A DNA stretch of 64,000 bases from Patescibacteria group bacterium (GTDB taxonomy: Bacteria > Patescibacteriota > Minisyncoccia > UBA6257 > GWB1-50-10): positions 2,836 through 66,835 of the forward strand of contig JAMCYI010000001.1 of assembly GCA_023474215.1 (NCBI GenBank). Reading direction: 5' to 3'. Shown in pieces: positions 1 to 64,000 of this stretch; positions within the stretch are counted from its first letter, which is position 1; each line of letters begins with the position of its first letter. Below the pieces are notes generated by a model, which worked only from the letters and a program-made list of their open reading frames with translations, searched no databases and was not told the origin of the DNA. A program made the position numbers and the translations under genes.

Positions 1-50
1 AAGGCGCGCGGGGGCAGGGCGAGAAAATCGTCGAGAACGTCAGGCGCGCC

Positions 51-605
51 GTGGAGGCGGAGAAGCTTCCGGGCGTCGCGGTCTCGATGCGTGAAGTCGA
101 AACGGAGAACGGCGAAAAGCGGCCATTCCTCTCGCTCGCCAACGGCAGGCTCAAGGGGTACGAGATGCTCGTCTCGGCCTCCGATTACGGCAACCGCCTC
201 GACGTCGGCTGGTATCTCGTCTTCGATTCTCCCTGGGCGCTCTTGAAGCGCCGAAGGGCGGCCGAGCAGCCGAAAAATCCGGAGAAGAGTCCCTCCATTT
301 CAGACTCGCTGATTTCGCTCGCGGGGCCGGGTGTGAAGATAGCTCAGGCGGTGGGGCGGGCGGGAGCCGCGTCGGCGGCGAAGGACAGAAAAGCGGATGA
401 AGAGGCGGCCTTCGCCATGGCGAGCGAAGGGCAGGGCTACCGCGATCCGGAAATGCTCACCATAGCCGAGAAGCGCGAGCTCCAGAATTACGTGGGCATC
501 GTGCACGGCATCCTGAAAAGCGAAGTGAAAGCGGCGATGGACGAACTCAAGCTCGATTTCTCCAAAGTGGACACAAAGTCGCAGGGATTCCTGAACGTCG
601 ACTGA
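51..605 (+). CDS. hypothetical protein (184 aa), first gene of 4-gene module; stop overlaps start of downstream ATPase (TGA 603-605 / ATG 607)
   Basis: ORF track; translational coupling with 607..1986; no recognisable motifs. Confidence 0.5.
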   Translation: MEAEKLPGVAVSMREVETENGEKRPFLSLANGRLKGYEMLVSASDYGNRLDVGWYLVFDSPWALLKRRRAAEQPKNPEKSPSISDSLISLAGPGVKIAQAVGRAGAASAAKDRKADEEAAFAMASEGQGYRDPEMLTIAEKRELQNYVGIVHGILKSEVKAAMDELKLDFSKVDTKSQGFLNVD

Positions 606-606
606 C

Positions 607-1986
607 ATGGACGAACCGCGCGTCTTCGGTGGCGAACCCTCGGAGGACATGCTCGCGCTCGGGTACGCCTGGGGCACGGACGAGAAGGGCGAGCTGTGGC
701 AGCTGAAAGCCGTCGCGCAGGAAGATCGCCTGCTCCATTTCCACGTGATCGGCGCTTCGGGCACTGGCAAGACGAAATTCCTAGAATACCTGATTGGGCA
801 GGACATCAAGAACGGATTCGGCTTCGGTGTGATCGATCCCCACGGCGACCTCATCAGGGACGTGAAAGAGTGGCTCGCCCTTGAGGATGGAGACCGCGGC
901 GAGCATGTTGTCCTCGTCGACCCCACCGACAAGAAGCGGACGGTCGCCTTCAATCCCCTCGAACTGGCTGACGGCACGGACGCGGCGCGGCAGGCACAGG
1001 AACTCGTCGTCGCCTTTAAAAAGATATACGAGGATTCGTGGGGGCAGCGGCTGGAAGGGATTTTGCGGAACACTTTGATCGCCCTCATCGAAAACCGCCT
1101 CACGCTCCTCGAACTACCCCTCTTCCTGAGGGACGCCGCGGTGCGCGCGAAGCTGCTCCGCAACGTGAAAAGCGAAACGTGCCGCGATTTCTTCGAAAAC
1201 GACTTCGAGAAATGGAGCGAGCGCACGAGGCCCGAATGGACCCAGTCGACGCTGAACAAGGTGGACGCGTTCCTCTCGGACAGCCGGATGCGGCAGATGT
1301 TCGCGCCGGCCAAGAGCTCGTTCAGCTTCAGGGATATCATGGACGGCAGGAAAATCCTGCTCGTGAACCTTTCTAAGGGAATCCTCGGCGAGGAGAGCAG
1401 CAAACTCCTGGGCTCCCTGCTCCTCGCGAAAATCCAGATGGCGGCCATGCAGCGGGCCGAAGTCAAGGAGGACGAACGGGTGCCTTTCTATTTATACATC
1501 GACGAGTTCCAGAACTTCGCCGAGGAGAGCTTCATGCGCATGCTGGACGAGACGAGAAAATACCGGCTCGCACTCACACTCGCCCACCAGCACCTGGAAC
1601 AGGTGTCGTTCAAACTCCGGCCGTCGCTCATGAACTGCGGGCTCCAGGCGTGCTTCCGCGTCGCCCCGGCGGACGCCGAGGTCCTCGCCAGAGGACTTTT
1701 CGCCGGATTGTACGCCAACATCAACGAGCGGGAGCAGTACGTCCAGCTCCTTCAATCGCTGGAGCCCCGCGCCTGCTTCGTGAGGAACAATGCAAGAGGC
1801 GGGATCATACAAATTTCCGTCCCTCCGCCTTTCAAGGGGCCGGAACGCGCCGGGCGGGAGGCGGACGATGACAGGATCGGCAGCCGCTACCTGCGGCGGC
1901 GCGAGGACATCGACAAGGAATACAGGGAAAGGCGCAGAACGCTCGTCGGTGGAGAGGACGAGGAGAATTTCTACGACTCTTTTTAA
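607..1986 (+). CDS. TrwB/TraD/VirD4-family (type IV coupling protein-like; FtsK/HerA superfamily) P-loop ATPase, soluble (no N-terminal TM)
   Basis: Walker A GASGTGKT followed by VIDPHGDL (cf. TrwB GATGTGKS...IVDPNGDM); Walker B YLYIDEFQNF; RKYRLALTLAHQ motif; paralog at 6804..8072. Confidence 0.7.
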   Translation: MDEPRVFGGEPSEDMLALGYAWGTDEKGELWQLKAVAQEDRLLHFHVIGASGTGKTKFLEYLIGQDIKNGFGFGVIDPHGDLIRDVKEWLALEDGDRGEHVVLVDPTDKKRTVAFNPLELADGTDAARQAQELVVAFKKIYEDSWGQRLEGILRNTLIALIENRLTLLELPLFLRDAAVRAKLLRNVKSETCRDFFENDFEKWSERTRPEWTQSTLNKVDAFLSDSRMRQMFAPAKSSFSFRDIMDGRKILLVNLSKGILGEESSKLLGSLLLAKIQMAAMQRAEVKEDERVPFYLYIDEFQNFAEESFMRMLDETRKYRLALTLAHQHLEQVSFKLRPSLMNCGLQACFRVAPADAEVLARGLFAGLYANINEREQYVQLLQSLEPRACFVRNNARGGIIQISVPPPFKGPERAGREADDDRIGSRYLRRREDIDKEYRERRRTLVGGEDEENFYDSF

Positions 1987-1989
1987 AAC

Positions 1990-2886
1990 ATGGGGATTGG
2001 TAAGGCGCATTTTATAAGGGAAGCCGAGGCGGCGCGCCGGAAGGCGCGCGAGGCGAAGGCGGAAGCCAAGACGGCGCGGCGGCAGTACGAGGAAACGGCC
2101 GCCGGACTCCAGCCGCGGATCGACGAACTGAGCCGCGAGGCGGACGAGCTGGCAGCGAAGTTTAAGCGGCTCTACGAAGAATCGCAGGAGCACTATGACG
2201 CGCGGGAAGGAGGCGCGGCGAAAGAATTAGCCGAGGAAGGCCACGAAGCGGAGGACCGTTGCCGTCGCCTGAACGCCGAAGCGAACGCTCTCCGGAGAGA
2301 GCTCAAGGGACTTTACGACAGATACGAAAACCTGAACAGGGAGGCGGCGCGGTTCGAGGAGGACGCCGAAACGGCCGAGGAGCAGGGGTGGCTCGTGCGG
2401 GAAACCGATGTGACGGGCTTCGGCGGGAGCGTCGCCAAGAGCAATTTCGCGGTCGAGGAATTCCTCGATACGTTCCCGCAGGGGTTGTTCCATAAGATAG
2501 AGCGCATCGAGTACCGCGCCGCGCACGAGGAGTACGAGAATGAAGGGGCGGAAGGGGTAACGAGCAGGCCGAACGAGTTCAGCCGCAAGAGGAAAATAAG
2601 AATATTCCCGCACGATGACGAGGCGCATTTCAAGAAAACCATAAGCCACGAAATAGGCCACGTCGCGTTTTACGAATTCCTGACATGGGAGGAAAAAGAC
2701 AGATGGGCGGCCCTGGCCAAAAAACTGGCGCTGGCCGGCAAGCGCATCAGTGGGTACGCTTGGAATTCCAACGAGCACTTCTGCGAATGTTTCTCCACGT
2801 TTAAAGTGGAGCCACAGGTACTAAAAAAATTCGACGAAGAGGTCTATACTTTTATGGAAGACACATTCAAATCATTGCCAAAATGA
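1990..2886 (+). CDS. coiled-coil protein with C-terminal zincin-like HExxH motif (putative metallopeptidase, SprT/WLM-like guess)
   Basis: N-terminal ~150 aa E/R/A-rich predicted coiled coil; SHEIGHVAFYEF HExxH motif with downstream NEHFCECF; ATG 4 nt after upstream stop. Confidence 0.5.
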   Translation: MGIGKAHFIREAEAARRKAREAKAEAKTARRQYEETAAGLQPRIDELSREADELAAKFKRLYEESQEHYDAREGGAAKELAEEGHEAEDRCRRLNAEANALRRELKGLYDRYENLNREAARFEEDAETAEEQGWLVRETDVTGFGGSVAKSNFAVEEFLDTFPQGLFHKIERIEYRAAHEEYENEGAEGVTSRPNEFSRKRKIRIFPHDDEAHFKKTISHEIGHVAFYEFLTWEEKDRWAALAKKLALAGKRISGYAWNSNEHFCECFSTFKVEPQVLKKFDEEVYTFMEDTFKSLPK

Positions 2887-3230
2887 AAAAACTGAAACTG
2901 TACGGGAAAAAAAGCGCATCGGACGAGATAGACCGCGAGAACGCCGTGGCGGTGATCTATGTTACCGGCAAGAAAGAGCTGATGGTTGAATCGGCGCATC
3001 CGGAGGTAAAGCGCGATATAGAAGAAGCCATTGTGGAGCTCATCAAAAAAGGCGGGCCGAAGGTAAGGCGGTGCGTTGAAAAAAATGGAGAAACAGTCAG
3101 AATCGCCACGCCACAGAAACTCGGCGATGCGGATTTTCTTGAAGCGCTGCGGGAAGAATATCCTTTCTGGTCAAGAGAGTTCAGCGGGTACGAGATAAAT
3201 CACTTGGTTTCAAGGGTGGCAGATGAATAG
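2883..3230 (+). CDS. hypothetical protein (115 aa), last gene of module (ATGA overlap with upstream gene)
   Basis: ORF track; 4-bp overlap coupling. Confidence 0.45.
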   Translation: MKKLKLYGKKSASDEIDRENAVAVIYVTGKKELMVESAHPEVKRDIEEAIVELIKKGGPKVRRCVEKNGETVRIATPQKLGDADFLEALREEYPFWSREFSGYEINHLVSRVADE

Positions 3231-3265
3231 AAGCCGCGGTTGCGGATTAAGAGCGCTTCTGCGTC

Positions 3266-4084
3266 TTACTGGCTCTTCGGCAGCACGACGTTCCCGAGGT
3301 CGATGTCGGCGTTGTCCATGGTGAACGACTTCTGCACCGTGCCGTAGCCGTCAGCCGAAAACTCGAACGTGTAGCTTCCGGCTGGAAATGATCCCAGACC
3401 GCCGTTTTGCAGAGCATTGGCCCAGAGAATGCCCATAGAACCGCAGAAGTCGCCGGCTCGCGAACTCGTTTTCAGGAACCACTCGTCCGAGATATTGCAG
3501 TTCACGGCACCCCACTTGATCCCGTCGAGCTTGGTGCCAACGGCGTTTACGACATTGACCCCGACACTGCCCCAGCGGGTGAAGACAATCTTTCCGAGAT
3601 CAATTCCTTGGGGCGGGAGATAAAATTTCTCCTCGACGGGGGTAAGCCCCGCAAGTCCTCCTTTCTCGGTATCGGGCACTTCCATCATGTACGTTCCGGG
3701 CGGGAGCGTCGTCGAAGGATCGCTCTCGCTCTTCGCCGTCATGGCGAGAACGCCGTCTTTTATCACGGCTCTCCCCGCATACTCGCCCAGAGAGTCGTAT
3801 ATCCGTACATCCGCGCCGTTATCCCACGGATCGGTGATGTCGTCATACGACTTGCCGTACTGGTCGACGACATACGCCGTGACCGTTCCCGGCTTGACCT
3901 GCGGAGCGACCACAGGTTTCGCGGCTGAGACGCTGCTTCCCGGTGCCGCCTGCTTCGGAACAATCGCGGATGGCTGGTTTCCGGCGGACTGGCTCGGGGC
4001 ACCGCTGAAGGGATGGGCGTAATAGACGGACGCGCCCGCGACCACCACGGCGACCGCTACGTAAAGAACTATTTTCGTTTTCAT
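3266..4084 (-). CDS. membrane-anchored/secreted hypothetical protein (272 aa)
   Basis: N-terminal hydrophobic helix MKTKIVLYVAVAVVVAGASVYY; G/S/T/P-rich extracellular region. Confidence 0.55.
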   Translation of the reverse strand: MKTKIVLYVAVAVVVAGASVYYAHPFSGAPSQSAGNQPSAIVPKQAAPGSSVSAAKPVVAPQVKPGTVTAYVVDQYGKSYDDITDPWDNGADVRIYDSLGEYAGRAVIKDGVLAMTAKSESDPSTTLPPGTYMMEVPDTEKGGLAGLTPVEEKFYLPPQGIDLGKIVFTRWGSVGVNVVNAVGTKLDGIKWGAVNCNISDEWFLKTSSRAGDFCGSMGILWANALQNGGLGSFPAGSYTFEFSADGYGTVQKSFTMDNADIDLGNVVLPKSQ

Positions 4085-4094
4085 ATATGTAGAA

Positions 4095-4505
4095 TTATTC
4101 CGACTTTTGCTTCTCCTCTTTCTCCTCCTCCTTTTTCGCCCTGTACGGAATCATAGCCGTGTTGATGCCCATCTTCGCCATCCTTCCCCCTCCGGAGAAA
4201 ATTAGGAAGACGAAGAGGTACTGGAGCAGGGCGTCGCCCAGCTTCTCGGCGTTTTGGCCGACGGCCGCGAGCAGTTCGACGCTGTTCGTCGCCCCGAAAC
4301 GGGCGCCGCTCTCCGTGGCTGCGCCCGGCGCGACGTTGATCTTCGCTTCGAGTATCGAGGGGATGTCGTTCCCGCGGAACACCTGATACCCGTACCAGAC
4401 GCCGAAGCCGACAACGACCGCTCCGGCCGCGATGAGGATCAGGCTCAAGATGGCGTAATATTTTTTCTCGTGTTTCATGTCATTGAGTGTTGCCGACGGT
4501 CTCAC
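4095..4505 (-). CDS. small membrane protein
   Basis: TM helix YYAILSLILIAAGAVVVGFGVWYGY; K/E-rich tail. Confidence 0.45.
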   Translation of the reverse strand: MRPSATLNDMKHEKKYYAILSLILIAAGAVVVGFGVWYGYQVFRGNDIPSILEAKINVAPGAATESGARFGATNSVELLAAVGQNAEKLGDALLQYLFVFLIFSGGGRMAKMGINTAMIPYRAKKEEEKEEKQKSE

Positions 4506-4683
4506 TGTTCAACTCCGAAAGGCACTTCTCGACTTCGCTCGCGGGAACGGTGAACGCGGCGTATGGCTTGTACTCCTTGAAAGCGCAGTCTTCGTAATTG
4601 GGCGCGGGAGCGCTTTTGAGAAAAAAGGCGACAGCGACGAGCGCAGCCACAGCTATCGCTATGAGCCAGATAAGGGATTTCAT
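4480..4683 (-). CDS. small secreted protein (67 aa, signal peptide)
   Basis: MKSLIWLIAIAVAALVAVAFF N-terminus; operon position. Confidence 0.35.
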   Translation of the reverse strand: MKSLIWLIAIAVAALVAVAFFLKSAPAPNYEDCAFKEYKPYAAFTVPASEVEKCLSELNSETVGNTQ

Positions 4684-4916
4684 GTTCTAGACTCCTCCTT
4701 TGTCCGCGCGAGCCGGTTGATCAGGAGGCACACCGCGAAGTACAGCCACAGGGCGTTCCAGAATATCGCGGGCGCTATGAATTTCCGCGGATTATCGGAC
4801 GACAGGAAAAAAATGAATACCCCAGCAATCAGAAAGACGGCGAACAGCACCCAGTACGTAATGTGACGCTTTTTGGAAAGCGGAACTCCGAAAACTAGAC
4901 GTAATACTTTGTTCAT
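4680..4916 (-). CDS. small membrane protein (2 TM)
   Basis: two hydrophobic helices; 4-bp overlap with downstream gene. Confidence 0.4.
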   Translation of the reverse strand: MNKVLRLVFGVPLSKKRHITYWVLFAVFLIAGVFIFFLSSDNPRKFIAPAIFWNALWLYFAVCLLINRLARTKEESRT

Positions 4917-5178
4917 GTGTTCCTAACAAATAAACCCGACCTTTTTCTCTGGCCGGGTTCGACAAACTGCTCTGTGTGAAAACACAAAGCTCCCAGCCAG
5001 TGATGCCTTGCGGCACCCATACAGGTTTCCCCGTATGACCAGTAACGGAGCTCTGACTAGGAGCTTTCTATTCGTTACTGGTTTTTTGAACCCTGCCGCA
5101 GGCTTCCCTACGGGTTAGGTCTCATGTTTAGTTGTATGGAGTCAATATTAACACACTGGACAAGGAGGGCAAGACAAC

Positions 5179-5207
5179 AAAACGGCTACCTAAATATAGC
5201 CGTTTTT
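5179..5207 (+). terminator. hairpin aaaacggcta-cctaaata-tagccgtttt followed by TGC; bidirectional-looking terminator
   Basis: perfect 10-bp stem with A/T tracts on both sides. Confidence 0.5.
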
Positions 5208-5385
5208 GCTTAAAACTCATCTCCTGCGGATGTATAGATAACCGACGAGCAGTCCTAACACAAAGCCGAGGAGGGAGAAATCTATCTTCTCCACGGTTAT
5301 AAAGGAACGCCTGATTCGCTGAAGCGACCAGGAATTCCTGATTGCACTTCAGCGACCTTTGGTTATTTATACAATGAAAACACGA

Positions 5386-6594
5386 TTATGTCAATTGCTG
5401 GAATATGCGACCCATCCTAACGGGGACCACTGCCCCATTCCTCCAAACGCGAAGAGTTACGGGGATATTATTGTTTTTGCGTAGAACGTCGATTAGATAT
5501 TTAAGGGAAAAATGCTGCTCATCAATAATATCCTCATTCACCCCGACAATGACATCCCCTGCTCTAAGTCCGAATTTCTCAGCGATTGATCCAGGTACAA
5601 CGGCGGGGTTTTTCTTGTTGTCCTGGAGGAGCGCACCATGGTCAATTGGTAAATTTCGCTCATTGGCGATACCCGCTGTCAGTGGAATATAGTGTATCCC
5701 GAGCTGTCGCTGGTGCAAATACTCTCTCTTCATCTCTCTAATCGCTTTAGACACTTCGTTCTTAGCTAGCTGTTTCTCGTACTTAGCTATCATCTGTTCC
5801 TCATCATACCCGAACATCTTATAAAACAATTCTTTGCATCCAAGTTTTATCCCTTCCCAAAATCCGACTTCCCGATAATATCCCCGGTGGTGTAACCGAT
5901 CGCCTATCTGTTTGAGAGACGTTTCTAGACGGTCTATAGACTCATCAATTAGTTCTTCTGAACGGTAAAAGGCAGTCCGTTCGTCGTATTCAACGTAGAT
6001 TTCTCTTTGCCATATCGTCTTATAAAGTTCACCTCTAATATTTTGACTCAGGTAGGAGTATCTTATTCGAAACGCCAAATCCTCGAGATGTTGAGACGAT
6101 TCCAGCGTTCTCCGGCCTCTCGACAGCTCAAGATATTCTTTCTCATCATCCGTAAGGGGATATTTCTTACGGAACAGTCCGTCTATTGGTCTACCGAGAT
6201 ACTTATAGTAAGAGCTGCGAGAGTTACCGAGCATTTTTTCCAATGGCTCAACGTAGCGATCAAAAAGGGTGTCTTCCTTGTCAACGTCCTCTCTGGAATC
6301 GTCGTCAAAAAACTCGGAGAGGCTAAGGAGCAAATCCATGACAGGATTGATAATCTCCCTAATAGTCTCCTTCCTTACCTCGCCTTTTTCTTGTAAATCC
6401 GCTGCAGCAGATTCCAATAGTTTCTTGTGTGCTTCTCTTAACTGCTGGATACCAGCGTTGACGATTTCGCTGTCTTTCTGCAGGAGGCGAACTTCGATGT
6501 CTCTTTTGGCGTTTCTCCAAACTACAATAACGCCGAGTACGCCAGCGAAAAATGCGATTACTATGTTAACGAGTAGGTTGAGTAAAGAACCCAC
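5386..6594 (-). CDS. membrane-anchored protein with C-terminal PDZ domain (402 aa), low-GC gene
   Basis: N-terminal TM LLVNIVIAFFAGVLGVIVVW; C-terminal GDVIVGVNEDII...VTLRVWRNG PDZ-like; AT-rich codon usage vs neighbours. Confidence 0.6.
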   Translation of the reverse strand: MGSLLNLLVNIVIAFFAGVLGVIVVWRNAKRDIEVRLLQKDSEIVNAGIQQLREAHKKLLESAAADLQEKGEVRKETIREIINPVMDLLLSLSEFFDDDSREDVDKEDTLFDRYVEPLEKMLGNSRSSYYKYLGRPIDGLFRKKYPLTDDEKEYLELSRGRRTLESSQHLEDLAFRIRYSYLSQNIRGELYKTIWQREIYVEYDERTAFYRSEELIDESIDRLETSLKQIGDRLHHRGYYREVGFWEGIKLGCKELFYKMFGYDEEQMIAKYEKQLAKNEVSKAIREMKREYLHQRQLGIHYIPLTAGIANERNLPIDHGALLQDNKKNPAVVPGSIAEKFGLRAGDVIVGVNEDIIDEQHFSLKYLIDVLRKNNNIPVTLRVWRNGAVVPVRMGRIFQQLT

Positions 6595-6778
6595 ATTCCT
6601 ATTGTATCACGCCTTCTTTGATTTTCTTCCTTGGAAAATGCTATCCTTCTCCTGTCATTACCCGGAATCTTCGGGCATCGCCCGGCTTTCCGGAGTGGGG
6701 CGTCGAGAGTCAACGCTTCGCTCTCCCCCGCGCGGCTTCTCTCAGGCCGCGCTGGGGATGGAATGAGCTGGTACAATG

Positions 6779-6803
6779 AAAGGGTCGTCAGCCCTTTTTT
6801 ATT
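6779..6803 (+). terminator. hairpin aaaggg-tcgtcag-cccttt plus T-run abutting TTG start of paralog ATPase; terminator/attenuator-like
   Basis: stem-loop followed by TTTTTTATTTT. Confidence 0.4.
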
Positions 6804-8072
6804 TTGGAAATCCTCTCCATCGGCAAAGCCGCCTCCCGCTCAGGAAGCGTCGAGTTCGGCATCAAATCTCCCGACCGGCGGCACCACATGTACCTCGTGG
6901 GCCAGACCGGCACCGGCAAGTCCACCTTCCTCAAGAATGCGGCGGTTCAAGACTTGCGGGCTGGGCGCGGCCTTGCGGTAATCGATCCTCATGGCGCGCT
7001 TGTCGAGGACATCCTGCGGTTCATTCCCAGGCGCCGGACGGGCGAGGTCGCGTATTTCAATCCGACTGACGCCGATCATCCCGTCGGCCTTAATATCCTC
7101 GAGGCGAGGAGCGAGAACGAGCGGAACCTGGTCGCCTCGTCCCTCATCTCGATTTTCAAATATCTCTGGAAGGACTTCTGGGGTCCTCGGCTGGAGCATG
7201 TTTTCCACAATGCAATCCTCGCCCTAATGGACACGCCGGATTCGACGCTCCTCAGCGTGTACCGGATGCTTGCCGACGACGCCTTCCGCGCGAAGGTCGT
7301 CGGGAGGGCGAAGGACCCGGTCGTGAGGTTCTTCTGGGAAGAGGATTTCGAGAAATATCCGGCGCGGTTCAAGAAGGAAGTGACGTCGCCGATCCAGAAC
7401 AAGATCGGGCAGCTCCTCACGAACAGCTGCATTCGGAACATCGTCGGGCAAGCCGAGAGCACGCTCGACCTGCGGTTCCTGATGGACAACCAGAGGATTC
7501 TCTTTGTAAATCTCGCCAAAGGCGTGATCGGCGAGGATAAGGCAAACCTCCTAGGATCGGTGCTCGTGACGAAACTGTACCTCGCGGCGCTCGAGAGGCA
7601 GACAGTGCCGGAGGACAAGCGCCGGGATTTCTACCTTTATATCGACGAATTCCAGAATTTTTCGACGGAAGCGTTTCCGTCGATGTTGTCCGAATCCCGC
7701 AAGTACCGGCTGAACCTGATTCTGGCGCACCAGTATCTCCGCCAGCTCCCGGAGAGCGTGCGCCACGCCGTCTTCGGGAACGTCGGGACGCTCTCCGCCT
7801 TCCGCGTCGGCGGGCTCGACGCAGAGGAGCTGGCCAAGGAATTCCAGCCGGACTTCGAGCGGGACGATCTCACCCATATCGAGAACTACCGCTTCTGCAC
7901 AAGGCTCATGATCGACGGCAAGCGGTCAAAGCCGTTCTCGGCTGAAACGCTCCCGCCTCCCCGCCTGCGGGGCGACGAGGCGGACGCCGAGACGGTCATA
8001 AGGATTTCTCAAGAGCGTTTTGCTTCAAAACGTGAAGACGTGGAACAAGCGGTCGAAAAATGGTTCGCCTGA
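6804..8072 (+). CDS. TrwB/TraD/VirD4-family P-loop ATPase, paralog of 607..1986 (apparent TTG start)
   Basis: GQTGTGKST...VIDPHGAL, YLYIDEFQNF, RKYRLNLILAHQ; roughly 40% identity to first copy by eye. Confidence 0.7.
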   Translation: MEILSIGKAASRSGSVEFGIKSPDRRHHMYLVGQTGTGKSTFLKNAAVQDLRAGRGLAVIDPHGALVEDILRFIPRRRTGEVAYFNPTDADHPVGLNILEARSENERNLVASSLISIFKYLWKDFWGPRLEHVFHNAILALMDTPDSTLLSVYRMLADDAFRAKVVGRAKDPVVRFFWEEDFEKYPARFKKEVTSPIQNKIGQLLTNSCIRNIVGQAESTLDLRFLMDNQRILFVNLAKGVIGEDKANLLGSVLVTKLYLAALERQTVPEDKRRDFYLYIDEFQNFSTEAFPSMLSESRKYRLNLILAHQYLRQLPESVRHAVFGNVGTLSAFRVGGLDAEELAKEFQPDFERDDLTHIENYRFCTRLMIDGKRSKPFSAETLPPPRLRGDEADAETVIRISQERFASKREDVEQAVEKWFA

Positions 8073-8418
8073 GGCGAATCCGTTTTTCGCGTCGCGATCT
8101 CGGCTGCGCGGCCTCGAGCTTTTTATTTTGCCTTCCCCCCACCGCGCGCAGCGAAAAGAGAAAAGCTCCGGCGAAGGAGAGCGGAGGCCCGAGGATGCCC
8201 CGAGCCCGAAGCGGAAGCGAGGGGTGAAGGGGCAATGAGGACATGTTGTCGGGGGCCGGAGCCGCAAGAACGGAGAGAAAATATTCCGTCGTTTGCGGGC
8301 GGATCCGCCTTCCGGAGGCAGTCGTTCCGGAACGACCCCTTGAACGACCCCTTTGCGAATCAGAAATTTCTGGTAAAATAGGTTCTGATACCGGCGCGTA
8401 AACTCACTAAACCAAAGG

Positions 8419-8446
8419 CCGGTGACTCTTGTCACCGGTTTTTGGT
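8419..8446 (+). terminator. rho-independent terminator ccggtgac-tctt-gtcaccgg + TTTTT
   Basis: perfect 8-bp GC stem and T-run; flanked by direct ggttctgat. Confidence 0.7.
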
Positions 8447-8632
8447 TCTGATGTTTTCAAGGAGAGGATAAGAACCTTTGAAAGGGGGTCGGGGAAGAGC
8501 GGAAGCGCTTCCCCGTGGAGGAATGAGTCCGCGAAAGCGGACGGACTCAAAACCGAGGGTTTTGAGGGAGCGAAGCGACAGGTTCCATATCCTTCCCTGC
8601 ACACACTTTGAAAAATCGGCCTTCTAAAACTC

Positions 8633-8660
8633 GACCAGCTCACTGCTGGTCTTGTTTTTT
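8633..8660 (+). terminator. terminator gaccagc-tcact-gctggtc + cTTGTTTTTT (overlaps copy 1 of 35-bp direct repeat)
   Basis: 7-bp stem + T-run. Confidence 0.6.
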
Positions 8661-8673
8661 GAAGATTCGAGCC
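8639..8673 (+). repeat. 35-bp exact direct repeat copy 1 (ctcactgctggtcttgttttttgaagattcgagcc)
   Basis: identical to 10314..10348. Confidence 0.9.
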
Positions 8674-9070
8674 AGGTCGACATTCAACCATAACCCTAGG
8701 CGATAAGAGCACTTCTAGGTGGTATAATAACAATGACTCAGGGGGGGTCAGTTTTGTTTATCGCGAAAACAAGATAGCTATGAAGTTACCAAAGAGGGTA
8801 GATGTAAAAAATTCAAAAGGTCGATATTATATTCTAACCTAACTCTCTTTTCACTACCATAAAGTGGGGGGGCGGCTAAGGTAAACATTATGAGTAAAGA
8901 AAACCCTCGAACGGAGCGGGAAAAGAAAAGAGCCCGTGAGGAAAAACAAATAAAAAAGACGGGGGACAAATTAAAGGCAAAGCGTCTCCAGCGGCATCAG
9001 CATCCGCTACCGCCACATTAAAGGTGTACATTGAAGAAATAAAAGCCGGATTAACTTGTTAACAAGTCAT

Positions 9071-9616
9071 ATGAGAAAAAAGATTGTTGTCGGCGCAATA
9101 ATTTTGGTGGCGATAGTCATAGCGTACATCGGTGTCAGAGTAGCGTATAACCAGTATGAATGGAATCATAGTAAAGCTACGATAGCTAGTCCTGCCGTAG
9201 TAAACCCAACTCTTACAGGTAGCGTTACCACTGTTGGAAACGGCATAAGCATTACAGCTGATGCCGTGCAATCATCCGGTGTTATTAGTCAGACTTCTGC
9301 TGGAGATAATTCCGTGCTCAACTTAGTCGGTCCGGCGTTAGTGAAAATAACGGTAAACACTTCAGGTAGTAACTGCGCACTGGCTAATGCGTTGGGCGGG
9401 AGCTTCATGTATGGTCAATTCAAAACGCCAATTAGCGGATCTGCCGAAAAAACAGTCAGTTTTCCAGCGGATGGGATAATGTTCATGAGCGGCGTGTGTA
9501 TGGATTCCAGCGGCAATCCTATTGGTTTACCCAATAGTTTGATCGTGGAAACCGTCTCTAAAGGTGAGACGTTGGATAACCACGGCGCTCTTCAGACGGT
9601 TAACATGCCATGGTGA
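9071..9616 (+). CDS. membrane-anchored extracellular protein, paralog A
   Basis: N-terminal TM KKIVVGAIILVAIVIAYIG; shares VQSSGVI / CMDSSGNP motifs with 9703..10296. Confidence 0.55.
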   Translation: MRKKIVVGAIILVAIVIAYIGVRVAYNQYEWNHSKATIASPAVVNPTLTGSVTTVGNGISITADAVQSSGVISQTSAGDNSVLNLVGPALVKITVNTSGSNCALANALGGSFMYGQFKTPISGSAEKTVSFPADGIMFMSGVCMDSSGNPIGLPNSLIVETVSKGETLDNHGALQTVNMPW

Positions 9617-9702
9617 ACACTGCCGAAATGTAAGGGTTTGCTCTAATTTTATCCTTCCCTTCCTACGGCACATTATCATTACCCCATACAAATAATTAGA
9701 TC

Positions 9703-10296
9703 ATGAACGAAAAACCGAGAAAGAAAATATGGAGACATTGGTGGTTCTGGACGTTGATAGCGGTTTGTATAATGGCCTTGGCGGTCGCAGTGGTGCGCCT
9801 GCGCAACCAGAACAAGGTGCATTTGCCCAGTGGTCTTCCACAGAAACCTGTCAGTATGCCGTTTACTGGTACGTATGCCGCCTCGTCAACCGGCTATGCC
9901 AGCATATCACTGAGTGTTTTACAGTCATCCGGCATCATCAAAGCCGGAAGTTATAACGGTAAGGTGGGTACGCCCATCGGAGTATCTGCGGAAATAATGG
10001 GGCCAGCCGAACTTGATGTGAGAATCGATTCGATGTCCCAGGTTTGTATAATCTCGCATTCACTAGATATTACAACCGGGAGGGGCACATCATTAACCCA
10101 TGCGGTTGAGGTAACGCTCAACGTGCCCCCAGGCGGATTCATTAACTACTACGTCTTGTGCAAGGATTCGAACGGCAGCTACCAACTTTCTGAGTTAACG
10201 GTTAATGTATGGAATCCTGCCACGTACGGTACGGAGGCGATGTCCAAAGAGGCATTGACGCAAATTAACCTACCTGGCCTTAACAGCGTTCCTTAA
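9703..10296 (+). CDS. membrane-anchored extracellular protein, paralog B
   Basis: N-terminal TM WWFWTLIAVCIMALAVAVV; LQSSGII, CKDSNGS motifs. Confidence 0.55.
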   Translation: MNEKPRKKIWRHWWFWTLIAVCIMALAVAVVRLRNQNKVHLPSGLPQKPVSMPFTGTYAASSTGYASISLSVLQSSGIIKAGSYNGKVGTPIGVSAEIMGPAELDVRIDSMSQVCIISHSLDITTGRGTSLTHAVEVTLNVPPGGFINYYVLCKDSNGSYQLSELTVNVWNPATYGTEAMSKEALTQINLPGLNSVP

Positions 10297-10313
10297 GGGC
10301 ACTAATATAAAGG

Positions 10314-10348
10314 CTCACTGCTGGTCTTGTTTTTTGAAGATTCGAGCC
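10314..10348 (+). repeat. 35-bp exact direct repeat copy 2
   Basis: identical to 8639..8673. Confidence 0.9.
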
Positions 10349-10508
10349 GGCAATTTTCGGCAATAGGGGAGAGAAGCCACTTTTTGGCGATGGCGAGCGA
10401 TTTCTCTTTTTGAATACTTAGCTTTTCACCCTCCGCCAAAAAGTTCGAGCCGAAACTGAATCTACACCTTGAAAGTCGCCTCAGTAGAGTATCTATCACT
10501 CATATTTA

Positions 10509-11024
10509 CTAGATATCGTCTTGCCCAATTCCCATTTCTTTTCTCATTTCTTTTTTGACGTCTGCTAAGGCGGCCAGTAATTTCGTAATATGTTCTTCCT
10601 TTTGCAAACCAGAAAGACCTTGAGATTTTCCGACTAATTGAGCAAAGACCCTCGCTTTTTCTTCTAGCTCTTCTTCACCAAATAAGTTGATGGGGGACAT
10701 TGCGTTGCGAGTTTCTTCGCTATCTTTATCTCTAGCCTCTTTCATTTCCTTGGCAAGCGTCTCAAGTTGTTCTTGGGAAAAATTAGAGGTATCTATTTCT
10801 TCTTCAATCTGGATATCCCTAATGGTCTTGATGAAGTGAGAAAGAGCGTTTACGTAGGCCGTCTTCTTCGCGTCGAAAAGCCTCTGCTTCCTTTGCTCTT
10901 CTTTCTGAAATTTGATTTGGATTTGCAGGCGTCTCTCCTCGGATTTGGTTTGTCTACTTGTTGCCCATGCGGCGATGATGCCTCCAGATATGGTCCCCAA
11001 GAGAGTGAAAATTGCTATAAGCAT
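10509..11024 (-). CDS. membrane-anchored coiled-coil protein (171 aa)
   Basis: N-terminal TM then K/E/Q-rich helical region. Confidence 0.45.
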   Translation of the reverse strand: MLIAIFTLLGTISGGIIAAWATSRQTKSEERRLQIQIKFQKEEQRKQRLFDAKKTAYVNALSHFIKTIRDIQIEEEIDTSNFSQEQLETLAKEMKEARDKDSEETRNAMSPINLFGEEELEEKARVFAQLVGKSQGLSGLQKEEHITKLLAALADVKKEMRKEMGIGQDDI

Positions 11025-11118
11025 ACCTTTTATCTCATTAATTCTCCGACTTTTAGTCGTGCCTGGAAGAGGGCACGGGATATGCTGTTATCTTAACATT
11101 TTTAGCTATAATGATGGC

Positions 11119-11703
11119 ATGGATCCACTTGAGTTTTTAAAGAGTAGGGTTAAAGAAGGGTCAGAGGAACAGCTTAATAATGTAATTGCTAAGGGTGTAT
11201 TGAAACTGGGCGACGAGCAGATTGCCACGGTCGCATTCGTTTTTTGGCTGGTCTATATGGCCGAAACTGAATTAAACGCCGCTACGAGCCAGTCGTGGGC
11301 CATCGTGGAGAAGTTCGCCCCTCAAGGTGTAAAAGAGATGGTAGCGGACAGGGTGCAAAAATTAGCAGGAGGACGCAAAAAGTTAGATCTCAAAAATCTT
11401 GAGTATTTCTCAGATAAGATTAGGGTCTACGAGGCACTACTCGGAGACAACAAACTAAAGAGACTTCTATGGAAATTGAACGATATAAGAAACGACCTGA
11501 GCCACAATCGCGTTAGCAATCTTAGCTACGATGGTGAGTCACTCTCATTAAGGAGCACCAAGGAAAAAATTTTGATTGATTATTTTGACGCTGTTTTGAA
11601 TAGCGATGTCACTACATCGGACACCTGGAACTCTCTTAGCGAAGATAACAAAAAGGTGGTGAAGTCGATTGCGCGAGAGGTCAAAAAACAGGGCCTCAGT
11701 TAA
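11119..11703 (+). CDS. hypothetical protein with HEPN-like R-N-x3-H motif (KLNDIRNDLSHNR)
   Basis: RNDLSH fits HEPN Rx4-6H with polar residue after R; TATAAT at 11106-11111; low-GC island. Confidence 0.4.
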   Translation: MDPLEFLKSRVKEGSEEQLNNVIAKGVLKLGDEQIATVAFVFWLVYMAETELNAATSQSWAIVEKFAPQGVKEMVADRVQKLAGGRKKLDLKNLEYFSDKIRVYEALLGDNKLKRLLWKLNDIRNDLSHNRVSNLSYDGESLSLRSTKEKILIDYFDAVLNSDVTTSDTWNSLSEDNKKVVKSIAREVKKQGLS

Positions 11704-12311
11704 ATCGGCATTATTCTAGCTCCGCGCCGGGCGAATTCTTTGGATATCCTTTCCAAACCATCTAGGTCAGCTTGCGTTGCAACACTGGCATCCTTGAATA
11801 CATCTGCATGCATAAGGGTAAAGCCATCTATAAAAAGCTTGATTAGTGTGTCGGGAGATATGAACGCAACAGTATGGCCGAGTTTTTTAAATTTCTCATC
11901 CCAGTCCCTTATAACGTCCGTGCTTTCGGAACCGTTAGGCATATTTATGGAAACTCCATTTTCTGGCTCTGGCAAACCGAATGCGTGGACGATTGCACAA
12001 CGGAATTTATACAAAAACTTTTCGTTGACCAGTTTAAGATAAGGGTGGGTTTTATAGGTCGCATTGCTTTCGATAACGCAATATTTTTTCATCCACTCTT
12101 CCAAGAGAGGACGGCCGCCCAGACTGCGGTTATAGAAAGCGTTGTATAAGTTACTGGCGATTTCCAAAAACGAAAATGCTACTAACGCCCTCACCCTAAC
12201 GAACTGCTGATCTTTTCTGAGAACTCCAATTGCGCCGGATATCTCCTCAACCATTTCCCCTAGTCTATCATCGACATCTTTTTTCACCTCCTCGTATCTC
12301 TTGATATCCAT
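11700..12311 (-). CDS. hypothetical protein (203 aa) convergent with and overlapping the HEPN-like gene by 4 bp
   Basis: ORF track; no recognised motif. Confidence 0.45.
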   Translation of the reverse strand: MDIKRYEEVKKDVDDRLGEMVEEISGAIGVLRKDQQFVRVRALVAFSFLEIASNLYNAFYNRSLGGRPLLEEWMKKYCVIESNATYKTHPYLKLVNEKFLYKFRCAIVHAFGLPEPENGVSINMPNGSESTDVIRDWDEKFKKLGHTVAFISPDTLIKLFIDGFTLMHADVFKDASVATQADLDGLERISKEFARRGARIMPI

Positions 12312-12549
12312 GTTGTATGTTTTTAATTCTAAACCACCTCGTAGCTAGAGGGTAGTGGGAAATCCTCCTGCCCGTGCGCGGGAGTGGCGGGGCAGAGGCA
12401 GAACCGCGCGGAGAATGAACCATGATGTGCTAAGGAGGGAAAAATGGCGGAAGGGAAATTTTCTCCCGCCTTATCTTGTGCGCATCTTTCTCTTAAGATA
12501 ATTTCATAACGCTCCCCGTACTGAATTCGGATGTGTTAGAATATATGCA

Positions 12550-12951
12550 ATGAGCGAGGGGGAGAAAATCATAAATTGGCTAGAGAGAAATTGGTTTAGA
12601 TTAGGTGTACTTCTAATTCTGATTGCGATCGGAGCCGCTATTGTCTATTACATTGCAATCTTCTTACCGGACAGGCAATCTCAACTGGATCAGGAGAAGA
12701 AGGATGCTGTTATAGCCAACACGGTGTCCAGAAATAAATGCCTAGCTAATGCGGCGAGTGATTATCGAGACCTTTTAAAAGAGAACACCTACAGTGATGG
12801 AACCTTCAAGAGTACAAACGCTGAGCAGTATGTAGAAAATAAGTATACAGATGAGAAAGACGAATGTTTCAAGGAATACCCAATTAACGCGGATATCCAA
12901 TTGCCCTACGCGGACCCAACGAACATCTTCTATAATTTGCTTAACAAATAG
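12550..12951 (+). CDS. small membrane-anchored protein
   Basis: TM WFRLGVLLILIAIGAAIVYYIAIFL. Confidence 0.5.
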   Translation: MSEGEKIINWLERNWFRLGVLLILIAIGAAIVYYIAIFLPDRQSQLDQEKKDAVIANTVSRNKCLANAASDYRDLLKENTYSDGTFKSTNAEQYVENKYTDEKDECFKEYPINADIQLPYADPTNIFYNLLNK

Positions 12952-13331
12952 ATAAATCTATTTTACAACGCTCTCGGAATGCTTTTTGAATTGCCTGCGA
13001 TACATGAAAAAGGTTCTAACGTCCTCGACTACCGCGCACATTAAACCCCCCGACCCCCGTCTGGGACACCCCCGGGTTTCTCATCAGCCGCACTTTGTGC
13101 GGCTCCTTCCAACACGGGGATTTAATTCTTCCTTCTGCTTTGCAGAAGGATTCTCGTTTTTGGAAGAGAGGATTCGAACAGGGAAGGGGTCGGGAAACCG
13201 GGAGGTTTCCCGTCGCGAAGCTCACGTCAACGCTCGGGTTCGTGGGAGCGAGTTGCTACAGAGCAACTCGCGACGTTTGACTCCTCTCCTGGGCACAAAG
13301 ATTTCATCAAATATCTGCTATAATCCAGATT

Positions 13332-13877
13332 ATGGAATATCTGGATGTCTTGGATGCTCGGGGCAACCCAACCGGACAAAAAAAGACCAAAGCGGAAATT
13401 CACGAAGCCGGGGACTGGCACAAAGCAGTCCATGTTTGGATTGTAAACTCCAAGGGAGAATTGCTAATTCAAAGACGTTCGCCGGAAAAGGACAGCCATC
13501 CCAATATGTGGGATATTTCCGGTGCGGGACATGTTTCATTCGGAGAAGCACCTATCACATCCGCGTTAAGGGAGGTTGAGGAAGAGTTGGGTATATCCTT
13601 CCCGAAGGAAAAATTCGAGCATCTTTTCGGCTTAACCCAGCAATCAATCCAAAAAAACGGCGCCTGGAAGAACAACGAATTCAACGACGTTTACCTGATC
13701 GAAGCGGACTTAGACGTCAATACCCTCAAACTCCAAGAGGAAGAGGTTGCTGAAGTGAAATTCATTCCCTACAAAGAACTCGAGAAAGAAATTTCTTCCG
13801 GAAACGATAAATACGTTCCTCATCCAGAAGAATACCGGCGACTTTTCGAGGAGCTTCATAGAAGATATGCAAACTAA
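13332..13877 (+). CDS. Nudix hydrolase
   Basis: Nudix box GHVSFGEAPITSALREVEEELGI. Confidence 0.85.
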   Translation: MEYLDVLDARGNPTGQKKTKAEIHEAGDWHKAVHVWIVNSKGELLIQRRSPEKDSHPNMWDISGAGHVSFGEAPITSALREVEEELGISFPKEKFEHLFGLTQQSIQKNGAWKNNEFNDVYLIEADLDVNTLKLQEEEVAEVKFIPYKELEKEISSGNDKYVPHPEEYRRLFEELHRRYAN

Positions 13878-14430
13878 GTTCATACTCCACGGCGGATTCA
13901 CCCCCAAGACAGTACAAGAAGATGATGTTTTCTTCAAGGAAATATTGAAGGATGCGCCGCAAAACCCGAAGGTCCTTTTGGTCTACTTCGCCAAAGAAGA
14001 GGACCGCGTGGCGAAAAACCGAGAAGAAGATATCGCTCAATTCGAGAAAAACAGCGGAGACAAAACAATCTCGTTTGAAATCGCAAATGAAAAAGAATTT
14101 TCCGATCAAATTGCCCGGTCGGACGTCATTTATCTCCATGGCGGAAGATCGGTAAAAATACTCGAAACGCTCTCGAAATTCCAAAACCTGGGACAGCTTT
14201 TCAAGGGGAAAACGATCGCAGGCGATTCAGCGGGAGCAAACGTCCTTTCGGTATGCTTCTACAGCCGAGCCAGTGATGGAATATTTGAAGGGCTCGGAAT
14301 TCTGCCAATAAAACTTATCCCTCATTACTCGGAAGATCAAAACGAAAAACTCCAGGAACTCAAAAAACGCCATCCAGATATGGAGACGGTGATACTCTCC
14401 GAATATCAAACAAGGATCTTTTATTTGTAA
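13867..14430 (+). CDS. peptidase S51 (PepE/cyanophycinase-like) family protein
   Basis: HGGRS...IAGDSAGANV catalytic Ser motif. Confidence 0.6.
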   Translation: MQTKFILHGGFTPKTVQEDDVFFKEILKDAPQNPKVLLVYFAKEEDRVAKNREEDIAQFEKNSGDKTISFEIANEKEFSDQIARSDVIYLHGGRSVKILETLSKFQNLGQLFKGKTIAGDSAGANVLSVCFYSRASDGIFEGLGILPIKLIPHYSEDQNEKLQELKKRHPDMETVILSEYQTRIFYL

Positions 14431-14527
14431 CCATCCATTGACGTGATGGCTAAAAATATTGCACAATATGCTCCAGTAATTGGGGGCTAAACCTTTTCAA
14501 TCAACAACAAAAAATACAGGAGTAAGA

Positions 14528-15184
14528 ATGGAACATCAGAAAACAGCGCTCGTTTCCGTCTATAACAAGGACGGGATAGTCGAGTTCGTTCGGGACCTCA
14601 TCGGCATGCAGTGGAGGGTCATTGCATCCGGCGGAACGGCAAAGGTCCTTATGGAAGCCGGGTTGCACGTTACCGACGTTGCAAGCCTTTCCGGGATGGG
14701 TCCCATCCTCGACCACCGGGTCGTAACGTTGGTACCCGAAATCCACGGCGGGTTGCTTGCCTTGCCAAAACACTTTGACGAGCTTGACAGCCTCGGCATT
14801 CCCTGGATAGACCTCGTGTGCGTGGATCTCTATCCGCTGGAAGAAGAGATCAAAAAACGGACATCGACGCGGGAATCCGTCATCGAAAAAACAGACATCG
14901 GCGGCCCAACCATGCTCCGATCCGGCGCCAAGGGACTGCGCATTGTCGTTTGCGATCCGAACGACAGACAAAGGATAGTCAAGTGGATCAAGAAGGGAGA
15001 ACCGAACAAAGAAGAGGTTGTCAGGTACCTCCAAGGGAAGGCGGAATCGGTGGTAGCCGAGTACTGCCTGCGTTCCGGCGTCTATCAGACGCGAGGGAAA
15101 AAAGATCTTCCCATGGAAATAGGAAGATACTTCCGGAATCTCGTGTCGGAAGCCGAGCATCAGATAATCAAACTCACCAGCTGA
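14528..15184 (+). CDS. purH: stand-alone IMP cyclohydrolase (PurH N-terminal MGS-like domain only)
   Basis: ALVSVYNKDGIVEF...ASGGTAKVL...DLVCVDLYPL...TDIGGPTMLRSGAKG matches PurH N-domain; RBS aggagt. Confidence 0.75.
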   Translation: MEHQKTALVSVYNKDGIVEFVRDLIGMQWRVIASGGTAKVLMEAGLHVTDVASLSGMGPILDHRVVTLVPEIHGGLLALPKHFDELDSLGIPWIDLVCVDLYPLEEEIKKRTSTRESVIEKTDIGGPTMLRSGAKGLRIVVCDPNDRQRIVKWIKKGEPNKEEVVRYLQGKAESVVAEYCLRSGVYQTRGKKDLPMEIGRYFRNLVSEAEHQIIKLTS

Positions 15185-15249
15185 TACCAATTTTTATTTG
15201 CCCGCTACAATGCCAATGTAGCGGGTCTTTCATTTGATATAATCAAGGA

Positions 15250-15834
15250 ATGAAAAACAAAGAGGGGTTTTCGAAAATAGCGACCCAACTCGCCGTACTC
15301 GTCGTCATCGTCGCCGCGGGAGGGATCTTATGGTATCTCACGTCGGGGACGCCGCAAGCAAACCTGCCAACGGAAATATCGTTGCCATCAACGACAACAT
15401 GGATGACATTCAACGATCCGGCATTCGGATTCACGTTCCAATATCCGAGCGAATGGGGAACACCGACGACCACGCTTCTTAGCACACGGAGAAGTATCTC
15501 TTTTTCGCACAATAACGACTTCATCGTGGAAGACGGGGGATACTACAATCAGCCGCTCGGCAGGATGCTGACGCTTCCGGAAATAGTGACCGGCTTGCAA
15601 GGCGAAGCGACTGGCTCGATGAGCGCCGCAATCACGTTCGGCGGCGAGCCGGCGACGGCGGTCGTCATGCCCCTCGAGAACGGCGGAGAGGAGGTGGACA
15701 TTTTTGCGAGCGACAAAACCTCAAAAATCAACATAATCCACATCGGGTATGCATTCGACGCAACTCAAGCTGCCGCCGCCCAAACCCTGCTCAATGAAAT
15801 ACTCTCCACGTTTAAATTCACACCGGCGAAATAA
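15250..15834 (+). CDS. secreted protein with pilin-like N-terminus (MKNKEGFSKIATQLAVLVVIV)
   Basis: class-III-signal-like N-terminus shared with 51891..53387. Confidence 0.5.
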   Translation: MKNKEGFSKIATQLAVLVVIVAAGGILWYLTSGTPQANLPTEISLPSTTTWMTFNDPAFGFTFQYPSEWGTPTTTLLSTRRSISFSHNNDFIVEDGGYYNQPLGRMLTLPEIVTGLQGEATGSMSAAITFGGEPATAVVMPLENGGEEVDIFASDKTSKINIIHIGYAFDATQAAAAQTLLNEILSTFKFTPAK

Positions 15835-15918
15835 AGGGGTTCCGGTCACCGCGCAATCTGAAAATAAACCAAAGCAGCCCGATTCTTCGGGCTGCCTTTT
15901 TAATCGATCTCTTGGGAG

Positions 15919-16176
15919 CTAACCTTGTCTCTTCGAAACGAAGAGGTTGTAAAGCCACACGAAGAGCGCACCGCCGATAAAGGCATCGACAAAACCCCAA
16001 ATGCCGCCGACGATCCCGCCGCCGAAACCCGGAGCGTAGCCGATGTAAAACTTTCCGACGGCCGAAACGAAACTCTCGCCATATCCGCTCGGAGCGATCC
16101 AACCGAAAAGGAGGACACTCGCTCCCCAAAGCACTCCACAGGCGAGGGCGAATGATTTTAAATGCAGTTTTCCCAT
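15919..16176 (-). CDS. GlsB/YeaQ/YmgE-family small membrane protein (glycine-zipper)
   Basis: GYAPGFGGGIVGGIWGFVDAFIGGALFVWL. Confidence 0.45.
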   Translation of the reverse strand: MGKLHLKSFALACGVLWGASVLLFGWIAPSGYGESFVSAVGKFYIGYAPGFGGGIVGGIWGFVDAFIGGALFVWLYNLFVSKRQG

Positions 16177-16199
16177 TTTTATTTTAAAGACAGCAACCT

Positions 16200-16481
16200 T
16201 TAAAAATCCGATTTCTTCAAAGCGTTCGCTTGTTCGGGATCGCGTTTCTTGATGTATTCGAAAAGGAGCGCGGCATGCTCTTTTTCTTCGTCGCGGTTAT
16301 GAACCAGAATCTTCCGGAGCTCGCCGTCTTTCGTCGCTTCTATCCGCTGGTTGTACCAGTTGATCGCCTCGAATTCCTCGACGAACGACTGCCTCGCCCT
16401 TTCCAAATCCTTCACTTGATCGGGAAGCTTATCCCAATTCTCTTGGTAGGTTGCCATACCATCATTATACCACACAATCAC
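16200..16481 (-). CDS. small ferritin-like (EncFtn/Flp-like) protein, last gene of znu operon
   Basis: EEFEAINWY and DEEKEH (ExxH) motifs; 4-bp overlap with znuB. Confidence 0.35.
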   Translation of the reverse strand: MIVWYNDGMATYQENWDKLPDQVKDLERARQSFVEEFEAINWYNQRIEATKDGELRKILVHNRDEEKEHAALLFEYIKKRDPEQANALKKSDF

Positions 16482-17338
16482 TTTCTCTCAGTCAAAGAAA
16501 AGTTGGTTATCTTTTGAAGACCGCGCGTGAGGAGATAAAGCAGGAAGACGGCGCTCGCGATGAAGAAACTTACTGGATACGGCTCATAGAACGAAACGAA
16601 AAGACCAAACCACGTGACGAGGAGTGCAATCGCGACCGAAATCATCATACCGCGGAAAGGTTTTTTGGAAAGCCTCATAGCGATCGCGGCGGGCGTCACC
16701 ATAAGCGCAAAAATTAAAAGAACGCCGACCACTTGGACGGCAATGGACGTTGCAACAGCGACGAGGAGCATAAATAAGATGCCAATCCAGATCATTGAAA
16801 GTCCCTTCGCTTCGGCGACATCCTCATCAAGCGATGAAAAGAGCAAAGGATGATAGATGAGAGAAACGGCAAGGAGAATAACAAGCCCGGCGACAAGTGT
16901 AATGGTAACGTTTGCAGAACTAATACCGAGAATTTCCCCAAAAAGAAGCGAGTAGGCTTCCGTAGCATAGCCGCTGTACAAACTAATAAAGAGAACACCG
17001 AGACCGAGCATGAAAGCAAGCACGGTGCCGATTTCGACGTCGCGGCTTGCCGCCTTTCTTTCCAAGAGAGCCATGATAATGCCGCCGCTGCTCGTGAAAA
17101 CCAAAAGCCCGAAGATAGGATTTACACCCATTAAGACCGCGCCGGCTGCTCCCGCAAAGCCGATGTGGGAAAGAGCATGGGCAGCAAAAGAGGATCTTCG
17201 AAGAACGACGAAATACCCCACGATGCCGGCAATGATTGCCACAATCGTGCCGGCTTCGAACGCGTGAAGCATGAAACCATACCCGAGCATAAGCTTGAGG
17301 TCCTGAATAATATTAAAGCTGAAAGTAATGGGATTCAT
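16478..17338 (-). CDS. znuB: metal (Zn/Mn) ABC transporter permease
   Basis: ABC-3 family multi-TM pattern; operon with ATPase and TroA-like SBP. Confidence 0.85.
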   Translation of the reverse strand: MNPITFSFNIIQDLKLMLGYGFMLHAFEAGTIVAIIAGIVGYFVVLRRSSFAAHALSHIGFAGAAGAVLMGVNPIFGLLVFTSSGGIIMALLERKAASRDVEIGTVLAFMLGLGVLFISLYSGYATEAYSLLFGEILGISSANVTITLVAGLVILLAVSLIYHPLLFSSLDEDVAEAKGLSMIWIGILFMLLVAVATSIAVQVVGVLLIFALMVTPAAIAMRLSKKPFRGMMISVAIALLVTWFGLFVSFYEPYPVSFFIASAVFLLYLLTRGLQKITNFSLTERK

Positions 17339-18147
17339 AGTTGGTGTTCGTGCGTATGAATATGGCCTATTTCTTCAACACCGAGAACGGCAATGCGACC
17401 TTGGGAATTTTTTAAAACTTCGACCGGCGTTTCATAGAGCGAAGTAAGAAAGTGAGAATTCAAGATTTCCTCCGGTTTCCCGATGGCAACCTTCCCGTTC
17501 GCAACATAGACGATGCGATCAAGGACGGGGAGGAGGGGATTGATGTCATGGGCAATAAGAAGCGCGGTGATATTCCGCGATTTTGTGACATTCCTGATGA
17601 GTTGGACAAGCTCACCCTGGCGGCGGATATCCAAGCTCGCCAACGGTTCATCAAGGAGGAGAAGATCGGGATCGGAAACAAGCGCCTCCGCGAGGAAAAC
17701 GCGCTGAAGCTCACCGCCCGAGAGAGACCCAAGGGATCGCTCGGAAAGATGTTCCGCACCGACATCCCGCATCATCATGCGGGCTTTTTCACATTCTCCT
17801 CGACAAGGGATGACGAATCCCCATTCGCCACCCGAAATCCCCAACTTAACGAGTTCGATTGCCTCTACGCTCATCTCATTATCGATAAGATGTTTTTGGG
17901 GAACGTACCCGACGCGAGGATTGCCGCGCTTCGGTGGCTCGTCGAGAATGGACAGCTCGCCCGCCGACGGCCGCTTGAGGCCGAGAAGTAATCGAAAGAG
18001 CGTCGTTTTGCCGGCGCCGTTCGGCCCCAAGACCGCCACAAATTCGCCGCGGCCGATCGAGAAATTCGCATCTTGCCAAATAATTTTCCCGTCATATGAG
18101 GCGGCGAGGCTCTTCGCCGTTATCATGCCTTCCGATGTTTTGTTCAT
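17335..18147 (-). CDS. znuC: metal ABC transporter ATP-binding protein
   Basis: GPNGAGKTTL, LSGGELQRV, LLLLDEP. Confidence 0.9.
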   Translation of the reverse strand: MNKTSEGMITAKSLAASYDGKIIWQDANFSIGRGEFVAVLGPNGAGKTTLFRLLLGLKRPSAGELSILDEPPKRGNPRVGYVPQKHLIDNEMSVEAIELVKLGISGGEWGFVIPCRGECEKARMMMRDVGAEHLSERSLGSLSGGELQRVFLAEALVSDPDLLLLDEPLASLDIRRQGELVQLIRNVTKSRNITALLIAHDINPLLPVLDRIVYVANGKVAIGKPEEILNSHFLTSLYETPVEVLKNSQGRIAVLGVEEIGHIHTHEHQL

Positions 18148-19067
18148 TGTGATTGCAAAGCGTTTTCAATCGATGTGATTTCGCCGTTCATCCAATCCTC
18201 GAACGAAAGAGTGGGCGGCTCGATGGTTTCGGTGATGGCAACGACGGGAATGCCCTCCGACGCAGCCAGTTTTTTCATGTTGTCCGTCAGTGGCGTTACC
18301 GTCTGTTTATTATAAACCAAAACTTTCACCGTGCCGCTTTTCAGTTGGTTTTCAAACTCGACAACCGCCGCCGGCGAAGGGCTGTTGCCTTCAGCGACGG
18401 CTTGGATGAATTCCGGCGGAGAGACCAAATCGAGTCCCGATGCTTGGGCAAGATATGAGAAGATATCCTCGGTCGCGGCGACTTCTGCCCCGGCAAATTT
18501 TGCCTTCATGTCGGCAATGTTCGATTGGTAAACCGCAAGCGACGACATGAGCCTCGCATAGTTTGCAGTATAATAAGAAGCATGCGCGGGATCGAGATAC
18601 GCGAGATCAGCTTCCATTTGCTTTGCCACCCTGTTTACGTACTCGGGATTGTACCAAAAGTGAGGATTGTCTCCCGACTTTTTACCGAGAAAACGGGCAA
18701 CATCCAAAACCACGCGACCCGGGTTGGATCCAGCGCCCACGAGTTTTCCCATCCAGCTGTCGTATCCGGCGCCGTTTTCAATCACGTAATTCGCCGTCGC
18801 GACCGCGCGCGCCGTTGAAGCATTGCTCTCATATTCATGCGGATCGGCATTCGGGTCCGAAACGATACTCAAAACATCCACCTGAGAACCGCCGATTTGG
18901 GAAACCAAACTGCCCCAAAAATTTTCTGCGGCAACGATTCGAAGAACGCCGTTTGATGCCGTCGGCGCCGGAGAAGTGGGATGTCGCATCGCGAGGACAT
19001 ACGCGATAGTCGCAATGATCACTACACCAACGAGGGGATACAGCACCTTAAAGAGATCTTTTGTCAT
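18144..19067 (-). CDS. znuA: metal ABC transporter substrate-binding protein (TroA/ZnuA family)
   Basis: N-terminal anchor; NPHFWYNP motif typical of cluster-9 SBPs. Confidence 0.85.
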   Translation of the reverse strand: MTKDLFKVLYPLVGVVIIATIAYVLAMRHPTSPAPTASNGVLRIVAAENFWGSLVSQIGGSQVDVLSIVSDPNADPHEYESNASTARAVATANYVIENGAGYDSWMGKLVGAGSNPGRVVLDVARFLGKKSGDNPHFWYNPEYVNRVAKQMEADLAYLDPAHASYYTANYARLMSSLAVYQSNIADMKAKFAGAEVAATEDIFSYLAQASGLDLVSPPEFIQAVAEGNSPSPAAVVEFENQLKSGTVKVLVYNKQTVTPLTDNMKKLAASEGIPVVAITETIEPPTLSFEDWMNGEITSIENALQSQ

Positions 19068-19102
19068 TATATTAATCCTAGCGGCCAGCTATCAAACCGT
19101 CA

Positions 19103-19120
19103 AATTATTTGCAAATAATT
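19103..19120. promoter_or_regulatory. 18-bp perfect palindrome AATTATTTGCAAATAATT between divergent zur and znuA; candidate Zur/Fur box overlapping TATAAT (19127-19132)
   Basis: perfect 9-0-9 inverted repeat, AT-rich, in divergent promoter region. Confidence 0.65.
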
Positions 19121-19168
19121 CGCATTTATAATACCATAACCGGGATGCGGAAAAAAGGGGACGACAAA

Positions 19169-19576
19169 ATGATGCTCCGAAAAAGCGGCTGTAAGGTGAC
19201 GCCGGCACGACTCGCGATTTTGAATGTCTTTAAAAAAGCAAAAAAACCCTTGAGCGCACAGGAGGTTATTGAAACGCTTCACGAGACCGACCAAGCGACC
19301 GTCTATCGGACGCTCAAATCGCTCGAAGAAAAAGGGATCCTCCGACACATCGATCTCCGGCACAACCACGCCCACTACGAGCTTGCCGACCTTGCCGAGC
19401 ACCACCATCTTGTCTGCCTCGAATGCGGGAAGATCGAGATCGTACATCATTGCGGCATGGAGGAAACGCAAAACCGCATCGTGAGGTCCTCGAAGCATTT
19501 TGCCGAGATCAAACAGCACGCACTCGAGTTCTACGGTATTTGCAAGTCCTGCGCCGCGCGGCAAAAAAAGTTATAA
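19169..19576 (+). CDS. zur: Fur-family metalloregulator, probably Zur
   Basis: TPARLAILNVF...ATVYRTLKSLEEKGIL...HHHLVCLECGK; divergent from znuACB. Confidence 0.8.
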   Translation: MMLRKSGCKVTPARLAILNVFKKAKKPLSAQEVIETLHETDQATVYRTLKSLEEKGILRHIDLRHNHAHYELADLAEHHHLVCLECGKIEIVHHCGMEETQNRIVRSSKHFAEIKQHALEFYGICKSCAARQKKL

Positions 19577-19587
19577 TAAGAACCGAT

Positions 19588-21366
19588 ATGATCCGGGGGA
19601 AACGAAAAAAAGCCCTTCACGGGCTTACCATCATTTTCAAATACGTTAAACCGTACCAGAAGGTCATTACGGTGATCTCCGTTTTGAGCATTGTTTCGGC
19701 GATCGCGAACACCGCCGTGCCGTACTTCGCCGGGCGGATCATCGACAGCATCGTGAGCCAAAATCAGACATTTGCCCTCTTTGGAAAAGTAATGCCTCTC
19801 GTCTTCCTTTTTCTCGGTATTTGGATCGTCATCAAGTTCATCGCCGACGCATCGAGCTGGCAGATTGAACTGAAGCAAGAAAAACTCCTTTCACTTGTCG
19901 AAGCGGACTACATTGTAAAAGGAATGAGCAGGCTCCTCGAGCTTCCGCTCTCGTTCCACAAGGAACACAAGATGGGCGATACCATGGATCGGATCAACCG
20001 CGCTTCGAGCTGGCTCCAAAACATTTTGGGGAACGTCTTGATCGGCCTTGCTCCGCAGATCTTGAGCGTCGCGGGGGCGCTTGCGGTAACCTTCGCCATC
20101 AAGCCGATCCTAACATCGTTGATCCTCGTCGCCGTCGTGATCTATGTCTTTATCCTTTTCAACGTGGCGCCGAAGCTTTCGGCGCTCCAGAGGAAGATGC
20201 ACCATGCTTACAACCAGGCCTACGGCGACGCGTATGACGCCGTCATGAACGCACAAGCCGTGAAGCAAGCGACCGCCGAAGAGTACGAGCATAAAAAATC
20301 GTACAAAAATTTCAACTTGAAGGCCGCCAAGTTTTGGCAGGAATTCATCGGTATTTGGCAAAACATCAGCTTTTCCCAGCGCGTCATCATCATCGTTTCC
20401 CAGATCATCATTTACGCTTACGCGATCAACTCGATCTGGCAGGGGAGAATGACAATCGGCGAACTTGTCATGTTCAACGGCTATGCGGCGATGTTCTTCG
20501 GGCCGTTCGTCATCCTCGCTCAAAACTGGCAAACGTTCAACAATGGTCTTGTTGCCCTCGAGCGGGCAGAAAAGATCCTGACGCAGCCGACGGAAGTTTA
20601 CGTACCTGAAGCGCCCGTGATCCTCGAAAAACTGAAGGGGGGCGTCGAGTTCAAGAATGTGAGCTTTACTTATAAGAACAACAAGACGCCGACTTTGTCC
20701 GACGTAAGTTTTTCGGTCCATTCCGGGGAAATCATCGCACTCGTCGGAGAATCGGGCGTCGGGAAAACGACGCTTGTCGATCTCATCTCGAATTACATCC
20801 AGCCGACGGCGGGGGAAATTTACCTGGACGGCCACGACATCCGGAACATCGACCTCAAATTTTTGAGGACACAGATCGCCGTCGTTCCGCAGGAGATCAC
20901 GCTCTTCAATGAAACGGTCAAGCAGAACATCCGCTACGGCAACTTCTCCGCATCCGACCGGAAGGTACTGGAAGCCGCAAAGCTTGCCCACGCCGATGAC
21001 TTCATCAATACATTCCCCAAGCGATACAATCAGGTCGTCGGCGAGCGGGGCATCAAGCTTTCGACCGGCCAAAAGCAGCGCATCGCGATAGCCCGGGCGA
21101 TCCTGAAGGACCCCACGATCCTCATTCTCGACGAGCCGACATCGAGCTTGGATGCCCAATCGGAAAAATTCGTCATGGAAGCGCTCGAGAAACTCATGGA
21201 AGGAAGGACGACCTTCATCATCGCGCACCGCTTGAGCACGGTGAAAAAGGCGGATCGCATTTTCTTCCTCCACCGGGGGCATGTCGCGGAAGAGGGGACG
21301 CACGAAGAACTGATCCGAAAATCCGGCGGCCTCTACAAGAAGTTCTACGAGCTCCAGCAGCTGTGA
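19588..21366 (+). CDS. ABC exporter, fused permease/ATPase (MsbA-like)
   Basis: 6-TM N-half; GESGVGKTT, LSTGQKQRIAIARA, ILILDEPTSSLD. Confidence 0.85.
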   Translation: MIRGKRKKALHGLTIIFKYVKPYQKVITVISVLSIVSAIANTAVPYFAGRIIDSIVSQNQTFALFGKVMPLVFLFLGIWIVIKFIADASSWQIELKQEKLLSLVEADYIVKGMSRLLELPLSFHKEHKMGDTMDRINRASSWLQNILGNVLIGLAPQILSVAGALAVTFAIKPILTSLILVAVVIYVFILFNVAPKLSALQRKMHHAYNQAYGDAYDAVMNAQAVKQATAEEYEHKKSYKNFNLKAAKFWQEFIGIWQNISFSQRVIIIVSQIIIYAYAINSIWQGRMTIGELVMFNGYAAMFFGPFVILAQNWQTFNNGLVALERAEKILTQPTEVYVPEAPVILEKLKGGVEFKNVSFTYKNNKTPTLSDVSFSVHSGEIIALVGESGVGKTTLVDLISNYIQPTAGEIYLDGHDIRNIDLKFLRTQIAVVPQEITLFNETVKQNIRYGNFSASDRKVLEAAKLAHADDFINTFPKRYNQVVGERGIKLSTGQKQRIAIARAILKDPTILILDEPTSSLDAQSEKFVMEALEKLMEGRTTFIIAHRLSTVKKADRIFFLHRGHVAEEGTHEELIRKSGGLYKKFYELQQL

Positions 21367-21378
21367 TATACTTTACAT

Positions 21379-21984
21379 ATGTTCGAACTACCCAAATTAC
21401 CATACTCCTACGACGCGCTCGAGCCCCATATCGACGCGAAAACGATGGAGATCCACTATACCAAGCACCATGCGGGGTATGTGGCGAAGCTGAACGATGC
21501 GCTCGCCGGTTTTCCGGAGCTGCAGAAGAAAACGGTGCGGGAATTGGTCGAAGAACTCCAAAACATGCCGGATTCGGTGAAGTCGGCGGTCAAAAACCAC
21601 GGCGGCGGCCATTTCAACCATTCGCTCTTTTGGGAACTTATGAAACCCCAAGGCGGAGGAACACCGACGGGGGAGCTTTCGAGCGCGATAACGGCGACCT
21701 TCGGCAGTTTCGAAAAGTTCCAAGAAGAGTTCACGAAAGCCGCCGCGGGCGTCTTCGGAAGCGGCTGGGCGTGGCTTGCCATGAGCGACAAGGAAGGATT
21801 GAAGGTCATCCAAACATCGAATCAGGAAAACCCGATATCGAGCGGGATGAGACCCATCCTTGCGATCGACGTGTGGGAGCATGCCTACTATTTGAAATAC
21901 CAGAACCGCCGGCCCGATTACATTACCGCTTGGTGGAACGTGGTGAATTGGGACCAGGCAAACTCGAATTTTACCGCGCATTAG
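21379..21984 (+). CDS. sodA: Fe/Mn superoxide dismutase
   Basis: [16 protein letters not shown]...HYTKHH; DVWEHAYY. Confidence 0.95.
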
Positions 21985-22050
21985 CTGGCAAAGACCTGCG
22001 TTTTGTGATACAATAGATCTTATAAGAGAGGTCAAAAGCCCTTATTTTTT

Positions 22051-24051
22051 ATGGTGAAAATACAAATAAACAAAGAGAAGGAAACGCCAAAAAAAGAGCC
22101 GAAACGAGAATCAAAAGAAGAGCCGAAGAAGGCCGAAAAGCCGAAAGAAAAGGAAGCTTCATACAGCGCGAAGAGCATTTATGTTTTGGAAGGCCTTGAA
22201 CCGGTCCGAAAGCGTCCGGGCATGTACATCGGCTCCACGGGCGTCGACGGCCTTCACCACTTGATCTGGGAGGTCGTCGACAACTCCATCGACGAAGCGA
22301 TGGTCGGCTACGCTAAAAATATCGTGGTCGAGCTCTTGAAGAACAACCGCGTCGCCGTCACCGACGACGGCCGCGGCATCCCCGTTGATATCCATCCGCA
22401 AACCAAGAAATCAGCCCTCGAAACGGTTTTAACGACGCTCCATGCCGGCGGCAAATTCGGCGGCGATTCGTACAAGGTTTCCGGCGGTCTTCACGGCGTC
22501 GGCGTCTCGGTCGTGAACGCTCTCTCGACGTGGCTCCGCGTCGAAGTTTACCGCGACAACACGGTCTACTTCCAGGAATACAAGCGGGGGAAACCCGAAT
22601 TCGCCGTGAAGAAGAACGGCAAATCGACCCACACGGGAACGAAGGTCATTTTTGACGCAGACCCGGAAATCTTTCAAAAAGTGGAATACGACCGGAAGCG
22701 GATCATCGATCACCTCCGTCAGCAGGCATATCTCACGAAAGGCGTCCGCATCACGGTCGTCGACGAGCGGGGGGACGAGCCATACCGCTATGGTTTCTAT
22801 TTTGACGGCGGATTGAAATCGTTTTTGAGCTACTTGGTGGACGGCGAAACGCCCATCCAAGACGAATTCTTTTACGTCCATAAAACATACCAGGACATCG
22901 AGGTGGAAGCGGCGATCACGTATATCGACGATCAAGAAGCGAGGGAATTGAGCTTCGCGAACAATATTTATACATCCGACGGCGGTATGCACTTGACCGG
23001 CCTTCGATCGGCCATGACGAGAAGTTTGAACGATTATGCAAAGAAAGAAGAATACATTAAGAACGGCGATGACGGCTTGACCGGCGACGATATTCGGGAA
23101 GGGGTCGTTTCGATCGTTTCCATCAAGATCCATGAACCGCAGTTCGAAGGACAAACGAAAGCGAGACTCGGCAATCCCGAAGCAAGGACGGTGGTCGAGT
23201 CGGTCGTGAACGAAGCCCTGAAAGAATTCTTGGAAAAGCATCCGCAGGACGCGAAAAAGATCATTGAAAAAAACCTGATCGCCGCGAAGGCCAGGAAAGC
23301 GGCGAAAGCGGCGAAGGACACGGTCCTCCGGAAGGGGGCGCTCGAAGGATTGACGCTGCCCGGCAAACTCGCCGACTGCTCGTCCCGGAAGGCCGAAGAA
23401 TCGGAACTTTTCATCGTCGAGGGAGATTCGGCCGGCGGCTCCGCCAAACAAGGACGCGACCGGAGATTCCAAGCGATCCTTCCGCTCCGCGGCAAGATCA
23501 TGAACGTGGAAAAATCGAGGATCGACAAAATGCTCGTCAACAAGGAGATCCGCTCGCTCGTGATCGCCCTCGGAACCGCCATTTCCGAAAATTTCGACAT
23601 CTCGAAACTCCGCTACCATAAGATCGTCATCATGACGGATGCCGATGTCGACGGTGCGCACATCCGGACGCTGCTTTTGACCCTCTTCTACCGCTACTTT
23701 CCGAAGATCATGGAAGACGGCTACATTTACATCGCCCAGCCGCCGCTTTTCCGCGTCCAAAAGGGGAAAGAATTCCAGTATGCCTACAGCGACGGTGAAC
23801 GCGACAAGCTCATCAAGAAGATGGGCGGCGACGGCGTTTCGATCCAGCGCTACAAGGGCCTCGGGGAAATGAACCCCGAACAGCTGTGGGAAACAACCAT
23901 GAATCCAGCGACGCGGCTCATGAAAAAGATAGCCATTGACGACGCCGTCGAAGCGAATCGCATGTTCGACATTTTAATGGGGGAGCTTGTCGAACCGCGC
24001 AAGAATTTCATCCAAGCGAACGCCGTTTACGCAAAAAACATCGATATTTAG
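22051..24051 (+). CDS. gyrB: DNA gyrase subunit B (K/E-rich N-terminal extension)
   Basis: YSAKSIYVLEGLEPVRKRPGMYIGST, HHLIWEVVDNSIDE, TOPRIM and C-terminal domains. Confidence 0.95.
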   Translation: MVKIQINKEKETPKKEPKRESKEEPKKAEKPKEKEASYSAKSIYVLEGLEPVRKRPGMYIGSTGVDGLHHLIWEVVDNSIDEAMVGYAKNIVVELLKNNRVAVTDDGRGIPVDIHPQTKKSALETVLTTLHAGGKFGGDSYKVSGGLHGVGVSVVNALSTWLRVEVYRDNTVYFQEYKRGKPEFAVKKNGKSTHTGTKVIFDADPEIFQKVEYDRKRIIDHLRQQAYLTKGVRITVVDERGDEPYRYGFYFDGGLKSFLSYLVDGETPIQDEFFYVHKTYQDIEVEAAITYIDDQEARELSFANNIYTSDGGMHLTGLRSAMTRSLNDYAKKEEYIKNGDDGLTGDDIREGVVSIVSIKIHEPQFEGQTKARLGNPEARTVVESVVNEALKEFLEKHPQDAKKIIEKNLIAAKARKAAKAAKDTVLRKGALEGLTLPGKLADCSSRKAEESELFIVEGDSAGGSAKQGRDRRFQAILPLRGKIMNVEKSRIDKMLVNKEIRSLVIALGTAISENFDISKLRYHKIVIMTDADVDGAHIRTLLLTLFYRYFPKIMEDGYIYIAQPPLFRVQKGKEFQYAYSDGERDKLIKKMGGDGVSIQRYKGLGEMNPEQLWETTMNPATRLMKKIAIDDAVEANRMFDILMGELVEPRKNFIQANAVYAKNIDI

Positions 24052-24052
24052 G

Positions 24053-24079
24053 AATTCCAAAATCCAAATTCCAAATCAA
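24053..24079. repeat. AAWTCCA heptamer tandem repeat (about 3.5 units) directly after gyrB stop, followed by hairpin ccaaatcaa/ttgatttgg
   Basis: direct reading. Confidence 0.7.
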
Positions 24080-24216
24080 TGAGGGTTGATTTGGTATTTG
24101 ACATTTGAGCTTCGACATTATAGTATTGAATTGTTCCGTAGATAGCAGGGGCCGCAAGGCTTAATCATCCTGCCGAGGAAGAAACTTCTGGGAAGTCGGT
24201 CGATTCTTCTTGAAAA

Positions 24217-24238
24217 CTGCGGAAACGCAGATTTTTTG
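24217..24238 (+). promoter_or_regulatory. rplJ leader hairpin ctgcg-gaaa-cgcag + TTTTTTG (attenuator/L10-leader-like)
   Basis: GNRA hairpin + T-run 5 nt upstream of rplJ ATG. Confidence 0.5.
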
Positions 24239-24242
24239 TTAT

Positions 24243-24740
24243 ATGAAAACAAAAGCGCAAAAAAAGGAACAAATCGAAACGGGAAAAGGGGAACTCGATA
24301 AAAGCGAAACCGTCGTCTTCACCGATTTCACCGGCCTCTCGGCGAATGATTTGAACGTGTTTCGAAAACTCGTCCGGGGACTCGGGGGCGTCATGGTCGT
24401 CATGAAAAAGCGGCTCTTGACCCTCGCGCTGAAAGAGAAAGGCATCGACTTCGATGCAAAAAAACTCGAAGGCCAAGTCGGCGTCGTGTTTTCGCCGAAA
24501 GATTCGGTCGAGACCGCAAACGTCGTCTATCAATTCGGCAAACCGTTCAGAGCAAAAAATATCTTCAATATTTTGGGCGGCTTCGAGGTCAAAGGGAAGC
24601 GGTTCATGGAAAAAGCGGAAGTCGAAACGCTCGGTCAGCTTCCGTCACGCGAAGTCCTCCTGGGACAGCTTGCGTTCATGCTCACCGTTCCGATCAAGAA
24701 AGTTCTTTTCGTTTTGAACGAAAAGGCAAAACAACAATAA
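24243..24740 (+). CDS. rplJ: 50S ribosomal protein L10
   Basis: [32 protein letters not shown]. Confidence 0.9.
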
Positions 24741-24762
24741 AGGTCAATTCATTCAAACTATC

Positions 24763-25128
24763 ATGGAAAAATTCAACGACATCATAGAAAAGATCGAGAA
24801 GCTCTCGGTCATCGAACTTTCCGAGCTCGTCAAAGCGCTCGAAGAGAAGTTCGGCGTCTCGGCTGCGGCAATGGCCGTCGCGGGACCGGCGAACGGGGGA
24901 GCAGCCGCGGAGGAAAAGACCTCCTGGGGTGTGATGCTCAAAGCCGCCGGCGATCAGAAGATCAACGTCATCAAGGTCATCCGCGAAGCGACTGGCTTGG
25001 GCCTCAAAGAGGCTAAGGACGTCGCAGACGGAGCCCCGAAGCTCGTCAAAGAGGGGTTGAAGAAAGAAGAAGCCGAAGAACTCAAGAAGAAGCTCGAGGA
25101 AGTCGGCGCAACCGCGGAGCTGCAATAA
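24763..25128 (+). CDS. rplL: 50S ribosomal protein L7/L12
   Basis: [25 protein letters not shown]...[16 protein letters not shown]. Confidence 0.95.
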
Positions 25129-25149
25129 AAGCAGTTCAGTATATATCTA

Positions 25150-25190
25150 CCCTCCCAAGTTTCACGTTGAAATTTGGGAGGGTTTGATTT
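25150..25190 (+). terminator. rplJL operon terminator (ccctcccaa...ttgggaggg + TTTGATTT)
   Basis: long perfect stem followed by T-rich run. Confidence 0.7.
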
Positions 25191-25324
25191 AACTTTAAGG
25201 GTATCGGGCGTTTAGCGAGGTGGGTTGAAAGCAAATGGTTTTGCTTTCAACGGGCGAATTCTTTTGCTCAAATATACAACACTTCGCCCAGGAAGATCGT
25301 TGCGCACGCCCCGCGCCAAAAATT

Positions 25325-25396
25325 GCACCCTTAGTTTAGTGGTAGAACGTCGCATTCACATTGCGAAGATCGCAGGTTCGATCCCTGCAGGGTGCA
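25325..25396 (+). tRNA. tRNA-Val (anticodon CAC)
   Basis: cloverleaf: acceptor gcaccct/agggtgc, anticodon loop ttCACat, T-arm gcagg-ttcgatc-cctgc. Confidence 0.8.
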
Positions 25397-25419
25397 CAGC
25401 AATTTTGGTGCGGGGCAGG

Positions 25420-25458
25420 TTGCAAAGATCGCTGGTTCGATCCCAGCAACGCCCACCA
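25420..25458 (+). pseudogene. tRNA 3' fragment (anticodon-stem 3' half + variable + T-arm + acceptor 3' + CCA), homologous to 3' part of tRNA-Val, abutting ATG of next gene
   Basis: ttgcaaagatcgctggttcgatcccagcaacgcccacca aligns to ttgcgaagatcgcaggttcgatccctgcagggtgca; no matching 5' half. Confidence 0.45.
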
Positions 25459-26082
25459 ATGGATAACCTTTGCACCATCTACCTCGTAAGGCACGGAGAA
25501 TCGGAAGGAAACATCGGCAAGGTCGTTGGAGGAAATCCTGCCCTCACGGAAAACGGCAAAAAACAGGCGGCCAAAACGGCACAAAAACTGAAAGACGTTC
25601 GCTTTGACGCCGTTTTTTCTTCGAACCTCCTGCGAGCAAAGCAAACGGCAGAGATCATAGCCCTCGAAAAGAAACTCGCCGTCGAAACGCGGGATATCAT
25701 CCGAGAGCGGAGTTACGGTTCACTCGACGGGACGGACGCCGATAAGTTCGGGGAACTCATCAGGGAAGCTCGAGCAAACCTCGGCAAGCTCGCCGGCGCG
25801 GTGAAGTTCCACAATACCTACCCCGAAGGCGTTGAAAACAACATCGATCTTGCAAGCCGCATGATAACTTTTCTTCGGGAGATCGCATCGGCATATGCGG
25901 GGAAAACGGTCCTTGTCGTGAGCCATGGCGGGATCATGCGCGCATTCCTCATTCACCTCGGCTTCGGCACCTATCAAAATTTCAAATCGATGGACATTGG
26001 AAACACTGCCTTCGTGAAGATCGCGACCGACGGCGTTGAATTCAAAATACTCGAAACGGACGGCATCAAAATCCCCGCATAA
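25459..26082 (+). CDS. histidine phosphatase (phosphoglycerate mutase-like) family protein
   Basis: IYLVRHGESEGN RHG motif; SHGG near C-terminus. Confidence 0.75.
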   Translation: MDNLCTIYLVRHGESEGNIGKVVGGNPALTENGKKQAAKTAQKLKDVRFDAVFSSNLLRAKQTAEIIALEKKLAVETRDIIRERSYGSLDGTDADKFGELIREARANLGKLAGAVKFHNTYPEGVENNIDLASRMITFLREIASAYAGKTVLVVSHGGIMRAFLIHLGFGTYQNFKSMDIGNTAFVKIATDGVEFKILETDGIKIPA

Positions 26083-26155
26083 AAATTTGACAGGGCATCG
26101 ATCTAGTTATATAACAACAAGCGAGTTTCCGAGAACATTTACAAAGGAGGCATCG

Positions 26156-26533
26156 ATGATCGACGTCATTAACAAATACGAAGCCGGGGTGAAAAACCGG
26201 GAAATGTTCGAACTCTTTCTGAAAGAGTTCGAAGCGAAGCAGATTGGCATCTTGAACAGCGAAGAATTGTCCGATCCGCTCGCGACTCCGAAATTCGGAG
26301 AAGCGAAGGACGGGCAATTCCTTGCCATCGAGAAAGACGGAAAGATATTTATCTTTCCGAATCCCGCCGTGAAGGTCGACCGCGTGACCGTTGCCGAGCA
26401 AGAGACGATCTTTTTCGTCGACGTTCGGGAGATACGGCACGGACAATCATTTCATGTCGTGAAACCCGGCATCCTAAAAAGGGTCGACGGCTCGTTCGAA
26501 AGAACAGAGCGCGGGAGACTCTGTGTATACTGA
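26156..26533 (+). CDS. hypothetical protein (~125 aa)
   Basis: ORF with RBS-like aaggagg upstream. Confidence 0.4.
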   Translation: MIDVINKYEAGVKNREMFELFLKEFEAKQIGILNSEELSDPLATPKFGEAKDGQFLAIEKDGKIFIFPNPAVKVDRVTVAEQETIFFVDVREIRHGQSFHVVKPGILKRVDGSFERTERGRLCVY

Positions 26534-26548
26534 CTTCGCATAACGTTA

Positions 26549-26590
26549 TCCCGGATCCTGCACTCGCTGCGGAATCCGGGATACTTTTTT
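26549..26590 (+). terminator. terminator tcccggat...atccggga + TACTTTTTT
   Basis: 8-bp stem, T-run. Confidence 0.6.
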
Positions 26591-26670
26591 CTACAATTTG
26601 AAAGTGGGGAATCCCCACAAGTCAACTGTTGATAACTCATCACGAGAAAGTAAGATAAAACCTAATGAAT

Positions 26671-26692
26671 CCGCCAATATGGCGGTTTTTTT
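26671..26692 (+). terminator. terminator ccgccaatatggcgg + TTTTTTT
   Basis: perfect hairpin + 7 T. Confidence 0.7.
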
Positions 26693-26723
26693 GTGTTGGG
26701 AGTGGTGGTATAATGGTACATAA

Positions 26724-26756
26724 GAGTGGTGAGAAGTGGATAAGTTTGTGGATAAC
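26724..26756 (+). promoter_or_regulatory. three GTGG(A) direct repeats at about 10-bp spacing upstream of mraZ; candidate MraZ operator, with TATAAT at 26709-26714
   Basis: gaGTGGtgag aaGTGGATAAg tttGTGGATAAc; resembles MraZ-box architecture. Confidence 0.55.
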
Positions 26757-26788
26757 TCGCCAATCTGGGGAAAACTGAGATTTTCAAC

Positions 26789-27220
26789 ATGATACTGGGA
26801 GAATACAAACACAGCTTAGATATTAAAGGTCGGGTGGCGGTACCGGCCAAATTCAGGGAAAAAATAGAGGCCGGTGCCATTATTACGAGGGGCTTGGACA
26901 AATGCTTGTTCATGTTCGGCGCAAAAGAGTGGGAAACGCTCGTTCAAAAATTGATGTCGCTGCCATTGGCTCAATCGAACTCTCGAGCGTTCGTGCGTTT
27001 GATGCTCGCAGGAGCATCGGACGTCACGTTCGATAATCAGGGGAGAATCTTGATCCCCGAATATTTGCGGAAATATGCCGGACTCAAAAAACAAGTCGTC
27101 TTGACCGGCCTCTTTAACAGAATTGAAATTTGGGACTCGGCCGAATGGGACACTTACAAAACAAAGACCGAGTCATCTTCAGATGAAATAGCCGAGAAGC
27201 TCGGGGAACTGGGAATATAG
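26789..27220 (+). CDS. mraZ: transcriptional regulator MraZ
   Basis: MILGEYKHSLDIKGRVAVPAKFRE; two MraZ repeats. Confidence 0.9.
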   Translation: MILGEYKHSLDIKGRVAVPAKFREKIEAGAIITRGLDKCLFMFGAKEWETLVQKLMSLPLAQSNSRAFVRLMLAGASDVTFDNQGRILIPEYLRKYAGLKKQVVLTGLFNRIEIWDSAEWDTYKTKTESSSDEIAEKLGELGI

Positions 27221-27222
27221 CC

Positions 27223-28107
27223 ATGTCCCACGTTCCCGTTCTTTTAAACGAAGCAATAGAGATCTTGGACCCGCAGAAAGGGGAATTCTTCATCGACGGC
27301 ACGTTCGGAGAAGGAGGCCACGCAAAAGAAATCTTGGAACGGCTGACGCCCGGAGGAACACTCCTCGGCATCGATTGGGATCGGGAGATCTTGGAACGAA
27401 ATGCCGATTTGCCGAATCGATGGCCGGAGAATACGGTCATTTTGGAAAACGGAAATTATGCCGATATCCCGCGCATATTGAAAGACCACTATCTCGCGAA
27501 AGCCGACGGTATGATCGTCGATCTTGGATTCTCTTCCTGGCACATCGACGAATCGAAAAGAGGATTCAGCTTTGCGAAGGACGAACCGCTCGACATGCGG
27601 TATAACCCGGAAAGGAACGACCGAACTGCTTACGAAGTCGTGAATTCGCTCCCCGAAGGCGAACTTGCCGATGTGATCTACCGATACGGCGAGGAGCGGA
27701 ATTCTCGGAGGATCGCGAAGCGGATCGTCGAAGAGCGGCGGAAGAAAAAGATCCAGACGGCTCACGAGCTTTCCGAGATCGTGAATTCGGTATTCCGTTT
27801 CAAGGGCGGAAAACTGAGCCCTGCGACCAAAACCTTCCAAGCGATCAGGATCTACGTGAATGGGGAATTCGAGAATATCCGGGAACTCCTTGGATCGCTC
27901 CCGGAGATCCTGAAACCCGGAGGGCGGCTGGGAGTCATCACCTTCCATTCCTTGGAAGACAAACTGGTCAAAGATGCATTCAAACTGCTTCATCAAAAGG
28001 GACAAATAGATTTTTTAAACAAGAAAGTAATAAAACCGGGACGCGAAGAGATCATAAAAAATCCCAAAAGCCGTTCCGCAAAGCTCAGAGGAATAAAAAT
28101 AAAATAA
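27223..28107 (+). CDS. rsmH: 16S rRNA (cytosine1402-N4)-methyltransferase RsmH
   Basis: HVPVLLNEAIEIL...DGTFGEGGHA. Confidence 0.9.
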   Translation: MSHVPVLLNEAIEILDPQKGEFFIDGTFGEGGHAKEILERLTPGGTLLGIDWDREILERNADLPNRWPENTVILENGNYADIPRILKDHYLAKADGMIVDLGFSSWHIDESKRGFSFAKDEPLDMRYNPERNDRTAYEVVNSLPEGELADVIYRYGEERNSRRIAKRIVEERRKKKIQTAHELSEIVNSVFRFKGGKLSPATKTFQAIRIYVNGEFENIRELLGSLPEILKPGGRLGVITFHSLEDKLVKDAFKLLHQKGQIDFLNKKVIKPGREEIIKNPKSRSAKLRGIKIK

Positions 28108-28111
28108 AAAC

Positions 28112-28423
28112 ATGACCATCGTAAGACCTTCACTTTATACACAGAACGCACGCTTCATAATCTTCCTGCTTTCCTTTATACTGATTGCAGGTATCTCGTA
28201 CATCTTCATGTACAACGCGCTCGTGAATGCGCGCTACCAAGTATCGAACTTGAAAAGCCAAATAGCAGATGCGGCAAGCGCCCAAAACGAACTGAAGAGC
28301 CAGCTCTTCAATGTGACGGCACCGCAAAATCTTGATTCACTCGCGACGAAGTATAATCTTGTCCTGGATACCAAACCGCAATATCTTACCGAACACCCAT
28401 GGGTGTCAGATTCATCCTTCTAA
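28112..28423 (+). CDS. ftsL: FtsL-like cell division protein
   Basis: single TM + coiled coil; position between rsmH and ftsI. Confidence 0.5.
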   Translation: MTIVRPSLYTQNARFIIFLLSFILIAGISYIFMYNALVNARYQVSNLKSQIADAASAQNELKSQLFNVTAPQNLDSLATKYNLVLDTKPQYLTEHPWVSDSSF

Positions 28424-30024
28424 CAACACTTTTCGGATTGATTTTTGGACTTCTCGGGTTCAACTTATATAGGATTCAAATAGACAAAGGGGGGTACTAC
28501 TTGGATAAAGTCCAAGCAAGGACCGCGAATGCCGCTGAGCTGGAACTTTCGAGAGGGGAATTGTTTTTAACCGACCGTTATGGCAACGCCATACCGGTCG
28601 CCGTCGATAAGGATTACCCCATCATTTACGCAGTCCCGCAGCAAATCAAAAATCCGGAGCAAGAAGCCGCCGCTCTTGCGCCGGCTTTGAATATAAGCTC
28701 GACGACCCTCGCGTCGATGCTCGACAATCCCAAGAGCCTCTTCCGGGCTCTCACCGAAAAAGCGACCCAAGATCAAGTCAACGCGGTCGATGGCCTCAAC
28801 CTCGATGGCATTTATACCGACACGAAACAGTACCGCTACTATCCGTTCGACACGCTGGCTTCCAACGTCATCGGTTTCGTCGGCGTGAACGGCCAAAACC
28901 CGCAGCCGACCGGACTCTACGGCGCCGAAAAGGAGTTCAATAACACGCTTGCGGCGGGAGATGACGTCCATCTCACCATCGACCGCGTTCTCCAAGCGCA
29001 AGCCGAAGAACTCATTCAAAATTTGGTGGCTGCCCAAAGCGCCGAGAGCGGGTCGGTCATCATCGAAGATCCGACGACCGGCGCCATCCTCACGATGGTA
29101 TCATACCCGACCTTCAATCCGAACAGTTATGCCAGTTCGTCGATCGCCCTGTACGCGAACCAAAACGTGCAGGACAATTACGAGCCGGGTTCCGTCTTCA
29201 AGCCGATCACAATGTCGATCGGCATCGATAACGGCATTTTCACTCCGACCTCGACCTACGACGACAAAGGCGTCGTCGTTTTGAACGGGAGCGTCATCAG
29301 AAACTGGAATTTGAAAGCGTACGGTCCTCATACGACCATGACCAAGGTGATCGAAGAATCATTGAACACCGGGGCGGTTTGGGCGGAAGAACAGATCGGC
29401 AACAAACTTTTCTACGCCGGCGTCAAAAAATTCGGCTTCGGAGACCCAAGCGGCATCGACTTGCCGAACGAAGCTTCCGGCAGCCTTGCAAACCTCGAGA
29501 AGAGGGATGCCCGCGCCGTCGATTACGGCACGGCTGCCTTCGGACAAGGCATATCGGTAACGCCGGTTCAAATGATCAACGCCTTCTCGGTCATCGCAAA
29601 CGGAGGACTCTTGATGCGGCCGTACGTGAATGCAAGCGATGCCCCGGAAGTGATCCGCCGCGTCATAAGCAGCTCGACCGCAGAAAAAGTTCGGGGCATG
29701 ATGATCGACGCCGTGAACAAGGCGGGCGTTGCGACGATCTCGCAATTCACCGTCGCGGGAAAAACGGGGACTGCACAAATCCCGGATCTTCAAAGCGGCG
29801 GATATTATCCCAACCAATACATCCACACCTTCATCGGCATGGTTCCGGCAACCAAACCCCAGTACGTTATCTTGATCAAACTGGTCCGCCCGAAATCGGA
29901 ACTCGCTGCCGTTTCGGTCGTTCCGGCATTCAAGCAAATGGCGTCGTTTGTTTTAAATTATGAAAATGTCGCTCCCGACAACATCGGCAACAAACTCGAT
30001 TCCTATTTCTACGCCAACCCATGA
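28399..30024 (+). CDS. ftsI: penicillin-binding protein 2/3 (peptidoglycan D,D-transpeptidase FtsI)
   Basis: SxxK (GSVFKP), SxN (SLNTG), KTG (KTGTA) motifs. Confidence 0.9.
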   Translation: MGVRFILLTTLFGLIFGLLGFNLYRIQIDKGGYYLDKVQARTANAAELELSRGELFLTDRYGNAIPVAVDKDYPIIYAVPQQIKNPEQEAAALAPALNISSTTLASMLDNPKSLFRALTEKATQDQVNAVDGLNLDGIYTDTKQYRYYPFDTLASNVIGFVGVNGQNPQPTGLYGAEKEFNNTLAAGDDVHLTIDRVLQAQAEELIQNLVAAQSAESGSVIIEDPTTGAILTMVSYPTFNPNSYASSSIALYANQNVQDNYEPGSVFKPITMSIGIDNGIFTPTSTYDDKGVVVLNGSVIRNWNLKAYGPHTTMTKVIEESLNTGAVWAEEQIGNKLFYAGVKKFGFGDPSGIDLPNEASGSLANLEKRDARAVDYGTAAFGQGISVTPVQMINAFSVIANGGLLMRPYVNASDAPEVIRRVISSSTAEKVRGMMIDAVNKAGVATISQFTVAGKTGTAQIPDLQSGGYYPNQYIHTFIGMVPATKPQYVILIKLVRPKSELAAVSVVPAFKQMASFVLNYENVAPDNIGNKLDSYFYANP

Positions 30025-31328
30025 AACACACGACTCTCAAAATACTTTCGCTTTTCTTGAAATGGATAGCGCACGCGACCATCGCCAAATACCGACCGAG
30101 TATCGTCGGCGTGACGGGCAATGTCGGTAAAACATCAACGAAAACCGCCATTGCACGGGTTCTTGCGGCAGAACGACGGGTGAGAACGGCCTCGAAGAAT
30201 TTCAACAATGAACTGGGGTTGCCCGTAACCATCATCGGTGATTTTAAAGACACCGGCGGTACTTTTTTTTGGATCACCGTCATCGCGAAGGGGATGTGGC
30301 AATTGATAAGAAGGAATAACACGTACCCGGAAATGCTGGTCCTTGAATACGGCGTAGACCGGCCCGGGGACATGAACTATCTTCTTGCCATTGCGCGGCC
30401 CGACGTCGGCATCATTACGGCCATCGGCGAAACACCGGTCCATATCGAATTTTTCGATGGTCCGGAAGGGATCGCAAAAGAAAAATCGAAACTCATCGCG
30501 CAGTTGCCATCGACGGGATTTGCCATTTTGAACGTGGACGATAAACACGCGGAATTTTTCAAGGAACAAACAAGGGGGCATGTCATAACGTACGGCTTCG
30601 GGAACAACGCCGACGTCCGCATCACCGCGTTTGGAAACGCGATACGCGAAGACAATGAAAACGGCTTTGTTTCATTCAAACTGAATTACGGCGGGAGCAT
30701 GATCCCGGTCAAGATCGAAGGAGTTCTCGGGAAATCGACCGCTTATGCGGCGGCTGCGGCAGCCGCAACGGGCCTCATCTTCGGCATGAATCTCTTGAAG
30801 ATCGCGGAAGCGCTCGGCGGATTCAAGAACCCACCGGGCCGGGAAAACGTCATTCCGGGGATCAAAAATTCCATCGTGATCGACGATTCGTATAACGCTT
30901 CACCGAAGGCGACCGAAGAAGCGCTCGCGACCTTAAAGAGCATTGAAGCTAAACGGAAAGTCGCCGTTTTGGGAGATATGCTTGAACTCGGCCGTTACAC
31001 GATGGAGGCGCATCAAAAAATAGGCAGGCTTGCCGCAAAATCGGCTGATATCCTCGTGACAGTTGGAACAAGGGCGAAATTCACCGCGGAAGAAGCAATA
31101 AAAGCAGGCATGCCGAAACGAAACGTCATGGCATTCGAAAATTTGAACGATGCATCGCGGGAGCTCAAAAATCTCGTGCGGCACGGGGATGTCGTCCTTG
31201 TAAAAGGGTCGCAATCGGTCCGCATGGAAAAGATCACGAAAGACATCATGCGCGACCCCTTGGAAGCCGAGAAACTTCTCGTCCGCCAATCTTCGGTTTG
31301 GCTTGCCAAACCCGGGCTCTATGAATAA
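30021..31328 (+). CDS. murF: Mur ligase, UDP-MurNAc-tripeptide--D-Ala-D-Ala ligase (MurF-like)
   Basis: VGVTGNVGKTSTK P-loop; IDDSYNASP motif. Confidence 0.75.
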   Translation: MKHTTLKILSLFLKWIAHATIAKYRPSIVGVTGNVGKTSTKTAIARVLAAERRVRTASKNFNNELGLPVTIIGDFKDTGGTFFWITVIAKGMWQLIRRNNTYPEMLVLEYGVDRPGDMNYLLAIARPDVGIITAIGETPVHIEFFDGPEGIAKEKSKLIAQLPSTGFAILNVDDKHAEFFKEQTRGHVITYGFGNNADVRITAFGNAIREDNENGFVSFKLNYGGSMIPVKIEGVLGKSTAYAAAAAAATGLIFGMNLLKIAEALGGFKNPPGRENVIPGIKNSIVIDDSYNASPKATEEALATLKSIEAKRKVAVLGDMLELGRYTMEAHQKIGRLAAKSADILVTVGTRAKFTAEEAIKAGMPKRNVMAFENLNDASRELKNLVRHGDVVLVKGSQSVRMEKITKDIMRDPLEAEKLLVRQSSVWLAKPGLYE

Positions 31329-31340
31329 ACTAGGGGGTAA

Positions 31341-31415
31341 GGCCTCGTCGTCTAGCCTGGTCCAGGACACATGGTTCTCATCCATGTAACATGGGTTCGA
31401 ATCCCGTCGAGGCTA
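31341..31415 (+). tRNA. tRNA-Glu (anticodon CUC)
   Basis: close match to bacterial tRNA-Glu (TCGTCTAG...CAGGACAC); anticodon loop ttCTCat; T-loop ttcgaat. Confidence 0.8.
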
Positions 31416-31552
31416 CTAAATATTTGACATAATCTTTATATTATGTTAAAACAAACACGCTTCCAAGGCGGAAGAAGAGTGATCTTTGAAAGTTGAATAA
31501 AACCGGTCAAGCGATCACTACATTTAGTAACACAATAGAAAGGAGTTGGGTC

Positions 31553-31963
31553 ATGCCCACATGGTTTGATATCGTCAAAGCGGAAGTTGATTCCGTCGAT
31601 GAAAAAAATTTATTTGAACCACTAGCCGAGATAGAAGACGGCGACCACGAAATCGGCGAAGCTGATATGGACTTAAAAAGGCTGTACAGTCTTGCCATAA
31701 AATGGCAAAAATCTTCGATGGAGCTTATGGTTGCGGCGCAGTACGTCAACAATCGCGAAGACCAAGAATATAAGATCAAAAAAGCGAAGGAGCTTGGTCA
31801 AAAATCAAAACTTCTCGTGGAAATCTTTTGGACTTCCATAAAAGAGATGTACAATGTCTGGCACAAGCCTTCCATTGGCATCAGAAAAGGGTGGAAAATC
31901 GTCTGGAGCGAACCAGTAGAACCGCCCATCCCGGGGTTTCTCAAGGATCTTTTCGGTTTTTAG
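31553..31963 (+). CDS. hypothetical protein
   Basis: ORF; TTGACA-containing promoter at 31428. Confidence 0.4.
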   Translation: MPTWFDIVKAEVDSVDEKNLFEPLAEIEDGDHEIGEADMDLKRLYSLAIKWQKSSMELMVAAQYVNNREDQEYKIKKAKELGQKSKLLVEIFWTSIKEMYNVWHKPSIGIRKGWKIVWSEPVEPPIPGFLKDLFGF

Positions 31964-32036
31964 ATCACACTTCACCTCCGGCTACCGCGACAAAAGCCGT
32001 AAGAACAGTTTTTATCCCGGTAACCATGCAGGAAAA

Positions 32037-32062
32037 ACAAAAAGCCCAATATGTTTGGGCTT
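32037..32062 (+). terminator. terminator aagcccaa-tatg-tttgggctt + TTTATTTT
   Basis: hairpin + T-run. Confidence 0.65.
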
Positions 32063-32122
32063 TTTATTTTAGGCAATTGCTGCTCTTGGCGCGCAGGTGG
32101 TAAACCGCTAAAATAAGAAGGT

Positions 32123-32452
32123 ATGTTCAAGAAAAAGTCCATTCTTTTGCTCCTCGGAATGAGCGCTTTGTTCCTTCTGATAACGATCGGGCTCGTGATC
32201 CCCAAGATCGGGGGGCTCACGTACCCCTCCATCATCCACTTCGATAAATGGAACGGCGTGAATTTTCTGGGCGATCAAGCGGATTTTCTGGGAGTACTTT
32301 TTACCGGCATCGTTCTTGTCGCCTTGAACGTGCTTTTGAGCTCCCGGCTCTTCCATAAAGAACGGTTCGTGGCGTACCTGTTCCTCACCGCGAACGTCCT
32401 CATTTCGATACTTCTCTTGGTTTTTTCGGCAACCGTCGTAGGGAACAACTAA
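32123..32452 (+). CDS. membrane protein (3 TM)
   Basis: hydrophobic profile. Confidence 0.45.
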   Translation: MFKKKSILLLLGMSALFLLITIGLVIPKIGGLTYPSIIHFDKWNGVNFLGDQADFLGVLFTGIVLVALNVLLSSRLFHKERFVAYLFLTANVLISILLLVFSATVVGNN

Positions 32453-32453
32453 C

Positions 32454-33506
32454 ATGGTAACCATCCTCCTCATCATCCTCATCGTTCTTACCGTCGGCCT
32501 TTTGACGGCGACCATCCTTCTTGCACGCAAATTCGAGAAACCAAAAGAAAACGGAGAAGGCCTCACGTTCCTTCAAAATCAAATGAACGAGATCACGCGG
32601 ACGCTCGACTCGAAACTTACCGAATCGAACCGCGTTCTTCAAACCCAGTTCGGCGAAAGCGCAAAGATCATCCGCGACGTGACGGAACGCTTGACCAAGC
32701 TCGACGAAACGAACAAGCAGGTCGTGAATTTCGCCGACCAGCTCCAATCCCTGCAAGACATCCTGAAAAACCCGAAGCAGCGGGGAGTTCTCGGCGAATA
32801 CTATCTCGAAACGCTCCTCAAAAATGTCTTGCCGCCGGAAATCTATCAAATGCAGTACCCGTTCAAGAACGGCGAGATCGTGGACGCCGTCGTTTTCGTC
32901 GGCAAGAAACCCGACGAAAAGATCGTCCCGATCGACTCCAAATTTTCCCTCGAAAACTACAACCGGCTTACGGAAGCCAAGGACCCCGCCGAAAAAGAGC
33001 GGCTCGAAAAACTCTTCGTAAGCGACCTGAAGCAGCGGATCATCGAGACCTCGAAATATATCCGGCCGGAAGAAGGAACGACCGACTTTGCTTTCATGTT
33101 CATTCCCCACGAAGCCATTTACTACGATCTTTTGATCAACAAAGTAGGCGCCGTAACGGAAGATACGGAAAACTTGATCCAACGGGCGGCCGGTAAATAC
33201 AAGGTCGTCATCGTTTCGCCGACGTCATTTTTAGCATACCTCCAAACGGTCCTTCAAGGACTCCGCGCCATGAGGATCGAAGAATCGGCGAAGGAGATAC
33301 GAAAGCGAGTTGAAGAGCTGGGGAAGCATCTCGGAAACTATGAAACCTTCATGAAGAAACTGGGCAGCAACCTCGGCACAACGGTCAATATGTACAACAA
33401 TGCATACAAAGAGTTCGGAAAGATCGACAAGGACGTGCTCCGCATCACGGGCGAATCGATCAATGCGGAACCCGACCAATTAGAGCCTCCGGAAAACGGC
33501 GAATAA
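32454..33506 (+). CDS. rmuC: DNA recombination protein RmuC
   Basis: N-terminal TM + coiled coil, C-terminal DFAFMFIPHEAIYYDLL nuclease-like region typical of RmuC. Confidence 0.7.
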   Translation: MVTILLIILIVLTVGLLTATILLARKFEKPKENGEGLTFLQNQMNEITRTLDSKLTESNRVLQTQFGESAKIIRDVTERLTKLDETNKQVVNFADQLQSLQDILKNPKQRGVLGEYYLETLLKNVLPPEIYQMQYPFKNGEIVDAVVFVGKKPDEKIVPIDSKFSLENYNRLTEAKDPAEKERLEKLFVSDLKQRIIETSKYIRPEEGTTDFAFMFIPHEAIYYDLLINKVGAVTEDTENLIQRAAGKYKVVIVSPTSFLAYLQTVLQGLRAMRIEESAKEIRKRVEELGKHLGNYETFMKKLGSNLGTTVNMYNNAYKEFGKIDKDVLRITGESINAEPDQLEPPENGE

Positions 33507-33507
33507 G

Positions 33508-34149
33508 ATGGATCAAAAACTCCTCCTCGATCTCAAGTGGAAAAAACTGAGAAAACTCGCGAAATATTTCGCCTTCGTACCGTTTCTCGATTTCGTCGTG
33601 GTGACCGGATCGATGGCGGTGGGGAACGTGAAAGAAAATTCCGATTTCGATCTTCTGGTTTCGGTCAAAGAGGGGAGAATGTTTACTACGCGATACTGCA
33701 TCAATCTCATCTTTTCCCTCCTCGGAGAAAGGAGGCCGGACGATCTCGAGGAAACGAAGAGCGACAAGCTTTGCTTGAACCATTTCGTGACGGAAGCAAC
33801 GTGGAGCATAAAACCCATCAACGCATACAGCGCGGTCATTTACCAGAATTGGGTGCCGCTGTGGGGAGATGAGCAAAAAATAGAAAAGTTCCTGATCTTG
33901 AATTCCGGATACGATCCGAATGCAAAAACGCATTTGGAAGATCTGCGGTTCCGCAAAGGAAAGAAGAACGCCGTGGCACGGTCGCTTGAACGATCGCTCG
34001 GCGGTACGATCGGCGATCTCATCGAAAAAAATGTCGCGGGCGCCATCGCAAAGAGGAGGCTCTCCAAATATCTTGCAAGAAAAGAGGGGAGCGGGAGATT
34101 CATTTTAAACGAGCGGGAACTCGAGTTCCATTCAAACCCGAAAAAATAA
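33508..34149 (+). CDS. nucleotidyltransferase-domain protein
   Basis: TGSMAVGNVKENSDFDLLV (GS...DxD NTase motif). Confidence 0.55.
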   Translation: MDQKLLLDLKWKKLRKLAKYFAFVPFLDFVVVTGSMAVGNVKENSDFDLLVSVKEGRMFTTRYCINLIFSLLGERRPDDLEETKSDKLCLNHFVTEATWSIKPINAYSAVIYQNWVPLWGDEQKIEKFLILNSGYDPNAKTHLEDLRFRKGKKNAVARSLERSLGGTIGDLIEKNVAGAIAKRRLSKYLARKEGSGRFILNERELEFHSNPKK

Positions 34150-34153
34150 AACA

Positions 34154-34768
34154 ATGTTCGCACTCATATCGAATGTGGTCATCGAAACGATAAAATACCT
34201 CGGCTACCCGGGAATTTTCATCCTCATGACGCTCGAAAGCGTAAATATCCCCATCCCCTCGGAAGTCGTCATGCCGTTCTCGGGATTCCTCGCCCTTCAA
34301 GGGAATTTGGATTTTTGGCTTGTCGCGCTTATGGGTACGCTCGGAAATCTCGCCGGCTCTTTTTTGAATTATTTCCTCGCCGAGTGGATCCTCGGGATCA
34401 GGGAGAAATATAAGGTACTCCGCATCATCCTTTCGGAACGCCATCTCAAGAAGACCGACGAATGGTTCAAGAAATACGGATCGTACTCCATCTTCTTCGG
34501 GAGGGTTATTCCCGTGGTTCGAACGTTCATATCGCTGCCTGCCGGCATCGGAAAGATGAACATCGGAAAATTCACTTATCTGACCTTCTTCGGATCGTTC
34601 TTATGGGCGTGTTTTCTGACATACGTTGGATTCTTCCTCGGCAACAACTGGACCCTCATCCAGGATTACTTCAGGCAGATGGACTACATTATCCTCGCCG
34701 CCATCGCCGCCGCTTTGCTCTATTGGCTCCTCCGCCGCCGGAAGAGAAAGAAGGATTCCTTACATTAA
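34154..34768 (+). CDS. dedA: DedA-family membrane protein
   Basis: YPGIFILMTLESVNIPIPSEVVMPFSGFL. Confidence 0.75.
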   Translation: MFALISNVVIETIKYLGYPGIFILMTLESVNIPIPSEVVMPFSGFLALQGNLDFWLVALMGTLGNLAGSFLNYFLAEWILGIREKYKVLRIILSERHLKKTDEWFKKYGSYSIFFGRVIPVVRTFISLPAGIGKMNIGKFTYLTFFGSFLWACFLTYVGFFLGNNWTLIQDYFRQMDYIILAAIAAALLYWLLRRRKRKKDSLH

Positions 34769-34873
34769 TATGGGAGCGATGTCGCCTCCGAAGAAGCTTT
34801 TTCCTTGAGATATATAAATCCCGAGCGACGAGGAAGGAATGAACGAAATAGCGCCTGTATGAATCCCGAGTTG

Positions 34874-34905
34874 CCTCACTTTTTCACCATGGTGAAAAAG
34901 TGAGG
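34874..34905. repeat. 32-bp perfect palindrome cctcactttttcaccatggtgaaaaagtgagg
   Basis: self-reverse-complementary across CCATGG centre; no T-run on either side. Confidence 0.9.
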
Positions 34906-35007
34906 CATGAGGTTGAGTTCGATATTTCGTGGCTTAATTCCGACGAGGAGCGAGGAGGATTTATTCGAAAGGAAAACTTGCCGATGAGGAGACAACATCG
35001 CGACCCC

Positions 35008-35036
35008 TTGCATTTCAAGGAAAGATGTGCTATCAT
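35008..35036 (+). promoter_or_regulatory. sigma70-like promoter TTGCAT-17 bp-TATCAT upstream of secA leader
   Basis: near-consensus hexamers with 17-bp spacer. Confidence 0.55.
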
Positions 35037-35115
35037 ACTCGTGTGTGAGTGAAGCTTTCCTTGTCCTCAAGAGGCAACTCGCGAGGAAACCCAAGGAAAA
35101 ACCTTCAAAGTTCCG

Positions 35116-35143
35116 GAGTCCCGCAAGGGACTCTGGTTTTTTT
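35116..35143 (+). terminator. intrinsic terminator gagtccc-gcaa-gggactc + TGGTTTTTTT within secA leader
   Basis: GNRA-loop hairpin + 7 T. Confidence 0.7.
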
Positions 35144-35277
35144 ATGGAATACCCATTATTCTAAAAGGAGTGTCGGACCGCTCGTGCGGCTACGGTTGCG
35201 CACTCACACAACAATAAAAACTATTGGAGGTCACCACCGCAGCCGCACCAGCGGCCCGACTTATTTATCTTCATCCC

Positions 35278-37791
35278 ATGTCACTTTTAACCACGTTATT
35301 CAAAGACGGCAACCTCAAGCGATACGAACAAATCGTAAAAGAGATCAACTCTCTGGAATCCGAGATCCAGAAACTGACCTCTGAAAACATCAAAGGAGAG
35401 ATTGAAAAGCTCCGCGGGGAAGCAAAGAGCGGCAAAAGTCTCGATGAAATACTCCCGCGCTCTTTCGCCCTCACGCGAGAAGCGGCAAAACGCACCCTCC
35501 ACCAACGCCACTTCGACGTCCAGCTTATGGGCGGCATGGCGCTCCATGAAGGAAAGATCGCCGAAATGAGGACGGGAGAAGGAAAAACGCTCGCCGCGAC
35601 CCTTCCCACTGCGCTGAACGCACTGAAAGGTGACGGCGTTCACGTCATTACGGTCAACGACTATCTCGCAAAACGCGATGCTGTATGGATGGGACAAATT
35701 TACGACGCTTTGGGATTCAAAGTCGCGTGTATCGTCCACGACGCGGCGTACGCCTATGATCCATCGTTCGTCGGAGAAGAAAAATCCGACGAAGAACGTG
35801 ATGTGATTGGCGGGTTCAGGGTCGTCGAAAAATTTTTGCGCCCGATCTCGCGGAAAGAAGCATATGCAGCGGACATCGTCTACGGTACGAACCATGAATT
35901 CGGCTTCGACTATCTCCGCGACAATCTTTCCCTCCGTCTGGGGGAAAAAGTCCAGCGGGGCTTCCCGTACGTCATTATCGACGAGATCGACAGCATCTTG
36001 ATCGACGAGGCTCGGACACCGCTCATCATTGCCGGCCCCGATCAAGAATCGAGCGAATACTACAAGGTATTCGCCCGCATCGTCGGAAATTTGAACCAAG
36101 AAGAGGATTATGCGGTCGACGAAAAACTGAAGACCGTTTCCATCACCGAAGCCGGTATTGAGAAAGTTGAAAAGCTTTCCAACGTTCAAAATATCTACGC
36201 TCCGGAAAACCTCCGGCTCGTCCATTTCCTTCAAGAAAGCTTGAAGGCAAAAGCCCTCTTCAAACGCGACAAGGATTACATCGTGAAAAACGGCGAGGTC
36301 ATCATCGTCGACGAATTCACCGGCCGGATGCTTTTGGGGCGCAGATATTCCGGCGGGCTCCACCAAGCCATCGAGGCGAAGGAAGGGGTAAATGTCCGGC
36401 AAGAAGACCGAACATACGCTCAGATCACCATTCAAAATTATTTCCGCCTGTACACCAAGATCAGCGGCATGACGGGTACCGCACAAACTTCGGCTGAGGA
36501 GTTCCATAAGGTATACAAACTCGATGTCGTCACGATCCCGACGAACCGACCCATGATCCGAAGGGATTCTCCGGACGCCATCTATAAAACCAAAAAAGCA
36601 AAATACGAAGCGGCAGTCAAAGCCATCAAAGAAGAACGGGAAAAGGGGAGACCGATCCTCGTCGGCACGACTTCCATTGAGAACAACGAGATCATTTCCT
36701 CATACCTTTCGCGGGCAGGCATCCCCCACGAGGTCTTGAACGCGAAAAACCACGAGCGCGAAGGCGAGATCATCGCCCAAGCGGGGCGGTCCGGAACCGT
36801 TACGGTCGCGACCAATATGGCCGGACGCGGCGTCGACATCATCCTCGGCGGCAATCCGCCGGACGAAAAAGAAGCTGAAAAGATCAAAACGGCGGGCGGC
36901 CTTCTCGTCATCGGCACGGAACGGCATGAAGCGAGGCGGGTGGACAATCAGCTCCGCGGCCGCGCCGGTCGGCAGGGAGATCCCGGCTCGACGCAGTTTT
37001 TCCTTTCCCTCGAGGACGATCTCATGCGCATCTTCGGCGGCGATCGGATCAAGCGTCTCATGGAGACCTTGAACTATCCCGAAGACATGCCCATTCAATC
37101 GAAAACCGTCGTGAAGGCAATCAACCAAGCCCAAGTCAAAGTCGAAGGGGCGAACTTCGACATCCGAAAGCACCTCCTTGATTTTGACGATGTTTTGAAC
37201 AAACAGCGGAGTGCCGTCTACGGGAAAAGGGTGAAGATCCTCGAAGCCGGCGACAAAAACGAGATCATGCCGGTCGTGAAGGAAATGGTGGAACATTTCA
37301 CGGCAAATGCCGTGCAATCGCTCAAGGCTCAAATTGACCAGAAGCCGGAAGAGCGCGAGCAAATCGAAAAGCAAATCGAAGACCTCGAATCGAAGCCCGC
37401 AACGATACCGGATGCCGTCGATCAAATGAAATCGACCGTCATAGCCCAACAGATCGTAAGGATCATGGATACGCTCTGGGTAGACCACCTGGAACAACTC
37501 GACAGTCTCAGGGAATCGGTGAATATCAGAGCATATGGCCAGCACGATCCGCTGGTCGAATACCGCCGCGAAGCACATATTCTCTACCAACAGCTCATGG
37601 CCGCCGTGGAATCCCTTGTTACGAGCGTCATCTTCCAGATCCTCGCGATGGATTTCACAAAGACCGCGACGACGACCGCTCCGGTAAAACGGGAAACGCC
37701 CCCGCCGGAGTATAAAAACATCGGCAGGAACGACCCTTGCTGGTGTGGCAGCGGCCTGAAGTACAAAAAGTGCCATGGCAAAAACGCCTAA
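35278..37791 (+). CDS. secA: preprotein translocase ATPase SecA
   Basis: DEAD-like motifs, C-terminal CWCGSGLKYKKCHG zinc finger. Confidence 0.95.
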   Translation: MSLLTTLFKDGNLKRYEQIVKEINSLESEIQKLTSENIKGEIEKLRGEAKSGKSLDEILPRSFALTREAAKRTLHQRHFDVQLMGGMALHEGKIAEMRTGEGKTLAATLPTALNALKGDGVHVITVNDYLAKRDAVWMGQIYDALGFKVACIVHDAAYAYDPSFVGEEKSDEERDVIGGFRVVEKFLRPISRKEAYAADIVYGTNHEFGFDYLRDNLSLRLGEKVQRGFPYVIIDEIDSILIDEARTPLIIAGPDQESSEYYKVFARIVGNLNQEEDYAVDEKLKTVSITEAGIEKVEKLSNVQNIYAPENLRLVHFLQESLKAKALFKRDKDYIVKNGEVIIVDEFTGRMLLGRRYSGGLHQAIEAKEGVNVRQEDRTYAQITIQNYFRLYTKISGMTGTAQTSAEEFHKVYKLDVVTIPTNRPMIRRDSPDAIYKTKKAKYEAAVKAIKEEREKGRPILVGTTSIENNEIISSYLSRAGIPHEVLNAKNHEREGEIIAQAGRSGTVTVATNMAGRGVDIILGGNPPDEKEAEKIKTAGGLLVIGTERHEARRVDNQLRGRAGRQGDPGSTQFFLSLEDDLMRIFGGDRIKRLMETLNYPEDMPIQSKTVVKAINQAQVKVEGANFDIRKHLLDFDDVLNKQRSAVYGKRVKILEAGDKNEIMPVVKEMVEHFTANAVQSLKAQIDQKPEEREQIEKQIEDLESKPATIPDAVDQMKSTVIAQQIVRIMDTLWVDHLEQLDSLRESVNIRAYGQHDPLVEYRREAHILYQQLMAAVESLVTSVIFQILAMDFTKTATTTAPVKRETPPPEYKNIGRNDPCWCGSGLKYKKCHGKNA

Positions 37792-38617
37792 AAAGGAATA
37801 TTGCTATTTGAACGGAAAAATAATTCCCGTCAATGACGCAAAAATTCCGGTGATCGACATCGGCGTGCTCCGCGGCTATGGGATCTTCGATTCCGTTGCC
37901 GGCATCGATGACCGGATCGTTTTCTTCGACGAACACTACAAACGCTTCGAAACGTCCGCGAAGATCATGCGGCTCAAGATCCCCCTGAAGAAAGGGGAGA
38001 TAAAAAAGATCATAGAGGGCCTTTTGAAAAGGAACGGCTACCGCCTTTCAAAAATACGCCTTGTCCTCACGGGGGGAAAGACAATCGGCAGCCTGGACTT
38101 CGATCGACGTTCGGAAAATTTCTTCATCTTGGCAGAAAAAACGGAATTGCCCCCGAAGGATAGTTATACGAGGGGCGTAAAGCTCATCACCGCGGAATAC
38201 GAGCGCGAAATACCGAGAGCGAAGAGCAACGACTACGTAGCCGCGGTCTATCTCCAGCCGTCCCAGAAAAAAGCCGGAGCAACGGAGATCCTTTACACCT
38301 TCCGGGGAAATGTTCTTGAAGCTACGACATCCAATTTTTTCATCATAAAAGGCAACAAGCTCATAACGGCAAAGGACGGGATTTTATTCGGCATAACGCG
38401 GGACAAGGTCATCGGCCTTGCAAAAAGATCCATGGATGTTGAGGAACGCATCGTGAAAACAAGCGAATTCAAGGCGGCCGACGAAGCATTCATCACAAGC
38501 ACCTACAAAAAAGTGATGCCGGTCGTAAAAATAGACAATTTGATCATAGGCAACGGGAAAGTCGGCCCCAAAACAAGACTGCTCATGCAGAGATACAATG
38601 AGCTCGAACAAAAGTAA
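37775..38617 (+). CDS. class IV (branched-chain/D-amino acid) aminotransferase
   Basis: fold-type IV PLP enzyme N-terminal pattern YLNGKIIPVNDAKIPVIDIGVLRGYGIFD. Confidence 0.7.
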   Translation: MAKTPKKEYCYLNGKIIPVNDAKIPVIDIGVLRGYGIFDSVAGIDDRIVFFDEHYKRFETSAKIMRLKIPLKKGEIKKIIEGLLKRNGYRLSKIRLVLTGGKTIGSLDFDRRSENFFILAEKTELPPKDSYTRGVKLITAEYEREIPRAKSNDYVAAVYLQPSQKKAGATEILYTFRGNVLEATTSNFFIIKGNKLITAKDGILFGITRDKVIGLAKRSMDVEERIVKTSEFKAADEAFITSTYKKVMPVVKIDNLIIGNGKVGPKTRLLMQRYNELEQK

Positions 38618-39089
38618 GAAACTACTTACCTTGTGCCTCATCTACGAACATCCGAGGATACTCTTCGGCATGAAAAAGCGGGGATTCGGCGCGGGAAGAT
38701 GGAATGGCTTCGGCGGAAAACTGAACGAGGGCGAAACCGTGGAAAAGGGGGCAAAACGCGAACTCCAGGAAGAAGCTGGCGTCACGGCAACCGAAATGGA
38801 AAAACGGGGTATTTTAGAATTCGAGTTCCAAACGAACGGGGATATCTTCGAGGTGCATGTTTTTCGCGTGAAAAGCTTTACCGGAACGCCGACGGAAAGC
38901 GAAGAGATGAAACCGCAATGGTTCGATGTCGCCGACATCCCCTACGATGCGATGTGGCCGGACGACAGATTCTGGCTCCCGCTTTTTTTGAAGGACAAGA
39001 AGTTCAAAGGAAAATTCCTCTTCGGGGAAAACGATGCGATCGTGGAGCACGAACTCTCGGAAATTGAAAATCTCGAGGAAGGCGCCTAG
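38598..39089 (+). CDS. Nudix hydrolase (MutT-like)
   Basis: Nudix box GGKLNEGETVEKGAKRELQEEAGV. Confidence 0.8.
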   Translation: MSSNKSKKLLTLCLIYEHPRILFGMKKRGFGAGRWNGFGGKLNEGETVEKGAKRELQEEAGVTATEMEKRGILEFEFQTNGDIFEVHVFRVKSFTGTPTESEEMKPQWFDVADIPYDAMWPDDRFWLPLFLKDKKFKGKFLFGENDAIVEHELSEIENLEEGA

Positions 39090-39100
39090 AATGAAAAGTC

Positions 39101-39679
39101 ATGGAAGAAAAAGAAGTAAAATTCCTCAACGTTAACAAGGAGGAATTGGAGAACAAAATAGCGGGTCTGGGCGCTACGAAAGAAGGGGATTATTTTTACA
39201 AACGGGAAGTGTTCGATTATCCCGATTTTCGTTTGGACAAGAATGGCGCATGGCTCCGCTTGAGGGACGAGGGTAATCGGATAACGCTCTCGTATAAGCA
39301 GCGGCTCGGGATCAAATCGGAGGACGGAAGCATTTCCGATGAAAGCATGAAAGAAGTGGAGATCGTCGTGAACGACTTCGAAAAGACCGCCGTGCTCCTC
39401 AAGGAACTCGGCTTCATCGAAAAACACTATGCCGAAAACAAGCGAACCCGCTGGATAAAGGATGGCGTCGAATTCGATATCGATACGTGGCCGGCGCTCG
39501 AGCCGTACCTTGAAATAGAATCATCGACCTGGGAAAAGGTTGACGAGGCGATCGCCTGGCTTGGATTGGACCCGAAAGACAAAAAGATATTTTCCACCAA
39601 TCAGATCTATAAAATGAAAGGCATGGATATCATCGATTACATTCGCCTGACATTCGACGGGCTCGTGAAAAGGAAATGA
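39101..39679 (+). CDS. CYTH-domain protein (CyaB/thiamine triphosphatase-like)
   Basis: N-terminal EKEVKFL (ExExK) signature. Confidence 0.6.
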   Translation: MEEKEVKFLNVNKEELENKIAGLGATKEGDYFYKREVFDYPDFRLDKNGAWLRLRDEGNRITLSYKQRLGIKSEDGSISDESMKEVEIVVNDFEKTAVLLKELGFIEKHYAENKRTRWIKDGVEFDIDTWPALEPYLEIESSTWEKVDEAIAWLGLDPKDKKIFSTNQIYKMKGMDIIDYIRLTFDGLVKRK

Positions 39680-39912
39680 TGAGCGAGGAAGCGAAAAATC
39701 TGAAGCTGGGCGTCTACGAACATTTCAAGCCGGAACACCATCGCTACCGCGTTCTTGGCGTCGCTCGGCACAGCGAGACGTTGGAAGAAATGGTCGTCTA
39801 CCAAGCCCTCTACGGCGAAGGGGATATCTGGGTCCGCCCCTTGAACATGTTCCTTGGAGAAGCGGAGGTCGACGGCAAAAAAGTTCCCCGCTTCACGTAC
39901 ATCAGCGAATGA
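39676..39912 (+). CDS. DUF1653-like small protein
   Basis: GVYEHFKPEHHRYRVLGV...VVYQALYG pattern. Confidence 0.45.
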   Translation: MMSEEAKNLKLGVYEHFKPEHHRYRVLGVARHSETLEEMVVYQALYGEGDIWVRPLNMFLGEAEVDGKKVPRFTYISE

Positions 39913-40879
39913 AATGAAAAGGGCGCTCATCATAACAGGTGCCGCTATTCTCGTTTTGGGAGCGGCGTGTTATTTTCTCTTCGGTGCGCCGGGGGGAGCT
40001 CCGACGCCCGAACGCTTTATCGTATCCCTCGGCGAAACTCGCGCACAGGCGATACAAAATTTGGCGGATCAAGGATTTATTCGAAGCGGCTTCGGTTTTT
40101 CGATCGCCTCTACCCTCGAAGGGAACCAAGCCATCATCCCCGGCGGATACAAAATCAACGGGAGCATGAACGTTTTTCAGGTGGTTTCGGCCTTAAACCG
40201 ACCACCCTATATGAAATGGGTCGTGGTGCCGGAAGGATTGCGAAAAGAAGAAACAGCGAACCTTCTTCAAAAAGACCTTGGATGGACCGATGCGACGAAG
40301 AACCAATTCTTGAACGCCTATCAGACCCTCGGAGGCAACGATTACAAAGAAGGCGTCTATTTCCCGGACACGTATCTTTTACCCGTCGACGAAACGGGCA
40401 CCCAGATAGCCCAGAGATTCATAACGCAATTCAACGAGAGCTTTGCTCCGTATGCCAAGGAAGCTACGGCTCAAAACATCAAATGGACGACCGCTCTCAA
40501 AATCGCTTCGATCATCCAACGGGAAGCCGCTGGCACAAGCGACATGGCGCTCATTTCCGGGATCATTTGGAACCGACTCCTGAAGAATATGCCTCTCGAC
40601 ATCGATGCGACCATTCAATACGCCCGGGGCGACACGGGCAATGGTTTCTGGGCACCGCTTGCGGTAGCCGACCTGAAAATCGACTCACTATACAACACTT
40701 ACCTCCACAAGGGTTTGCCGCCGACGCCGATATCGAATCCGGGCCTCGCAGCGATCGACGCCGCCTTGAACCCGCAAACGACGACCTGCCTCTACTATAT
40801 CCATGATGCAAATCATATCATCCACTGCGCGGATACATATGCCGAGCAAGAATTAAATGTAAAGAAATATCTCCAATGA
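39912..40879 (+). CDS. mltG: endolytic murein transglycosylase MltG (YceG-like)
   Basis: N-terminal TM; GLPPTPISNPG motif. Confidence 0.8.
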
Positions 40880-41643
40880 AAAATACACTGACGCCATCAA
40901 AAAACGCAGAACGAATGGCAATTCAGTATCTTCAACACGAATTCAGGAAAATCTTGAACGGCATTCGGGACCCGAAGACTTGGAGATTAATAGACAGAGA
41001 AATCGCCAATTTCCCCAAAACACAGGGTGGGGCATCATTCTGGAATCTCGTTGCGGCTATATCGGAAGATTGGAAACTGAAATCGGTCTTCCGAATATTG
41101 TCGGACACGCGGGTCACTTGGACACTGCAAGAAATTTCCCTGAAGAGAATTGTCCTCACCGGGATGTCGCCGGAAATCGACCGCTACACAATAGCGCGAT
41201 GCGACGGGAGTCCGAAGCAGTTTCTTAAACTGTGGGAAGGTAATCGGAAAGCGCGGAGCGACATATTGAAAACAGGATTCTCAAAACACGGGGAGCGAGA
41301 TTACTATCCCATCTTCCTTTGGGAGGGACCGGATGGCCTCCACGTTTTTGATGGCATGCGGAGGATGCTCCTTGCGATCATCAATCGCAAAAAGACGATC
41401 AGGGCATGGGTCGGGAAACCTTCGAGGAAGAAGGGAGGACCACTCATTGCAAACGGTTTTGCTTATGCTCTGTCAGCGGTTTACCGGCATGCCGGCAAGA
41501 GAAATAATGCCCTTGATAATGCCATCATCGAAATCGTAAAAACGATAAAAAGAGATTATCGGAACGGCAAAGAGGTGACAGAAAAAAGAATCGCTGGCTG
41601 GTCGCGCGATGAAAAGATAAAAAAGATATTCGGTCAAAAATGA
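40876..41643 (+). CDS. hypothetical protein (255 aa)
   Basis: ORF, 4-bp overlap with mltG. Confidence 0.45.
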   Translation: MKNTLTPSKNAERMAIQYLQHEFRKILNGIRDPKTWRLIDREIANFPKTQGGASFWNLVAAISEDWKLKSVFRILSDTRVTWTLQEISLKRIVLTGMSPEIDRYTIARCDGSPKQFLKLWEGNRKARSDILKTGFSKHGERDYYPIFLWEGPDGLHVFDGMRRMLLAIINRKKTIRAWVGKPSRKKGGPLIANGFAYALSAVYRHAGKRNNALDNAIIEIVKTIKRDYRNGKEVTEKRIAGWSRDEKIKKIFGQK

Positions 41644-41764
41644 AAAATCGTGCTAAAATAGGCGGAAGGCCGGGCAATCCGGCATACCGAACGCCCGCAC
41701 GGTTGCGGGCAAATGTAAAGTTCAAAATACAAAAGTCAAAACTGAAATTAAAAACTAAAAAACA

Positions 41765-42439
41765 ATGAATGGAAAGTTATACGTCGTGGGAACACCCATC
41801 GGCAATCTGAAAGACATCACGGAAAGGGCAAAGGAGACGCTCACAAGCGTCGATTTGGTACTTGCGGAAGACACGCGGGTCACATCAAAACTCCTAAACC
41901 ATCTCGGCATTAAGAAGCCGATGTGGCGGTACGATGAATACGCAAAAAGCGATCTCTATGAACGGATCCTCGAGTTCCTCGGCGCAGGAAAGGAAATCGC
42001 GCTCGTAACGGACGCAGGAACGCCCTTGATTGCCGACCCCGGATCGAAACTCATTGCCTTCATACGAGAAAGGACGCCCGAAGTGAAGATCGTCCCGATC
42101 CCGGGACCATCGGCCATCGTAACCGCGCTTTCCGCGTCCGGCATGAACGCCGACCGATTCACATTCGCCGGATACCCGCCGCATAAGAAGGGGAGGCAAA
42201 CATTTTTCAAAACCTTGAAACAGATCGAAATGCGACCGGTCGTCATATATGAATCGCCGCACCGGCTTCAAAAAACGTTCAACGACATGGAAAAGATCTG
42301 CGGCATTGAACATCCGATAACCGTGGCAAAAGAATTGACGAAAATACACGAAGAGATTTGGAAGGGGACGCTCGAAGAAGCAAAAAGACATTTTCAAAAA
42401 GAAAAGGGGAAAGGTGAATTCGTCATCATCATACCGTAA
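41765..42439 (+). CDS. rsmI: 16S rRNA 2'-O-methyltransferase RsmI
   Basis: KLYVVGTPIGNLKDITERA...LAEDTR. Confidence 0.85.
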   Translation: MNGKLYVVGTPIGNLKDITERAKETLTSVDLVLAEDTRVTSKLLNHLGIKKPMWRYDEYAKSDLYERILEFLGAGKEIALVTDAGTPLIADPGSKLIAFIRERTPEVKIVPIPGPSAIVTALSASGMNADRFTFAGYPPHKKGRQTFFKTLKQIEMRPVVIYESPHRLQKTFNDMEKICGIEHPITVAKELTKIHEEIWKGTLEEAKRHFQKEKGKGEFVIIIP

Positions 42440-43038
42440 TGGCTTACCGGGGGAAAAGAATTTTAGATCTCGTGATCGCACTGCCGGCTTCACTTTTTAC
42501 CGTGTTCCTCACGCCTTTCGTGGGGCTTGCCGTGGCCCTCGAAGACGGCTTTCCGATATTCGTACGTCTTGAACGGATAAGCGACGGTAAAGTGATCCGC
42601 GTGTGGAAATTCCGTTCAATGATAAAGGGAGCACAAACGATGAAAAAAGAACTGGGGAGCTTGAACGAGCGGAAAGACGGCCCGCTTTTCAAGATCAAAA
42701 ACGATCCGCGCCTCACGAAGACCGGCAAGATACTCCGCAAATTCAGACTGGACGAGTTCCCGCAAGCATGGAATATCCTTTCGGGCGATATCTCTCTCGT
42801 CGGCCCGCGGCCGCACGAGCCCGGGGAAATCGGCCAATATCCTCCGGAATTCAAACGCCTGTCGCTCGCACAATCAGGCCTCACCGGCCTTTCTCAAGTT
42901 TCAGGCGCTTCAAAACTGCCGTTCAAAGAAGAAGTGGCGCTCGATGTTTACTACGTCGACCACGAATCATTCCTCATGGACATGAAGATCCTTTGGAAGA
43001 CCATCGCCATTTTTTTCTCCGACCCGACCGGAGTGTGA
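42439..43038 (+). CDS. bacterial sugar transferase (undecaprenyl-phosphate hexose-1-phosphate transferase, PglC/WbaP C-domain type)
   Basis: KFRSM, DGPLFK...DPR, DEFPQ...SLVGPRP motifs. Confidence 0.85.
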   Translation: MAYRGKRILDLVIALPASLFTVFLTPFVGLAVALEDGFPIFVRLERISDGKVIRVWKFRSMIKGAQTMKKELGSLNERKDGPLFKIKNDPRLTKTGKILRKFRLDEFPQAWNILSGDISLVGPRPHEPGEIGQYPPEFKRLSLAQSGLTGLSQVSGASKLPFKEEVALDVYYVDHESFLMDMKILWKTIAIFFSDPTGV

Positions 43039-43042
43039 GCGA

Positions 43043-43180
43043 GTGAGGGTATTTCTCTTCAAAACACGCTATCAAATTCCCCAGCGTGGAATTTGCGCTC
43101 GCTCTCGGCCTCGCTCTGCCCTTCGGGCAACCATGCCCGCGAGGCCTCCGAGACGGTTTCGAAAGAGAAATATCCTCACC
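43043..43180. repeat. palindrome-flanked element family A (TIR GTGAGGGTATTTCTCTT / AAGAGAAATATCCTCAC), 5 nt after stop
   Basis: 16/17 TIR; internal aaacacgct...cgctcgctctcgg...gagacggttt shared with 49488..49629. Confidence 0.6.
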
Positions 43181-43262
43181 CTTTGGTAAAGTTTTTATAT
43201 TCAAAAGAGGCACAGCTAAAAAGAATGGAAAATCATATAAAACCAGGGTAGAATGAGACCTA

Positions 43263-44360
43263 ATGAAGGTTGCCATTCTGCATGATTATTTGAACCAATT
43301 CGGCGGCGCGGAGCGCGTCGTGAAAGTCCTTCTCGAAATATTCCCGCAAGCGGACCTCTACACGCTTCTGTACGACAAACAAAAAACCAGCGGCCTCTTC
43401 GACCGGAACATAAAAAAGACCAGCTTCATGGACATCCCGTTCATTCGGAACCATCATCGAATGTTCATACCCTTCATGCCGTTCGCCGCAAAGTACCTTA
43501 CGTCGCCCGAAAAATACGATCTCGTCATTTCGTCGACGGCCGGTTACGGCAAGGGGATCAACGTCCGGGGGAAATATCACATAAGCTACTGCCACACGCC
43601 CTTACGGTATGCATGGGAAATCGACTACTTGAAAAACCTCTCCGCTTCGCCGCGGCCTCTTTCGAATGCCATCGCATACCCCATCGCACGAAGGCTCCGC
43701 GAATGGGATAAGCGCTCCGCCAGCCGAGTGAATCTTTTTATCGCCAACTCAACCTTCATCGCCGATAAAATAAAATCATACTACGGCAGAGATGCGGTGG
43801 TCGTGAATCCGCCGGTAAACTTGAAGATTTTTTTCCCAGAGCCGACCGCCGCAAAACGCGATTATTATCTCATGGCCGGGCGACTGTTGTACTACAAGGG
43901 CTTCGACCTCGGTATTGCGGCCTTTAATCAGCTCCAAAAGCCCCTGAAGATCGTGGGGCAGGGTCCCGAACTCGAGAAACTCATGAAGATGGCGAGATCT
44001 CAAAAAATAGAATTCATCACGAAAGCCGACGATCGCGAACTCCGAAAGCTCTATGCGAACGCGAAAGCGCTCTTATTCCCTCAAATCGAAGATTTCGGAC
44101 TCGTCGCCGCCGAAGCTCAAGCGTGCGGCACGCCGGTCATCGCTTACGAACGGGGCGGCATTCGGGATATTGTCATAAACAAAAAGACCGGCTTGTTCTT
44201 CAATGAGCAAACGCCGGCAGCCATCGTCGAGGCCGTAAAGGATTTCGAGAATATGTCCTTCTCGAGAAGTTCCATCGCGAAAGCCGCAGAACGTTTCTCC
44301 AAAGAAAATTTTATACGGGAATTTTTGGAGATTCTTCGGTCATACGGCCTGATGATATGA
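43263..44360 (+). CDS. glycosyltransferase family 4
   Basis: EDFGLVAAEAQACGTPVIAYERGGIRDIV. Confidence 0.85.
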   Translation: MKVAILHDYLNQFGGAERVVKVLLEIFPQADLYTLLYDKQKTSGLFDRNIKKTSFMDIPFIRNHHRMFIPFMPFAAKYLTSPEKYDLVISSTAGYGKGINVRGKYHISYCHTPLRYAWEIDYLKNLSASPRPLSNAIAYPIARRLREWDKRSASRVNLFIANSTFIADKIKSYYGRDAVVVNPPVNLKIFFPEPTAAKRDYYLMAGRLLYYKGFDLGIAAFNQLQKPLKIVGQGPELEKLMKMARSQKIEFITKADDRELRKLYANAKALLFPQIEDFGLVAAEAQACGTPVIAYERGGIRDIVINKKTGLFFNEQTPAAIVEAVKDFENMSFSRSSIAKAAERFSKENFIREFLEILRSYGLMI

Positions 44361-45481
44361 AGATCTTCATTGACGCACGGTCGCTCTATGCCCATATCAT
44401 TTCCGGCGTGCCGGAGTATACGCGTCTTGCCATAACTGCGATGGCAAGCCGGTTTCCAAGCGAAGAATTTTTATTCTTCGCCAATCGCTCGAAAATGAAG
44501 TCGAAAAAAAATCCGCTGGAAAACGAGGTAAAAGGGGAATGGCTGAACCTCGGAATATCCAACAAGATTTGGAGCGCTACAAATCGTCTCTTCGGCTTGC
44601 CGAAGATAGACAAGCTGGTTCGCGCCGACGTTTACTGGAGTCCTCACATCGACATCCTTTCTTTTAAGAATCCTGCGCGTCACGTCCTGACGATCCACGA
44701 CCTTTCCTTCGTCTTTTATCCGGAATTCTTCACATGGCAAAAAAACTTCTGGCACTGGCGGCAAAACTACGAACGGCAAATCAAGGAAGCGGGGCGCGTG
44801 ATCGCCGTTTCGGAGTTCACGCGGCGGACGATCATCGACCGGTTCCGCTTGGATGAAAGAAAAGTCGTCCGCATTTATCCGGGACTCGACGATTTCTATC
44901 GCGGCAAAACGGAGGGGAAGGAAACGGGTGAAAGGAAATATCCTTTTCTCCTCCACGTCGGAACTTTGGAGCCGCGGAAAAACGCAATCGGAGCCATCCG
45001 GGCTTTCAACCTCGTAAAACAAAACGGACGCTTCAAGGACCTCAAATTCATTCTTGTGGGCGCCCCGGGTTGGCTGTATCAAAAGATCCTCGTGGAAATC
45101 GATCGATCGCCGGCAAAAAACGACATTGTCGTTTGGGGGAAGGCGACCAGAGAAGACCTCCGGAGCCTCTACCGGCAAGCCGCGGCCTTTGTCTATCCTT
45201 CTTTTTTCGAAGGGTTTGCATTCCCATGCCTCGAAGCTCAAGCATCCGGAACCCCGGTCATAGCCTCCAATCGAGGCCCCCTCGAGGAAGTGTTAGGCAC
45301 AAGCGCCCTCCTCGTCGATCCTTGGAAAATCGGCGATCTCGCATTGGCAATAGAAAGCGTTTTGTTGGACAATAAAGTAAAAGAACATTTGATCGAGGCT
45401 GGCCGGAAGAATGCGGATCGATTCCAATGGCAAACGACAGCCGAGGAGCTTATGAAAACCTTCCGAGAAATACATGGCTAA
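44357..45481 (+). CDS. glycosyltransferase family 4
   Basis: EGFAFPCLEAQASGTPVIASNRGPLEEVLG. Confidence 0.85.
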   Translation: MKIFIDARSLYAHIISGVPEYTRLAITAMASRFPSEEFLFFANRSKMKSKKNPLENEVKGEWLNLGISNKIWSATNRLFGLPKIDKLVRADVYWSPHIDILSFKNPARHVLTIHDLSFVFYPEFFTWQKNFWHWRQNYERQIKEAGRVIAVSEFTRRTIIDRFRLDERKVVRIYPGLDDFYRGKTEGKETGERKYPFLLHVGTLEPRKNAIGAIRAFNLVKQNGRFKDLKFILVGAPGWLYQKILVEIDRSPAKNDIVVWGKATREDLRSLYRQAAAFVYPSFFEGFAFPCLEAQASGTPVIASNRGPLEEVLGTSALLVDPWKIGDLALAIESVLLDNKVKEHLIEAGRKNADRFQWQTTAEELMKTFREIHG

Positions 45482-47579
45482 AAGGAACGTCCCCAAAAAG
45501 AATATCGATCCCATTTTAGTTGACGTCAAGAAACCGAACTTCAACTACGACCATCTCCGAAAATTCGAGATCGTCAATCTCACGAAGATCCCCAAGCAGG
45601 AAAAGAGGAACGCGGTTTCGATCGCAAAAAGGGTCCTCCTTGCCGTTTTCATTGCGGGGATCGTGGGATTCGTTTCGTTCATCGGCATCACCTTCGCGAA
45701 TATCCGGCAAATGAAGGCGACCGTCGAGGAAAGTGGGGCGCAAATCATGCAGAATTTCAGTTCATCGGTCGGAGCCCTCAAAAACTTCGAGCCGTCGACC
45801 GCCGCAACGTATCTCGAGAACAACTCGAAATCGCTCGCTAACATCGACAACCTCGTGACAAAGGGGTTCGGCGAAAACATCGTGCAAACGGTGAGCAATT
45901 TCGTCCCCATCATCAAACAAGCGTTCGGTCTTGTAGGACAAGTGTCCAATTTGAACGGGGATCTTTTGGAACTTACCCAAACGATCGCCGATCTCCAAAA
46001 GAACGGATTTAAAGACTTCAAAAGCAACGGCCCCGCACTTATTGCAGACCTCGAAAAACTCCACACCCTCGTCCAAAATCTCAACAGCGAGGCGGGGGGC
46101 ATCAAGAATACCACTTCGTATCTCAAGAGCATGTCGAGCTTTTTCGGAGGATTGGACCAAAATGTCGGAAACGAATATTTGAAGTACAGTTCCGAGCTCT
46201 ACGGCTGGGATAACGTGCTGGTTCAACTGACCAACTTCCTGAACTCCCCGACACCGAAGCATATTGCCGTTCTCTTCCAAAATCCGGCAGAAATACGGCC
46301 CGGCGGGGGATTCATCGGAAGCTACGCGGATGTGAGCGTCCAAAACGGCCAAATGCAGGGCATGGACGTGCGAGACATTTACGATCCGGACGGCCAGCTT
46401 GCCATTAAGGTGATACCGCCCGAAGAATTGCAGGCGACGACTCCCAATTGGGGCGCCCGCGATTCCAACTGGTTCTTCGACTTTCCAACGTCGGCAAAAA
46501 CGACACTGAACTTCTTGAACGCTTCAAAAATGTACTCCGACAAGGGGATCCGCTTCGATGCGGCGATCGCCATCAACATCAACGTCGTAAACTCCCTCCT
46601 TGATGTTACGGGACCTATCACATCGCCCGGATATCCAACCGTCGATTCGTCGAATTTTCTCGAAGAAGTTCAGCGCGAGACGGAGCAGAGCGCGAACCAG
46701 CGAGCCGGGCAGCCGAAAAAAATCCTGCAAGTTCTGGCGCCGATCCTCATGGAAAAGTTGGATGCGCTCGACAGCGATCAATCGAAAGCGCTCATCGATG
46801 CCCTCAAAAATGACCTTCAAAAGAAGGATATCATGTTTTACTCCACCGATCCCACAATCGAGAATTTCCTCGACTCGAACGACGTGAATGGCGGCGTTTA
46901 CCAGCTCCCCGACGGCTTTTGGGGAAACTATCTCGCAGTCGTGAACGCCAACGTTGCCGGCGGCAAGAGCGATGCGTTCGTAAAGGAGGCGGTGAACGCT
47001 CATGTCGACATTGACACGAGCGGGAACACCTTTACGGATGTAACCGTCACGAGACAGCATACCGGCAACACTCAAACGGATCCATGGTGGCGCGCCACGA
47101 ACAATGATTTTCTACAGATCTTCACGGAACCGAACTCGAGCCTCGTCGACGTGACCGGCGAAAACACGCGAAAGAAATACTCAACGCTCGACTATGCCAA
47201 TTCCGACTACGCCGTGAATCCGGATCTCGCTGCCATTCAAGCGAACGAGGTGTTCCTTACCAATTTCAACACGTGGCAGCGATCCGAATTCGGCAAGAAC
47301 GTTTTCGGAACCTGGCTTTTCACAAAGGCGGGGACGACCTCCACGCTCACCATGCGTTACCAAACGAGCTATAACGGCATCAAGGTTTTGATGCCCGGCC
47401 AAAAATACACGTTCGTCTTCGAGCGGCAGTCGGGTGTCCAAAACTCACTCGATTTGACCATCAACGCTCCCTTCAAATATTATTGGGTAGAATCCAATTC
47501 GCCGGTCTATACGTATCACACAGACGACCCGGATAAGCGGATCATCATAACCCTCACGCTTGGGTATCAAAGTCAATAA
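45474..47579 (+). CDS. large membrane-anchored extracellular protein (701 aa), possibly DUF4012-like, in glycan cluster
   Basis: N-terminal TM; IRPGGGFIGSYADVSV motif; gene context. Confidence 0.45.
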   Translation: MAKRNVPKKNIDPILVDVKKPNFNYDHLRKFEIVNLTKIPKQEKRNAVSIAKRVLLAVFIAGIVGFVSFIGITFANIRQMKATVEESGAQIMQNFSSSVGALKNFEPSTAATYLENNSKSLANIDNLVTKGFGENIVQTVSNFVPIIKQAFGLVGQVSNLNGDLLELTQTIADLQKNGFKDFKSNGPALIADLEKLHTLVQNLNSEAGGIKNTTSYLKSMSSFFGGLDQNVGNEYLKYSSELYGWDNVLVQLTNFLNSPTPKHIAVLFQNPAEIRPGGGFIGSYADVSVQNGQMQGMDVRDIYDPDGQLAIKVIPPEELQATTPNWGARDSNWFFDFPTSAKTTLNFLNASKMYSDKGIRFDAAIAININVVNSLLDVTGPITSPGYPTVDSSNFLEEVQRETEQSANQRAGQPKKILQVLAPILMEKLDALDSDQSKALIDALKNDLQKKDIMFYSTDPTIENFLDSNDVNGGVYQLPDGFWGNYLAVVNANVAGGKSDAFVKEAVNAHVDIDTSGNTFTDVTVTRQHTGNTQTDPWWRATNNDFLQIFTEPNSSLVDVTGENTRKKYSTLDYANSDYAVNPDLAAIQANEVFLTNFNTWQRSEFGKNVFGTWLFTKAGTTSTLTMRYQTSYNGIKVLMPGQKYTFVFERQSGVQNSLDLTINAPFKYYWVESNSPVYTYHTDDPDKRIIITLTLGYQSQ

Positions 47580-49486
47580 TGGAAACCATTCGAAATTTTT
47601 GCATTATCGCTCATATCGATCACGGTAAGAGCACGCTTGCCGACCGCCTTCTCGAGATCACGGGGACGGTCGAATCGCGGCGCATGCATGCCCAGTATTT
47701 GGATCAACTCGATCTCGAGCAAGAGCGGGGGATCACCATCAAAATGGCCCCCGTCCGGATGGCATATCATCCGGAATTAGGAATTTCGAATTTCGAATTT
47801 CGAAACAAAGAAAACAATCCTGCTGCCGCTCAAAATTCAAAATTAAAAATTAAAAATTCAGGTTCAGAATATATTCTGAACCTCATAGATACTCCCGGCC
47901 ACTCCGATTTCGCGTACGAAGTATCGCGATCGTTGAACGCCGTCGAGGGCGGCATTCTTCTTGTCGACGCGACACAGGGGATCCAAGCCCAGACACTTTC
48001 CAATTTCAGAGCGGCAAAAGCGGCCGGCCTCACGCTCATCGGGGCGATCAATAAGATCGATCTTTTCAAGGATCGGAACGACCACGCACTTGCCGAACTC
48101 CGAAAGGAAGTGGCGGAACTCCTGGGGATAGGGCCGGAGGACGTTTTCATGGTTTCAGGGAAGACCGGCGAAGGTGTCGAGCAACTTTTGTCGGCTATTA
48201 TCGAAAAGGTTCCGCCGCCAAAAGTCGCAAATTCAAATTTCAAATTTCAAATTTCAAATTTGGGCCGCGCTCTTATCTTCGATTCGTTCTACGACGATCA
48301 TAAAGGCATCGTCGCTTCCGTTCGCGTTTTCGAGGGAGCTTTCGAACGCGAAGACCCGATCGTTCTTGCAGCAACGGGCACCGAAGTAAAGATCAAAGAG
48401 GTCGGTTACTTCTCGCCTCAGCCGAAAGCAGCTCAATCGATCAAGAAAGGCGAGATCGGCTACATTGCGACCGGCATCAAAGACACGAGCAAAGTAAAGA
48501 TCGGCGACACCGTTCTCATGATCCCCAAACCTTACACCATCGACCCTCAAACCCTCGCTCTTCCCGGTTACCGGGAGCCGAACCCCGTGGTTTTCGTTTC
48601 TTTTTATCCCGAAGATGCCGACGACTATGAAAATCTGAAGAGGGGACTTGAAAAACTCCATTTGAACGACTCATCGCTCCATATCGAGCCGGACCAGAAT
48701 GAGATTCTGGGGAGGGGATTCAAAGTCGGATTCCTCGGCAAGCTTCACTTTGAAATAACCGCGGAGCGCCTCGAGCGCGAGTTCGATGCGCGGGTCGTAA
48801 GCACGTTCCCATCCGTCGTCTACAAGATCGTCAATAAAGGAAAGGAAGAATTCATTACAAAACCGGAAGATCTGCCGAACGAATACGACGAGATTTGGGA
48901 ACCGCTCGTCCGCATCAATATCCTCGTTCCTTCGAATTACCTTGCAAGCGTCCTCTCGCTCCAGAATAAATTCCGGATCGAGGATCTGACGACGAAGACG
49001 GTCGTGAACTCCATCGATATCGAAGCGATCATGCCTCTTTCCGAACTCGTGAGCGATTTCGACGACCAACTGAAATCGGCAACGTCCGGCTATGCTTCGT
49101 TCAGCTACGAATTTTTGGACTATCGCAAGGCCGACGTCGTGAAAGTGGATAATTTCGTCGCGGGCGAGATCATTCCGGGCCTTTCGCGGTTCTTCCCTCG
49201 GGAAAGCGTGGAGCGTGAAGCGCGGAAGATGGTGGAAAAACTAAAAATTACCCTTCCGAAACAGCAGTTCCCGCAGGCGCTCCAAGCGAAGATCTCGGGG
49301 AAGGTCATCGCACGCGAGGATATTCCGGCCATGCGGAAGGAACTCGGCAATTTCGGCAAAAACGGCGGAGACCGGACGCGAAAAATGAAACTCTGGCAAA
49401 AGCAGAAAAGGGGGAAGGAAAAACTGAAAGCAATGGGAAAGGTGCGGATCGCGCCGGAGGTATTCAAGGAATTAATTAAGAAATAA
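47579..49486 (+). CDS. lepA: elongation factor 4 (LepA) with two in-frame repeat-derived insertions
   Basis: NFCIIAHIDHGKSTL, DTPGH; C-terminal LepA domain; insertions at about 47772-47884 and 48227-48262. Confidence 0.95.
   Translation: METIRNFCIIAHIDHGKSTLADRLLEITGTVESRRMHAQYLDQLDLEQERGITIKMAPVRMAYHPELGISNFEFRNKENNPAAAQNSKLKIKNSGSEYILNLIDTPGHSDFAYEVSRSLNAVEGGILLVDATQGIQAQTLSNFRAAKAAGLTLIGAINKIDLFKDRNDHALAELRKEVAELLGIGPEDVFMVSGKTGEGVEQLLSAIIEKVPPPKVANSNFKFQISNLGRALIFDSFYDDHKGIVASVRVFEGAFEREDPIVLAATGTEVKIKEVGYFSPQPKAAQSIKKGEIGYIATGIKDTSKVKIGDTVLMIPKPYTIDPQTLALPGYREPNPVVFVSFYPEDADDYENLKRGLEKLHLNDSSLHIEPDQNEILGRGFKVGFLGKLHFEITAERLEREFDARVVSTFPSVVYKIVNKGKEEFITKPEDLPNEYDEIWEPLVRINILVPSNYLASVLSLQNKFRIEDLTTKTVVNSIDIEAIMPLSELVSDFDDQLKSATSGYASFSYEFLDYRKADVVKVDNFVAGEIIPGLSRFFPRESVEREARKMVEKLKITLPKQQFPQALQAKISGKVIAREDIPAMRKELGNFGKNGGDRTRKMKLWQKQKRGKEKLKAMGKVRIAPEVFKELIKK
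47780..47884. repeat. (GAATTTC)3 - spacer - (AAAATTM)4 - 24-bp perfect palindrome ggttcagaatatattctgaacc, in-frame inside lepA
   Basis: direct reading; adds ~27 aa between G2 and G3 regions relative to E. coli LepA. Confidence 0.85.
48227..48262. repeat. (AAATTTC)n heptamer tandem repeat in-frame inside lepA
   Basis: aaattcaaatttcaaatttcaaatttcaaattt. Confidence 0.85.
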
Positions 49487-49487
49487 C

Positions 49488-49629
49488 GGCAACTCTCGAT
49501 CTCTTCCCAAACACGCTGTGCCAAACCCCGGCGAGGTTTGGCCGCTCGCTCTCGGGTTCGCTCTCTCGCTTCGCTCGAACCGTGCCCGTTCACCCTGCGA
49601 GACGGTTTTGTCAGAAATCGAGAGTTGCC
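49488..49629. repeat. palindrome-flanked element family A/B (13-bp perfect TIR GGCAACTCTCGAT), 1 nt after lepA stop
   Basis: perfect TIR; shared internal blocks with 43043..43180 and compensatory internal hairpins. Confidence 0.65.
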
Positions 49630-49677
49630 TAAATTTTGGGGTGGGTGTTTTTGACTCAAGGAAGGGGTGGTGTAAAA

Positions 49678-49988
49678 TGGAGGTAATGAAGTACTGGAAG
49701 GTGATCGTCTTTGTGGTGATCGCGGGAATCGTTGGGTGGGGGCTCTTGAGCCTCTACCAATCACGGAACGCGGCGGACAAGCAGGCAGCCGCACTGAAGG
49801 CCCAATACGACAAGCTCCAAGAGCAGAACCAAAACCTTTCCTCCGAAGTCCAGTATTTTCAAAACCCGGCGAATTTGGTAAAACAACTGAAGGCGCAAAC
49901 GAACTACAAAAATCCCGGGGAAGGGCTTATAATCGTGGTACCGGGATCGACCACGACGACAAGCACGGCAACCGGGACGCAGCAATAG
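49678..49988 (+). CDS. small TM + coiled-coil protein (FtsB/DivIC-like septum-formation-initiator guess)
   Basis: TM VIVFVVIAGIVGWGLLSL followed by Q/K-rich helix; T/S-rich tail. Confidence 0.4.
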
Positions 49989-49998
49989 GCGGATACAT

Positions 49999-50072
49999 GC
50001 GGGATTGGTTTAGTGGCAGAACGCGACCTTCCCAAGGTTGAGACACGAGTTCGATTCTCGTATCCCGCACCA
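49999..50072 (+). tRNA. tRNA-Gly (anticodon CCC), CCA encoded
   Basis: matches bacterial tRNA-Gly(CCC) pattern; anticodon loop ttCCCaa; T-arm acgag-ttcgatt-ctcgt. Confidence 0.8.
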
Positions 50073-50614
50073 AAAGCAGAGCGTCGACCTTCATGGCCGG
50101 CGTTTTGCTTTCTGACGCGAGAATAAGAGTGGGGTCGGGAGAACATTCGGTAGTTAACCCCCATTTCTGTTTTTGATAAACTCAATAAAAAGAAGAAAGG
50201 AACCCGAGAGGTTCCTTAATTTATGGGGGAGGGCAGAAACCCTTTCCGATTTTCAGTTGGTCCAATTCCTGGGATATATGAGGATCCCAGCAAAGACTGA
50301 AAATACGGAAAGGTTCGAGAATTATTTGATAAATAAGAAAGAAATAATAAAAAGATAATTCTCGAATTTGTAACTAGTACTGCCGCAACCTTGGTCCTTC
50401 GTATATAAAAGAGCACTAAGAACTCTCTCAGAAAAAATAATATTGTTATTCTTTCTAATCAAAATCATACTAGACAATTGATAAATTGTCAAGATGGCTT
50501 ATTCTAGTGGAATTGACGCACATCTATCTTATATGGCATAACCTTAGGAGCATTGGGGAGATTTAAAAAGCTATATCATAGAAACCCAAAAACAAAATAG
50601 AAAGGAAAAAGTTT

Positions 50615-51289
50615 ATGACAGGAGATGAAGTTCAAAATATCCTCGAGAACGCCGGGGTATTTTGGATCTACCAAGGCGAACCGAGACCGGAAGCTCCGCA
50701 CGCCCTTTTGACGAGCGGAAAACATTCCAACGGCTACGTAAACGTTGGAGAGGTCCTGAAGGCCTATCCCATCATCAGAAAAAAATTTGCGGAAGCTTTG
50801 CTCTCGACGCTCCCGCCGCTCTGGGAAGGCGTCTTCAACTGGGTCGTCGGATCCGATACCTCCGCGACCGATCTTGCCGAAGACGTTGCAAAATTGGCCG
50901 GTGTCGGTCATATCAAGATGGTAAAAGACAAAGAGGCTAAAAAGCAGATCTGGCACCCCGACAATAAGCGCATCCGCGAAGGGGACACCGTTCTTCACGT
51001 TGAAGAATTGATAACCGTCGGCGGATCTTCGCACTTGGTGCGGGAGGGAATACGGATCGCAAACGACGACATGGTGGAGATGGTCCGCTTCGCGCCTTTT
51101 CTTCCGGTGATCGTCGATCGATCGAGTCCGGGAGACAGAGTCGTTTTTGTGGAACGGTCAAGAGTGCTGCCGCTGCTCCAGCTTTCCATCGAGAATTATG
51201 AACCAGACCTTTGCCCGTACTGCAAAGCGGGGTCCGAGGCCATCAAGCCGAAATTCGGTGATAATTGGTCTCGCCTGACCGGCTCCTAA
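50615..51289 (+). CDS. phosphoribosyltransferase-fold protein
   Basis: VLHVEELITVGGSS PRPP-binding-like motif. Confidence 0.45.
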   Translation: MTGDEVQNILENAGVFWIYQGEPRPEAPHALLTSGKHSNGYVNVGEVLKAYPIIRKKFAEALLSTLPPLWEGVFNWVVGSDTSATDLAEDVAKLAGVGHIKMVKDKEAKKQIWHPDNKRIREGDTVLHVEELITVGGSSHLVREGIRIANDDMVEMVRFAPFLPVIVDRSSPGDRVVFVERSRVLPLLQLSIENYEPDLCPYCKAGSEAIKPKFGDNWSRLTGS

Positions 51290-51295
51290 CTTCAA

Positions 51296-51333
51296 TTGCC
51301 CTCGCTCCAGAGAAAACTCTAGGCGAGGGCTCG
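51296..51333. repeat. imperfect 34-38 bp palindrome gccctcgctccagag aaaa ctctaggcgagggc right after stop
   Basis: inverted arms with 2 mismatches. Confidence 0.6.
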
Positions 51334-51354
51334 TTTGTTCTATATAATCAACAT

Positions 51355-51891
51355 ATGAAAAAGATCGTCATTGCATCGAAGAATCCGGTGAAGATGAATG
51401 CGACCCTCGCGGGATTCAAAAAAATGTTCCCGGATGAGGAATTCGCGATCGAAGGCGTCTCCGTCCCTTCGGGTGTCTCAGACCAGCCAATGACCGATGC
51501 GGAGACCTTCCTTGGAGCAAAGAACCGGGCGGAAAACGCTTCAAAGGAACGGACCGATGCGGACTTTTTTGTCGGTATTGAAGGCGGCGTCGAGGAAAAG
51601 AACGGCGAAATGGAATCGTTCGCGTGGGTCGCGATAAAGGCGAAGGATAACGGCTTCGGCAAAGGAAGAACGGGAACGTTTTTTCTTCCTCCGCGGGTCG
51701 CGGAACTGATAAAACAAGGGAAGGAACTCGGCGAAGCGGATGATATCGTCTTCCAACGCACGAACTCGAAGCAGGAAAACGGCGCAATTGGCATCCTGAC
51801 CGGCAACGTCATCGACCGGACGACGTACTATACGGATGCCGTCGTGATCGCGCTCATTCCGTTCAAAAATAGGGAGCTCTACCTGCTATAA
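51355..51891 (+). CDS. inosine/xanthosine triphosphatase (YjjX-like non-canonical NTPase)
   Basis: MKKIVIASKNPVK N-terminus typical of YjjX/Maf/Ham1 fold. Confidence 0.55.
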   Translation: MKKIVIASKNPVKMNATLAGFKKMFPDEEFAIEGVSVPSGVSDQPMTDAETFLGAKNRAENASKERTDADFFVGIEGGVEEKNGEMESFAWVAIKAKDNGFGKGRTGTFFLPPRVAELIKQGKELGEADDIVFQRTNSKQENGAIGILTGNVIDRTTYYTDAVVIALIPFKNRELYLL

Positions 51892-53387
51892 TGAAACTGA
51901 TGAAAAATGAAGGGGGGTTTTCAAAAATAGTCACTCAGCTCATGGTACTGGGGGTTATCGTCATAGGAGGAGTGGTTTACTTCGCTTTTGAAATGCCGGC
52001 GACAAATCCGCAAGGATCGGCACCAACGGCACTAGGCCTTACTGCGAATCAAATAAAAACGGCGGAATATACGCTGCCTGATTTTGGTGGACCTTTCACG
52101 TTCGACGCAGACGATACCGCAACGACTTCGGCTGTCGAAGGGAAGGGGAGCGCCGGAGCGACTTTGACATATACCGCAACACTCATGAGCGATAAAACGG
52201 CTTTCGGCGATCTGAACGGCGACGGCGCGATCGATGCTGTCGTCCCGGCCGTCGAACAGCTGGGCGGCAGTGGGAGCTTTTACTATCTCGTCGCGTTCCT
52301 GAACGACAACGGAACACCCAAGGAAGCTGCTGCCGTACCCCTCGGCGATCGCATCATCGTGAATTCGATAACCATAAAGGACGGCGAGATTGCAGTCGCT
52401 ATGCTGGATCACGGCCCAAATGACGGCATGGCGCGGGCGACGCTGCCGGTCACAAAATATTTTGTCCTGCAGAACAGCAATCTCGTCGAATCCTCCAAAA
52501 CCCCGCAAATAAACACGACAACAACCGGAGAATCCTCGGCATGGAAAACGTACCTAAACAGCCAATATGGTTTCACTTTTCAATATCCTGAAGGCTGGCA
52601 AATTTCAGACACAAGCGAAATGAAGGACGGGAGAAAATGGCCGAGCGTCAATATAACAAGCCCGCTCCGCTATAACCTGCCCGGATACGACGGAGTGCCA
52701 ACCGAGTATCGAATACTCATCTTCTTCCCTACGGCAAGCGGCACTTCCCCTTCGACTCGGGATATGGAGCCGATAGCCGGCTTCGGGAGTCCGGATCCCC
52801 AATTCGGACATCAATCGGCCTGGAACATAGAAGTACCGCGGAATGTTCTTGAAGCATCAAGCGAATACCAAGACGGTCAGCAAATAATGTCTTCATTCAA
52901 GTTTATCCCTTCGCCGCCGCTTTCCGTCTATCCGTCTCCGAACGGCAAGATAGATGTTTATACCATAACTTCAACCACCCTCGAAAGCATCTTATCCGTA
53001 AACGACGCTTCGACGACCGGTATTCTTTCGAGATTAAATCTCACCTCGGAGGACGGAGAGCACGGCGCCATAGCCGACAAGTTACTATGGACGCCGGATT
53101 CAAAGTTTTTCATCTTAGCGACGCATCTTTCCGGAGGACATATGCCCTGGAGCGAACCCACGTATATCTACGTGGTATCAAAGAATATGTGGTACAGTCT
53201 CGATGATTTTCTCGGCAAGCAAAATCTGGCGGCCGCCGGCGACGTGAAGCTTGCAACCGACGACAAATTGATTTTGGAGCCTTGGATCACGGGTGGAGGA
53301 AGCGGGGAACCGACAACCACCATCATCGATATATCATCCTTGCCATTCAACGAAGTGCAGCCGGTTACTTCCACGCCCTACAGATAA
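51891..53387 (+). CDS. large secreted protein with pilin-like N-terminus (MKNEGGFSKIVTQLMVLGVIVIGG)
   Basis: N-terminus paralogous to 15250..15834. Confidence 0.5.
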   Translation: MKLMKNEGGFSKIVTQLMVLGVIVIGGVVYFAFEMPATNPQGSAPTALGLTANQIKTAEYTLPDFGGPFTFDADDTATTSAVEGKGSAGATLTYTATLMSDKTAFGDLNGDGAIDAVVPAVEQLGGSGSFYYLVAFLNDNGTPKEAAAVPLGDRIIVNSITIKDGEIAVAMLDHGPNDGMARATLPVTKYFVLQNSNLVESSKTPQINTTTTGESSAWKTYLNSQYGFTFQYPEGWQISDTSEMKDGRKWPSVNITSPLRYNLPGYDGVPTEYRILIFFPTASGTSPSTRDMEPIAGFGSPDPQFGHQSAWNIEVPRNVLEASSEYQDGQQIMSSFKFIPSPPLSVYPSPNGKIDVYTITSTTLESILSVNDASTTGILSRLNLTSEDGEHGAIADKLLWTPDSKFFILATHLSGGHMPWSEPTYIYVVSKNMWYSLDDFLGKQNLAAAGDVKLATDDKLILEPWITGGGSGEPTTTIIDISSLPFNEVQPVTSTPYR

Positions 53388-53439
53388 TTTCCCGGTAATC
53401 CACAATTAAATAAACTCCGGATATTCTATAATTATTTTT

Positions 53440-53994
53440 ATGGACAACCTCGTGCCGAAGAAGATGTTCTTTACGAAAGGCGTCGGCCGCCACAAGGAAT
53501 ATCTGCAATCGTTCGAAATGGCGCTCCGGGATGCCGGCATCGCCGAATACAACCTCGTGCAGGTGAGTTCGATCTTCCCGCCGAACTGCAAGCGGGTATC
53601 GAGGGAAGAAGGGAAGAAGCTCCTCCAGCCGGGACAGGTGGTCTTTTGCGTTATGGCCCGAAATGCGACGAACGAACCGAACCGCTTGATCGTCTCTTCC
53701 GTCGGCCTCGCACAACCGTCCGACCCGAACCAGCACGGCTATCTCTCCGAACACCACGCGTTCGGCGAAACGGAGGAGAAAGCGGGGGAGTATGCCGAAG
53801 ATCTCGCGGCAACCATGCTTGCTTCGATCCTCGGCCTCGAGTTCGACCCGAATGCCGCATGGGACGAGCGGGAGCAAGTATACAAATCATCCGGGAAGAT
53901 CTTCAAAACGACCAATATCACCCAATCGGCGGAGGGACACAAGGACGGCATCTGGACGACCGTCGTTGCCGCCGCCGTCCTCATATTCGAATAA
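53440..53994 (+). CDS. pdaD: pyruvoyl-dependent arginine decarboxylase (PdaD family)
   Basis: [12 protein letters not shown]...[13 protein letters not shown]...VQVSSIFPP (Ser-Ser self-cleavage site). Confidence 0.75.
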
Positions 53995-54030
53995 CCGACT
54001 CGCAAGGACGAGCGTCACAATTTACAAAAA

Positions 54031-54107
54031 GCGAGCCAAACACCCTCGCGAAGGCTAAGACTTGGGCGTCGCCCCGGAGACAGCCTGAGCGAGGGTGTTT
54101 GGCGAGC
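54031..54107. repeat. palindrome-enclosed element C1: 15-bp perfect arms GCCAAACACCCTCGC around 44-bp core
   Basis: core gcgaaggctaagacttgggcgtcgccccggagacagcctgagcg identical (inverted) to 56131..56175. Confidence 0.8.
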
Positions 54108-54149
54108 TCAGTTGCCTCAAGGAAAATAAAACTTGTATCATATTAATGT

Positions 54150-56111
<1,962 letters not shown>

Positions 56112-56118
56112 GAGCTCA

Positions 56119-56186
56119 CCGGACATCTCCCGCTCAGGCTGTCTCCGGGGCGACGCCCAAGTCTTAGCCTTCGCAGGAGATGTCCG
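56119..56186. repeat. palindrome-enclosed element C2: arms CCGGACATCTCC/GGAGATGTCCG around same 44-bp core in inverted orientation
   Basis: direct comparison with 54031..54107. Confidence 0.8.
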
Positions 56187-56214
56187 ATTCGCTGTGACTT
56201 GTTATAATTGATAT

Positions 56215-56541
56215 ATGAAGATCAACATAGAAAGCACCGGACTGGACTTAACTCCATCCATAAAGACGTACATCGAAACCAAACTTACGCCGCTCGGCCG
56301 GATCATCAAGCGATTCGAGACGAAGGGGGAAATAACCGCCTTCGTGGAGGTCGGCCGGTCCACCAAACATCACAAGCACGGCGACGTATTTCGGGCATCG
56401 ATCGACATCGAAGTACCGGGGAAGAAACTTTTTGCCGAGAATGAAAGCCCCGACCTCCGGACGGCGATCGATATGGTAAAAAACAAGATCAAAGACGATA
56501 TCCAAAAATACAAAGAAAAGTCAACGGACAAACGGAAGTAA
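56215..56541 (+). CDS. hpf: ribosome hibernation promoting factor (HPF/RaiA)
   Basis: MKINIESTGLDLTPSIKTYIETKL... Confidence 0.85.
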   Translation: MKINIESTGLDLTPSIKTYIETKLTPLGRIIKRFETKGEITAFVEVGRSTKHHKHGDVFRASIDIEVPGKKLFAENESPDLRTAIDMVKNKIKDDIQKYKEKSTDKRK

Positions 56542-56638
56542 AATTCGCCATTTGGAACTTGGCTTTGACTCTTGCGAAGTTTAATACTAAACTTCGCTTA
56601 TACTCCTAGGGGGACAAACCGAGGGGAACTTTGCGTGT

Positions 56639-59161
56639 ATGACCGACAAAATCATCATAAAAGGAGCGAGGGAACACAACCTCAAAAACATCAACCTCGA
56701 GATACCGAGGGATAAAATGATCGTCATGACGGGGCTTTCCGGCTCCGGCAAATCATCGTTGGCCTTCGACACCATCTTCGCCGAGGGGCAGCGCCGGTAT
56801 GTCGAGTCGCTCTCAGCCTATGCCCGGCAGTTTTTGGGGCGCCTCGACAAGCCCGACGTCGACGAGATCGAAGGGTTATCGCCCGCGATATCCATCGATC
56901 AAAAGCACCACAGCGCAAACCCGCGCTCGACCGTCGCGACCATCACGGAAATCTACGATTATCTCCGTGTTCTTTTCGCGCGCGTCGGCGTGCCGCACTG
57001 TCCCGTCTGCGGCCGCGAGATCAAAAAGATGACGCAGGAGGAAATTGTCGACATTGCGATCCAAATCTACAAAGAAACAAAAGAAAAAAGGAACATGGTG
57101 ATCTTGGCACCCGTGGTCCGCGGCCGAAAAGGAGAGTACTACCAAATGCTCTACGACTTCTTGAACGCCGGGTTCTCGGAAGTTCGGGTCGACGGCAAGC
57201 TCATGAACCTCCGGGAACGGATCGACCTCTCGCGGTATAAGCAGCATTCGATCGACCTTGTGATCGACCGGATTCCGGGTGGGCTCGATTTTCGGAACAA
57301 GGACAACCGCCTTCGCCTTGCGGAAAGCATCGAAAACGGCTTGAAATACGGCGCGGACGTCGTCACCATCATCACGGACAAAGAAATATCGCTCTCGGCG
57401 AAATATACCTGCCCCAACGACGGCTTTTCATTTCCCGAGATCGAGCCGCGCCTTTTTTCATTCAACAGTCCCTTTGGCGCTTGTGAAACATGCCACGGCT
57501 TGGGTGTTGAAAACCCCTGGTCGGAAAAGATCTGTCCGACCTGCCTCGGCAAGCGCCTTAAGGTGGAAAGTTTGAACGTTTTGATCGACGATAAAAACAT
57601 CGCGGAAGTTACCGCATTTTCCATCGCTCATTCCTTTGATTTTTTCACCAAGCTCGAAACAAAGCTCGAAAAGAACAAGAGCCTCATCGCCATTGCCGAA
57701 GTGCCGATGAAGGAAATCAAGAACCGCCTGAAATTCATGATCGACGTCGGCCTTGAATACCTGCAGCTCGACCGCAAAGCCGGAACGCTTTCGGGCGGGG
57801 AGTCGCAGCGGATCCGTCTGGCATCCCAGATCGGCTCGCGCCTCGTGGGCGCCCTGTACATCTTGGATGAACCGACCATCGGACTCCATCAAAAAGACAA
57901 CGCAAAACTCATTCAAACCCTCAAAAATCTCCGCGATCTCGGAAACACGATCGTTGTCGTGGAACACGACGAGGATACGATCCGCGAATCCGACTACCTG
58001 GTCGACATCGGCCCCGGTGCCGGCATTCACGGCGGGAAGGTCGTCGCGGAGGGACCGATCCCTGCGATCCTGAAAGACAAGACCCAGAAATCCCTGACGC
58101 TCGATTACCTCCGGGGCGAGGAGTTCATCGCCGTCCCCAAAACGAGGCGACCAGTCTCAAGGGCCCACGAACATTTGAAGGTACAAGGGGCGACGGAAAA
58201 CAATCTGCAAAACATCGACGTCGAATTCCCGCTTCGAAGGTTTTCCGTCGTGACCGGCGTTTCGGGGTCCGGCAAATCGACCTTGGTGTACGACGTTCTC
58301 TTTAAAAACCTCTCGAACAAATTCAATAAATCCCATTTCAAAGCGGGACAATGCAAAGGGATCATTGGAACCGAATACGTGAATCGCATTGTGAGCATTG
58401 ATCAGTCGCCGATCGGCCGGACGCCCAGATCGAACCCGGCGACCTACGTGGGCGCCTGGGGACCGATCCGCGATCTTTTCGCCTCAACACCGGACGCGCG
58501 GGTCCGCGGATACAAACCGGGGCGCTTCAGCTTCAACGTCCGGGGAGGGCGGTGCGAGAACTGCGAAGGACACGGCGTGATCGCGATCGAAATGCATTTC
58601 CTACCGACCGTTTACGTCACCTGCGACGTTTGCAAGGGCAAGCGCTTCGACCGGGAAACGCTCGAAGTCGAATACAAGGGAAAAAGCATCTTCGATGTTC
58701 TCGAAATGACCATCGAAGAAGCGACGAAATTCTTTAACGATATCCCGTGGATCGAAGACAAATTGAAGATCTTGAACGAGGTCGGCCTCGGATACCTGAA
58801 ACTCGGCCAATCGGCGACAACGCTTTCGGGCGGCGAAGCTCAGCGCATCAAGCTCGGCGCGGAGCTTGGCAAGCGGGACACGCGGCGCACGCTTTATCTC
58901 TTGGACGAGCCAACGACCGGCCTCCATTTCGCCGACGTCAAAAAGCTCATCGAAGTCCTTCAAAGGCTCGTCGAACGGGGAAATACCGTCGTCGTCATCG
59001 AACACAACTTGGATGTCATAAAAACCGCCGATTGGGTGATCGATCTCGGTCCGGAAGGAGGAGAAAACGGCGGCACACTCGTCGCCACAGGAACACCGGA
59101 AGCGATCTCAAAGAAAGCGGGCAGCTTCACTGGAGAGTACTTGAAGAAAGTTTTAAAATAA
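56639..59161 (+). CDS. uvrA: excinuclease ABC subunit A (840 aa, short)
   Basis: two ABC ATPase modules, zinc-finger CxxC motifs. Confidence 0.9.
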
Positions 59162-59165
59162 GTTC

Positions 59166-60023
59166 ATGAAATCGAAAACCATCGGCTTGGCGCTCGGGGG
59201 CGGGGGAGCGAAGGGTCTCGCTCATATCGGCGTTTTAAAAACCTTCCTCAGGGCGGGATTCAAGATCGATTACCTTGCCGGCACATCCATGGGCTCTCTT
59301 GTCGGGGGGCTTTACGCCGCAACCGAAGACATTGATTTCATAGAACGAACGTTCCTCGACATAGCCGAGAATTATTCCTTCCATCGAAAACATTTGAGAG
59401 GAAAAAAGAACCTGCTCTTTACGGACGAAGAGACGGTCGAAAAAATGCTTTCCCAAAAGATCGACGGACTCGACGTTAAAAATACCCGGATCCCGTTCAA
59501 AGCGATCGCAACCGATGTGAAAGACGGGGACGAAGTGGTCATCGACAAAGGAAGTTTGGTAAAAGCCATTCGGGCAAGCTCGGCCCTCCCCATTGCCTTC
59601 CCGCCCGTCGAGATCGACGGGAGACTCTTAATGGACGGCGGTTTCGTAAATCCCGTTCCCGTCGATATCGTGAAGAAAATGGGGGCCGAATACGTCATCG
59701 GCGTCGACGTCTCGAGCAAATGGCCCGACATCGAAGACGAACACTTTTCTCTTTCCGGGATCAAATCGACCATCGTCGATGCGTTTTCAGCGCTCGAATA
59801 TCAAGTCGCCAAAGAGAAGGTCAAGGACGCCGACTTCATGCTCCATCCGCCGGTTTTAAGCTTTCATTGGGACGACTTCCGGAATGCGAAGGACATCATT
59901 CAAATGGGCGTCAATGAAGCGACAAATAGCATTCGCGAGATCAGGGAACGAACGCATTATCCGAAACCGGTCAAAAAACCCCTCCAAAGCTTCATCGACT
60001 TCATTTCGGGAAACGACCTGTAG
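59166..60023 (+). CDS. patatin-like phospholipase (RssA-like)
   Basis: GGGAKG, GTSMG (GxSxG), DGG motif. Confidence 0.85.
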   Translation: MKSKTIGLALGGGGAKGLAHIGVLKTFLRAGFKIDYLAGTSMGSLVGGLYAATEDIDFIERTFLDIAENYSFHRKHLRGKKNLLFTDEETVEKMLSQKIDGLDVKNTRIPFKAIATDVKDGDEVVIDKGSLVKAIRASSALPIAFPPVEIDGRLLMDGGFVNPVPVDIVKKMGAEYVIGVDVSSKWPDIEDEHFSLSGIKSTIVDAFSALEYQVAKEKVKDADFMLHPPVLSFHWDDFRNAKDIIQMGVNEATNSIREIRERTHYPKPVKKPLQSFIDFISGNDL

Positions 60024-60028
60024 CGCCC

Positions 60029-60166
60029 GCGAGAATTCACTTCTCGGAACCGGGCGTTCTTTCGCTCCGGCGGCGAAAGCCGCCCTGCGTTCTCGGCGGA
60101 AAATCCGCCCCACGGGCGGAACCGAGCTTTTTCGCCTCCGAGAGCTTCCTCGAAGTGAATTCTCGC
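60029..60166. repeat. element D with 15-bp perfect TIR GCGAGAATTCACTTC, 5 nt after patatin stop
   Basis: perfect TIR; internal hairpins (ctttcgc...gcgaaag) and repeated cggaaccg. Confidence 0.7.
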
Positions 60167-60206
60167 AGGCTTGATTTTAATTGGGAAAAAGGAAAAATTA
60201 TAAACA

Positions 60207-61394
60207 ATGAATCTTTATTCGAAACTTCCGGAAACTCCGGGCGTCTACATCATGAAAGATGCGGCGGGGAAAATCCTCTATATCGGCAAGGCCGTCAATG
60301 TGCGGCGGCGGGTTTCGAGTTATTTCACGCGACCGCATGATGCGCGGATCGAAGGGCTCGTCCGGGAGATCAAAACGATCGATTTCAAGAAGACCGATAC
60401 GGGAATTGAAGCACTGATCCTTGAATCCGAGCTTATTAAAAAACATCAACCTCCCTTCAACATCAAGGAAAAGGACGACAAGAGCTTCTTATACGTCGAA
60501 ATGACGGGAGAAAGGTTCCCACGCATATTTTTAGCGAGAGGGAAGGACAAACCGAACGGCAAACGGTACGGTCCTTTTACATCGGCCTCAAGCATTCGCG
60601 AGGCGCTCCGGATCATAAGAAAAATTTTCCCCTACGCGACGCACCCCGAGCCGAAAAAACCGCAGGCGAGGGCCTGTTTCGACTACCAAATCGGTCTCTG
60701 CCCGGGAACGTGCATCGGTGCGATCTCAAGGAAGGACTATTTGAAAAACATCGAGAACATCGAACTCTTCTTCGGAGGCAAAAAGGAACGGATCATAAAA
60801 AACCTCGAGCGCGAGATGAAAACGGCAAGCAAGGCATTGAACTTCGAGCGGGCAGGAGAATTGAAGCGCCAGCTTTTTGCCCTCCAGCACATCCAAGACG
60901 TAGCAGTCATCTCTGATGATAAAATCCAAAATCCAAATGACAAATTCAAAAAAACGACGCGAATCGAAGGGTACGATATCTCAAATATCAGTGGAGCTTC
61001 TGCTGTTGGATCGATGGTCGTTTTCACGAACAACGAACCGGACAAAAAAGAGTATCGAAAATTCAAAATTAAAACGGTTTTTCAGCCGAACGATTTCGGC
61101 ATGCTTCAGGAGGTCCTGGAACGGCGCCTCAAAAATAACTGGCCGTTGCCCGACCTTTTCCTTATCGACGGCGGCAGGGGACAGGTGAGCGCCGTCCGCG
61201 GGATCCTTGGCAAAGCAGGGATCAAAATTCCGGTCATCGGCATCGTGAAGGGCCCGGAACGAAAGCGAAACGACATCATCGGAAAAATCCCGTCATTCAC
61301 CGATCTTCAGATCCTCATAAAAGTACGAGACGAAGCTCATCGCTTCGCCATTACGTACCATAAAAAGGTGAGAAGCCGCGAATTTATGAATTGA
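60207..61394 (+). CDS. uvrC: excinuclease ABC subunit C, short form (GIY-YIG + UVR + endonuclease; no C-terminal HhH)
   Basis: GVYIMKDAAGKILYIGKAVNVRRR GIY-YIG; UVR motif ERAGELKRQLFALQ. Confidence 0.8.
   Translation: MNLYSKLPETPGVYIMKDAAGKILYIGKAVNVRRRVSSYFTRPHDARIEGLVREIKTIDFKKTDTGIEALILESELIKKHQPPFNIKEKDDKSFLYVEMTGERFPRIFLARGKDKPNGKRYGPFTSASSIREALRIIRKIFPYATHPEPKKPQARACFDYQIGLCPGTCIGAISRKDYLKNIENIELFFGGKKERIIKNLEREMKTASKALNFERAGELKRQLFALQHIQDVAVISDDKIQNPNDKFKKTTRIEGYDISNISGASAVGSMVVFTNNEPDKKEYRKFKIKTVFQPNDFGMLQEVLERRLKNNWPLPDLFLIDGGRGQVSAVRGILGKAGIKIPVIGIVKGPERKRNDIIGKIPSFTDLQILIKVRDEAHRFAITYHKKVRSREFMN
60921..60955. repeat. heptamer-periodic A-rich repeat (AAAATCC AAAATCC AAATGAC AAATTCA) in-frame in uvrC
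   Basis: direct reading. Confidence 0.7.
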
Positions 61395-61764
61395 GGTATT
61401 TTTCGAGAGACTCGACGGCCTTGCTTTTCACCACATCGCTCTTTTCATCGGTCAATCCTTCACCCTTGAACGTAGCCGAATTCAACTTAAAGAGGATGTG
61501 CCGGGCCAACAGTTCGGCGTCTCCTTTCCGGTCCTCTTCCTCCAAGCTTTTCAGCTTCGTCATAACCCGGGCATCCAAATTATGCTGCAAGATGCCGACA
61601 TTCCCGGCATTCATATGCCCCAAGTTCTCTTCCTCCCCCGCGAACTCCTTGATAAGGTCTTCAGCGACCTCATCAGGGGAAAACATCTCCTCCTCAAACC
61701 CCTTGAATTGTTCCGACATAGTACGGACACTATACCACTTTTCCGATAATCCGGCAAGAATCAC
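61384..61764 (-). CDS. hypothetical protein (126 aa)
   Basis: ORF; acidic. Confidence 0.4.
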   Translation of the reverse strand: MILAGLSEKWYSVRTMSEQFKGFEEEMFSPDEVAEDLIKEFAGEEENLGHMNAGNVGILQHNLDARVMTKLKSLEEEDRKGDAELLARHILFKLNSATFKGEGLTDEKSDVVKSKAVESLEKYLNS

Positions 61765-61768
61765 CCGA

Positions 61769-62248
61769 TTACCGGTAAACCACTTCGATCGTCGAGTTCG
61801 GCAGGAGCGGCGTGTTTACAATATCGGCCTCTGATTCGCCATTCAAATAAACCGAAAGGGTATGGCCGTTACCCGCTTCATATGAATCAAATTGGGTCGC
61901 AGTGAATGTCTTGCGCCAGGCCTGAAAAAAATTCTGAAGCGTATAGGTTACATGATCATTCGTTTGGACGTATACGAGGCCGCTCGCATCTTCCGTATGG
62001 ACAACCCGCAGACAATTCCCCGGATCATGGCCGATATCGCCTGCAAGCGGATAATTCGATCCATTGATGCTGATCGAAATATGGAACGTGTAGTTTTGCG
62101 TAACGGATTCCGTCGGATTGAAGCAGGGCACCGTCGGGAGCCCCAAAAAACTCGACTGGGTCTCGGCATTCCTGAAAAACACGATAGCGAGAATAAAGAC
62201 GCCGGCGAGGGGCAAAACGATGAGCCAATGATGTTTTTGCACGTTCAT
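61769..62248 (-). CDS. secreted/membrane-anchored hypothetical protein
   Basis: N-terminal TM HHWLIVLPLAGVFILAIVFF. Confidence 0.5.
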   Translation of the reverse strand: MNVQKHHWLIVLPLAGVFILAIVFFRNAETQSSFLGLPTVPCFNPTESVTQNYTFHISISINGSNYPLAGDIGHDPGNCLRVVHTEDASGLVYVQTNDHVTYTLQNFFQAWRKTFTATQFDSYEAGNGHTLSVYLNGESEADIVNTPLLPNSTIEVVYR

Positions 62249-62252
62249 ATTT

Positions 62253-63326
62253 CTAATTTGCGGAAGCGGGAAGTTGCTTGCGTTTTAAAAGCCGCCTGAT
62301 CCGCGGAACGATCCTTGCGTCGAGCGTCCACCGGTCGCCCGAATTGATCAAGAGTGAAAAAGAAATTCCATAAAGCATGAGATGCGGCCACAAAAGCTCG
62401 CGGAAATAGAGGATGGAAAGCGTGATGAAGATGAGCGATATGATGACGGTCCATCGCATCGCAAAACCGAGAATGATGAAGAGACCGATCAGCATTTCCG
62501 CAACCCCCGCTCCGGCTGCAATATAGGCCGCCGTCGCATGGAAAAAGTTCACCAAGTGGTATTCGTTGTATACATCGACGGTGAGCTGTTGATGAAGGAA
62601 TTTGATCGTATAACCCGCGTAGAGGAGCGCCACCCCGTAGAGGATCCGCACGATCGGCGTCTCGAGCCATTTGAAACGTTCAAGTTTTTTCACCCAAAGG
62701 TCTTTTCCGAGGATCCAGCGGTCAAAGGAGAGGTACCGCGATCCGAAAAGCAAGAGGACAATGATCTCGCCGAAATAGTTGGCATACGTCGCCATATACA
62801 CCCCGAACGTGAACGTAACATAAACGAACATGGCGAGCGCGATCAAAGCCGCGAGCTCGATCAAGACGCCGAAGAGCACCATGAAGCCGACGAGGAAGAG
62901 GAGAAAACGGATGACGATGCCGTAAGGCACAAGCGAGAGCGAAAGTTCGGGCCCGAGGATCGCATTGCTCATGGCGGCGTAAATGAAAGAAGCGCTGATC
63001 GCCGTACGGATGATAAGAGGACCGGCCACCTTCGCTTTCCGCACGATCCGGTCGAGGATCTCGGCCGGCTTCGACGCCGACCACAAGAAAACGAGGATAT
63101 AAGAAACAAGGACCGCGAGCGCCGTCCAAAGGAACGTTTCGAGATGGGCGGGATCAACAAGGGGAGCAAAGGGGTTCTTCGCAAAAACATTGAGCCCCGC
63201 GTCGAACTGCCGCGCGGTCAAGACATATGCTTCGTGGGCCGAGGCGCCGGGTGCCATAAATAAAAAGAGCACCGTCATAAGCGCTGCCCCTCCCACCGCC
63301 AGAATCAATCGTCGTTTGATTCTCAT
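62253..63326 (-). CDS. polytopic membrane protein (HTTM/DoxX-like guess)
   Basis: at least 8 hydrophobic helices. Confidence 0.5.
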   Translation of the reverse strand: MRIKRRLILAVGGAALMTVLFLFMAPGASAHEAYVLTARQFDAGLNVFAKNPFAPLVDPAHLETFLWTALAVLVSYILVFLWSASKPAEILDRIVRKAKVAGPLIIRTAISASFIYAAMSNAILGPELSLSLVPYGIVIRFLLFLVGFMVLFGVLIELAALIALAMFVYVTFTFGVYMATYANYFGEIIVLLLFGSRYLSFDRWILGKDLWVKKLERFKWLETPIVRILYGVALLYAGYTIKFLHQQLTVDVYNEYHLVNFFHATAAYIAAGAGVAEMLIGLFIILGFAMRWTVIISLIFITLSILYFRELLWPHLMLYGISFSLLINSGDRWTLDARIVPRIRRLLKRKQLPASAN

Positions 63327-63364
63327 CTGTTTTTATTATACCATAAGGCGTCACGGACACCCAT

Positions 63365-64000
<636 letters not shown>

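Follow-up and report, generated by a model that had tools for sequence, protein, structure and literature searches.

Two proteins encoded in the 64,000-nucleotide stretch of DNA that we analyzed (the window) carry a shared N-terminus that we read, with a probability of about one half, as an uncleaved Sec/SRP-type signal-anchor tethering envelope proteins. These proteins, P1 (15250..15834, + strand, 194 aa) and P2 (51900..53387, + strand, 495 aa), were described in the original prediction as unrelated secreted proteins whose common N-terminus resembled a prepilin-type (class III) signal, possibly marking pseudopilin-like substrates of a type IV pilus. As it stands, the evidence makes them related, probably membrane-anchored envelope proteins, not pseudopilins, and what we add is for the most part a clarification. 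The surface proteome of Patescibacteria, which grow attached to other microbes, is largely unannotated. The N-terminal module described below offers an easy way to list those of their surface proteins that are tethered to the membrane, and it warns against pilin calls made from the leader alone.

The window is bacterial, with an L10 leader, three tRNAs and one LOOT RNA, and it matches about 355.9-419.9 kb of the 465 kb contig DAIBZB010000001.1 (GCA_027423645.1), a Patescibacteria group MAG on which the exact P1 protein is also present. Its genes include mraZ/mraW/ftsL/PBP/murF, secA, uvrABC, lepA, gyrB and many small membrane-anchored proteins, a content typical of Patescibacteria MAGs and one in which no type IV pilus genes were evident.

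P1 begins MKNKEGFSKIATQLAVLVVIVAAGGILWYL, and its orthologues form four clusters at 74-96% identity. The leader or n-region, MKNKEG (15250..15267, +), has M1, K2, K4, E5 and G6 invariant across five orthologues, and 13 of residues 1-14 are invariant in the P1 family versus about 61% over the whole protein. The hydrophobic segment F7-L30 (FSKIATQLAVLVVIVAAGGILWYL; 15268..15339, +) is a predicted transmembrane helix, placed at residues 4-31 by AlphaFold (low confidence) and overlapping the top 19-residue hydropathy window, which begins at residue 10. It is followed by a Pro/Thr/Ser-rich linker, T31-T50 (15340..15399, +), which is coil in the AlphaFold model, and by a predicted extracytoplasmic PsbP-like domain running from WMTFNDPAFGFTFQYPSEW to ILSTFKF (15400..15831, +), which aligns with residues 215-248 of P2. 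The AlphaFold run on five sequences gave a mean pLDDT of 43.7, which made the P1 model unusable for a fold search.

For P2, the original prediction gave the ORF 51891..53387, of which the reading frame and the end were confirmed and the start was moved to 51900. The true start is most likely this second ATG (MKNEGGFSK...), since it is the start annotated by NCBI (P0001) and a perfect TATAAT (51887..51892, +) lies 7 nt upstream of it; with this start, the leader is six residues long in P1 and P2 alike. Translated from 51900, the protein begins MKNEGGFSKIVTQLMVLGVIVIGGVVYFAF and consists, in order, of a leader, a helix, a linker, a beta-rich domain, a PsbP-like domain and a C-terminal region. 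The leader, MKNEGG (51900..51917, +), has M1, K2, N3 and G6 invariant across four orthologues. AlphaFold predicts a helix over the hydrophobic residues F7-F30 (51918..51989, +; pLDDT 87-89 for residues 11-30), then coil over the linker, residues 31-48 (51990..52043, +; pLDDT about 57 for 31-40), and then, with pLDDT above 90, a beta-rich DLNGDG (FG-GAP-like) domain at residues 49-200 (52044..52499, +), which has a weak match to FG-GAP_3 in Pfam. The PsbP-like domain occupies residues 215-335 (WKTYLNSQYGFTFQYPEGW ... SSFKF; 52542..52904, +), and the C-terminal region, residues 336-495 (52905..53384, +), has low pLDDT. Searching the PDB with the P2 model by Foldseek gave no match at E <= 0.001, a weak beta-propeller likeness and, among the matches listed, no pilin; phmmer of P2 against PDB sequences returned nothing meaningful, and the C-terminal region was without a match.

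The shared N-terminus is real. The motif MKN(K)EG-FSKIxTQLxVLxVIV is present in both proteins, whose ORFs we confirmed on the + strand; BLASTP aligned P1 1-45 with P2 4-50 with 23 of 48 positions identical (E 2e-8), and hhalign of the P1 and P2 orthologue profiles gave 96% probability over the N-terminal stretch. Across all six reading frames of the window, the pattern G-[hydrophobic]-S-[KR]-[ILVM]-x(1,2)-Q matched at the P1 and P2 sites only. The proteins are also related, contrary to the original prediction. P1 31-81 aligns with P2 201-248 (BLASTP, E 3e-6) over another shared block, W-x-T-[FY]-x5-GFTFQYP-x2-W, which is the start of the predicted PsbP-like domain in both; the two domains also terminate alike, in S-[ST]-F-K-F. 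P1 had no Pfam match, PsbP_2 included, and P2 matched PsbP_2 (PF18933) at E 0.0012 with 19.4 bits, below the 27-bit gathering cut-off, so both domains are PsbP-like by weak similarity only.

A third family member was found in the syntenic genome GCA_021791395.1, where the gene next upstream of the P2 orthologue encodes P0044 (MKNKEGSTKIITEL, 361 aa, two PsbP-like domains), which bears the same N-terminus as P1 and P2. Genes with the motif also stand side by side, in tandem pairs or more, at the metagenome loci L143, L154, L165/L178, L173, L187 and L130, which indicates local tandem expansion of surface proteins. The P1/P2 family would thus expand by tandem duplication and domain accretion, and the segment that P1 and P2 share would stem from common descent within one paralogous family; tandem duplication suffices alone to explain the shared N-terminus.

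The same N-terminus was recovered on other proteins by profile and metagenome searches. We compared a 40-position N-terminal profile with 1.84 billion representative proteins and obtained 19 matches at E <= 1e-3, the real ones being different proteins with the same N-terminus, among them MKQKEGFSQIAVIL, MKHKEGFSQIAVIL, MRYKDGFSQVALGL, MKNQKGFAPIVIIL...GGGVYYY and MNNQEGFAPIVIIL; the profile found only two junk matches in a 5.8-billion-protein index. We then scanned metagenome DNA with the pattern M-[KN]-x-x-[KE]-G-F-[AS]-[K/N/T/Q/H/P]-I-x3-[LF]-x2-(codon with T at position 2), which gave 64 sites, 56 of which were kept by a hydrophobic-stretch filter, and these comprised 46 distinct N-termini after removal of duplicates and of two sequence types of another kind, namely a Sec signal of classical type and a FATIFSLF protein that recurred. 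Their consensus is M[KN]x[NQ]KGFAPIxIxLIxxAVLAVGGxAYYxGKSS. Positions that the pattern left unconstrained were also conserved: G23 in 41 of 46, G24 in 29, A26 in 22, Y27 in 32, Y/F28 in 27 and K31 in 25.

These results show FSKIxTQL to be a narrow variant of a broader Patescibacteria-type N-terminal module, which consists of M-x4-G-F-(A/S)-(P/K/Q)-I, about 15 hydrophobic residues, G-G-x-x-Y-Y and a polar linker and occurs on differing cargo. The cargo, assessed with Pfam in 50 motif proteins at E <= 0.001, comprised PsbP_2 (6), the Ig-like Kre9_KNH (3), Germane (2) and CarboxypepD_reg (2), with one each of PG_binding_1, PG_binding_3, Transglut_core, Inhibitor_I42 and TIG. All carriers that bear a taxon name are Patescibacteria. 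The idea of a lineage-specific signal found support in the varied cargo and the taxonomic range; a role for pseudopilin or type IV pilus substrates was not supported. Gly6 is invariant in our alignments A1, A3, A5 and A8, and Phe7, Ile10 and Leu14 are near-invariant; the residue following Gly6 (+1) varies across members among F/I/V/S/A, and the leader has six residues in nearly all members and seven in L165/L178 and P0057. The searches themselves favored Gly, so the evidence from Gly6 invariance is partly circular. Similarly, the N-termini of P1 and P2 score 51 and 57 bits against the HMM built from A5, an alignment of these N-termini in which both proteins are themselves rows. In literature searches covering class III/SPIII signals in Patescibacteria and the motif strings, we found no account of this module. 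As a side observation, one cargo family, with a CxxEAKxCPDGSxVGRTGPNC domain, is shared by L139 (41-604, -), L141, L164 and L177, and the L139 member is without the GG-YY and linker, its helix running directly into ...LAAAVAC, which could be a lipobox-like variant.

Under the signal-anchor reading, we infer that the short basic cytoplasmic leader (MKNKEG) and the 22-24-residue helix would insert N-in/C-out and would remain in the membrane uncleaved, the helix beginning at Gly-Phe and finishing at Gly-Gly-x-x-aromatic. The Pro/Thr-rich stalk would then keep both the beta-rich and the PsbP-like domains at the outside of a single-membrane cell, with the anchor taking the role of the lipid anchor on homologous proteins in other bacteria. 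The observed features are a basic n-region, a helix of 22-24 residues, the absence of a lipobox and, as a possible signal peptidase I site, Gly-Gly at 23-25. The architecture of P2 (helix 7-30, 18 residues of coil, confidently predicted beta domain) is of the same kind, and a stalk in this position is readily understood in a tethered protein. As in type II single-pass signal-anchors, there are a basic n-region, a helix of about 22 residues, aromatics at both interfaces, a flexible stalk and no AxA site, and other proteins of the window are built likewise. The weak Pfam/NCBIfam matches of 34 N-termini were also to single-pass anchor regions, for example FliL, CD1107-like and LPXTG.

The homologues of P2 bear on how its cargo is held. 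Those of the beta-rich domain outside the P2 group are lipoproteins, with the lipoboxes LSGC (P0014), VAAC (P0015), LMGC (P0017) and LSSC (P0019), whereas the homologues P0008, P0016 and P0018 have N-terminal anchor helices without Gly-Phe. Motif helix, plain helix and lipoprotein signal thus appear to be interchangeable anchors on the same cargo. Lipoprotein (class II) signals resemble the module in their presumed tethering to the outer face, but differ in the lipobox Cys, which P1 and P2 do not have. Within the window, three proteins without the KEGF leader have the same kind of helix end followed by a polar linker (3266-4084, AGASVYY; 4095-4505, GFGVWYGY; 12550-12951, IGAAIVYY), so the G..YY end is not specific to the motif. 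The putative binding protein encoded beside an ABC-3 permease (18144-19067, -) has a transmembrane helix and a PTSPAPTAS linker and no lipobox, which suggests that helix anchors may replace lipid anchors in this organism.

Several observations weigh against the signal-anchor reading. The invariant Gly6 and near-fixed leader length are unusual for ordinary n-regions, subject to the circularity noted above, and the module is unlike an ordinary signal-anchor in being so conserved over unrelated cargo (Gly6, Phe7, Ile10, Leu14, Gly-Gly and leader length). That residues 1-14 are conserved more strongly than the protein as a whole in the P1 family, and that a motif gene lies beside an apparent pilus cluster (locus L112, below), may point the same way, and the Gly-Gly could be a signal peptidase I site.

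The first two of these observations would suit a class III signal that lacks Glu5, in which PilD would cut after Gly6 on the cytoplasmic side, perhaps methylating Phe7, and the protein would stay helix-anchored or pass to type IV filament machinery. We regard this as a tentative and rather unlikely alternative. A class III signal is defined by Glu5, a hydrophilic leader of 6-26 residues with Gly as its last, and a following tract of about 21 residues, most of them hydrophobic (PMC4471445). The leaders of P1 and P2 are six hydrophilic residues with Gly at -1, and of the 21 residues FSKIATQLAVLVVIVAAGGIL, 17 are hydrophobic or small, the others including S, K, T and Q; the likeness extends to Phe at +1. 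Cleavage depends critically on Gly(-1) but can proceed without Glu5, which is required for assembly (PMC4471445), so that the absence of Glu5 does not exclude processing. Moreover, PilD is widespread in CPR bacteria (PMC6744442), and an invariant Gly6 with a nearly fixed leader and a variable +1 is the pattern expected of a prepilin-peptidase site, although this evidence is in part circular.

Genome searches gave the class III alternative further support. When GTDB genomes were scanned at the DNA level for residues 1-10 in the form M-K-x-[KEQ]-[KE]-G-F-[SA]-x-I, the matches listed were mostly genuine pilins of the form MKxQKG^FSLIELLIVV (the caret marks the cut site), largely from Acidobacteriota; over these 10 residues the module is indistinguishable from real prepilin leaders. 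In a Candidatus Saccharimonadia MAG (L057, 4114-4629, +), a protein with the N-terminus MKKQKG^FAIIEVLLVLVLVAVIGFGGWYIW followed by a polar linker is a hybrid, joining the canonical Glu5 to a GG-aromatic helix end (GFGGWYIW) and scoring 37.6 bits on the module HMM. In a GTDB MAG (L112, 1-7885, -), a motif gene (MKNQKGFANIV..., linker, PsbP-like domain) ends a cluster of PilC, PilM/N/O-like and pilin-like genes, all named from sequence alone. This is the sole pilus linkage among about 61 loci, and one of the five Patescibacteria-type GTDB loci among the matches listed.

Archaea offer a parallel. The signal of Sulfolobus binding proteins is a short basic leader ending in Gly or Ala, with polar residues after the cut site and no requirement for Glu5, and these proteins have a Ser/Thr-rich linker before an unrelated soluble domain, as in the module. 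If the module is cleaved, the sugar-binding proteins of the Sulfolobus bindosome, non-pilin cargo bearing class III signals, would be its best functional analogue and a precedent (PMC3047682). The bindosome differs in being archaeal and in depending on PibD and a dedicated Bas assembly system, and we found no bindosome-type partner genes here.

The evidence against a class III signal begins with the residues that follow the Gly. The original prediction was right that +5 is not Glu, being Ala in P1 and Val in P2, and Glu was at +5 in none of the 46 metagenome N-termini. P1 and P2 have Lys at +3 and Gln at +7, and nearly every member has either a polar residue or Pro at +3. Profile searches agree. 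Neither P1 nor P2 matched N_methyl (PF07963) or TIGR02532 (GFxxxE) at E <= 1; N_methyl matched none of the 50 full-length motif proteins at E <= 0.001 and, at E 0.3, two of the 34 N-termini; and the best 25 of 61 families for those N-termini at E <= 10 did not include the archaeal Pilin_N (PF07790). Conversely, the module HMM gave members 40-70 bits and canonical pilins 12-19 bits.

Structure and gene context weigh against it too. A type IV pilin has a helix of about 50 aa whose second half (alpha1C onward) packs on a beta-sheet head, giving a lollipop fold. Such a helix was not seen in the models, in which the P2 helix gives way to coil after residue 30 and the low-confidence P1 helix to a Pro-rich linker; in the module, the helix terminates near residue 30 in Gly-Gly-x-x-aromatic and leads into a disordered stalk, and the cargo consists of ordinary envelope domains. 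The window and a 10 kb flank, together 74 kb of the source genome, were without genes for pilins, GspE-type ATPase, PilC/M/N/O or prepilin peptidase, as were L189/L190, and no canonical pilin, GspE-type ATPase or PilC/M/N/O was present at any of the 56 metagenome loci (262 kb, 313 ORFs). The homologues P0008, P0016 and P0018 also do without the Gly. What survives of the class III likeness is the leader ending in Gly-Phe and the hydrophobic tract; Glu5, the HMM match, the long helix and the pilus linkage are missing, and with them the case for pseudopilins or type IV pilus substrates. It is unlikely, in our estimation, that M-x4-G^F-(A/S)-(P/K/Q)-I...GG..YY is a Patescibacteria-wide Glu5-less class III signal through which prepilin peptidase processes dozens of envelope proteins per lineage (peptidoglycan-binding, PsbP-like, Ig-like and others). 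If true, bacteria would have their own equivalent of the archaeal bindosome, one that might tie surface display to the abundant type IV pilus machinery of these episymbionts, and if the module is a substrate of prepilin peptidase, the known bacterial role of that enzyme would widen considerably.

The Gly-Gly leads to a different alternative, a cleavable Sec signal with an n-region at residues 1-9, an h-region at 10-22 and a Gly-Gly(-x-Ala) c-region, from which a soluble protein would start at residue 25-27. The frequent G23, G24 and A26 would place small residues at -3/-1 (A-V-G^G, V-G-G^ or G-V-A^Y), and signal peptides are typically as long as this segment, 24-26 residues in all. However, hydrophobic or aromatic residues continue 4-6 positions beyond the Gly-Gly (Y27, Y/F28), making a helix of 22-24 residues, the length of a membrane span. 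The long Pro/Thr/Ser/Asn stalk would have no obvious role on a released protein and suits a tethered one, and homologous cargo is lipid-anchored elsewhere. The motif N-termini also look unlike the one clear signal peptide that the window has (62253-63326, ...APGASA^HE), in which the h-region is short and the site is ASA^H. We consider cleavage of this kind distinctly improbable.

The DNA around the two starts bears on when the likeness arose. P1 and P2 agree at 69% of the first 81 nt, in runs of at most 9 nt, and different synonymous codons encode 6 of the 17 residues that are identical, so the similarity is old and maintained. Recent recombination or gene conversion, which would have copied a promoter and 5' end between otherwise unrelated genes with the peptide unconstrained, is very improbable and already contradicted: the likeness does reach upstream to the TATAAT box of both genes, but conversion would need a long near-identical tract, the box is common in the window and the peptide is retained in distant homologues of other genomes (P0005, P0009 and P0044).

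In P1, the perfect TATAAT (15238..15243, +) lies 6 nt 5' of the ATG in a leaderless-type promoter arrangement. Across the window, 10 ORFs of 50 aa or more have a perfect TATAAT 5-9 nt before the ATG, namely those with ATGs at 11119, 13332, 15250, 18582, 51355, 51900, 53440 and 56215 on the + strand and at 16457 and 63326 on the - strand. The arrangement is thus not specific to P1 and P2, and a special promoter common to the two was ruled out. There is no room for a Shine-Dalgarno sequence between these TATAATs and their ATGs, which suggests that leaderless mRNAs may be common in this organism. Upstream of P1, a hairpin (GCCCGCTACA / TGTAGCGGGT) followed by a T-rich run (15200..15226, +) is likely the terminator of the upstream MGS-domain gene; with a terminator there, P1 would be its own transcription unit.

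Elsewhere in the window, positions 1-12000 may be an integrated mobile element. A PDZ protein and two ATPases of the TrwB/VirD4-like coupling-protein type (607-1986 and 6804-8072) are encoded in this region, and the LOOT RNA (RF03000, 88.6 bits; 5002-5121, -) lies within it. GC is 0.59 in the first 4 kb and about 0.50 elsewhere, and the exact-protein matches for the 607-1986 product were to short Logan contigs only. P1 adjoins an EncFtn-like gene and a metal ABC importer composed of an ABC-3 permease, an ATPase and the putative binding protein (16200-19067, -), and in another genome the P2-like P0009 (L189, 12021-14049) adjoins ABC-3, ABC_tran and FUR; these metal-gene neighbors may be a coincidence or may reflect a link to metal homeostasis.

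What the first reader, a model, noticed from the sequence alone, without database searches (positions are those of the whole stretch)
24053..60955. Family of AT-rich heptanucleotide tandem repeats (AAATTYC / AAAATCC) scattered at four loci, three of them in coding regions in frame
The loci are 24053-24079 (after gyrB), 47780-47861 and 48227-48262 (lepA) and 60921-60955 (uvrC). The 7-bp period times 3 units keeps the frame. AT-rich microsatellite-like arrays in an otherwise 58% GC genome are unexpected. They may be hypermutable (slipped-strand) tracts or footprints of a small mobile element.
Basis: seen in the sequence. Interest (0 to 1): 0.55.

Follow-up and report, generated by a model that had tools for sequence, protein, structure and literature searches.

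The report
In-frame AT-rich heptamer repeats in CPR genes
Short AT-rich 7-base tandem repeats really do sit after gyrB and in frame inside loops of LepA and UvrC of this Patescibacteria genome; they belong to a widespread repeat class, and mark spots where near-identical strains differ by whole inserted or swapped segments.

Summary
Four or five AT-rich period-7 arrays lie at the stated coordinates: 4 strong arrays against 0.37 expected by chance. The window GC is 51%, not 58%, and the uvrC array is weak.

The repeats are not specific to this genome. (AAAWTYC)4 arrays occur in at least 120 species genomes, including many cyanobacteria, Bacteroidota and about 17 CPR lineages. About half lie in frame inside ordinary proteins, almost always with the A-rich strand as sense.

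In the window they occupy permissive places:
- the gyrB-rplJ spacer
- two LepA surface loops
- the UvrC interdomain linker

These places are hypervariable. Nine of ten LepA alleles that are 91–98% identical lack the 84-nt site-1 insert. A 72%-identical lineage carries it at about 93–96% identity.

The site-1 arrays are arms of a 132-nt three-hairpin cassette. Its ends are inverted copies of the neighbouring host codons.

Best reading: these are slippage and template-switch products, filtered for frame and hydrophilicity and shuffled by recombination. They are not classical phase-variation loci, and they are not a defined MITE. A selfish, nuclease-linked cassette remains possible, because a complete GxxExxY ORF occupies the same site in other lineages.

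The parts
24053..24079 (+). Heptamer array (AATTCCA/AAAATCC type, about 3.4 units) starting 2 nt after the gyrB stop codon. It forms the 5' arm of a hairpin.
   Evidence: TRF; scan; inverted repeat I1
24058..24107 (+). AT-rich hairpin with arms 24058-24079 and 24086-24107 (22 nt, 82% complementary, 6-nt loop). It lies in the spacer between gyrB and the rplJ promoter, and its 3' arm overlaps the -35 box TTGACA at 24098.
   Evidence: centroid -15.9 kcal/mol, z only -1.6, no U tract. Identical in L212, but replaced by unrelated sequence in L214 and L213.
47755..47886 (+). lepA site-1 cassette: the 132-nt tract that differs from near-identical alleles (48 nt there). It encodes ...[36 protein letters not shown]... 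in the beta2-beta3 loop of the G domain.
   Evidence: RNA fold -35.1 kcal/mol, z -4.5. Residues 67-94 have pLDDT<50.
47754..47775 (+). Left junction hairpin. Host codons for V-R-M (TCCGGATG, 47754-47761) pair with the first bases of the insert (CATCCGGA, 47768-47775).
47773..47806 (+). Left heptamer array (GGAATTA GGAATTT CGAATTT CGAATTT CGAAAC).
   Evidence: Inverted partner of the right array (I1: 33 nt, 76%).
47829..47861 (+). Right heptamer array (AAAATTC/AAAATTA x4.4), the degenerate inverted partner of the left array.
   Evidence: Absent from L002 (36-nt deletion).
47860..47883 (+). Right junction palindrome AGGTTCAGAATA|TATTCTGAACCT. The last 12 nt of the insert are the reverse complement of the host codons for Y-I-L-N-L.
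   Evidence: I11 (12 nt, 100%). It covaries with host codons in other lineages.
48228..48263 (+). lepA site-2 array (CAAATTT x5, nearly self-complementary). It encodes NSNFKFQISNL in the coil after the PPP motif.
60921..60955 (+). Weak array (AAAATCC x2.4, then degenerate AAATGAC AAATTCA). It encodes DKIQNPNDKFKK in the variable linker between the UVR motif and the RNase H domain of UvrC.

Best explanation
These are short simple-sequence repeats of one unit family, (A/G)AAWTYC. This AT-rich heptanucleotide repeat class is common in Patescibacteria and in several other phyla.

Shown:
- They sit where extra sequence is tolerated: the spacer between gyrB and the rplJ promoter, two disordered surface loops of LepA/EF4, and the interdomain linker of UvrC.
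- These positions are indel and replacement hotspots between otherwise near-identical genomes.
- In genes, the A-rich strand is almost always the sense strand, which gives stop-free, hydrophilic K/Q/N/S/I/F/P peptides.

Inferred:
- The arrays are generated and remodelled at the DNA level, by replication slippage and intramolecular template switching in hairpin-prone AT-rich sequence.
- Selection then keeps only variants whose total length is a multiple of three, that lack stops, and that do not disturb the fold.
- Short-patch homologous recombination moves such segments between alleles or erases them.

At lepA site 1 the two arrays are the arms of the middle hairpin of a 132-nt three-hairpin cassette. 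Its two ends are inverted copies of the adjacent host codons, a pattern expected from fold-back (snap-back) copying. The window's lineage acquired this cassette recently from a diverged relative.
For: - Periodicity and family: (21 period-7 arrays against 1-5 for neighbouring periods in 213 kb).
- Breadth: (AAAWTYC)4 occurs in at least 120 species genomes across many phyla. It is in frame in GluRS, PGK, TrmD, LeuRS and other proteins of CPR lineages.
- Sense-strand bias: 57 to 4 overall, and 34 to 4 for units that are stop-free on both strands.
- Permissive sites: AF2 gives pLDDT<50 for residues 67-94, between two strands. The UvrC linker is variable in all homologs.
- Hypervariability: 9 of 10 alleles at 91-98% aa identity lack the site-1 insert. 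Another 90% cluster shows 8 states in 8 members.
- Boundaries: the difference from a ~99%-identical genome is confined to 47755-47886.
- Mosaicism: the cassette shows 6.8% mismatch to L006 against 29.7% in the rest of lepA (p=3.6e-10). Against L004 it is 47.9% versus 3.9% (p=1e-18).
- Slippage-like turnover: CAAATTT versus CAAATTC in every unit between 95%-identical alleles, an exact 21-nt difference in L006, and extra units in L128 relative to L129.
- Junction palindromes: perfect stems of 9-13 bp in 9 of 12 insert-bearing lepA genes, against a maximum of 6 in 64 empty sites. They match lineage-specific codons.
- Genome-wide excess of perfect palindromes of at least 10 bp: 10 against 1.3 expected, several of them inside genes.
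- Literature: heptanucleotides are the commonest long-SSR class, and polymerase slippage is the proposed cause (Mrazek 2007, as summarised in PMC4679880).
Against: - No read-level data, so no direct rate of copy-number change is known.
- Site 2 has constant length in the ten-member cluster.
- The (GAATTTC)3 array is identical in three lineages that are 16-28% diverged. That looks like recent transfer or constraint, not rapid slippage.
- Simple slippage does not predict junction palindromes. Pure arrays in other genomes are not flanked by long stems (4.37 versus 4.38 bp), so the fold-back step is inferred from one site family.
- Most of the empty-site controls are non-CPR LepA genes.
- The reason for a 7-nt unit with this particular composition is unexplained.
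Confidence: 0.55

Rival explanations
1. The lepA site-1 cassette, and perhaps the other arrays, is a selfish site-specific element. It would be a hairpin-bounded cassette comparable to Rickettsia palindromic elements or to rRNA intervening sequences, and it may carry a GxxExxY (PD-(D/E)XK) nuclease ORF in its loop. The window's copy would be an ORF-less derivative, or a repair scar left after cleavage of the conserved lepA site.
For: - The same codon position hosts no insert, heptamer hairpins, or a complete TIGR04256 GxxExxY ORF (profile 2-116 of 116) in 5 of 121 homologs.
- The ORF-bearing allele has the same architecture: left stem 9 bp, right stem 11 bp, and inverted tandem arrays around the ORF.
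- There is presence/absence polymorphism inside species-level clusters.
- The cassette is far more conserved than its host gene between lineages.
- It is an in-frame insertion in a surface loop of a conserved protein, as for RPEs (PMC10969869).
Against: - No second copy of the cassette exists in the window or in about 1.5 Mb of held DNA.
- The four window loci share no element-length consensus.
- There are no direct target-site duplications.
- The exchanged tract includes host codons on both sides, as ordinary gene conversion would produce.
- The function of PF13366 is unknown (PMC3424549), and no nuclease gene is linked to the window's cassette.
- Pure arrays elsewhere lack the hairpin architecture.
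Confidence: 0.2
2. The repeats are kept for a function. Either they act as structured RNA or DNA (a gyrB terminator, or mRNA hairpins that pause ribosomes between G-domain elements), or the extra LepA and UvrC loops act as lineage-specific functional protein segments.
For: - The cassette folds far better than shuffles (z -4.5).
- Junction stems stay perfect while host codons differ between lineages.
- The gyrB-proximal hairpin sits where a terminator is expected.
- Heptamer repeats have been proposed as binding sites for single-strand-binding regulators in other bacteria (PMC4679880).
Against: - Nine of ten near-identical alleles do without the insert.
- Peptide sequence is not conserved: most WIN-L006 differences in the insert are non-synonymous (N->D twice, A->T, G->D; reading). 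Site 2 changes from NSNFKFQISNL to NANSKFQIPNF.
- The central arms are only 76% complementary, with no G-U compensation.
- The gyrB hairpin has z -1.6, no U tract, and is replaced by unrelated sequence in relatives.
- No Rfam family matches at any array.
Confidence: 0.12
3. The repeats are classical phase-variable contingency loci. Gain or loss of single 7-nt units would switch lepA and uvrC off and on.
For: The unit length is not a multiple of three and the arrays lie inside ORFs. Heptanucleotide tracts do drive phase variation in some pathogens (papers listed).
Against: - No out-of-frame allele was seen among 121 LepA homologs, 80 metagenome lepA loci, 26 listed cluster members or 121 UvrC homologs. 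Truncated products would be under-sampled, however.
- All observed length differences are multiples of three: 84, 36, 21 and 6 nt.
- The genes are housekeeping genes, not surface or restriction genes.
- The arrays have only 2.4-5 units.
Confidence: 0.05

Closest known systems
Long simple sequence repeats with 5-11-nt units, especially heptanucleotide repeats (Mrazek et al. 2007, as summarised in PMC4679880). This class includes the cyanobacterial STRR heptamers and the TAACTGA repeats of Beggiatoaceae, Cyanobacteria and Bacteroidetes.
   Same: - Head-to-tail 7-nt units in short arrays.
- Patchy phylogenetic distribution centred on Cyanobacteria and Bacteroidetes.
- Stop-codon content of a unit limits where it can lie in genes (my own frame analysis).
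- Slippage is the proposed origin.
   Different: - The unit family here is (A/G)AAWTYC.
- About half of the arrays lie in frame inside conserved proteins, with a strong sense-strand bias. TAACTGA repeats are mostly just upstream of start codons.
- The CPR/Patescibacteria occurrence and the pairing of arrays into hairpin arms were not found in the literature searched.
Rickettsia palindromic elements (RPEs) and other intragenic MITEs
   Same: Palindromic, hairpin-forming DNA of about 100-150 bp, inserted in frame into unrelated housekeeping genes at positions compatible with the protein fold (PMC10969869).
   Different: RPEs are families of dispersed copies with a conserved sequence and a conserved encoded peptide. 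Here no second copy of the cassette was found. The loci share only a 7-nt unit family, and the ends are inverted copies of host sequence rather than element termini.
Tandem repeats in Borg elements that create disordered protein regions (PMC9879509, listed)
   Same: Rapidly evolving, recently formed tandem repeats inside ORFs that add low-complexity, probably disordered segments.
   Different: By my recollection of that paper, Borg in-ORF repeats have unit lengths divisible by three. Here the unit is 7 nt, so all three frames are read in turn and only multiples of three units (or compensated lengths) survive.
Quasi-palindrome (template-switch) mutagenesis and snap-back templated insertions at DNA breaks (established mechanisms; my own knowledge)
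   Same: These mechanisms produce perfect inverted copies of adjacent sequence. That matches the L|rc(L) and rc(R)|R junctions and the genome-wide excess of perfect palindromes.
   Different: This is a mechanism, not a family. It was not demonstrated in Patescibacteria, and it does not by itself explain the heptamer unit.

Membership tests
Heptanucleotide simple sequence repeats (LSSR 5-11 class) | Head-to-tail copies of a 7-nt unit, more frequent than chance | tested here: met
   TRF. There are 4 arrays against 0.37 expected. Period 7 gives 21 arrays against 1-5 for periods 4, 5, 6, 8, 10 and 11 in 213 kb.
Heptanucleotide simple sequence repeats (LSSR 5-11 class) | Length or unit polymorphism between related strains consistent with slippage | tested here: inconclusive
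   In favour: concerted unit change and a 21-nt difference, and extra units in L128 relative to L129. Against: constant length at site 2 within the 90% cluster. No read data.
Phase-variable contingency locus | Out-of-frame alleles produced by single-unit changes among close relatives | tested here: not met
   None were seen. All length differences are multiples of 3. Sampling is biased against truncated products.
Phase-variable contingency locus | Located in surface, host-interaction or restriction-modification genes | tested here: not met
   The hosts are LepA/EF4, UvrC and the gyrB-rplJ spacer.
MITE / Rickettsia palindromic element | Several dispersed copies of one conserved element sequence in a genome | tested here: not met
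   BLAST of the cassette against the window and all loci hits only lepA orthologs. The rest of the 465-kb contig could not be read.
MITE / Rickettsia palindromic element | Terminal inverted repeats with direct target-site duplication | tested here: not met
   The inverted arrays are internal. The junctions are inverted, not direct, copies of host sequence.
MITE / Rickettsia palindromic element | In-frame insertion at fold-compatible positions of housekeeping proteins | tested here: met
   (loop between strands 58-63 and 98-104, pLDDT<50).
Homing-endonuclease or IVS-like insertion | Nuclease ORF inside the insertion at a conserved site, with empty and occupied alleles | tested here: inconclusive
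   A complete GxxExxY ORF occupies the same site in P0010, P0015, P0027, P0063 and P0117. The window's cassette has no ORF.
Homing-endonuclease or IVS-like insertion | Nuclease cleaves the empty site; element copied by repair | not testable with these tools
   Needs biochemistry. The function of PF13366 is listed as unknown.
Intrinsic terminator (gyrB-proximal hairpin) | G+C-rich stem followed by a U tract on the sense strand | tested here: not met
   No + strand hit at 24058-24107. The stem is AT-rich and z is -1.6.

The most novel reading that the evidence does not exclude
Patescibacteria, and perhaps the other phyla rich in these heptamers, harbour a previously undescribed kind of in-frame, translated intervening cassette. 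It would target loops encoded next to highly conserved codons. It is bounded by hairpins whose outer arms are copied from the host gene itself, it has tandem-repeat arms in the middle, and it can carry a GxxExxY PD-(D/E)XK nuclease ORF. The heptamer hairpins in lepA would then be its ORF-less form, or the repair scar of nuclease attack. The cassette would spread between lineages in a homing-like way.
Probability: 0.15. Interest if true: 0.8.

Novelty: new variant of a known kind. Interest (0 to 1): 0.5.

Why it matters
Heptanucleotide repeats are a known but unexplained feature of some bacterial genomes. This case shows that one AT-rich unit family is widespread in the Candidate Phyla Radiation. 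It is routinely translated as extra hydrophilic loops in core enzymes, and it marks positions that change faster than anything around them.

Practical consequences:
- It explains many odd low-complexity peptides (KFQIPNS, KIQNPKS, FEFRNS) in CPR protein annotations.
- It is a caution for alignments and phylogenies built from these marker genes.
- It gives strain-level markers.

The lepA cassette has host-derived palindromic ends, and a nuclease ORF occupies the same site in other lineages. That offers a concrete, testable entry point into how small genomes acquire and exchange protein insertions.

Tried and rejected
- Rfam at gathering thresholds found nothing at any array.
- The terminator scan found no sense-strand terminator at the gyrB hairpin.
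It returned mostly non-CPR genes, useful only as empty-site controls plus four extra inserts.
- I tested whether junction palindromes are a general property of heptamer arrays. They are not: stems next to 112 pure arrays equal random controls.
- I looked for frame-breaking site-1 inserts that would point to bypassing or excision. None were found.
- I looked for dispersed copies of the cassette. None were found.
- Three literature searches found no description of these repeats in CPR.
- CPR specificity was rejected by the genome scan.
- An assembly artefact is rejected, because the same arrays recur in independent NCBI and ENA assemblies.
- I did not attempt a formal covariation count on the junction stems, because the palindrome centre shifts by half a base between lineages.
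Full report
**Source and setting.** The window is part of contig DAIBZB010000001.1 (465 kb) of assembly GCA_027423645.1. Homologs of its LepA, UvrC and GyrB carry the names Patescibacteria, Paceibacterota, Minisyncoccia and Jorgensenbacteria. G+C is 51.3%, not 58%. Pfam confirms gyrB at 22051-24051 and a short UvrC of 395 aa at 60207-61394. lepA lies at 47579-49486.

**The observation.** TRF reports period-7 arrays at 24053-24076, 47781-47804, 47830-47860, 48228-48261 and, weakly, 60921-60937. A lag-7 autocorrelation scan finds the first four and nothing at periods 5, 6 or 8. Third-order Markov simulations give 0.37 such arrays per window, P about 0.003. All units belong to one family, (A/G)AAWTYC, or its complement. 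In 213 kb of related DNA not chosen by pattern, period 7 gives 21 arrays against 1-5 for periods 4, 5, 6, 8, 10 and 11, and nearly all are AT-rich.

**Breadth.** The hits include about 40 cyanobacteria (many Nostocales), Bacteroidota, Acidobacteriota, Verrucomicrobiota, Chloroflexota, Planctomycetota and 17 CPR lineages. So the repeat is not special to this genome or to CPR.
- 61 of 120 arrays lie in stop-free ORFs of at least 200 aa.
- In 57 of those 61, the A-rich strand is the sense strand.
- For the two units that are stop-free on both strands, the ratio is 34 to 4.
- The hosts are ordinary enzymes: GluRS, PGK and TrmD by Pfam, and LeuRS-, SecA- and RecJ-like proteins by sequence.

Because 7 is coprime to 3, any frame reads the same cyclic heptapeptide: KIQNPKS, KFQIPNS, KFKIQNS or KFQISNF. 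The strand bias is what a filter for hydrophilic, loop-compatible peptides would produce.

MacGregor 2015 (PMC4679880) describes TAACTGA heptamer repeats with a similar patchy distribution. That paper summarises Mrazek 2007: heptanucleotides are the most abundant long-SSR class, and polymerase slippage is the proposed cause. I found no paper on such repeats in CPR.

**Where the window's arrays sit.**
- LepA site 1 lies between the conserved GITIKMAPVRM.Y and Y.[9 protein letters not shown]. In the AF2 model, residues 67-94 have pLDDT<50 between strands 58-63 and 98-104.
- LepA site 2 is a coil after the PPP motif.
- The uvrC array lies in the linker between the UVR motif and the RNase H domain. 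This linker is variable in length and sequence in all 120 homologs. It often reads like heptamer repeats (KISGIKNSELKIRNF, IRNSKFEIRNY, NFQFPISNFQTY), and otherwise like a GC-rich RLGRRPGD type.
- The first array starts 2 nt after the gyrB stop codon. It is the 5' arm of an AT-rich hairpin (22-nt arms, 82% complementary) whose 3' arm overlaps the -35 box of a promoter in front of the L10 leader.

**Hypervariability.**
- Among 121 LepA sequences, 86 have no insert at site 1 and 35 have diverse inserts, many of heptamer type.
- Inside the 90%-identity cluster that contains the window's protein, nine of ten members (91-98% identical) lack the insert.
- In another cluster, eight members show eight different states.
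- Against L211, which is about 99-100% identical over 12 kb, the difference is confined to 47755-47886: 132 nt against 48.
- Against L006, the cassette shows 6.8% mismatch while the rest of lepA shows 29.7% (p=3.6e-10). Against L004 it is 47.9% versus 3.9% (p=1e-18).

The cassette therefore has a different history from its gene. The window's lineage most likely gained it by short-patch recombination from a diverged relative.

At site 2, alleles that are 95% identical differ in every unit (CAAATTT versus CAAATTC) at constant length, and L006 is exactly 21 nt shorter. Within the cluster, length is constant but the sequence varies.

The gyrB-proximal array is identical in the closest genome. It is replaced by an unrelated GC-rich hairpin in a relative with 97% GyrB identity, and by another sequence in an 88% relative. 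Other intergenic spacers are likewise swapped between near-identical genomes.

**Architecture of the site-1 cassette.** It folds into three hairpins (MFE -35.1 kcal/mol, z -4.5, 0 of 200 shuffles).
- The middle hairpin pairs the two heptamer arrays (33 nt, 76%).
- The outer two are unexpected. The insert begins with the reverse complement of the upstream host codons: TCCGGATG pairs with CATCCGGA.
- It ends with the reverse complement of the downstream host codons: AGGTTCAGAATA pairs with TATTCTGAACCT.

The same holds in other lineages, with arms that match each lineage's own synonymous codons. Perfect right-junction stems are 9-13 bp in 9 of 12 insert-bearing genes, against a mean of 3.1 and a maximum of 6 in 64 empty sites.

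This is not a general property of heptamer arrays. Stems next to 112 pure arrays equal random controls.

The window as a whole has 10 perfect stems of at least 10 bp, against 1.3 expected. Several of them lie inside genes.

In five LepA homologs the same site holds a complete GxxExxY protein (TIGR04256, profile 2-116 of 116). It has the same junction stems and is flanked by inverted tandem arrays of 10-12-nt units.

**Interpretation.** The best-supported reading has three steps.
1. The arrays are slippage and template-switch products in hairpin-prone AT-rich sequence.
2. In genes they are filtered for frame, absence of stops and hydrophilicity.
3. They are shuffled by recombination.

Steps 1 and 3 are inferred from comparative patterns. 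The filter in step 2 is shown by the strand bias and by the absence of any out-of-frame allele. The junction palindromes fit fold-back copying of adjacent sequence, but this rests on one site family.

The repeats are not classical contingency loci. They sit in housekeeping genes, all length differences are multiples of three, and the arrays are short.

They are not a defined MITE or RPE either. There is no second copy of the cassette, no shared consensus among loci, and no direct target duplication.

A selfish, nuclease-linked cassette at lepA site 1 cannot be excluded. It is the most novel reading left open.

**Verdict.** The finding is real, and its first interpretation is partly right. The kind of sequence (heptanucleotide simple repeats) is known. 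Three aspects appear to be undescribed: the in-frame occupancy of core-protein loops across CPR, the population-level turnover, and the host-templated hairpin cassette. I rate it a new variant of a known kind, with moderate interest.

Noticed in passing
L127 6001-8310 (LepA P0010); also P0015, P0027, P0063, P0117: A complete GxxExxY / PF13366 PD-(D/E)XK protein (TIGR04256, profile 2-116 of 116) is inserted in frame at exactly the LepA site-1 position. It is flanked by inverted tandem arrays of 10-12-nt units (CGCAGAATGA... / ...TTCCGCG) and has the same host-complementary junction stems.
   Followed up: partly
window 5179-5206, 13248-13271, 25224-25251, 26207-26233, 26338-26359, 32039-32065, 32893-32920, 34872-34907, 56574-56597: There is an excess of perfect hairpin stems of at least 10 bp (10 against 1.3 expected). 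It includes an 18-bp perfect palindrome at 34872-34907 and several inside coding sequence, for example FELFLKEFE and DGKIFIFPN.
   Followed up: partly
window 43040-43220, 49484-49630, 40874-41637: Compared with a ~99%-identical genome (L211), two intergenic spacers are replaced by unrelated hairpin-bearing sequence. A 764-nt segment holding ORF 40876-41643 is present only in the window.
   Followed up: partly
L004 2956-2977 and L211 (empty lepA site 1): The 'empty' allele of the window's own cluster also has 7-nt periodicity there: TATACCC TCGGCCC TATACCC TATACCC, encoding YTLGPIPYTL. It appears to be seeded from the host codons TAT ACC CTC.
   Followed up: no
UvrC and LepA homologs (P0150, P0160, P0165, P0171, P0173; P0093, P0097, L134, L177): A second, GC-rich kind of insert peptide recurs at the same variable sites: RLRLGRRPGDS, PPAGRAD, LAGRQA, LPAGEAG. 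This suggests another family of small hairpin-like inserts in these genomes.
   Followed up: no
window 5002-5121 (-): LOOT RNA (RF03000), 88.6 bits, full length.
   Followed up: no
window 24098-24246 (+): A sigma-70-like promoter (TTGACA, 17 nt, TAGTAT) is followed by a ribosomal protein L10 leader (RF00557, 66 bits) in front of rplJ-rplL. The promoter and leader are conserved in relatives, while the spacer upstream is not.
   Followed up: partly
window 60207-61394: UvrC is only 395 aa. It has GIY-YIG, UVR and RNase H domains but no C-terminal helix-hairpin-helix region. All 120 closest homologs are similarly short (380-444 aa).
   Followed up: no
GyrB homologs P0276, P0294-P0297, P0375: Some related Patescibacteria GyrB proteins are 1029-1099 aa long and carry an intein domain (PF14890). 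The window's GyrB (666 aa) has none.
   Followed up: no
window 41710-41781: A degenerate A-rich stretch with weak 7-nt periodicity (0.57) lies just upstream of the ORF starting at 41765. It is conserved in L211 apart from a few single-base differences, so it behaves differently from the other arrays.
   Followed up: partly

Follow-up and report, generated by a model that had tools for sequence, protein, structure and literature searches.

The orphan tRNA 3' piece that directly precedes the start codon of a histidine phosphatase gene in the window, i.e. the whole 64,000-nt stretch of DNA from a Patescibacteria group bacterium analyzed here, is most probably (approximately 0.85) the right-hand remnant of a resident tRNA-Val(CAC) gene of the order rplL - tRNA-Val - His_Phos, which was split and now holds a replacement gene nested inside it. 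This estimate covers the anatomy and the origin of the locus; the mechanism of insertion is much less certain. The point of the split would lie within the anticodon loop, immediately behind the anticodon (position 35/36 to 36/37), and the inserted DNA would be a palindrome-ended cassette of approximately 110 nt with a complete second tRNA-Val(CAC). In the following, the old resident gene is referred to as the outer and the second gene as the inner tRNA-Val.

Anatomy of the locus

The locus lies in the gene order gyrB - rplJ - rplL - 330-nt spacer - His_Phos_1 - hypothetical gene - mraZ - rsmH - PBP gene, and by rplL the nearest named relatives are Jorgensenbacteria and Brennerbacteria. The 330-nt spacer between rplL and His_Phos_1 was identical in 10 contigs from independent assemblies (MEGAHIT, SPAdes, JGI), which shows that the locus is not an assembly artefact. 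In the His_Phos_1 protein the catalytic RHG motif occupies residues 11-13, and the ATG at 25459 is therefore the true start of the gene. Distant homologues of the phosphatase (approximately 53% identity) are not syntenic and did not help the comparison. The following features were assigned:

25128: end of rplL
25149..25183, + strand: terminator-like hairpin after rplL, with 16 stem pairs and a T-rich tail behind them; bounds the locus on the left
25206..25215, + strand: 5' end of the outer gene, GGGCGTTTAG, i.e. the acceptor 5' strand GGGCGTT plus T8, A9 and G10; 10/10 to intact alleles
25216..25298, + strand: 83 nt in place of the outer D arm, with a perfect 12-bp hairpin (25224-25251) and a second stem (25252-25263 / 25278-25289)
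25299..25307, + strand: outer G26, anticodon-stem 5' strand TTGCG and CAC remnant (compare GTTGCATTCAC in intact alleles)
25308..25321, + strand: left arm of the cassette, GCCCCGCGCCAAAA, a 14-nt inverted repeat with 25403-25416
25325..25396, + strand: inner tRNA-Val(CAC), complete, without encoded CCA (ARAGORN; Rfam tRNA model, 71.6 bits; called end at 25396/7)
25403..25416, + strand: right arm of the cassette, TTTTGGTGCGGGGC, inverted repeat with the left arm
25420..25458, + strand: tRNA 3' piece of 39 nt, outer tRNA-Val positions 38-73 plus CCA; 36/36 to the intact allele and 29/36 to the inner tRNA
25459..26082, + strand: His_Phos_1 (histidine phosphatase) gene, whose ATG abuts the CCA of the piece

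An earlier note on this DNA had described a tRNA-Val that is followed after 23 nt by a 3' piece of approximately 39 nt, ending in CCA and abutting an ATG, and this description was confirmed by ARAGORN, Rfam and the sequence itself. The piece starts after a gap at 25397-25419 and reads T38, TGCAA (anticodon-stem 3' strand) and AGATC (variable loop), then GCTGG-TTCGATC-CCAGC (T arm), AACGCCC (acceptor 3' strand), A and CCA, directly followed by the ATG at 25459. Its similarity to the upstream tRNA is far beyond chance; a 32-mer of the piece is unique in the window and gave 0 matches in shuffles. ARAGORN did not call the 39-nt piece, and the Rfam tRNA model had no match there at E<=10. At the same threshold the inner tRNA was the only meaningful Rfam match within 24900-25700, all others (nhaA-I, miRNAs, tmRNA pieces) being at chance level. 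Folded alone as a minihelix the piece reached z-scores of -1.1 to -1.6 (-1.9 together with the inner tRNA) and gave no sign of an autonomous structure.

The earlier note had further aligned the piece to the 3' half of the tRNA upstream of it. Overall this alignment stands, with 29 of 36 positions identical, but the acceptor strand agrees at only 3 of 7 positions and the T stem differs by one compensated pair. All 36 nt up to the discriminator agree, on the other hand, with those in the 3' half of a tRNA-Val(CAC) gene that is intact in the relatives L024, L034 and L039 (37/37 in the BLAST alignment). A 27-mer and a 24-mer of the piece were also scanned against one genome per species and a metagenome collection; outside this clade both occurred only in intact tRNA-Val genes (anticodons CAC, TAC and GAC), which indicates that the piece comes from a tRNA-Val gene, and not from the adjacent one. 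With clear homology to an intact allele (36/36 plus 10/10 at the 5' end) and no complete cloverleaf called, the piece is a tRNA remnant.

The inner tRNA-Val(CAC) is a working gene and now supplies tRNA-Val(CAC). It is 71/73 identical (BLAST alignment) to the simple tRNA-Val of the relative L032 and paralogous to the outer gene, with which it shares 59 of 72 positions. The insert amounts to 112 nt, 72 of them tRNA, arranged as left arm, short leader, complete tRNA-Val(CAC), short trailer and right arm. The junction motif of the right arm, GGGGCA[A/G]G, is common to the window, L015, L038 and L023.

That the piece lacks a 5' half, as had been stated, is correct for its immediate surroundings, but 5' remnants are present upstream of the inner tRNA (25206-25215 and 25299-25307). 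The first of these matches the start of the intact tRNA-Val genes of L024, L034, L039 and L041 at all 10 positions, and the flank to its left, ...AAGGGTATC, is the same as in L024 (...GGGTATC at the orthologous position). Nucleotides 25206-25212 are complementary to the acceptor 3' strand at 25448-25454, and the stem strand within 25299-25307 pairs with TGCAA at 25421-25425. Together with the two arms, the inner tRNA lies nested within the anticodon loop of the outer gene. Of the latter, the first 10 nt and the last 36 nt are unchanged in the window, while the D arm is replaced and the anticodon loop is destroyed. The 83-nt block at the place of the D arm is found not only in the window but also in L011 and L013. 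It opens with 16 nt, CGTTTAGCGARGTGGG, that are present in the distant locus L016 as well, where a different hairpin follows.

Empty and occupied sites in relatives

Relatives of the locus were found with the phosphatase and rplL as anchors. An intact, uninterrupted tRNA-Val(CAC) gene, GGGCGTTTAGTTCAGTGGTAGAACGTTGCATTCACATTGCAAAGATCGCTGGTTCGATCCCAGCAACGCCCA, stands behind the rplL terminator and the same left flank in L024, L034 and L039, and L041 has the same intact gene with one difference in the T loop (GATTCC for GATCCC). The empty site of L024 reads rplL, terminator, ...GGGTATC, intact tRNA, CCG and His_Phos ATG (...GCCCA CCG ATGGATAA). Since the intact tRNA-Val thus abuts the same ATG, the contact between tRNA and start codon is ancestral and predates the insertion. 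L039, whose rplL protein is identical to that of L038, represents the empty site to L038.

Occupied sites were found in the window, L011/L013, L015, L038, L023 and L016. The outer body is almost intact in L015, in which a complete outer 5' half (29/30) is followed by the arm CCCCGTTAGATTT, AT, a complete tRNA-Val(CAC), CAGA, the arm AAATCTAACGGGG and CAGGCAT, and then by a complete outer 3' half, CCG and ATG. With the inner tRNA of L015 masked, ARAGORN in intron mode calls a complete outer tRNA with a 110-nt insert in the anticodon loop. In L038, whose rplL is 86% identical, the same outer allele is split after TTCAC by the arms CCCCATTGCAAATT / AATTTGCAACGGGG, and the cargo is another tRNA-Val(CAC) allele. 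The outer gene of L038 has its D arm deleted, carries a second palindromic insert in the T loop and has lost the T-arm 5' strand; its 3' end, ...AACGCCCACCA, abuts the ATG of truB. In L023, from the Brennerbacteria, both the outer and the inner gene are tRNA-Val(GAC), and the arms are almost those of L015. The T loops of both L023 and L038 contain smaller palindromic inserts with CCCCG...GGGG ends. In L016 two stacked 5' halves, each ending in TTCAC and followed by a CC-rich leader that ends in T, lie upstream of a complete tRNA-Val(CAC), and the outer 3' halves are absent. In L011 and L013/L014 the arrangement of the window is found in a more decayed state, and L012 has a gene of the inner type only, fused directly to the ATG.

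The break falls at the same position of the anticodon loop in every case, and the junctions CA|CCCC... and ...GGGGCA[A/G]G are conserved. In all four loci for which arm pairs were compared the arms are complementary, with 12-13 Watson-Crick pairs; these pairs were tabulated by a script, and a MAFFT alignment lost the arm register. The helix of leader and trailer comprises 14 pairs in the window, 13 in L015 and 9 in L038 (13 with one mismatch), compared to 4-8 in simple loci. The arms of L015 and L023 are identical at 25 of 26 positions despite different cargo, target and lineage, which makes them resemble the ends of an element. Together, the shared break, junctions and arms argue for the ends of a mobile cassette rather than for lineage-specific RNA covariation. 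The G-U evidence is contradictory, with one G-U (+ strand) in the window and one A-C (a G-U on the - strand) in both L038 and L023, and therefore cannot separate RNA selection from DNA symmetry. Arm complementarity as such could be kept by RNA selection or by palindrome-correcting mutation, a counterpoint to mobility.

The inner alleles are also found as simple resident genes: the type of the window in L032 and that of L011/L013 in L012 (72/72). The window, L011 and L013 share the 83-nt block and carry different inner alleles. This combination counts against the split-gene account, which would need either an exchange of cassettes or recombination across lineages to produce it; a mosaic is visible in L013.

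Alternative origins of the piece

As the source of the piece the earlier note had proposed the duplication of an att site at a tRNA 3' end, or the scar of an excised element. What survives of this proposal is that mobile or recombining DNA at a tRNA gene is likely the cause. The specific version, in which an element with a tyrosine-type integrase entered at the 3' end of the tRNA-Val and was perhaps later excised, leaving an attL/attR direct repeat as a scar, can draw on a 29-nt direct repeat of 90% identity between the upstream tRNA and the piece, 59 nt downstream, and on the linkage of tRNA-Val loci of relatives to recombinase genes. This repeat, however, joins two different alleles: the acceptor strand with its 3 matches in 7, the compensated T-stem pair and the 36/36 identity to another allele all separate the piece from the upstream gene, and the empty sites (L024, L034, L039 and L041) carry the allele of the piece and not that of the inner tRNA, in uninterrupted form. 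The break lies in the anticodon loop, and the matching 5' remnant is located upstream of the intact tRNA. The supposed repeats are no more than 23 nt apart, and this interval holds the right arm of the palindrome around the intact tRNA; the two copies bracket neither an element nor a scar, as it is the intact tRNA itself that is the inserted DNA. The comparison with related genomes, which had been suggested as a check, revealed the older gene without interruption at the same place. We therefore regard an att duplication or excision scar of this kind as very improbable.

Still less credible is an outer gene that remains a working tRNA, from which RNase P and RNase Z would free the inner tRNA while the outer halves would be joined, or would form a split tRNA held together by the arms. 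The almost intact outer body of L015 speaks for such a gene, as do the predicted folds, in which the 185-nt RNA of L015 forms a cloverleaf atop a cloverleaf (z = -5.0) and the window reaches z = -6.9; introns at position 35/36 are moreover known in tRNAs of Patescibacteria (PMC13011429). Against it, no group I ribozyme core was matched in an Rfam scan of 24900-25700 at E<=10, and no bulge-helix-bulge was present at the junctions in the predicted folds. In these folds a helix of 13-14 bp comes after an internal loop of 3x4 nt (window) or 6x7 nt (L015), in place of the 3-nt bulges around a 4-bp helix that define a bulge-helix-bulge. The D arm is replaced in the window and deleted in L038, and the 3' halves are absent in L016. 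Upon in-silico excision of the insert the outer genes of the window, L038 and L023 gave 0 calls, and that of L015 was called only with an anticodon loop of 9 nt and no Val anticodon in register, so that none of the outer genes regains a 7-nt anticodon loop with NAC. In all four loci tested (window, L015, L038 and L023) the outer gene is dead as a tRNA. The least probable of the alternatives dispenses with an insertion altogether and assumes three tandem tRNA-Val copies, of which the first lost its 3' half and the third its 5' half in two deletions. In its favor, tRNA genes often stand in tandem and the inner and outer genes are paralogs, but in at least four lineages both breakpoints would have had to hit one and the same position of the anticodon loop. 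Moreover, both halves are parts of a single allele with mutually pairing stems, the inverted arms lie exactly at the breakpoints, and empty sites with a single copy exist.

On the unmasked sequence, ARAGORN in intron mode reported the inner tRNA only. With the inner tRNA shuffled it returned a 99-nt 'tRNA-Lys' with a 154-nt intron, which was discarded as an artefact because its 3' splice site lies inside the filler. Folding of the piece into a complete non-canonical tRNA, the observation that the earlier note had named as contradicting it, was accordingly not obtained in any meaningful form: the only such call was this forced one, and excision left 0 calls.

Proposed insertion of the cassette and possible link to recombinases

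For the split resident gene with a nested replacement, which we prefer over the alternatives above, we infer a site-specific insertion, by which the cassette came in as a small mobile unit. Terminal inverted repeats, together with occupied and empty sites among relatives, are features that the insert shares with mobile cassettes. Homologous open reading frames for a large serine recombinase were found in L032 and L016, where they are convergent (tail-to-tail) with tRNA-Val(CAC) and overlap its 3' end. From their position beside the tRNA-Val these reading frames point to a recombinase link, and the cassette may be mobilized by, or derived from, elements that encode a large serine recombinase.

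Several searches for such elements were negative within their scope. The genes called up to 3 kb to the left and right of the locus include no recombinase, and the large serine recombinase of a relative found nothing in the 64-kb window by tBLASTN; the claim of the earlier note that no integrase lies nearby is thus upheld. The arms of the window have no more than chance 8-mers in common with the sequences that flank the recombinase of L032, and the 64-kb window contains no second copy of the arms or of the junction motif. Viral contigs yielded 0 matches to the joined arms (a putative attP), to the inner tRNA or to pairs of tRNA plus fragment; four matches to the arm motif in these contigs were due to chance, as they lie in coding DNA with no tRNA. 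The cassette was not encountered in any free or autonomous form.

If the outer halves were later deleted, the cargo would remain behind as a new, simple resident gene. Such end states may be seen in L012 and L032, and the presence of the cargo alleles as simple genes in these two relatives fits a deletion of the outer halves after insertion. The locus would then represent the replacement of a tRNA gene via a nested intermediate.

A possible role of the remnant at the phosphatase start

The persistence of the piece raises a question of present function, which is compatible with the origin from a split gene. The pieces of the dead tRNA (acceptor strands, T arm and CCA) might be kept by selection as a tRNA-like processing module beside the AUG, at which the nucleases of tRNA maturation would cut to yield a nearly leaderless His_Phos mRNA. 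We consider this unlikely, though by no means to the degree of the alternative origins discussed above. In its favor, 27-28 of the 28 positions in T arm, acceptor strand and CCA agree among the window, L011, L013 and L015, compared to 44-68% identity at adjacent third codon positions, and these 28 nt were kept while the rest of the outer gene was rearranged. The ancestral state, as seen in L024, already has a tRNA 3' end against the same ATG. A start codon at the 3' end of a tRNA or tRNA-like sequence is a recurrent arrangement, directly as CCA|ATG in the window and within 0-6 nt in L012, L015, L024, L030, L034 and L038, and it involves four different genes that start 0-6 nt after a tRNA-Val 3' end: His_Phos, truB (L038) and hypothetical genes (L030, L034). 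Finally, no sigma-70-like promoter was predicted between the rplL terminator and the His_Phos ATG, neither for the tRNA nor for His_Phos, a result that is uninformative for CPR bacteria.

On the other side, the insertions may be recent and the conservation inherited from the functional gene. The presence of the same 83-nt block in the window, L011 and L013 argues against a recent insertion, unless the block spread by recombination, which is possible given the mosaic nature of L013. A processing module is also difficult to reconcile with L038, in which the T-arm 5' strand is lost, and with L011, in which the acceptor pairing has two mismatches. The missing Shine-Dalgarno motif at His_Phos was considered as a sign of special translation and rejected, since only 7 of the 51 open reading frames in the window have one, in line with the genome-wide rarity of the motif. 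The conservation of the 28 nt would be unexpected for an old neutral remnant and counts against a simple dead-gene account.

In its widest form, the locus could belong to a family of mobile tRNA-Val cassettes in Parcubacteria-type CPR that inserts just after the anticodon of tRNA-Val, carries a complete tRNA-Val of the same anticodon and is perhaps mobilized by a serine recombinase, with the dead acceptor strand, T arm and CCA retained as a cleavage signal for a nearly leaderless mRNA. Such a cassette would render its own disruption of the gene harmless through the replacement that it brings, and not through splicing or reconstruction of the gene. We put this combined reading forward tentatively and at less than even odds. 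If it were true, repeated rounds of insertion would produce 'Russian-doll' loci such as L016 and a rapid turnover of alleles of an essential tRNA gene.

Comparison with known systems

Transfer RNA genes are well-known landing sites for mobile DNA. Islands and prophages that use them as att sites duplicate a 3' segment of the tRNA, with sublocations in the anticodon loop and the T loop. Such elements carry only the tRNA segment distal to the crossover, rebuild a chimeric gene and leave one orphan piece, which is a repeat of the functional gene. The locus described here shares with them the tRNA target, the break at the symmetric anticodon arm, the orphan piece beside a functional tRNA and the linkage of recombinase genes to the same tRNA in relatives. 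It differs in that both halves are orphaned, that the insert brings a whole, different tRNA-Val allele within approximately 110 nt with inverted ends, and that it is serine recombinases to which the tRNA is linked.

Group I introns at position 35/36 are common in tRNA genes of Patescibacteria (PMC13011429). The nested loci resemble these intron-containing genes in the phylum, in an insertion at or next to 35/36 and in being missed by standard scanners. Unlike in the intron case, no ribozyme was detected with Rfam, the insert is too short and the exons restore no tRNA; rescue comes from a replacement gene and not from splicing. Among archaeal tRNAs, split genes of the Nanoarchaeum type consist of halves with complementary leader and trailer, and bulge-helix-bulge introns also occur. 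Here, too, there are 5' and 3' halves, and the sequences adjoining the split site form a helix, but the host is bacterial, the predicted folds contain no bulge-helix-bulge, and the halves are decaying on one transcript around another tRNA.

In its shortness, its terminal inverted repeats with the conserved tips CCCC...GGGG and the occurrence of the same ends with different content (L015 compared to L023), the cassette is similar to MITEs. It departs from them by its functional tRNA cargo and its one specific target position in tRNA-Val, and neither multiple copies in the window nor a clear target-site duplication beyond 1-2 nt was observed. Mitochondrial polycistronic transcripts are punctuated by tRNAs. 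A start codon directly after the 3' end of a tRNA or tRNA-like sequence is common to these transcripts and to the present locus, which differs in its bacterial host and in that the tRNA-like unit is a remnant whose processing is only hypothesized. The general principle of tRNA punctuation has been treated elsewhere (10.64898/2026.07.30.741833). A limited literature search returned no description of nested or split bacterial tRNA genes of the kind found here, which is not proof of absence.

Two ways are known by which a tRNA remains functional after an insertion: the gene is rebuilt from a 3' segment borne by the element, or an intron is spliced out. The window locus and its relatives suggest a third way, in which the resident gene is killed and a full replacement is delivered within approximately 110 nt. 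If confirmed, this would explain why one and the same tRNA position is occupied by strikingly different alleles in close relatives, why half-tRNAs without explanation are left over by scanners in CPR genomes, and how the replacement of an essential tRNA gene can proceed in steps. A testable case of a bacterial mRNA whose start is set by a tRNA-like structure would be a further outcome. Standard annotation does not see nested tRNAs, and the starts of nearby genes are mis-called, as in L013. There, the phosphatase is annotated with an extension of 33 residues that begins inside the tRNA.

Palindromic blocks and stacked tRNA halves

The older, outer tRNA-Val of the window, within which a complete tRNA-Val(CAC) is nested, carries an unrelated block in place of its D arm. 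This block and related features of the compared loci are as follows.

Window 25216-25298: 83-nt block replacing the outer D arm, starting with CGTTTAGCGARGTGGG
L016 760-870, - strand: two consecutive tRNA-Val 5' halves, upstream of a complete tRNA-Val(CAC)
L023 120-335 and L038 2745-2810: second small palindromic insert, in the outer T arm, with CCCCGTAG...GGGG ends
L038 1870-2640 and L039 1870-2815: long rplL-tRNA spacers rich in perfect hairpins

The 16-mer CGTTTAGCGARGTGGG was also detected in L016, a distant Parcubacteria locus, within the region at about 885-937 (- strand). In both loci it is followed by a perfect hairpin of unrelated sequence, with 12 bp in that of the window and about 10 bp in that of L016, and next comes CGGG.AAT. 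The ends are conserved, the hairpin between them variable. Each of the stacked 5' halves in L016 ends with TTCAC, which is followed by a CC-rich, T-ending leader, and the 3' halves of the stacked copies are all gone. This arrangement looks like the product of repeated nested insertions and one subsequent deletion.

The T-arm inserts of the nested loci L023 and L038 contain no tRNA; that of L038 has GCGAAGC in its loop. GCGAAGC or GAAGC loops also occur in many of the spacer hairpins of L038 and of the empty site L039 (e.g. GTATGGGAGCGAAGCTCCCATAC), and the spacer hairpins seem to form one family of short palindromic repeats.

Serine recombinase genes beside tRNA-Val

Large serine recombinase ORFs (Pfam Recombinase, Zn_ribbon_recom) were found at two loci.

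L032 2493-3791, - strand: large serine recombinase ORF
L016 43-753, + strand: large serine recombinase ORF

The two ORFs are homologous (33% identity, E 5e-30); in that of L032 the catalytic domain lacks its N-terminal portion. Both lie tail-to-tail with tRNA-Val(CAC), their stop codons falling within the tRNA 3' end, a layout seen in two different lineages.

Mosaic spacer and neighbouring genes

When the rplL-phosphatase spacer of L013/L014 (111-435) was compared with that of the window (25129-25458), the first ~125 nt were identical to the window and the remainder resembled L011, a decayed version of the window locus. The phosphatases of the contributing lineages are only 80% identical. This spacer is a recombinant (mosaic) of those lineages.

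The genes directly downstream of the phosphatase (window 26083-26788) vary among strains with identical phosphatase: L001 and L004-L008 carry a Peptidase_M50 gene that the window and L002 lack, and L003 has a Ser_hydrolase gene. The window gyrB (22051-24051, 666 aa) is without an intein; several relatives (L030, L032, L039) have a gyrB of about 1,080-1,100 aa with one (Pfam Intein_splicing).

Gene starts at tRNA 3' ends

Four different genes (His_Phos, truB and two hypotheticals) start 0-6 nt downstream of a tRNA-Val(-like) 3' end. Junctions in related loci are:

L012 2998-3003, where CCA and ATG share one A
L030 2531-2537
L034 2515-2523
L038 2820-2825

Because the tRNA remnant is unannotated, phosphatase starts were mis-called: in L013 (protein P0002, 320-1042) the annotation includes a 33-residue N-terminal extension starting inside the tRNA-Val gene, and in L015 it is 25 residues too short. 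Of the 51 long ORFs across the whole window, only 7 are preceded by GGAG, GAGG or AGGA at a distance of 4-20 nt from the start; Shine-Dalgarno use in this genome is therefore low.

Follow-up and report, generated by a model that had tools for sequence, protein, structure and literature searches.

Two conserved RNA elements upstream of secA in Patescibacteria: a probable trans-acting RNA pair

The window, the whole stretch of 64,000 nucleotides that was analyzed, was assigned by its SecA to the Patescibacteria (Paceibacteria/Jorgensenbacteria-like), with the best GTDB representatives being 70% and 66% identical. The gene secA, encoding 837 amino acids (35278..37791, + strand), was delimited on the NCBI MAG contig DAIBZB010000001.1, which carries an identical SecA, by means of the gene calls made there and the Pfam SecA domains. 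Its ATG occupies positions 35278–35280, correcting an earlier placement, and the AUG has no Shine-Dalgarno sequence. The gene upstream, a member of the DedA/VTT family, has its stop at 34768, and no gene was called within the 509-nt spacer separating it from secA. This spacer contains two conserved RNA elements, a predicted small RNA (RNA-1) and a long hairpin (RNA-2) that ends 17 nt before the secA AUG. An in-frame TTG within the loop of RNA-2 (35224–35277 in the window, 2501–2600 in the related locus L206) lets ORF finders and gene callers lengthen the N terminus of SecA; the ORF in the window was listed with 855 residues, and P0003 was called with 878. Such extended N termini are an annotation artefact due to the RNA element.

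RNA-1 (35043..35143, + strand, ~100 nt) is a predicted trans-acting sRNA, delimited by its fold and its homologues, with the start placed 7 nt past the −10 box and the 3′ end in the U tract. Its promoter, P1, consists of the −35 hexamer TTGCAT (35008..35013, + strand) and, after a 17-nt spacer, the extended −10 element TGcTATCAT (35028..35036, + strand), in which TG occupies 35028–29 and TATCAT 35031–35036. These are the boxes named in a preliminary description of the sequence, although the term near-consensus used there was an overstatement, since they match the consensus at only 8 of 12 positions (3/6 + 5/6) and were not called by a consensus promoter scanner, the −35 box matching at just 3/6. 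P1 was retained despite the scanner because it is conserved: in an alignment of 11 homologous promoters, TTG of the −35 hexamer is nearly invariant, and T1, A2, and T6 of the −10 hexamer are invariant.

The predicted transcript begins with the 5′-terminal seed (U)GUGUGAGUG (35042..35051, + strand), which is followed by hairpin A (35056..35099, + strand), found in both the MFE fold and the RNAalifold prediction, with the lower stem UUUCCUUG...CAAGGAAA; RNAalifold applied to 12 homologues yielded 15 pairs in this hairpin, 8 of them with compensatory changes. The linker ACCUUCAAAGUU (35101..35112, + strand), a second putative pairing site, leads to the intrinsic terminator (35113..35143, + strand), identified by a terminator scan and comprising a 10-bp stem at 35113–35136 (7 GC pairs), a GCAA loop, and a U7 tract encoded by T7 at 35137–35143. 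No other terminator between 33.5 and 36.5 kb scored as high. The short promoter-to-terminator unit described previously was thus borne out, with a predicted transcript of 95–101 nt from ~35043. All 11 aligned RNA-1 homologues retain TTG of the −35 box, T/A/T of the −10 box, the ..UGAGUG seed a few bases past the latter, the hairpin base UUCCUUG/CAAGGAA, the C-rich linker, and the tetraloop terminator with a U run; a tetraloop-capped GC stem with a U run is found in every RNA-1 homologue. As judged from sequence, the conserved sigma-70-type promoter and the strong intrinsic terminator identify RNA-1 as an independent transcription unit.

A second conserved structured element, with a long hairpin-like fold, is located between the dedA/VTT stop and P1 (34783–35005, + strand). 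RNAalifold gave −52 kcal/mol for its + strand and −42.5 for the − strand. It includes a perfect 18+18 palindrome at 34872–34907, which covaries in L205 and is deleted in L206, and L207 lacks the entire middle of the element. Two of its segments are complementary to hairpin A of RNA-1 (34793–34807 with 35092–35106, 14/15; 34864–34877 with 35071–35084, 13/14), and the element may have arisen as an inverted, partial copy of RNA-1 or may serve as a sponge against it.

RNA-2 (35172..35260, + strand) is a long imperfect hairpin of ~90 nt, defined by its fold, a covariance model, and covariation, and forms here the 5′ leader of secA. It is built of a main stem of ~24 bp that includes A–C and C–C mismatches, an internal loop, and a 33-nt apical region with an A-rich terminal loop closed by the 5-bp helix GC(A)CUC/GAGGU. 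Structure prediction, proposed earlier as a check of the locus, indicated stable folds for both elements, with −44.2 kcal/mol (z = −5.5 versus shuffles) for 35041–35143 and −50.3 kcal/mol (z = −5.3 versus shuffles) for 35144–35300. The window hairpin scores 83.3 bits (E = 3e-19) against the covariance model R1. Among 25 homologues, compensatory changes are present in all 19 of the 19 main-stem pairs, with 91.8% of cells paired compared to 68.5% in shuffles, and the covariation score reaches 0.68, where shuffles give 0.23 and slid controls no more than 0.22. The G-U pairs and the scores of the minus-strand model, about 45–60 bits lower, place RNA-2 on the + strand.

Two sites in the apical region of RNA-2 are predicted to bind RNA-1. 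Loop site 1, GCACUCACACAAC (35200..35212, + strand), the sole full match to the seed in the 64-kb window, would bind the RNA-1 seed, and its part 35200–35205 doubles as the strand of the apical helix that pairs with 35227–35231. Loop site 2, AACUAUUGGAGGU (35219..35231, + strand), which holds UGGAGGU, called invariant, would bind the linker. A triple constraint accounts better than an upstream ORF or a Shine-Dalgarno sequence for the near-invariance of the apical GCACUCA and UGGAG, since each would have to pair with the other inside RNA-2 and with RNA-1. RNA-2 may also be transcribed from a promoter of its own, as a TANNNT hexamer, often TATAAT, TACAAT, or TATTAT, is positioned 9–20 nt 5′ of the hairpin in 17 of 21 loci; in the window the candidate P2 −10 box, TATTCT (35157..35162, + strand), is weak, has a poor −35, and is proposed from this recurrence in other loci. 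A separate terminator is located downstream of RNA-2 in L043, L033, and L025. Since a U run follows the hairpin in only ~8 of 14 loci, a terminator role of RNA-2 is not general. In a Nomurabacteria-like subfamily, the loop closes on itself to yield a nearly continuous hairpin of ~40 bp, for which a −10 box of its own and a separate terminator are present, with no RNA-1 nearby.

With the spacer as a query, nhmmer recovered the unit extending from promoter to hairpin in L002, L017, L001, L052, and L008. An exact-pattern scan of metagenome contigs (GCACT-N12-26-TGGAGGTCACC) returned 120 stretches, mostly chance matches in GC-rich coding DNA, with seven true homologues when the flanking stem was required; the invariance of TGGAGGTCACC in these seven is due to ascertainment, real variation being visible in the covariance-model and SecA-anchored hits. 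The model R1 led to a more divergent RNA-2 subfamily in seven further SecA loci. By nhmmer and covariance-model searches, RNA-2 was found in 29 Patescibacteria loci, with RNA-1 beside it in 22 and not found near it in 7; the RNA-1 homologues were located by nhmmer (11 + 8 loci) and by eye (L019, L022, and L132). Conservation upstream of secA, which had been suggested as a check, is evident in the closer relatives (SecA identity of 70–86%, the only basis on which they were picked), all eight of which hold RNA-1 and RNA-2 between the upstream gene and secA.

Partial or nested duplications of RNA-2 were observed in L001 (775–960), L205 (2310–2490), L209 (2150–2300), and L122 (2400–2470). In the nested form, outer arms homologous to those in the window, with a degenerate GCGCACU.. 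site, enclose a complete inner hairpin, and a conserved UUGUCCCGCAACUGUCC lies 3′ of the duplicated or nested RNA-2; L122 has three GAGCACU..UUCA sites. RNA-2 is often found among other RNA genes, with a tRNA directly upstream in L032 (2310–2380), L028 (1926–1996), and L025 (1773–1843) or directly downstream in L125 (2360–2430), and with RNase P RNA nearby in L022 (1828–2158).

The preliminary description had pointed to complementarity between the 5′ end of the transcript and a segment just before secA. The 11-mers quoted there match at 10 of 11 positions, and the segments 35042–35051 (TGTGTGAGTG) and 35201–35210 (CACTCACACA) are complementary at all ten; a perfect 10-mer inverted repeat within 270 nt would be expected by chance an estimated ~0.03 times. 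Decisive support for the predicted complementarity is provided by its conservation, with compensatory changes, in relatives. The seed/loop classes include GAAUGAGUG/CACUCAUUC, AGUGAGUG/CACUCACU, UGUGUGAGUG/CACUCACACA, UUGGUGAuGUG/CACUCACCAA, UAUAUGAGUG/CACUCAUAUA, and GUUGAGUGAGUG/CACUCGCUCAAC, and the best pairing of each seed is with its own loop or loop class. The seed duplex of the window (−17.0 kcal/mol) is likewise best with its own loop. In A4, a register-fixed alignment of 20 seed/loop pairs, nine contiguous positions are almost always paired, there are 21 doubly changed cells, whereas shuffles give 9.7 ± 2.1 (0/500), and a covariation score of 0.212 stands against 0.114 ± 0.015 in the shuffled sets (reached by 0/500); these counts, as well as the permutation counts given below, are not true probabilities, the sequences being phylogenetically related. 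The slid controls of A4 collapse. Columns 5–13 are paired and columns 1–4 are unpaired, and the pairing thus begins exactly at the predicted start of the transcript, 35043.

The linker follows the same pattern. Its duplex with the loop in the window (35101–35112 with 35219–35231) amounts to −12.0 kcal/mol, and compensatory changes convert UUGG/CCAA, found in most loci, to AUGG/CCAU in L132, CAAUGG/CUAUUG in L125, and CUGG/CCAG in L136. Own partners give a mean of −16.1 versus −13.2 kcal/mol for non-own ones in seed/loop duplexes, and of −11.3 versus −8.7 kcal/mol in linker/loop duplexes, values reached in each case by 0/20000 permutations, whereas the cross controls (seed with the 3′ half of the loop, linker with the 5′ half) are weak. 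The covariation of both predicted intermolecular helices, the presence and conservation of both elements, and the hairpin itself are established at the level of sequence. Since the genes for RNA-1 (+ strand, promoter 938–966) and RNA-2 (− strand, 755–847) are divergent in L132, the pairing there must occur in trans; the pair of L022 lies in inverted orientation with respect to secA. We consider it very likely that RNA-1 and RNA-2 pair, and the two predicted transcripts would be expected to do so in vivo. No further RNA-1 targets above chance were found in the 64-kb window, and the seed pairs with the secA start region over merely 5–6 nt, which is explained by the conserved Met-Ser-Leu codons.

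These observations bear directly on one of the readings offered when the locus was first presented, in which an attenuator or riboswitch acts in cis on transcription and the 5′ segment, by pairing with the downstream one, forms an antiterminator alternative to the terminator at 35113–35143. It is true that promoter, terminator, and complementary segments share a strand in the window, as they do in most relatives, but neither arm of the sole conserved alternative pairing (35042–35051 with 35201–35210) shares a nucleotide with the terminator stem (35113–35136), and the downstream partner, in the loop of an independently conserved hairpin, is made 58 nt past the U tract, when termination can no longer be influenced. 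The opposite strands of RNA-1 and RNA-2 in L132 and the separate −10 boxes 5′ of RNA-2 also speak against it, as does the lack of an aptamer-like conserved core and of any match to an Rfam riboswitch or leader family; we regard such a switch as exceedingly improbable. A translational reading would take the loop sequence UUGGAGGU as a Shine-Dalgarno sequence, as the NUG start codon of a short ORF upstream of secA (MEVT...), or as both; translation of this ORF, which RNA-1 would block, would open the hairpin and be coupled to secA, in an arrangement resembling secM or a type I toxin-antitoxin system. The base preceding UGGAGG is indeed U, A, or C, creating UUG, AUG, or CUG, the frame enters the downstream gene in the window and in L090, and the mini-ORF of L002 stops 4 nt before the secA start. 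However, no start codon is present in L207 (UAAGGAGG) or L209 (UUAGGAGG), where UUG is replaced by AAG and UAG, and changes at the variable base go together with changes in the RNA-1 linker. The third positions of GAG GUC ACC are invariant in one subfamily, the other changes codons non-synonymously (GGUUAGCC versus GUUUCGCC), and the peptides that would result show neither conservation nor hydrophobicity. A GGAG/GAGG/AGGA core at −20 to −5 occurs at none of 15 gene starts (window 26789–43263), and the 16S 3′ tails GGAAUAAUUCAAUUU of two related lineages (L032, 900–961; L028, 680–735) are devoid of CCUCC; this reading is therefore very improbable as well. The long inverted repeats, the partly duplicated or nested hairpin in L001, L122, L205, and L209, and a further palindromic element just upstream might instead indicate a DNA-level element, such as a REP/MITE-like palindrome or a recombination site, or simply terminators of the neighboring genes, in neither case with an RNA-RNA function. 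Such an origin is hardly credible in view of the strand-specific signal, with its G-U pairs and minus-strand covariance-model scores lower by about 45–60 bits, the occurrence of the element once per locus at a syntenic position (one copy in 64 kb), and the covariation of the loop with a separate promoter-plus-terminator unit.

The alternative that deserves most attention concerns not the pairing but its purpose, and it depends on how RNA-2 is related to secA. In eight of the nine genomes of the window's clade, RNA-2 ends 10–50 nt before the secA start (17 nt in the window; also L002, L132, L205, L206, L207, L208, and L211), the exception being L209, with about 230 nt. A distance of 10–50 nt leaves no space for a separate secA promoter, and RNA-2 is therefore part of the secA leader in those genomes. 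Elsewhere, RNA-2 precedes murB (L008, L017, and L090), hpf (L016 and L052, followed by secA), a tRNA (L125), or the rplC operon (L136 and L165); the different downstream genes, together with the −10 boxes and terminators of its own, suggest that the RNA module is older and broader than a secA leader. The designation secA leader given previously thus applies to the window but not to the element at large. RNA-1 and RNA-2 might accordingly constitute a stand-alone RNA-RNA module in which the complex itself does the work, whether as an sRNA and the sponge or decoy that binds it or as a two-piece RNP, with secA merely read through and not a regulated target. Consistent with this are the −10 box of RNA-2, its downstream terminator in L043, L033, and L025, the tRNA that comes next in L125, the variation of downstream genes among genomes, the inverted pair in L022, and the self-closed ~40-bp Nomurabacteria-like hairpin with no RNA-1 nearby, as well as the hpf/secA neighborhood shared by raiA-motif RNAs in Bacillota and Actinomycetota (PMC10861870), of which such a module could be a functional analogue. 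On the other hand, a hairpin 10–50 nt from the start codon in 8/9 clade genomes is unavoidably a leader, neither a protein partner nor a second target came to light, and only one target-like site is present in the 64-kb window, so that we consider a stand-alone module unlikely, though by no means negligible. Its boldest form, in which RNA-1 and RNA-2 would be halves of a class-wide Patescibacteria RNA machine that forms a four-way junction by strand exchange, as a counterpart of the raiA motif with a role in translation/hibernation or envelope/secretion homeostasis and not in the control of one gene, appears improbable. A conserved secA promoter within the hairpin loop or tail, or a leaderless secA, was looked for by eye and found unconvincing.

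The reading that we favor, and regard as probable, is that the two conserved elements upstream of secA form a trans-acting RNA pair, rather than a terminator/antiterminator switch, and that RNA-1 tunes the leader. The 5′ end of RNA-1 would dock where the RNA-2 loop is single-stranded, with the seed engaging the 5′ half of the loop (GCACUCACACA), and would invade the apical helix, which docking must open because each half of the loop is one strand of that helix. The linker, single-stranded between hairpin A and the terminator, would then capture the 3′ half (AACUAUUGGAGGU). In the resulting toehold/strand-exchange geometry, essentially the whole loop would be coated, and the A-rich open loop would be converted into a multi-helix, four-way-junction-like complex. 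On the secA leader, this would most likely change how often transcription reads through the hairpin and the U-rich tail behind it, how the leader is processed or how stable it is, or how readily ribosomes gain access. From the location of the hairpin within the leader, we infer that RNA-1 tunes the fate of the leader and thereby of secA. The earlier proposal of an sRNA controlling secA is supported, through covariation, as regards a trans-acting base-pairing sRNA; the effect on secA follows from position, and control of secA by RNA-1 is a tentative proposal, somewhat short of an even chance.

In its overall layout, RNA-1 resembles RybB and OmrA/B, trans-encoded base-pairing sRNAs with 5′-terminal seeds and Rho-independent terminators, as it likewise has its own promoter, a 5′-terminal seed, an internal hairpin, an intrinsic terminator, and conserved short imperfect complementarity. 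Unlike those sRNAs, RNA-1 would be directed at the apical loop of a long hairpin and not at a ribosome-binding site, the body of RNA-1 contains a second pairing site, the gene usually adjoins its target, and the host is a Patescibacterium; we know of no chaperone for the RNA-1/RNA-2 system. OxyS-fhlA and CopA-CopT, loop-directed antisense complexes with two sites or a four-way junction, share with the RNA-1/RNA-2 pair the recognition of a hairpin loop, two intermolecular helices, and an expected multi-helix junction without a full duplex. CopA, however, is fully complementary and cis-encoded, whereas RNA-1 and RNA-2 are trans-encoded with 10–13 bp plus 8–13 bp, and OxyS uses two loops of its own, whereas the 5′ end and linker of RNA-1 would invade a single loop. 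In IstR-1/tisB, where a standby site is blocked, and in DsrA/RprA-rpoS, where a leader hairpin is opened, an sRNA likewise acts on leader structure at some distance from the start codon, and IstR-1, as RNA-1, is encoded beside its target; by comparison, RNA-2 has no toxin ORF, Shine-Dalgarno sequence, or evidence for a standby function, and its main stem would not be invaded. The attenuators of pT181 and pIP501 also combine a small RNA that acts on a leader loop with a terminator-like hairpin directly 5′ of the start codon, but their countertranscripts are cis-antisense and operate a preemptor/terminator switch, whereas RNA-1/RNA-2 has no evident alternative fold and its U tract is not universal.

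Two further systems are related by their location. In E. coli, secM is the translation-arrest leader of secA, and the locus described here similarly places a putative regulatory element directly upstream of secA; it lacks, however, a conserved upstream ORF, an arrest peptide, and a Shine-Dalgarno sequence to unmask, and the distinction from secM drawn in the preliminary description is supported. The raiA motif (ModT, RF03072) is an abundant-type, stand-alone noncoding RNA gene upstream of raiA/hpf that is associated with secA in Bacillota and Actinomycetota (PMC10861870), and it consists of a single RNA of ~200 nt with a P1 closing stem, a four-way junction, and two pseudoknots, PK1 and PK2 (PMC12968392). 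Several genomes of the candidate phyla radiation carry the pair before (murB-)hpf-secA as well, and its position relative to raiA/hpf and secA is of this kind in L008, L016, L017, and L052, but hpf is not adjacent in the window. RNA-1 and RNA-2, in contrast, are two separate RNAs that share no detectable sequence or structure with the motif, the covariance model of which matched neither the window region (E ≤ 10) nor five related loci (E ≤ 1). Homology to the raiA motif was rejected on these grounds, and synteny alone does not equal homology.

Searches for known families with Rfam 15, at gathering and permissive E-values, gave only spurious miRNA-precursor matches to the hairpin in the window and 25 loci, and ARAGORN found no tmRNA or tRNA in the region. 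In a test for a type I toxin-antitoxin arrangement, no small hydrophobic toxin ORF was found in the RNA-2 target. Literature searches returned no description of an RNA-1/RNA-2 pair and no sRNA regulators for bacteria of the candidate phyla radiation. The pair is a new sRNA/partner family, with no match in Rfam 15, of a mechanistic kind that is already known.

The bacteria of the candidate phyla radiation have tiny genomes and are not growable alone. In this setting, a covariation-supported sRNA/partner pair is conserved across many Paceibacteria-type genomes, beside the essential genes secA, murB, hpf, and the rplC operon, and the sequences suffice for two covariance models with which to annotate MAGs. 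Mutations in the seed or loop, with compensatory rescue, are a prediction open to testing in vitro or with a heterologous reporter, so that the organism need not be cultivated. If the pair controls secA or murB, it would represent RNA-based control of secretion and envelope synthesis unlike that by secM; if it is autonomous, it would be a new conserved RNA-RNA complex.

Several minor observations concern DnaA boxes and other RNAs. A perfect DnaA box, AAGTTATCCACAG, is found within very AT-rich DNA beside RNA-2 or RNA-1 in L016 (~2330–2350), L125 (~2005), and, downstream of RNA-2, L022, L028, and L033; in these relatives it could mark a nearby oriC or a DnaA-regulated promoter. A link to the origin of replication was rejected for the window, which has neither a DnaA box nor a skew change near 35 kb. 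Three DnaA-box-like 9-mers (TTATCAACA, TTATCCACT, and TTATCCACA) lie within 130 nt at 26627–26755 (− strand), just upstream of mraZ (26789), a clustering that stands out even though such boxes are no more frequent window-wide than expected by chance. Two known RNAs were found in the window with scores above the Rfam gathering score, a LOOT RNA (RF03000) at 5002–5121 (− strand, 88.6 bits) and a ribosomal protein L10 leader at 24118–24246 (+ strand, 66 bits).
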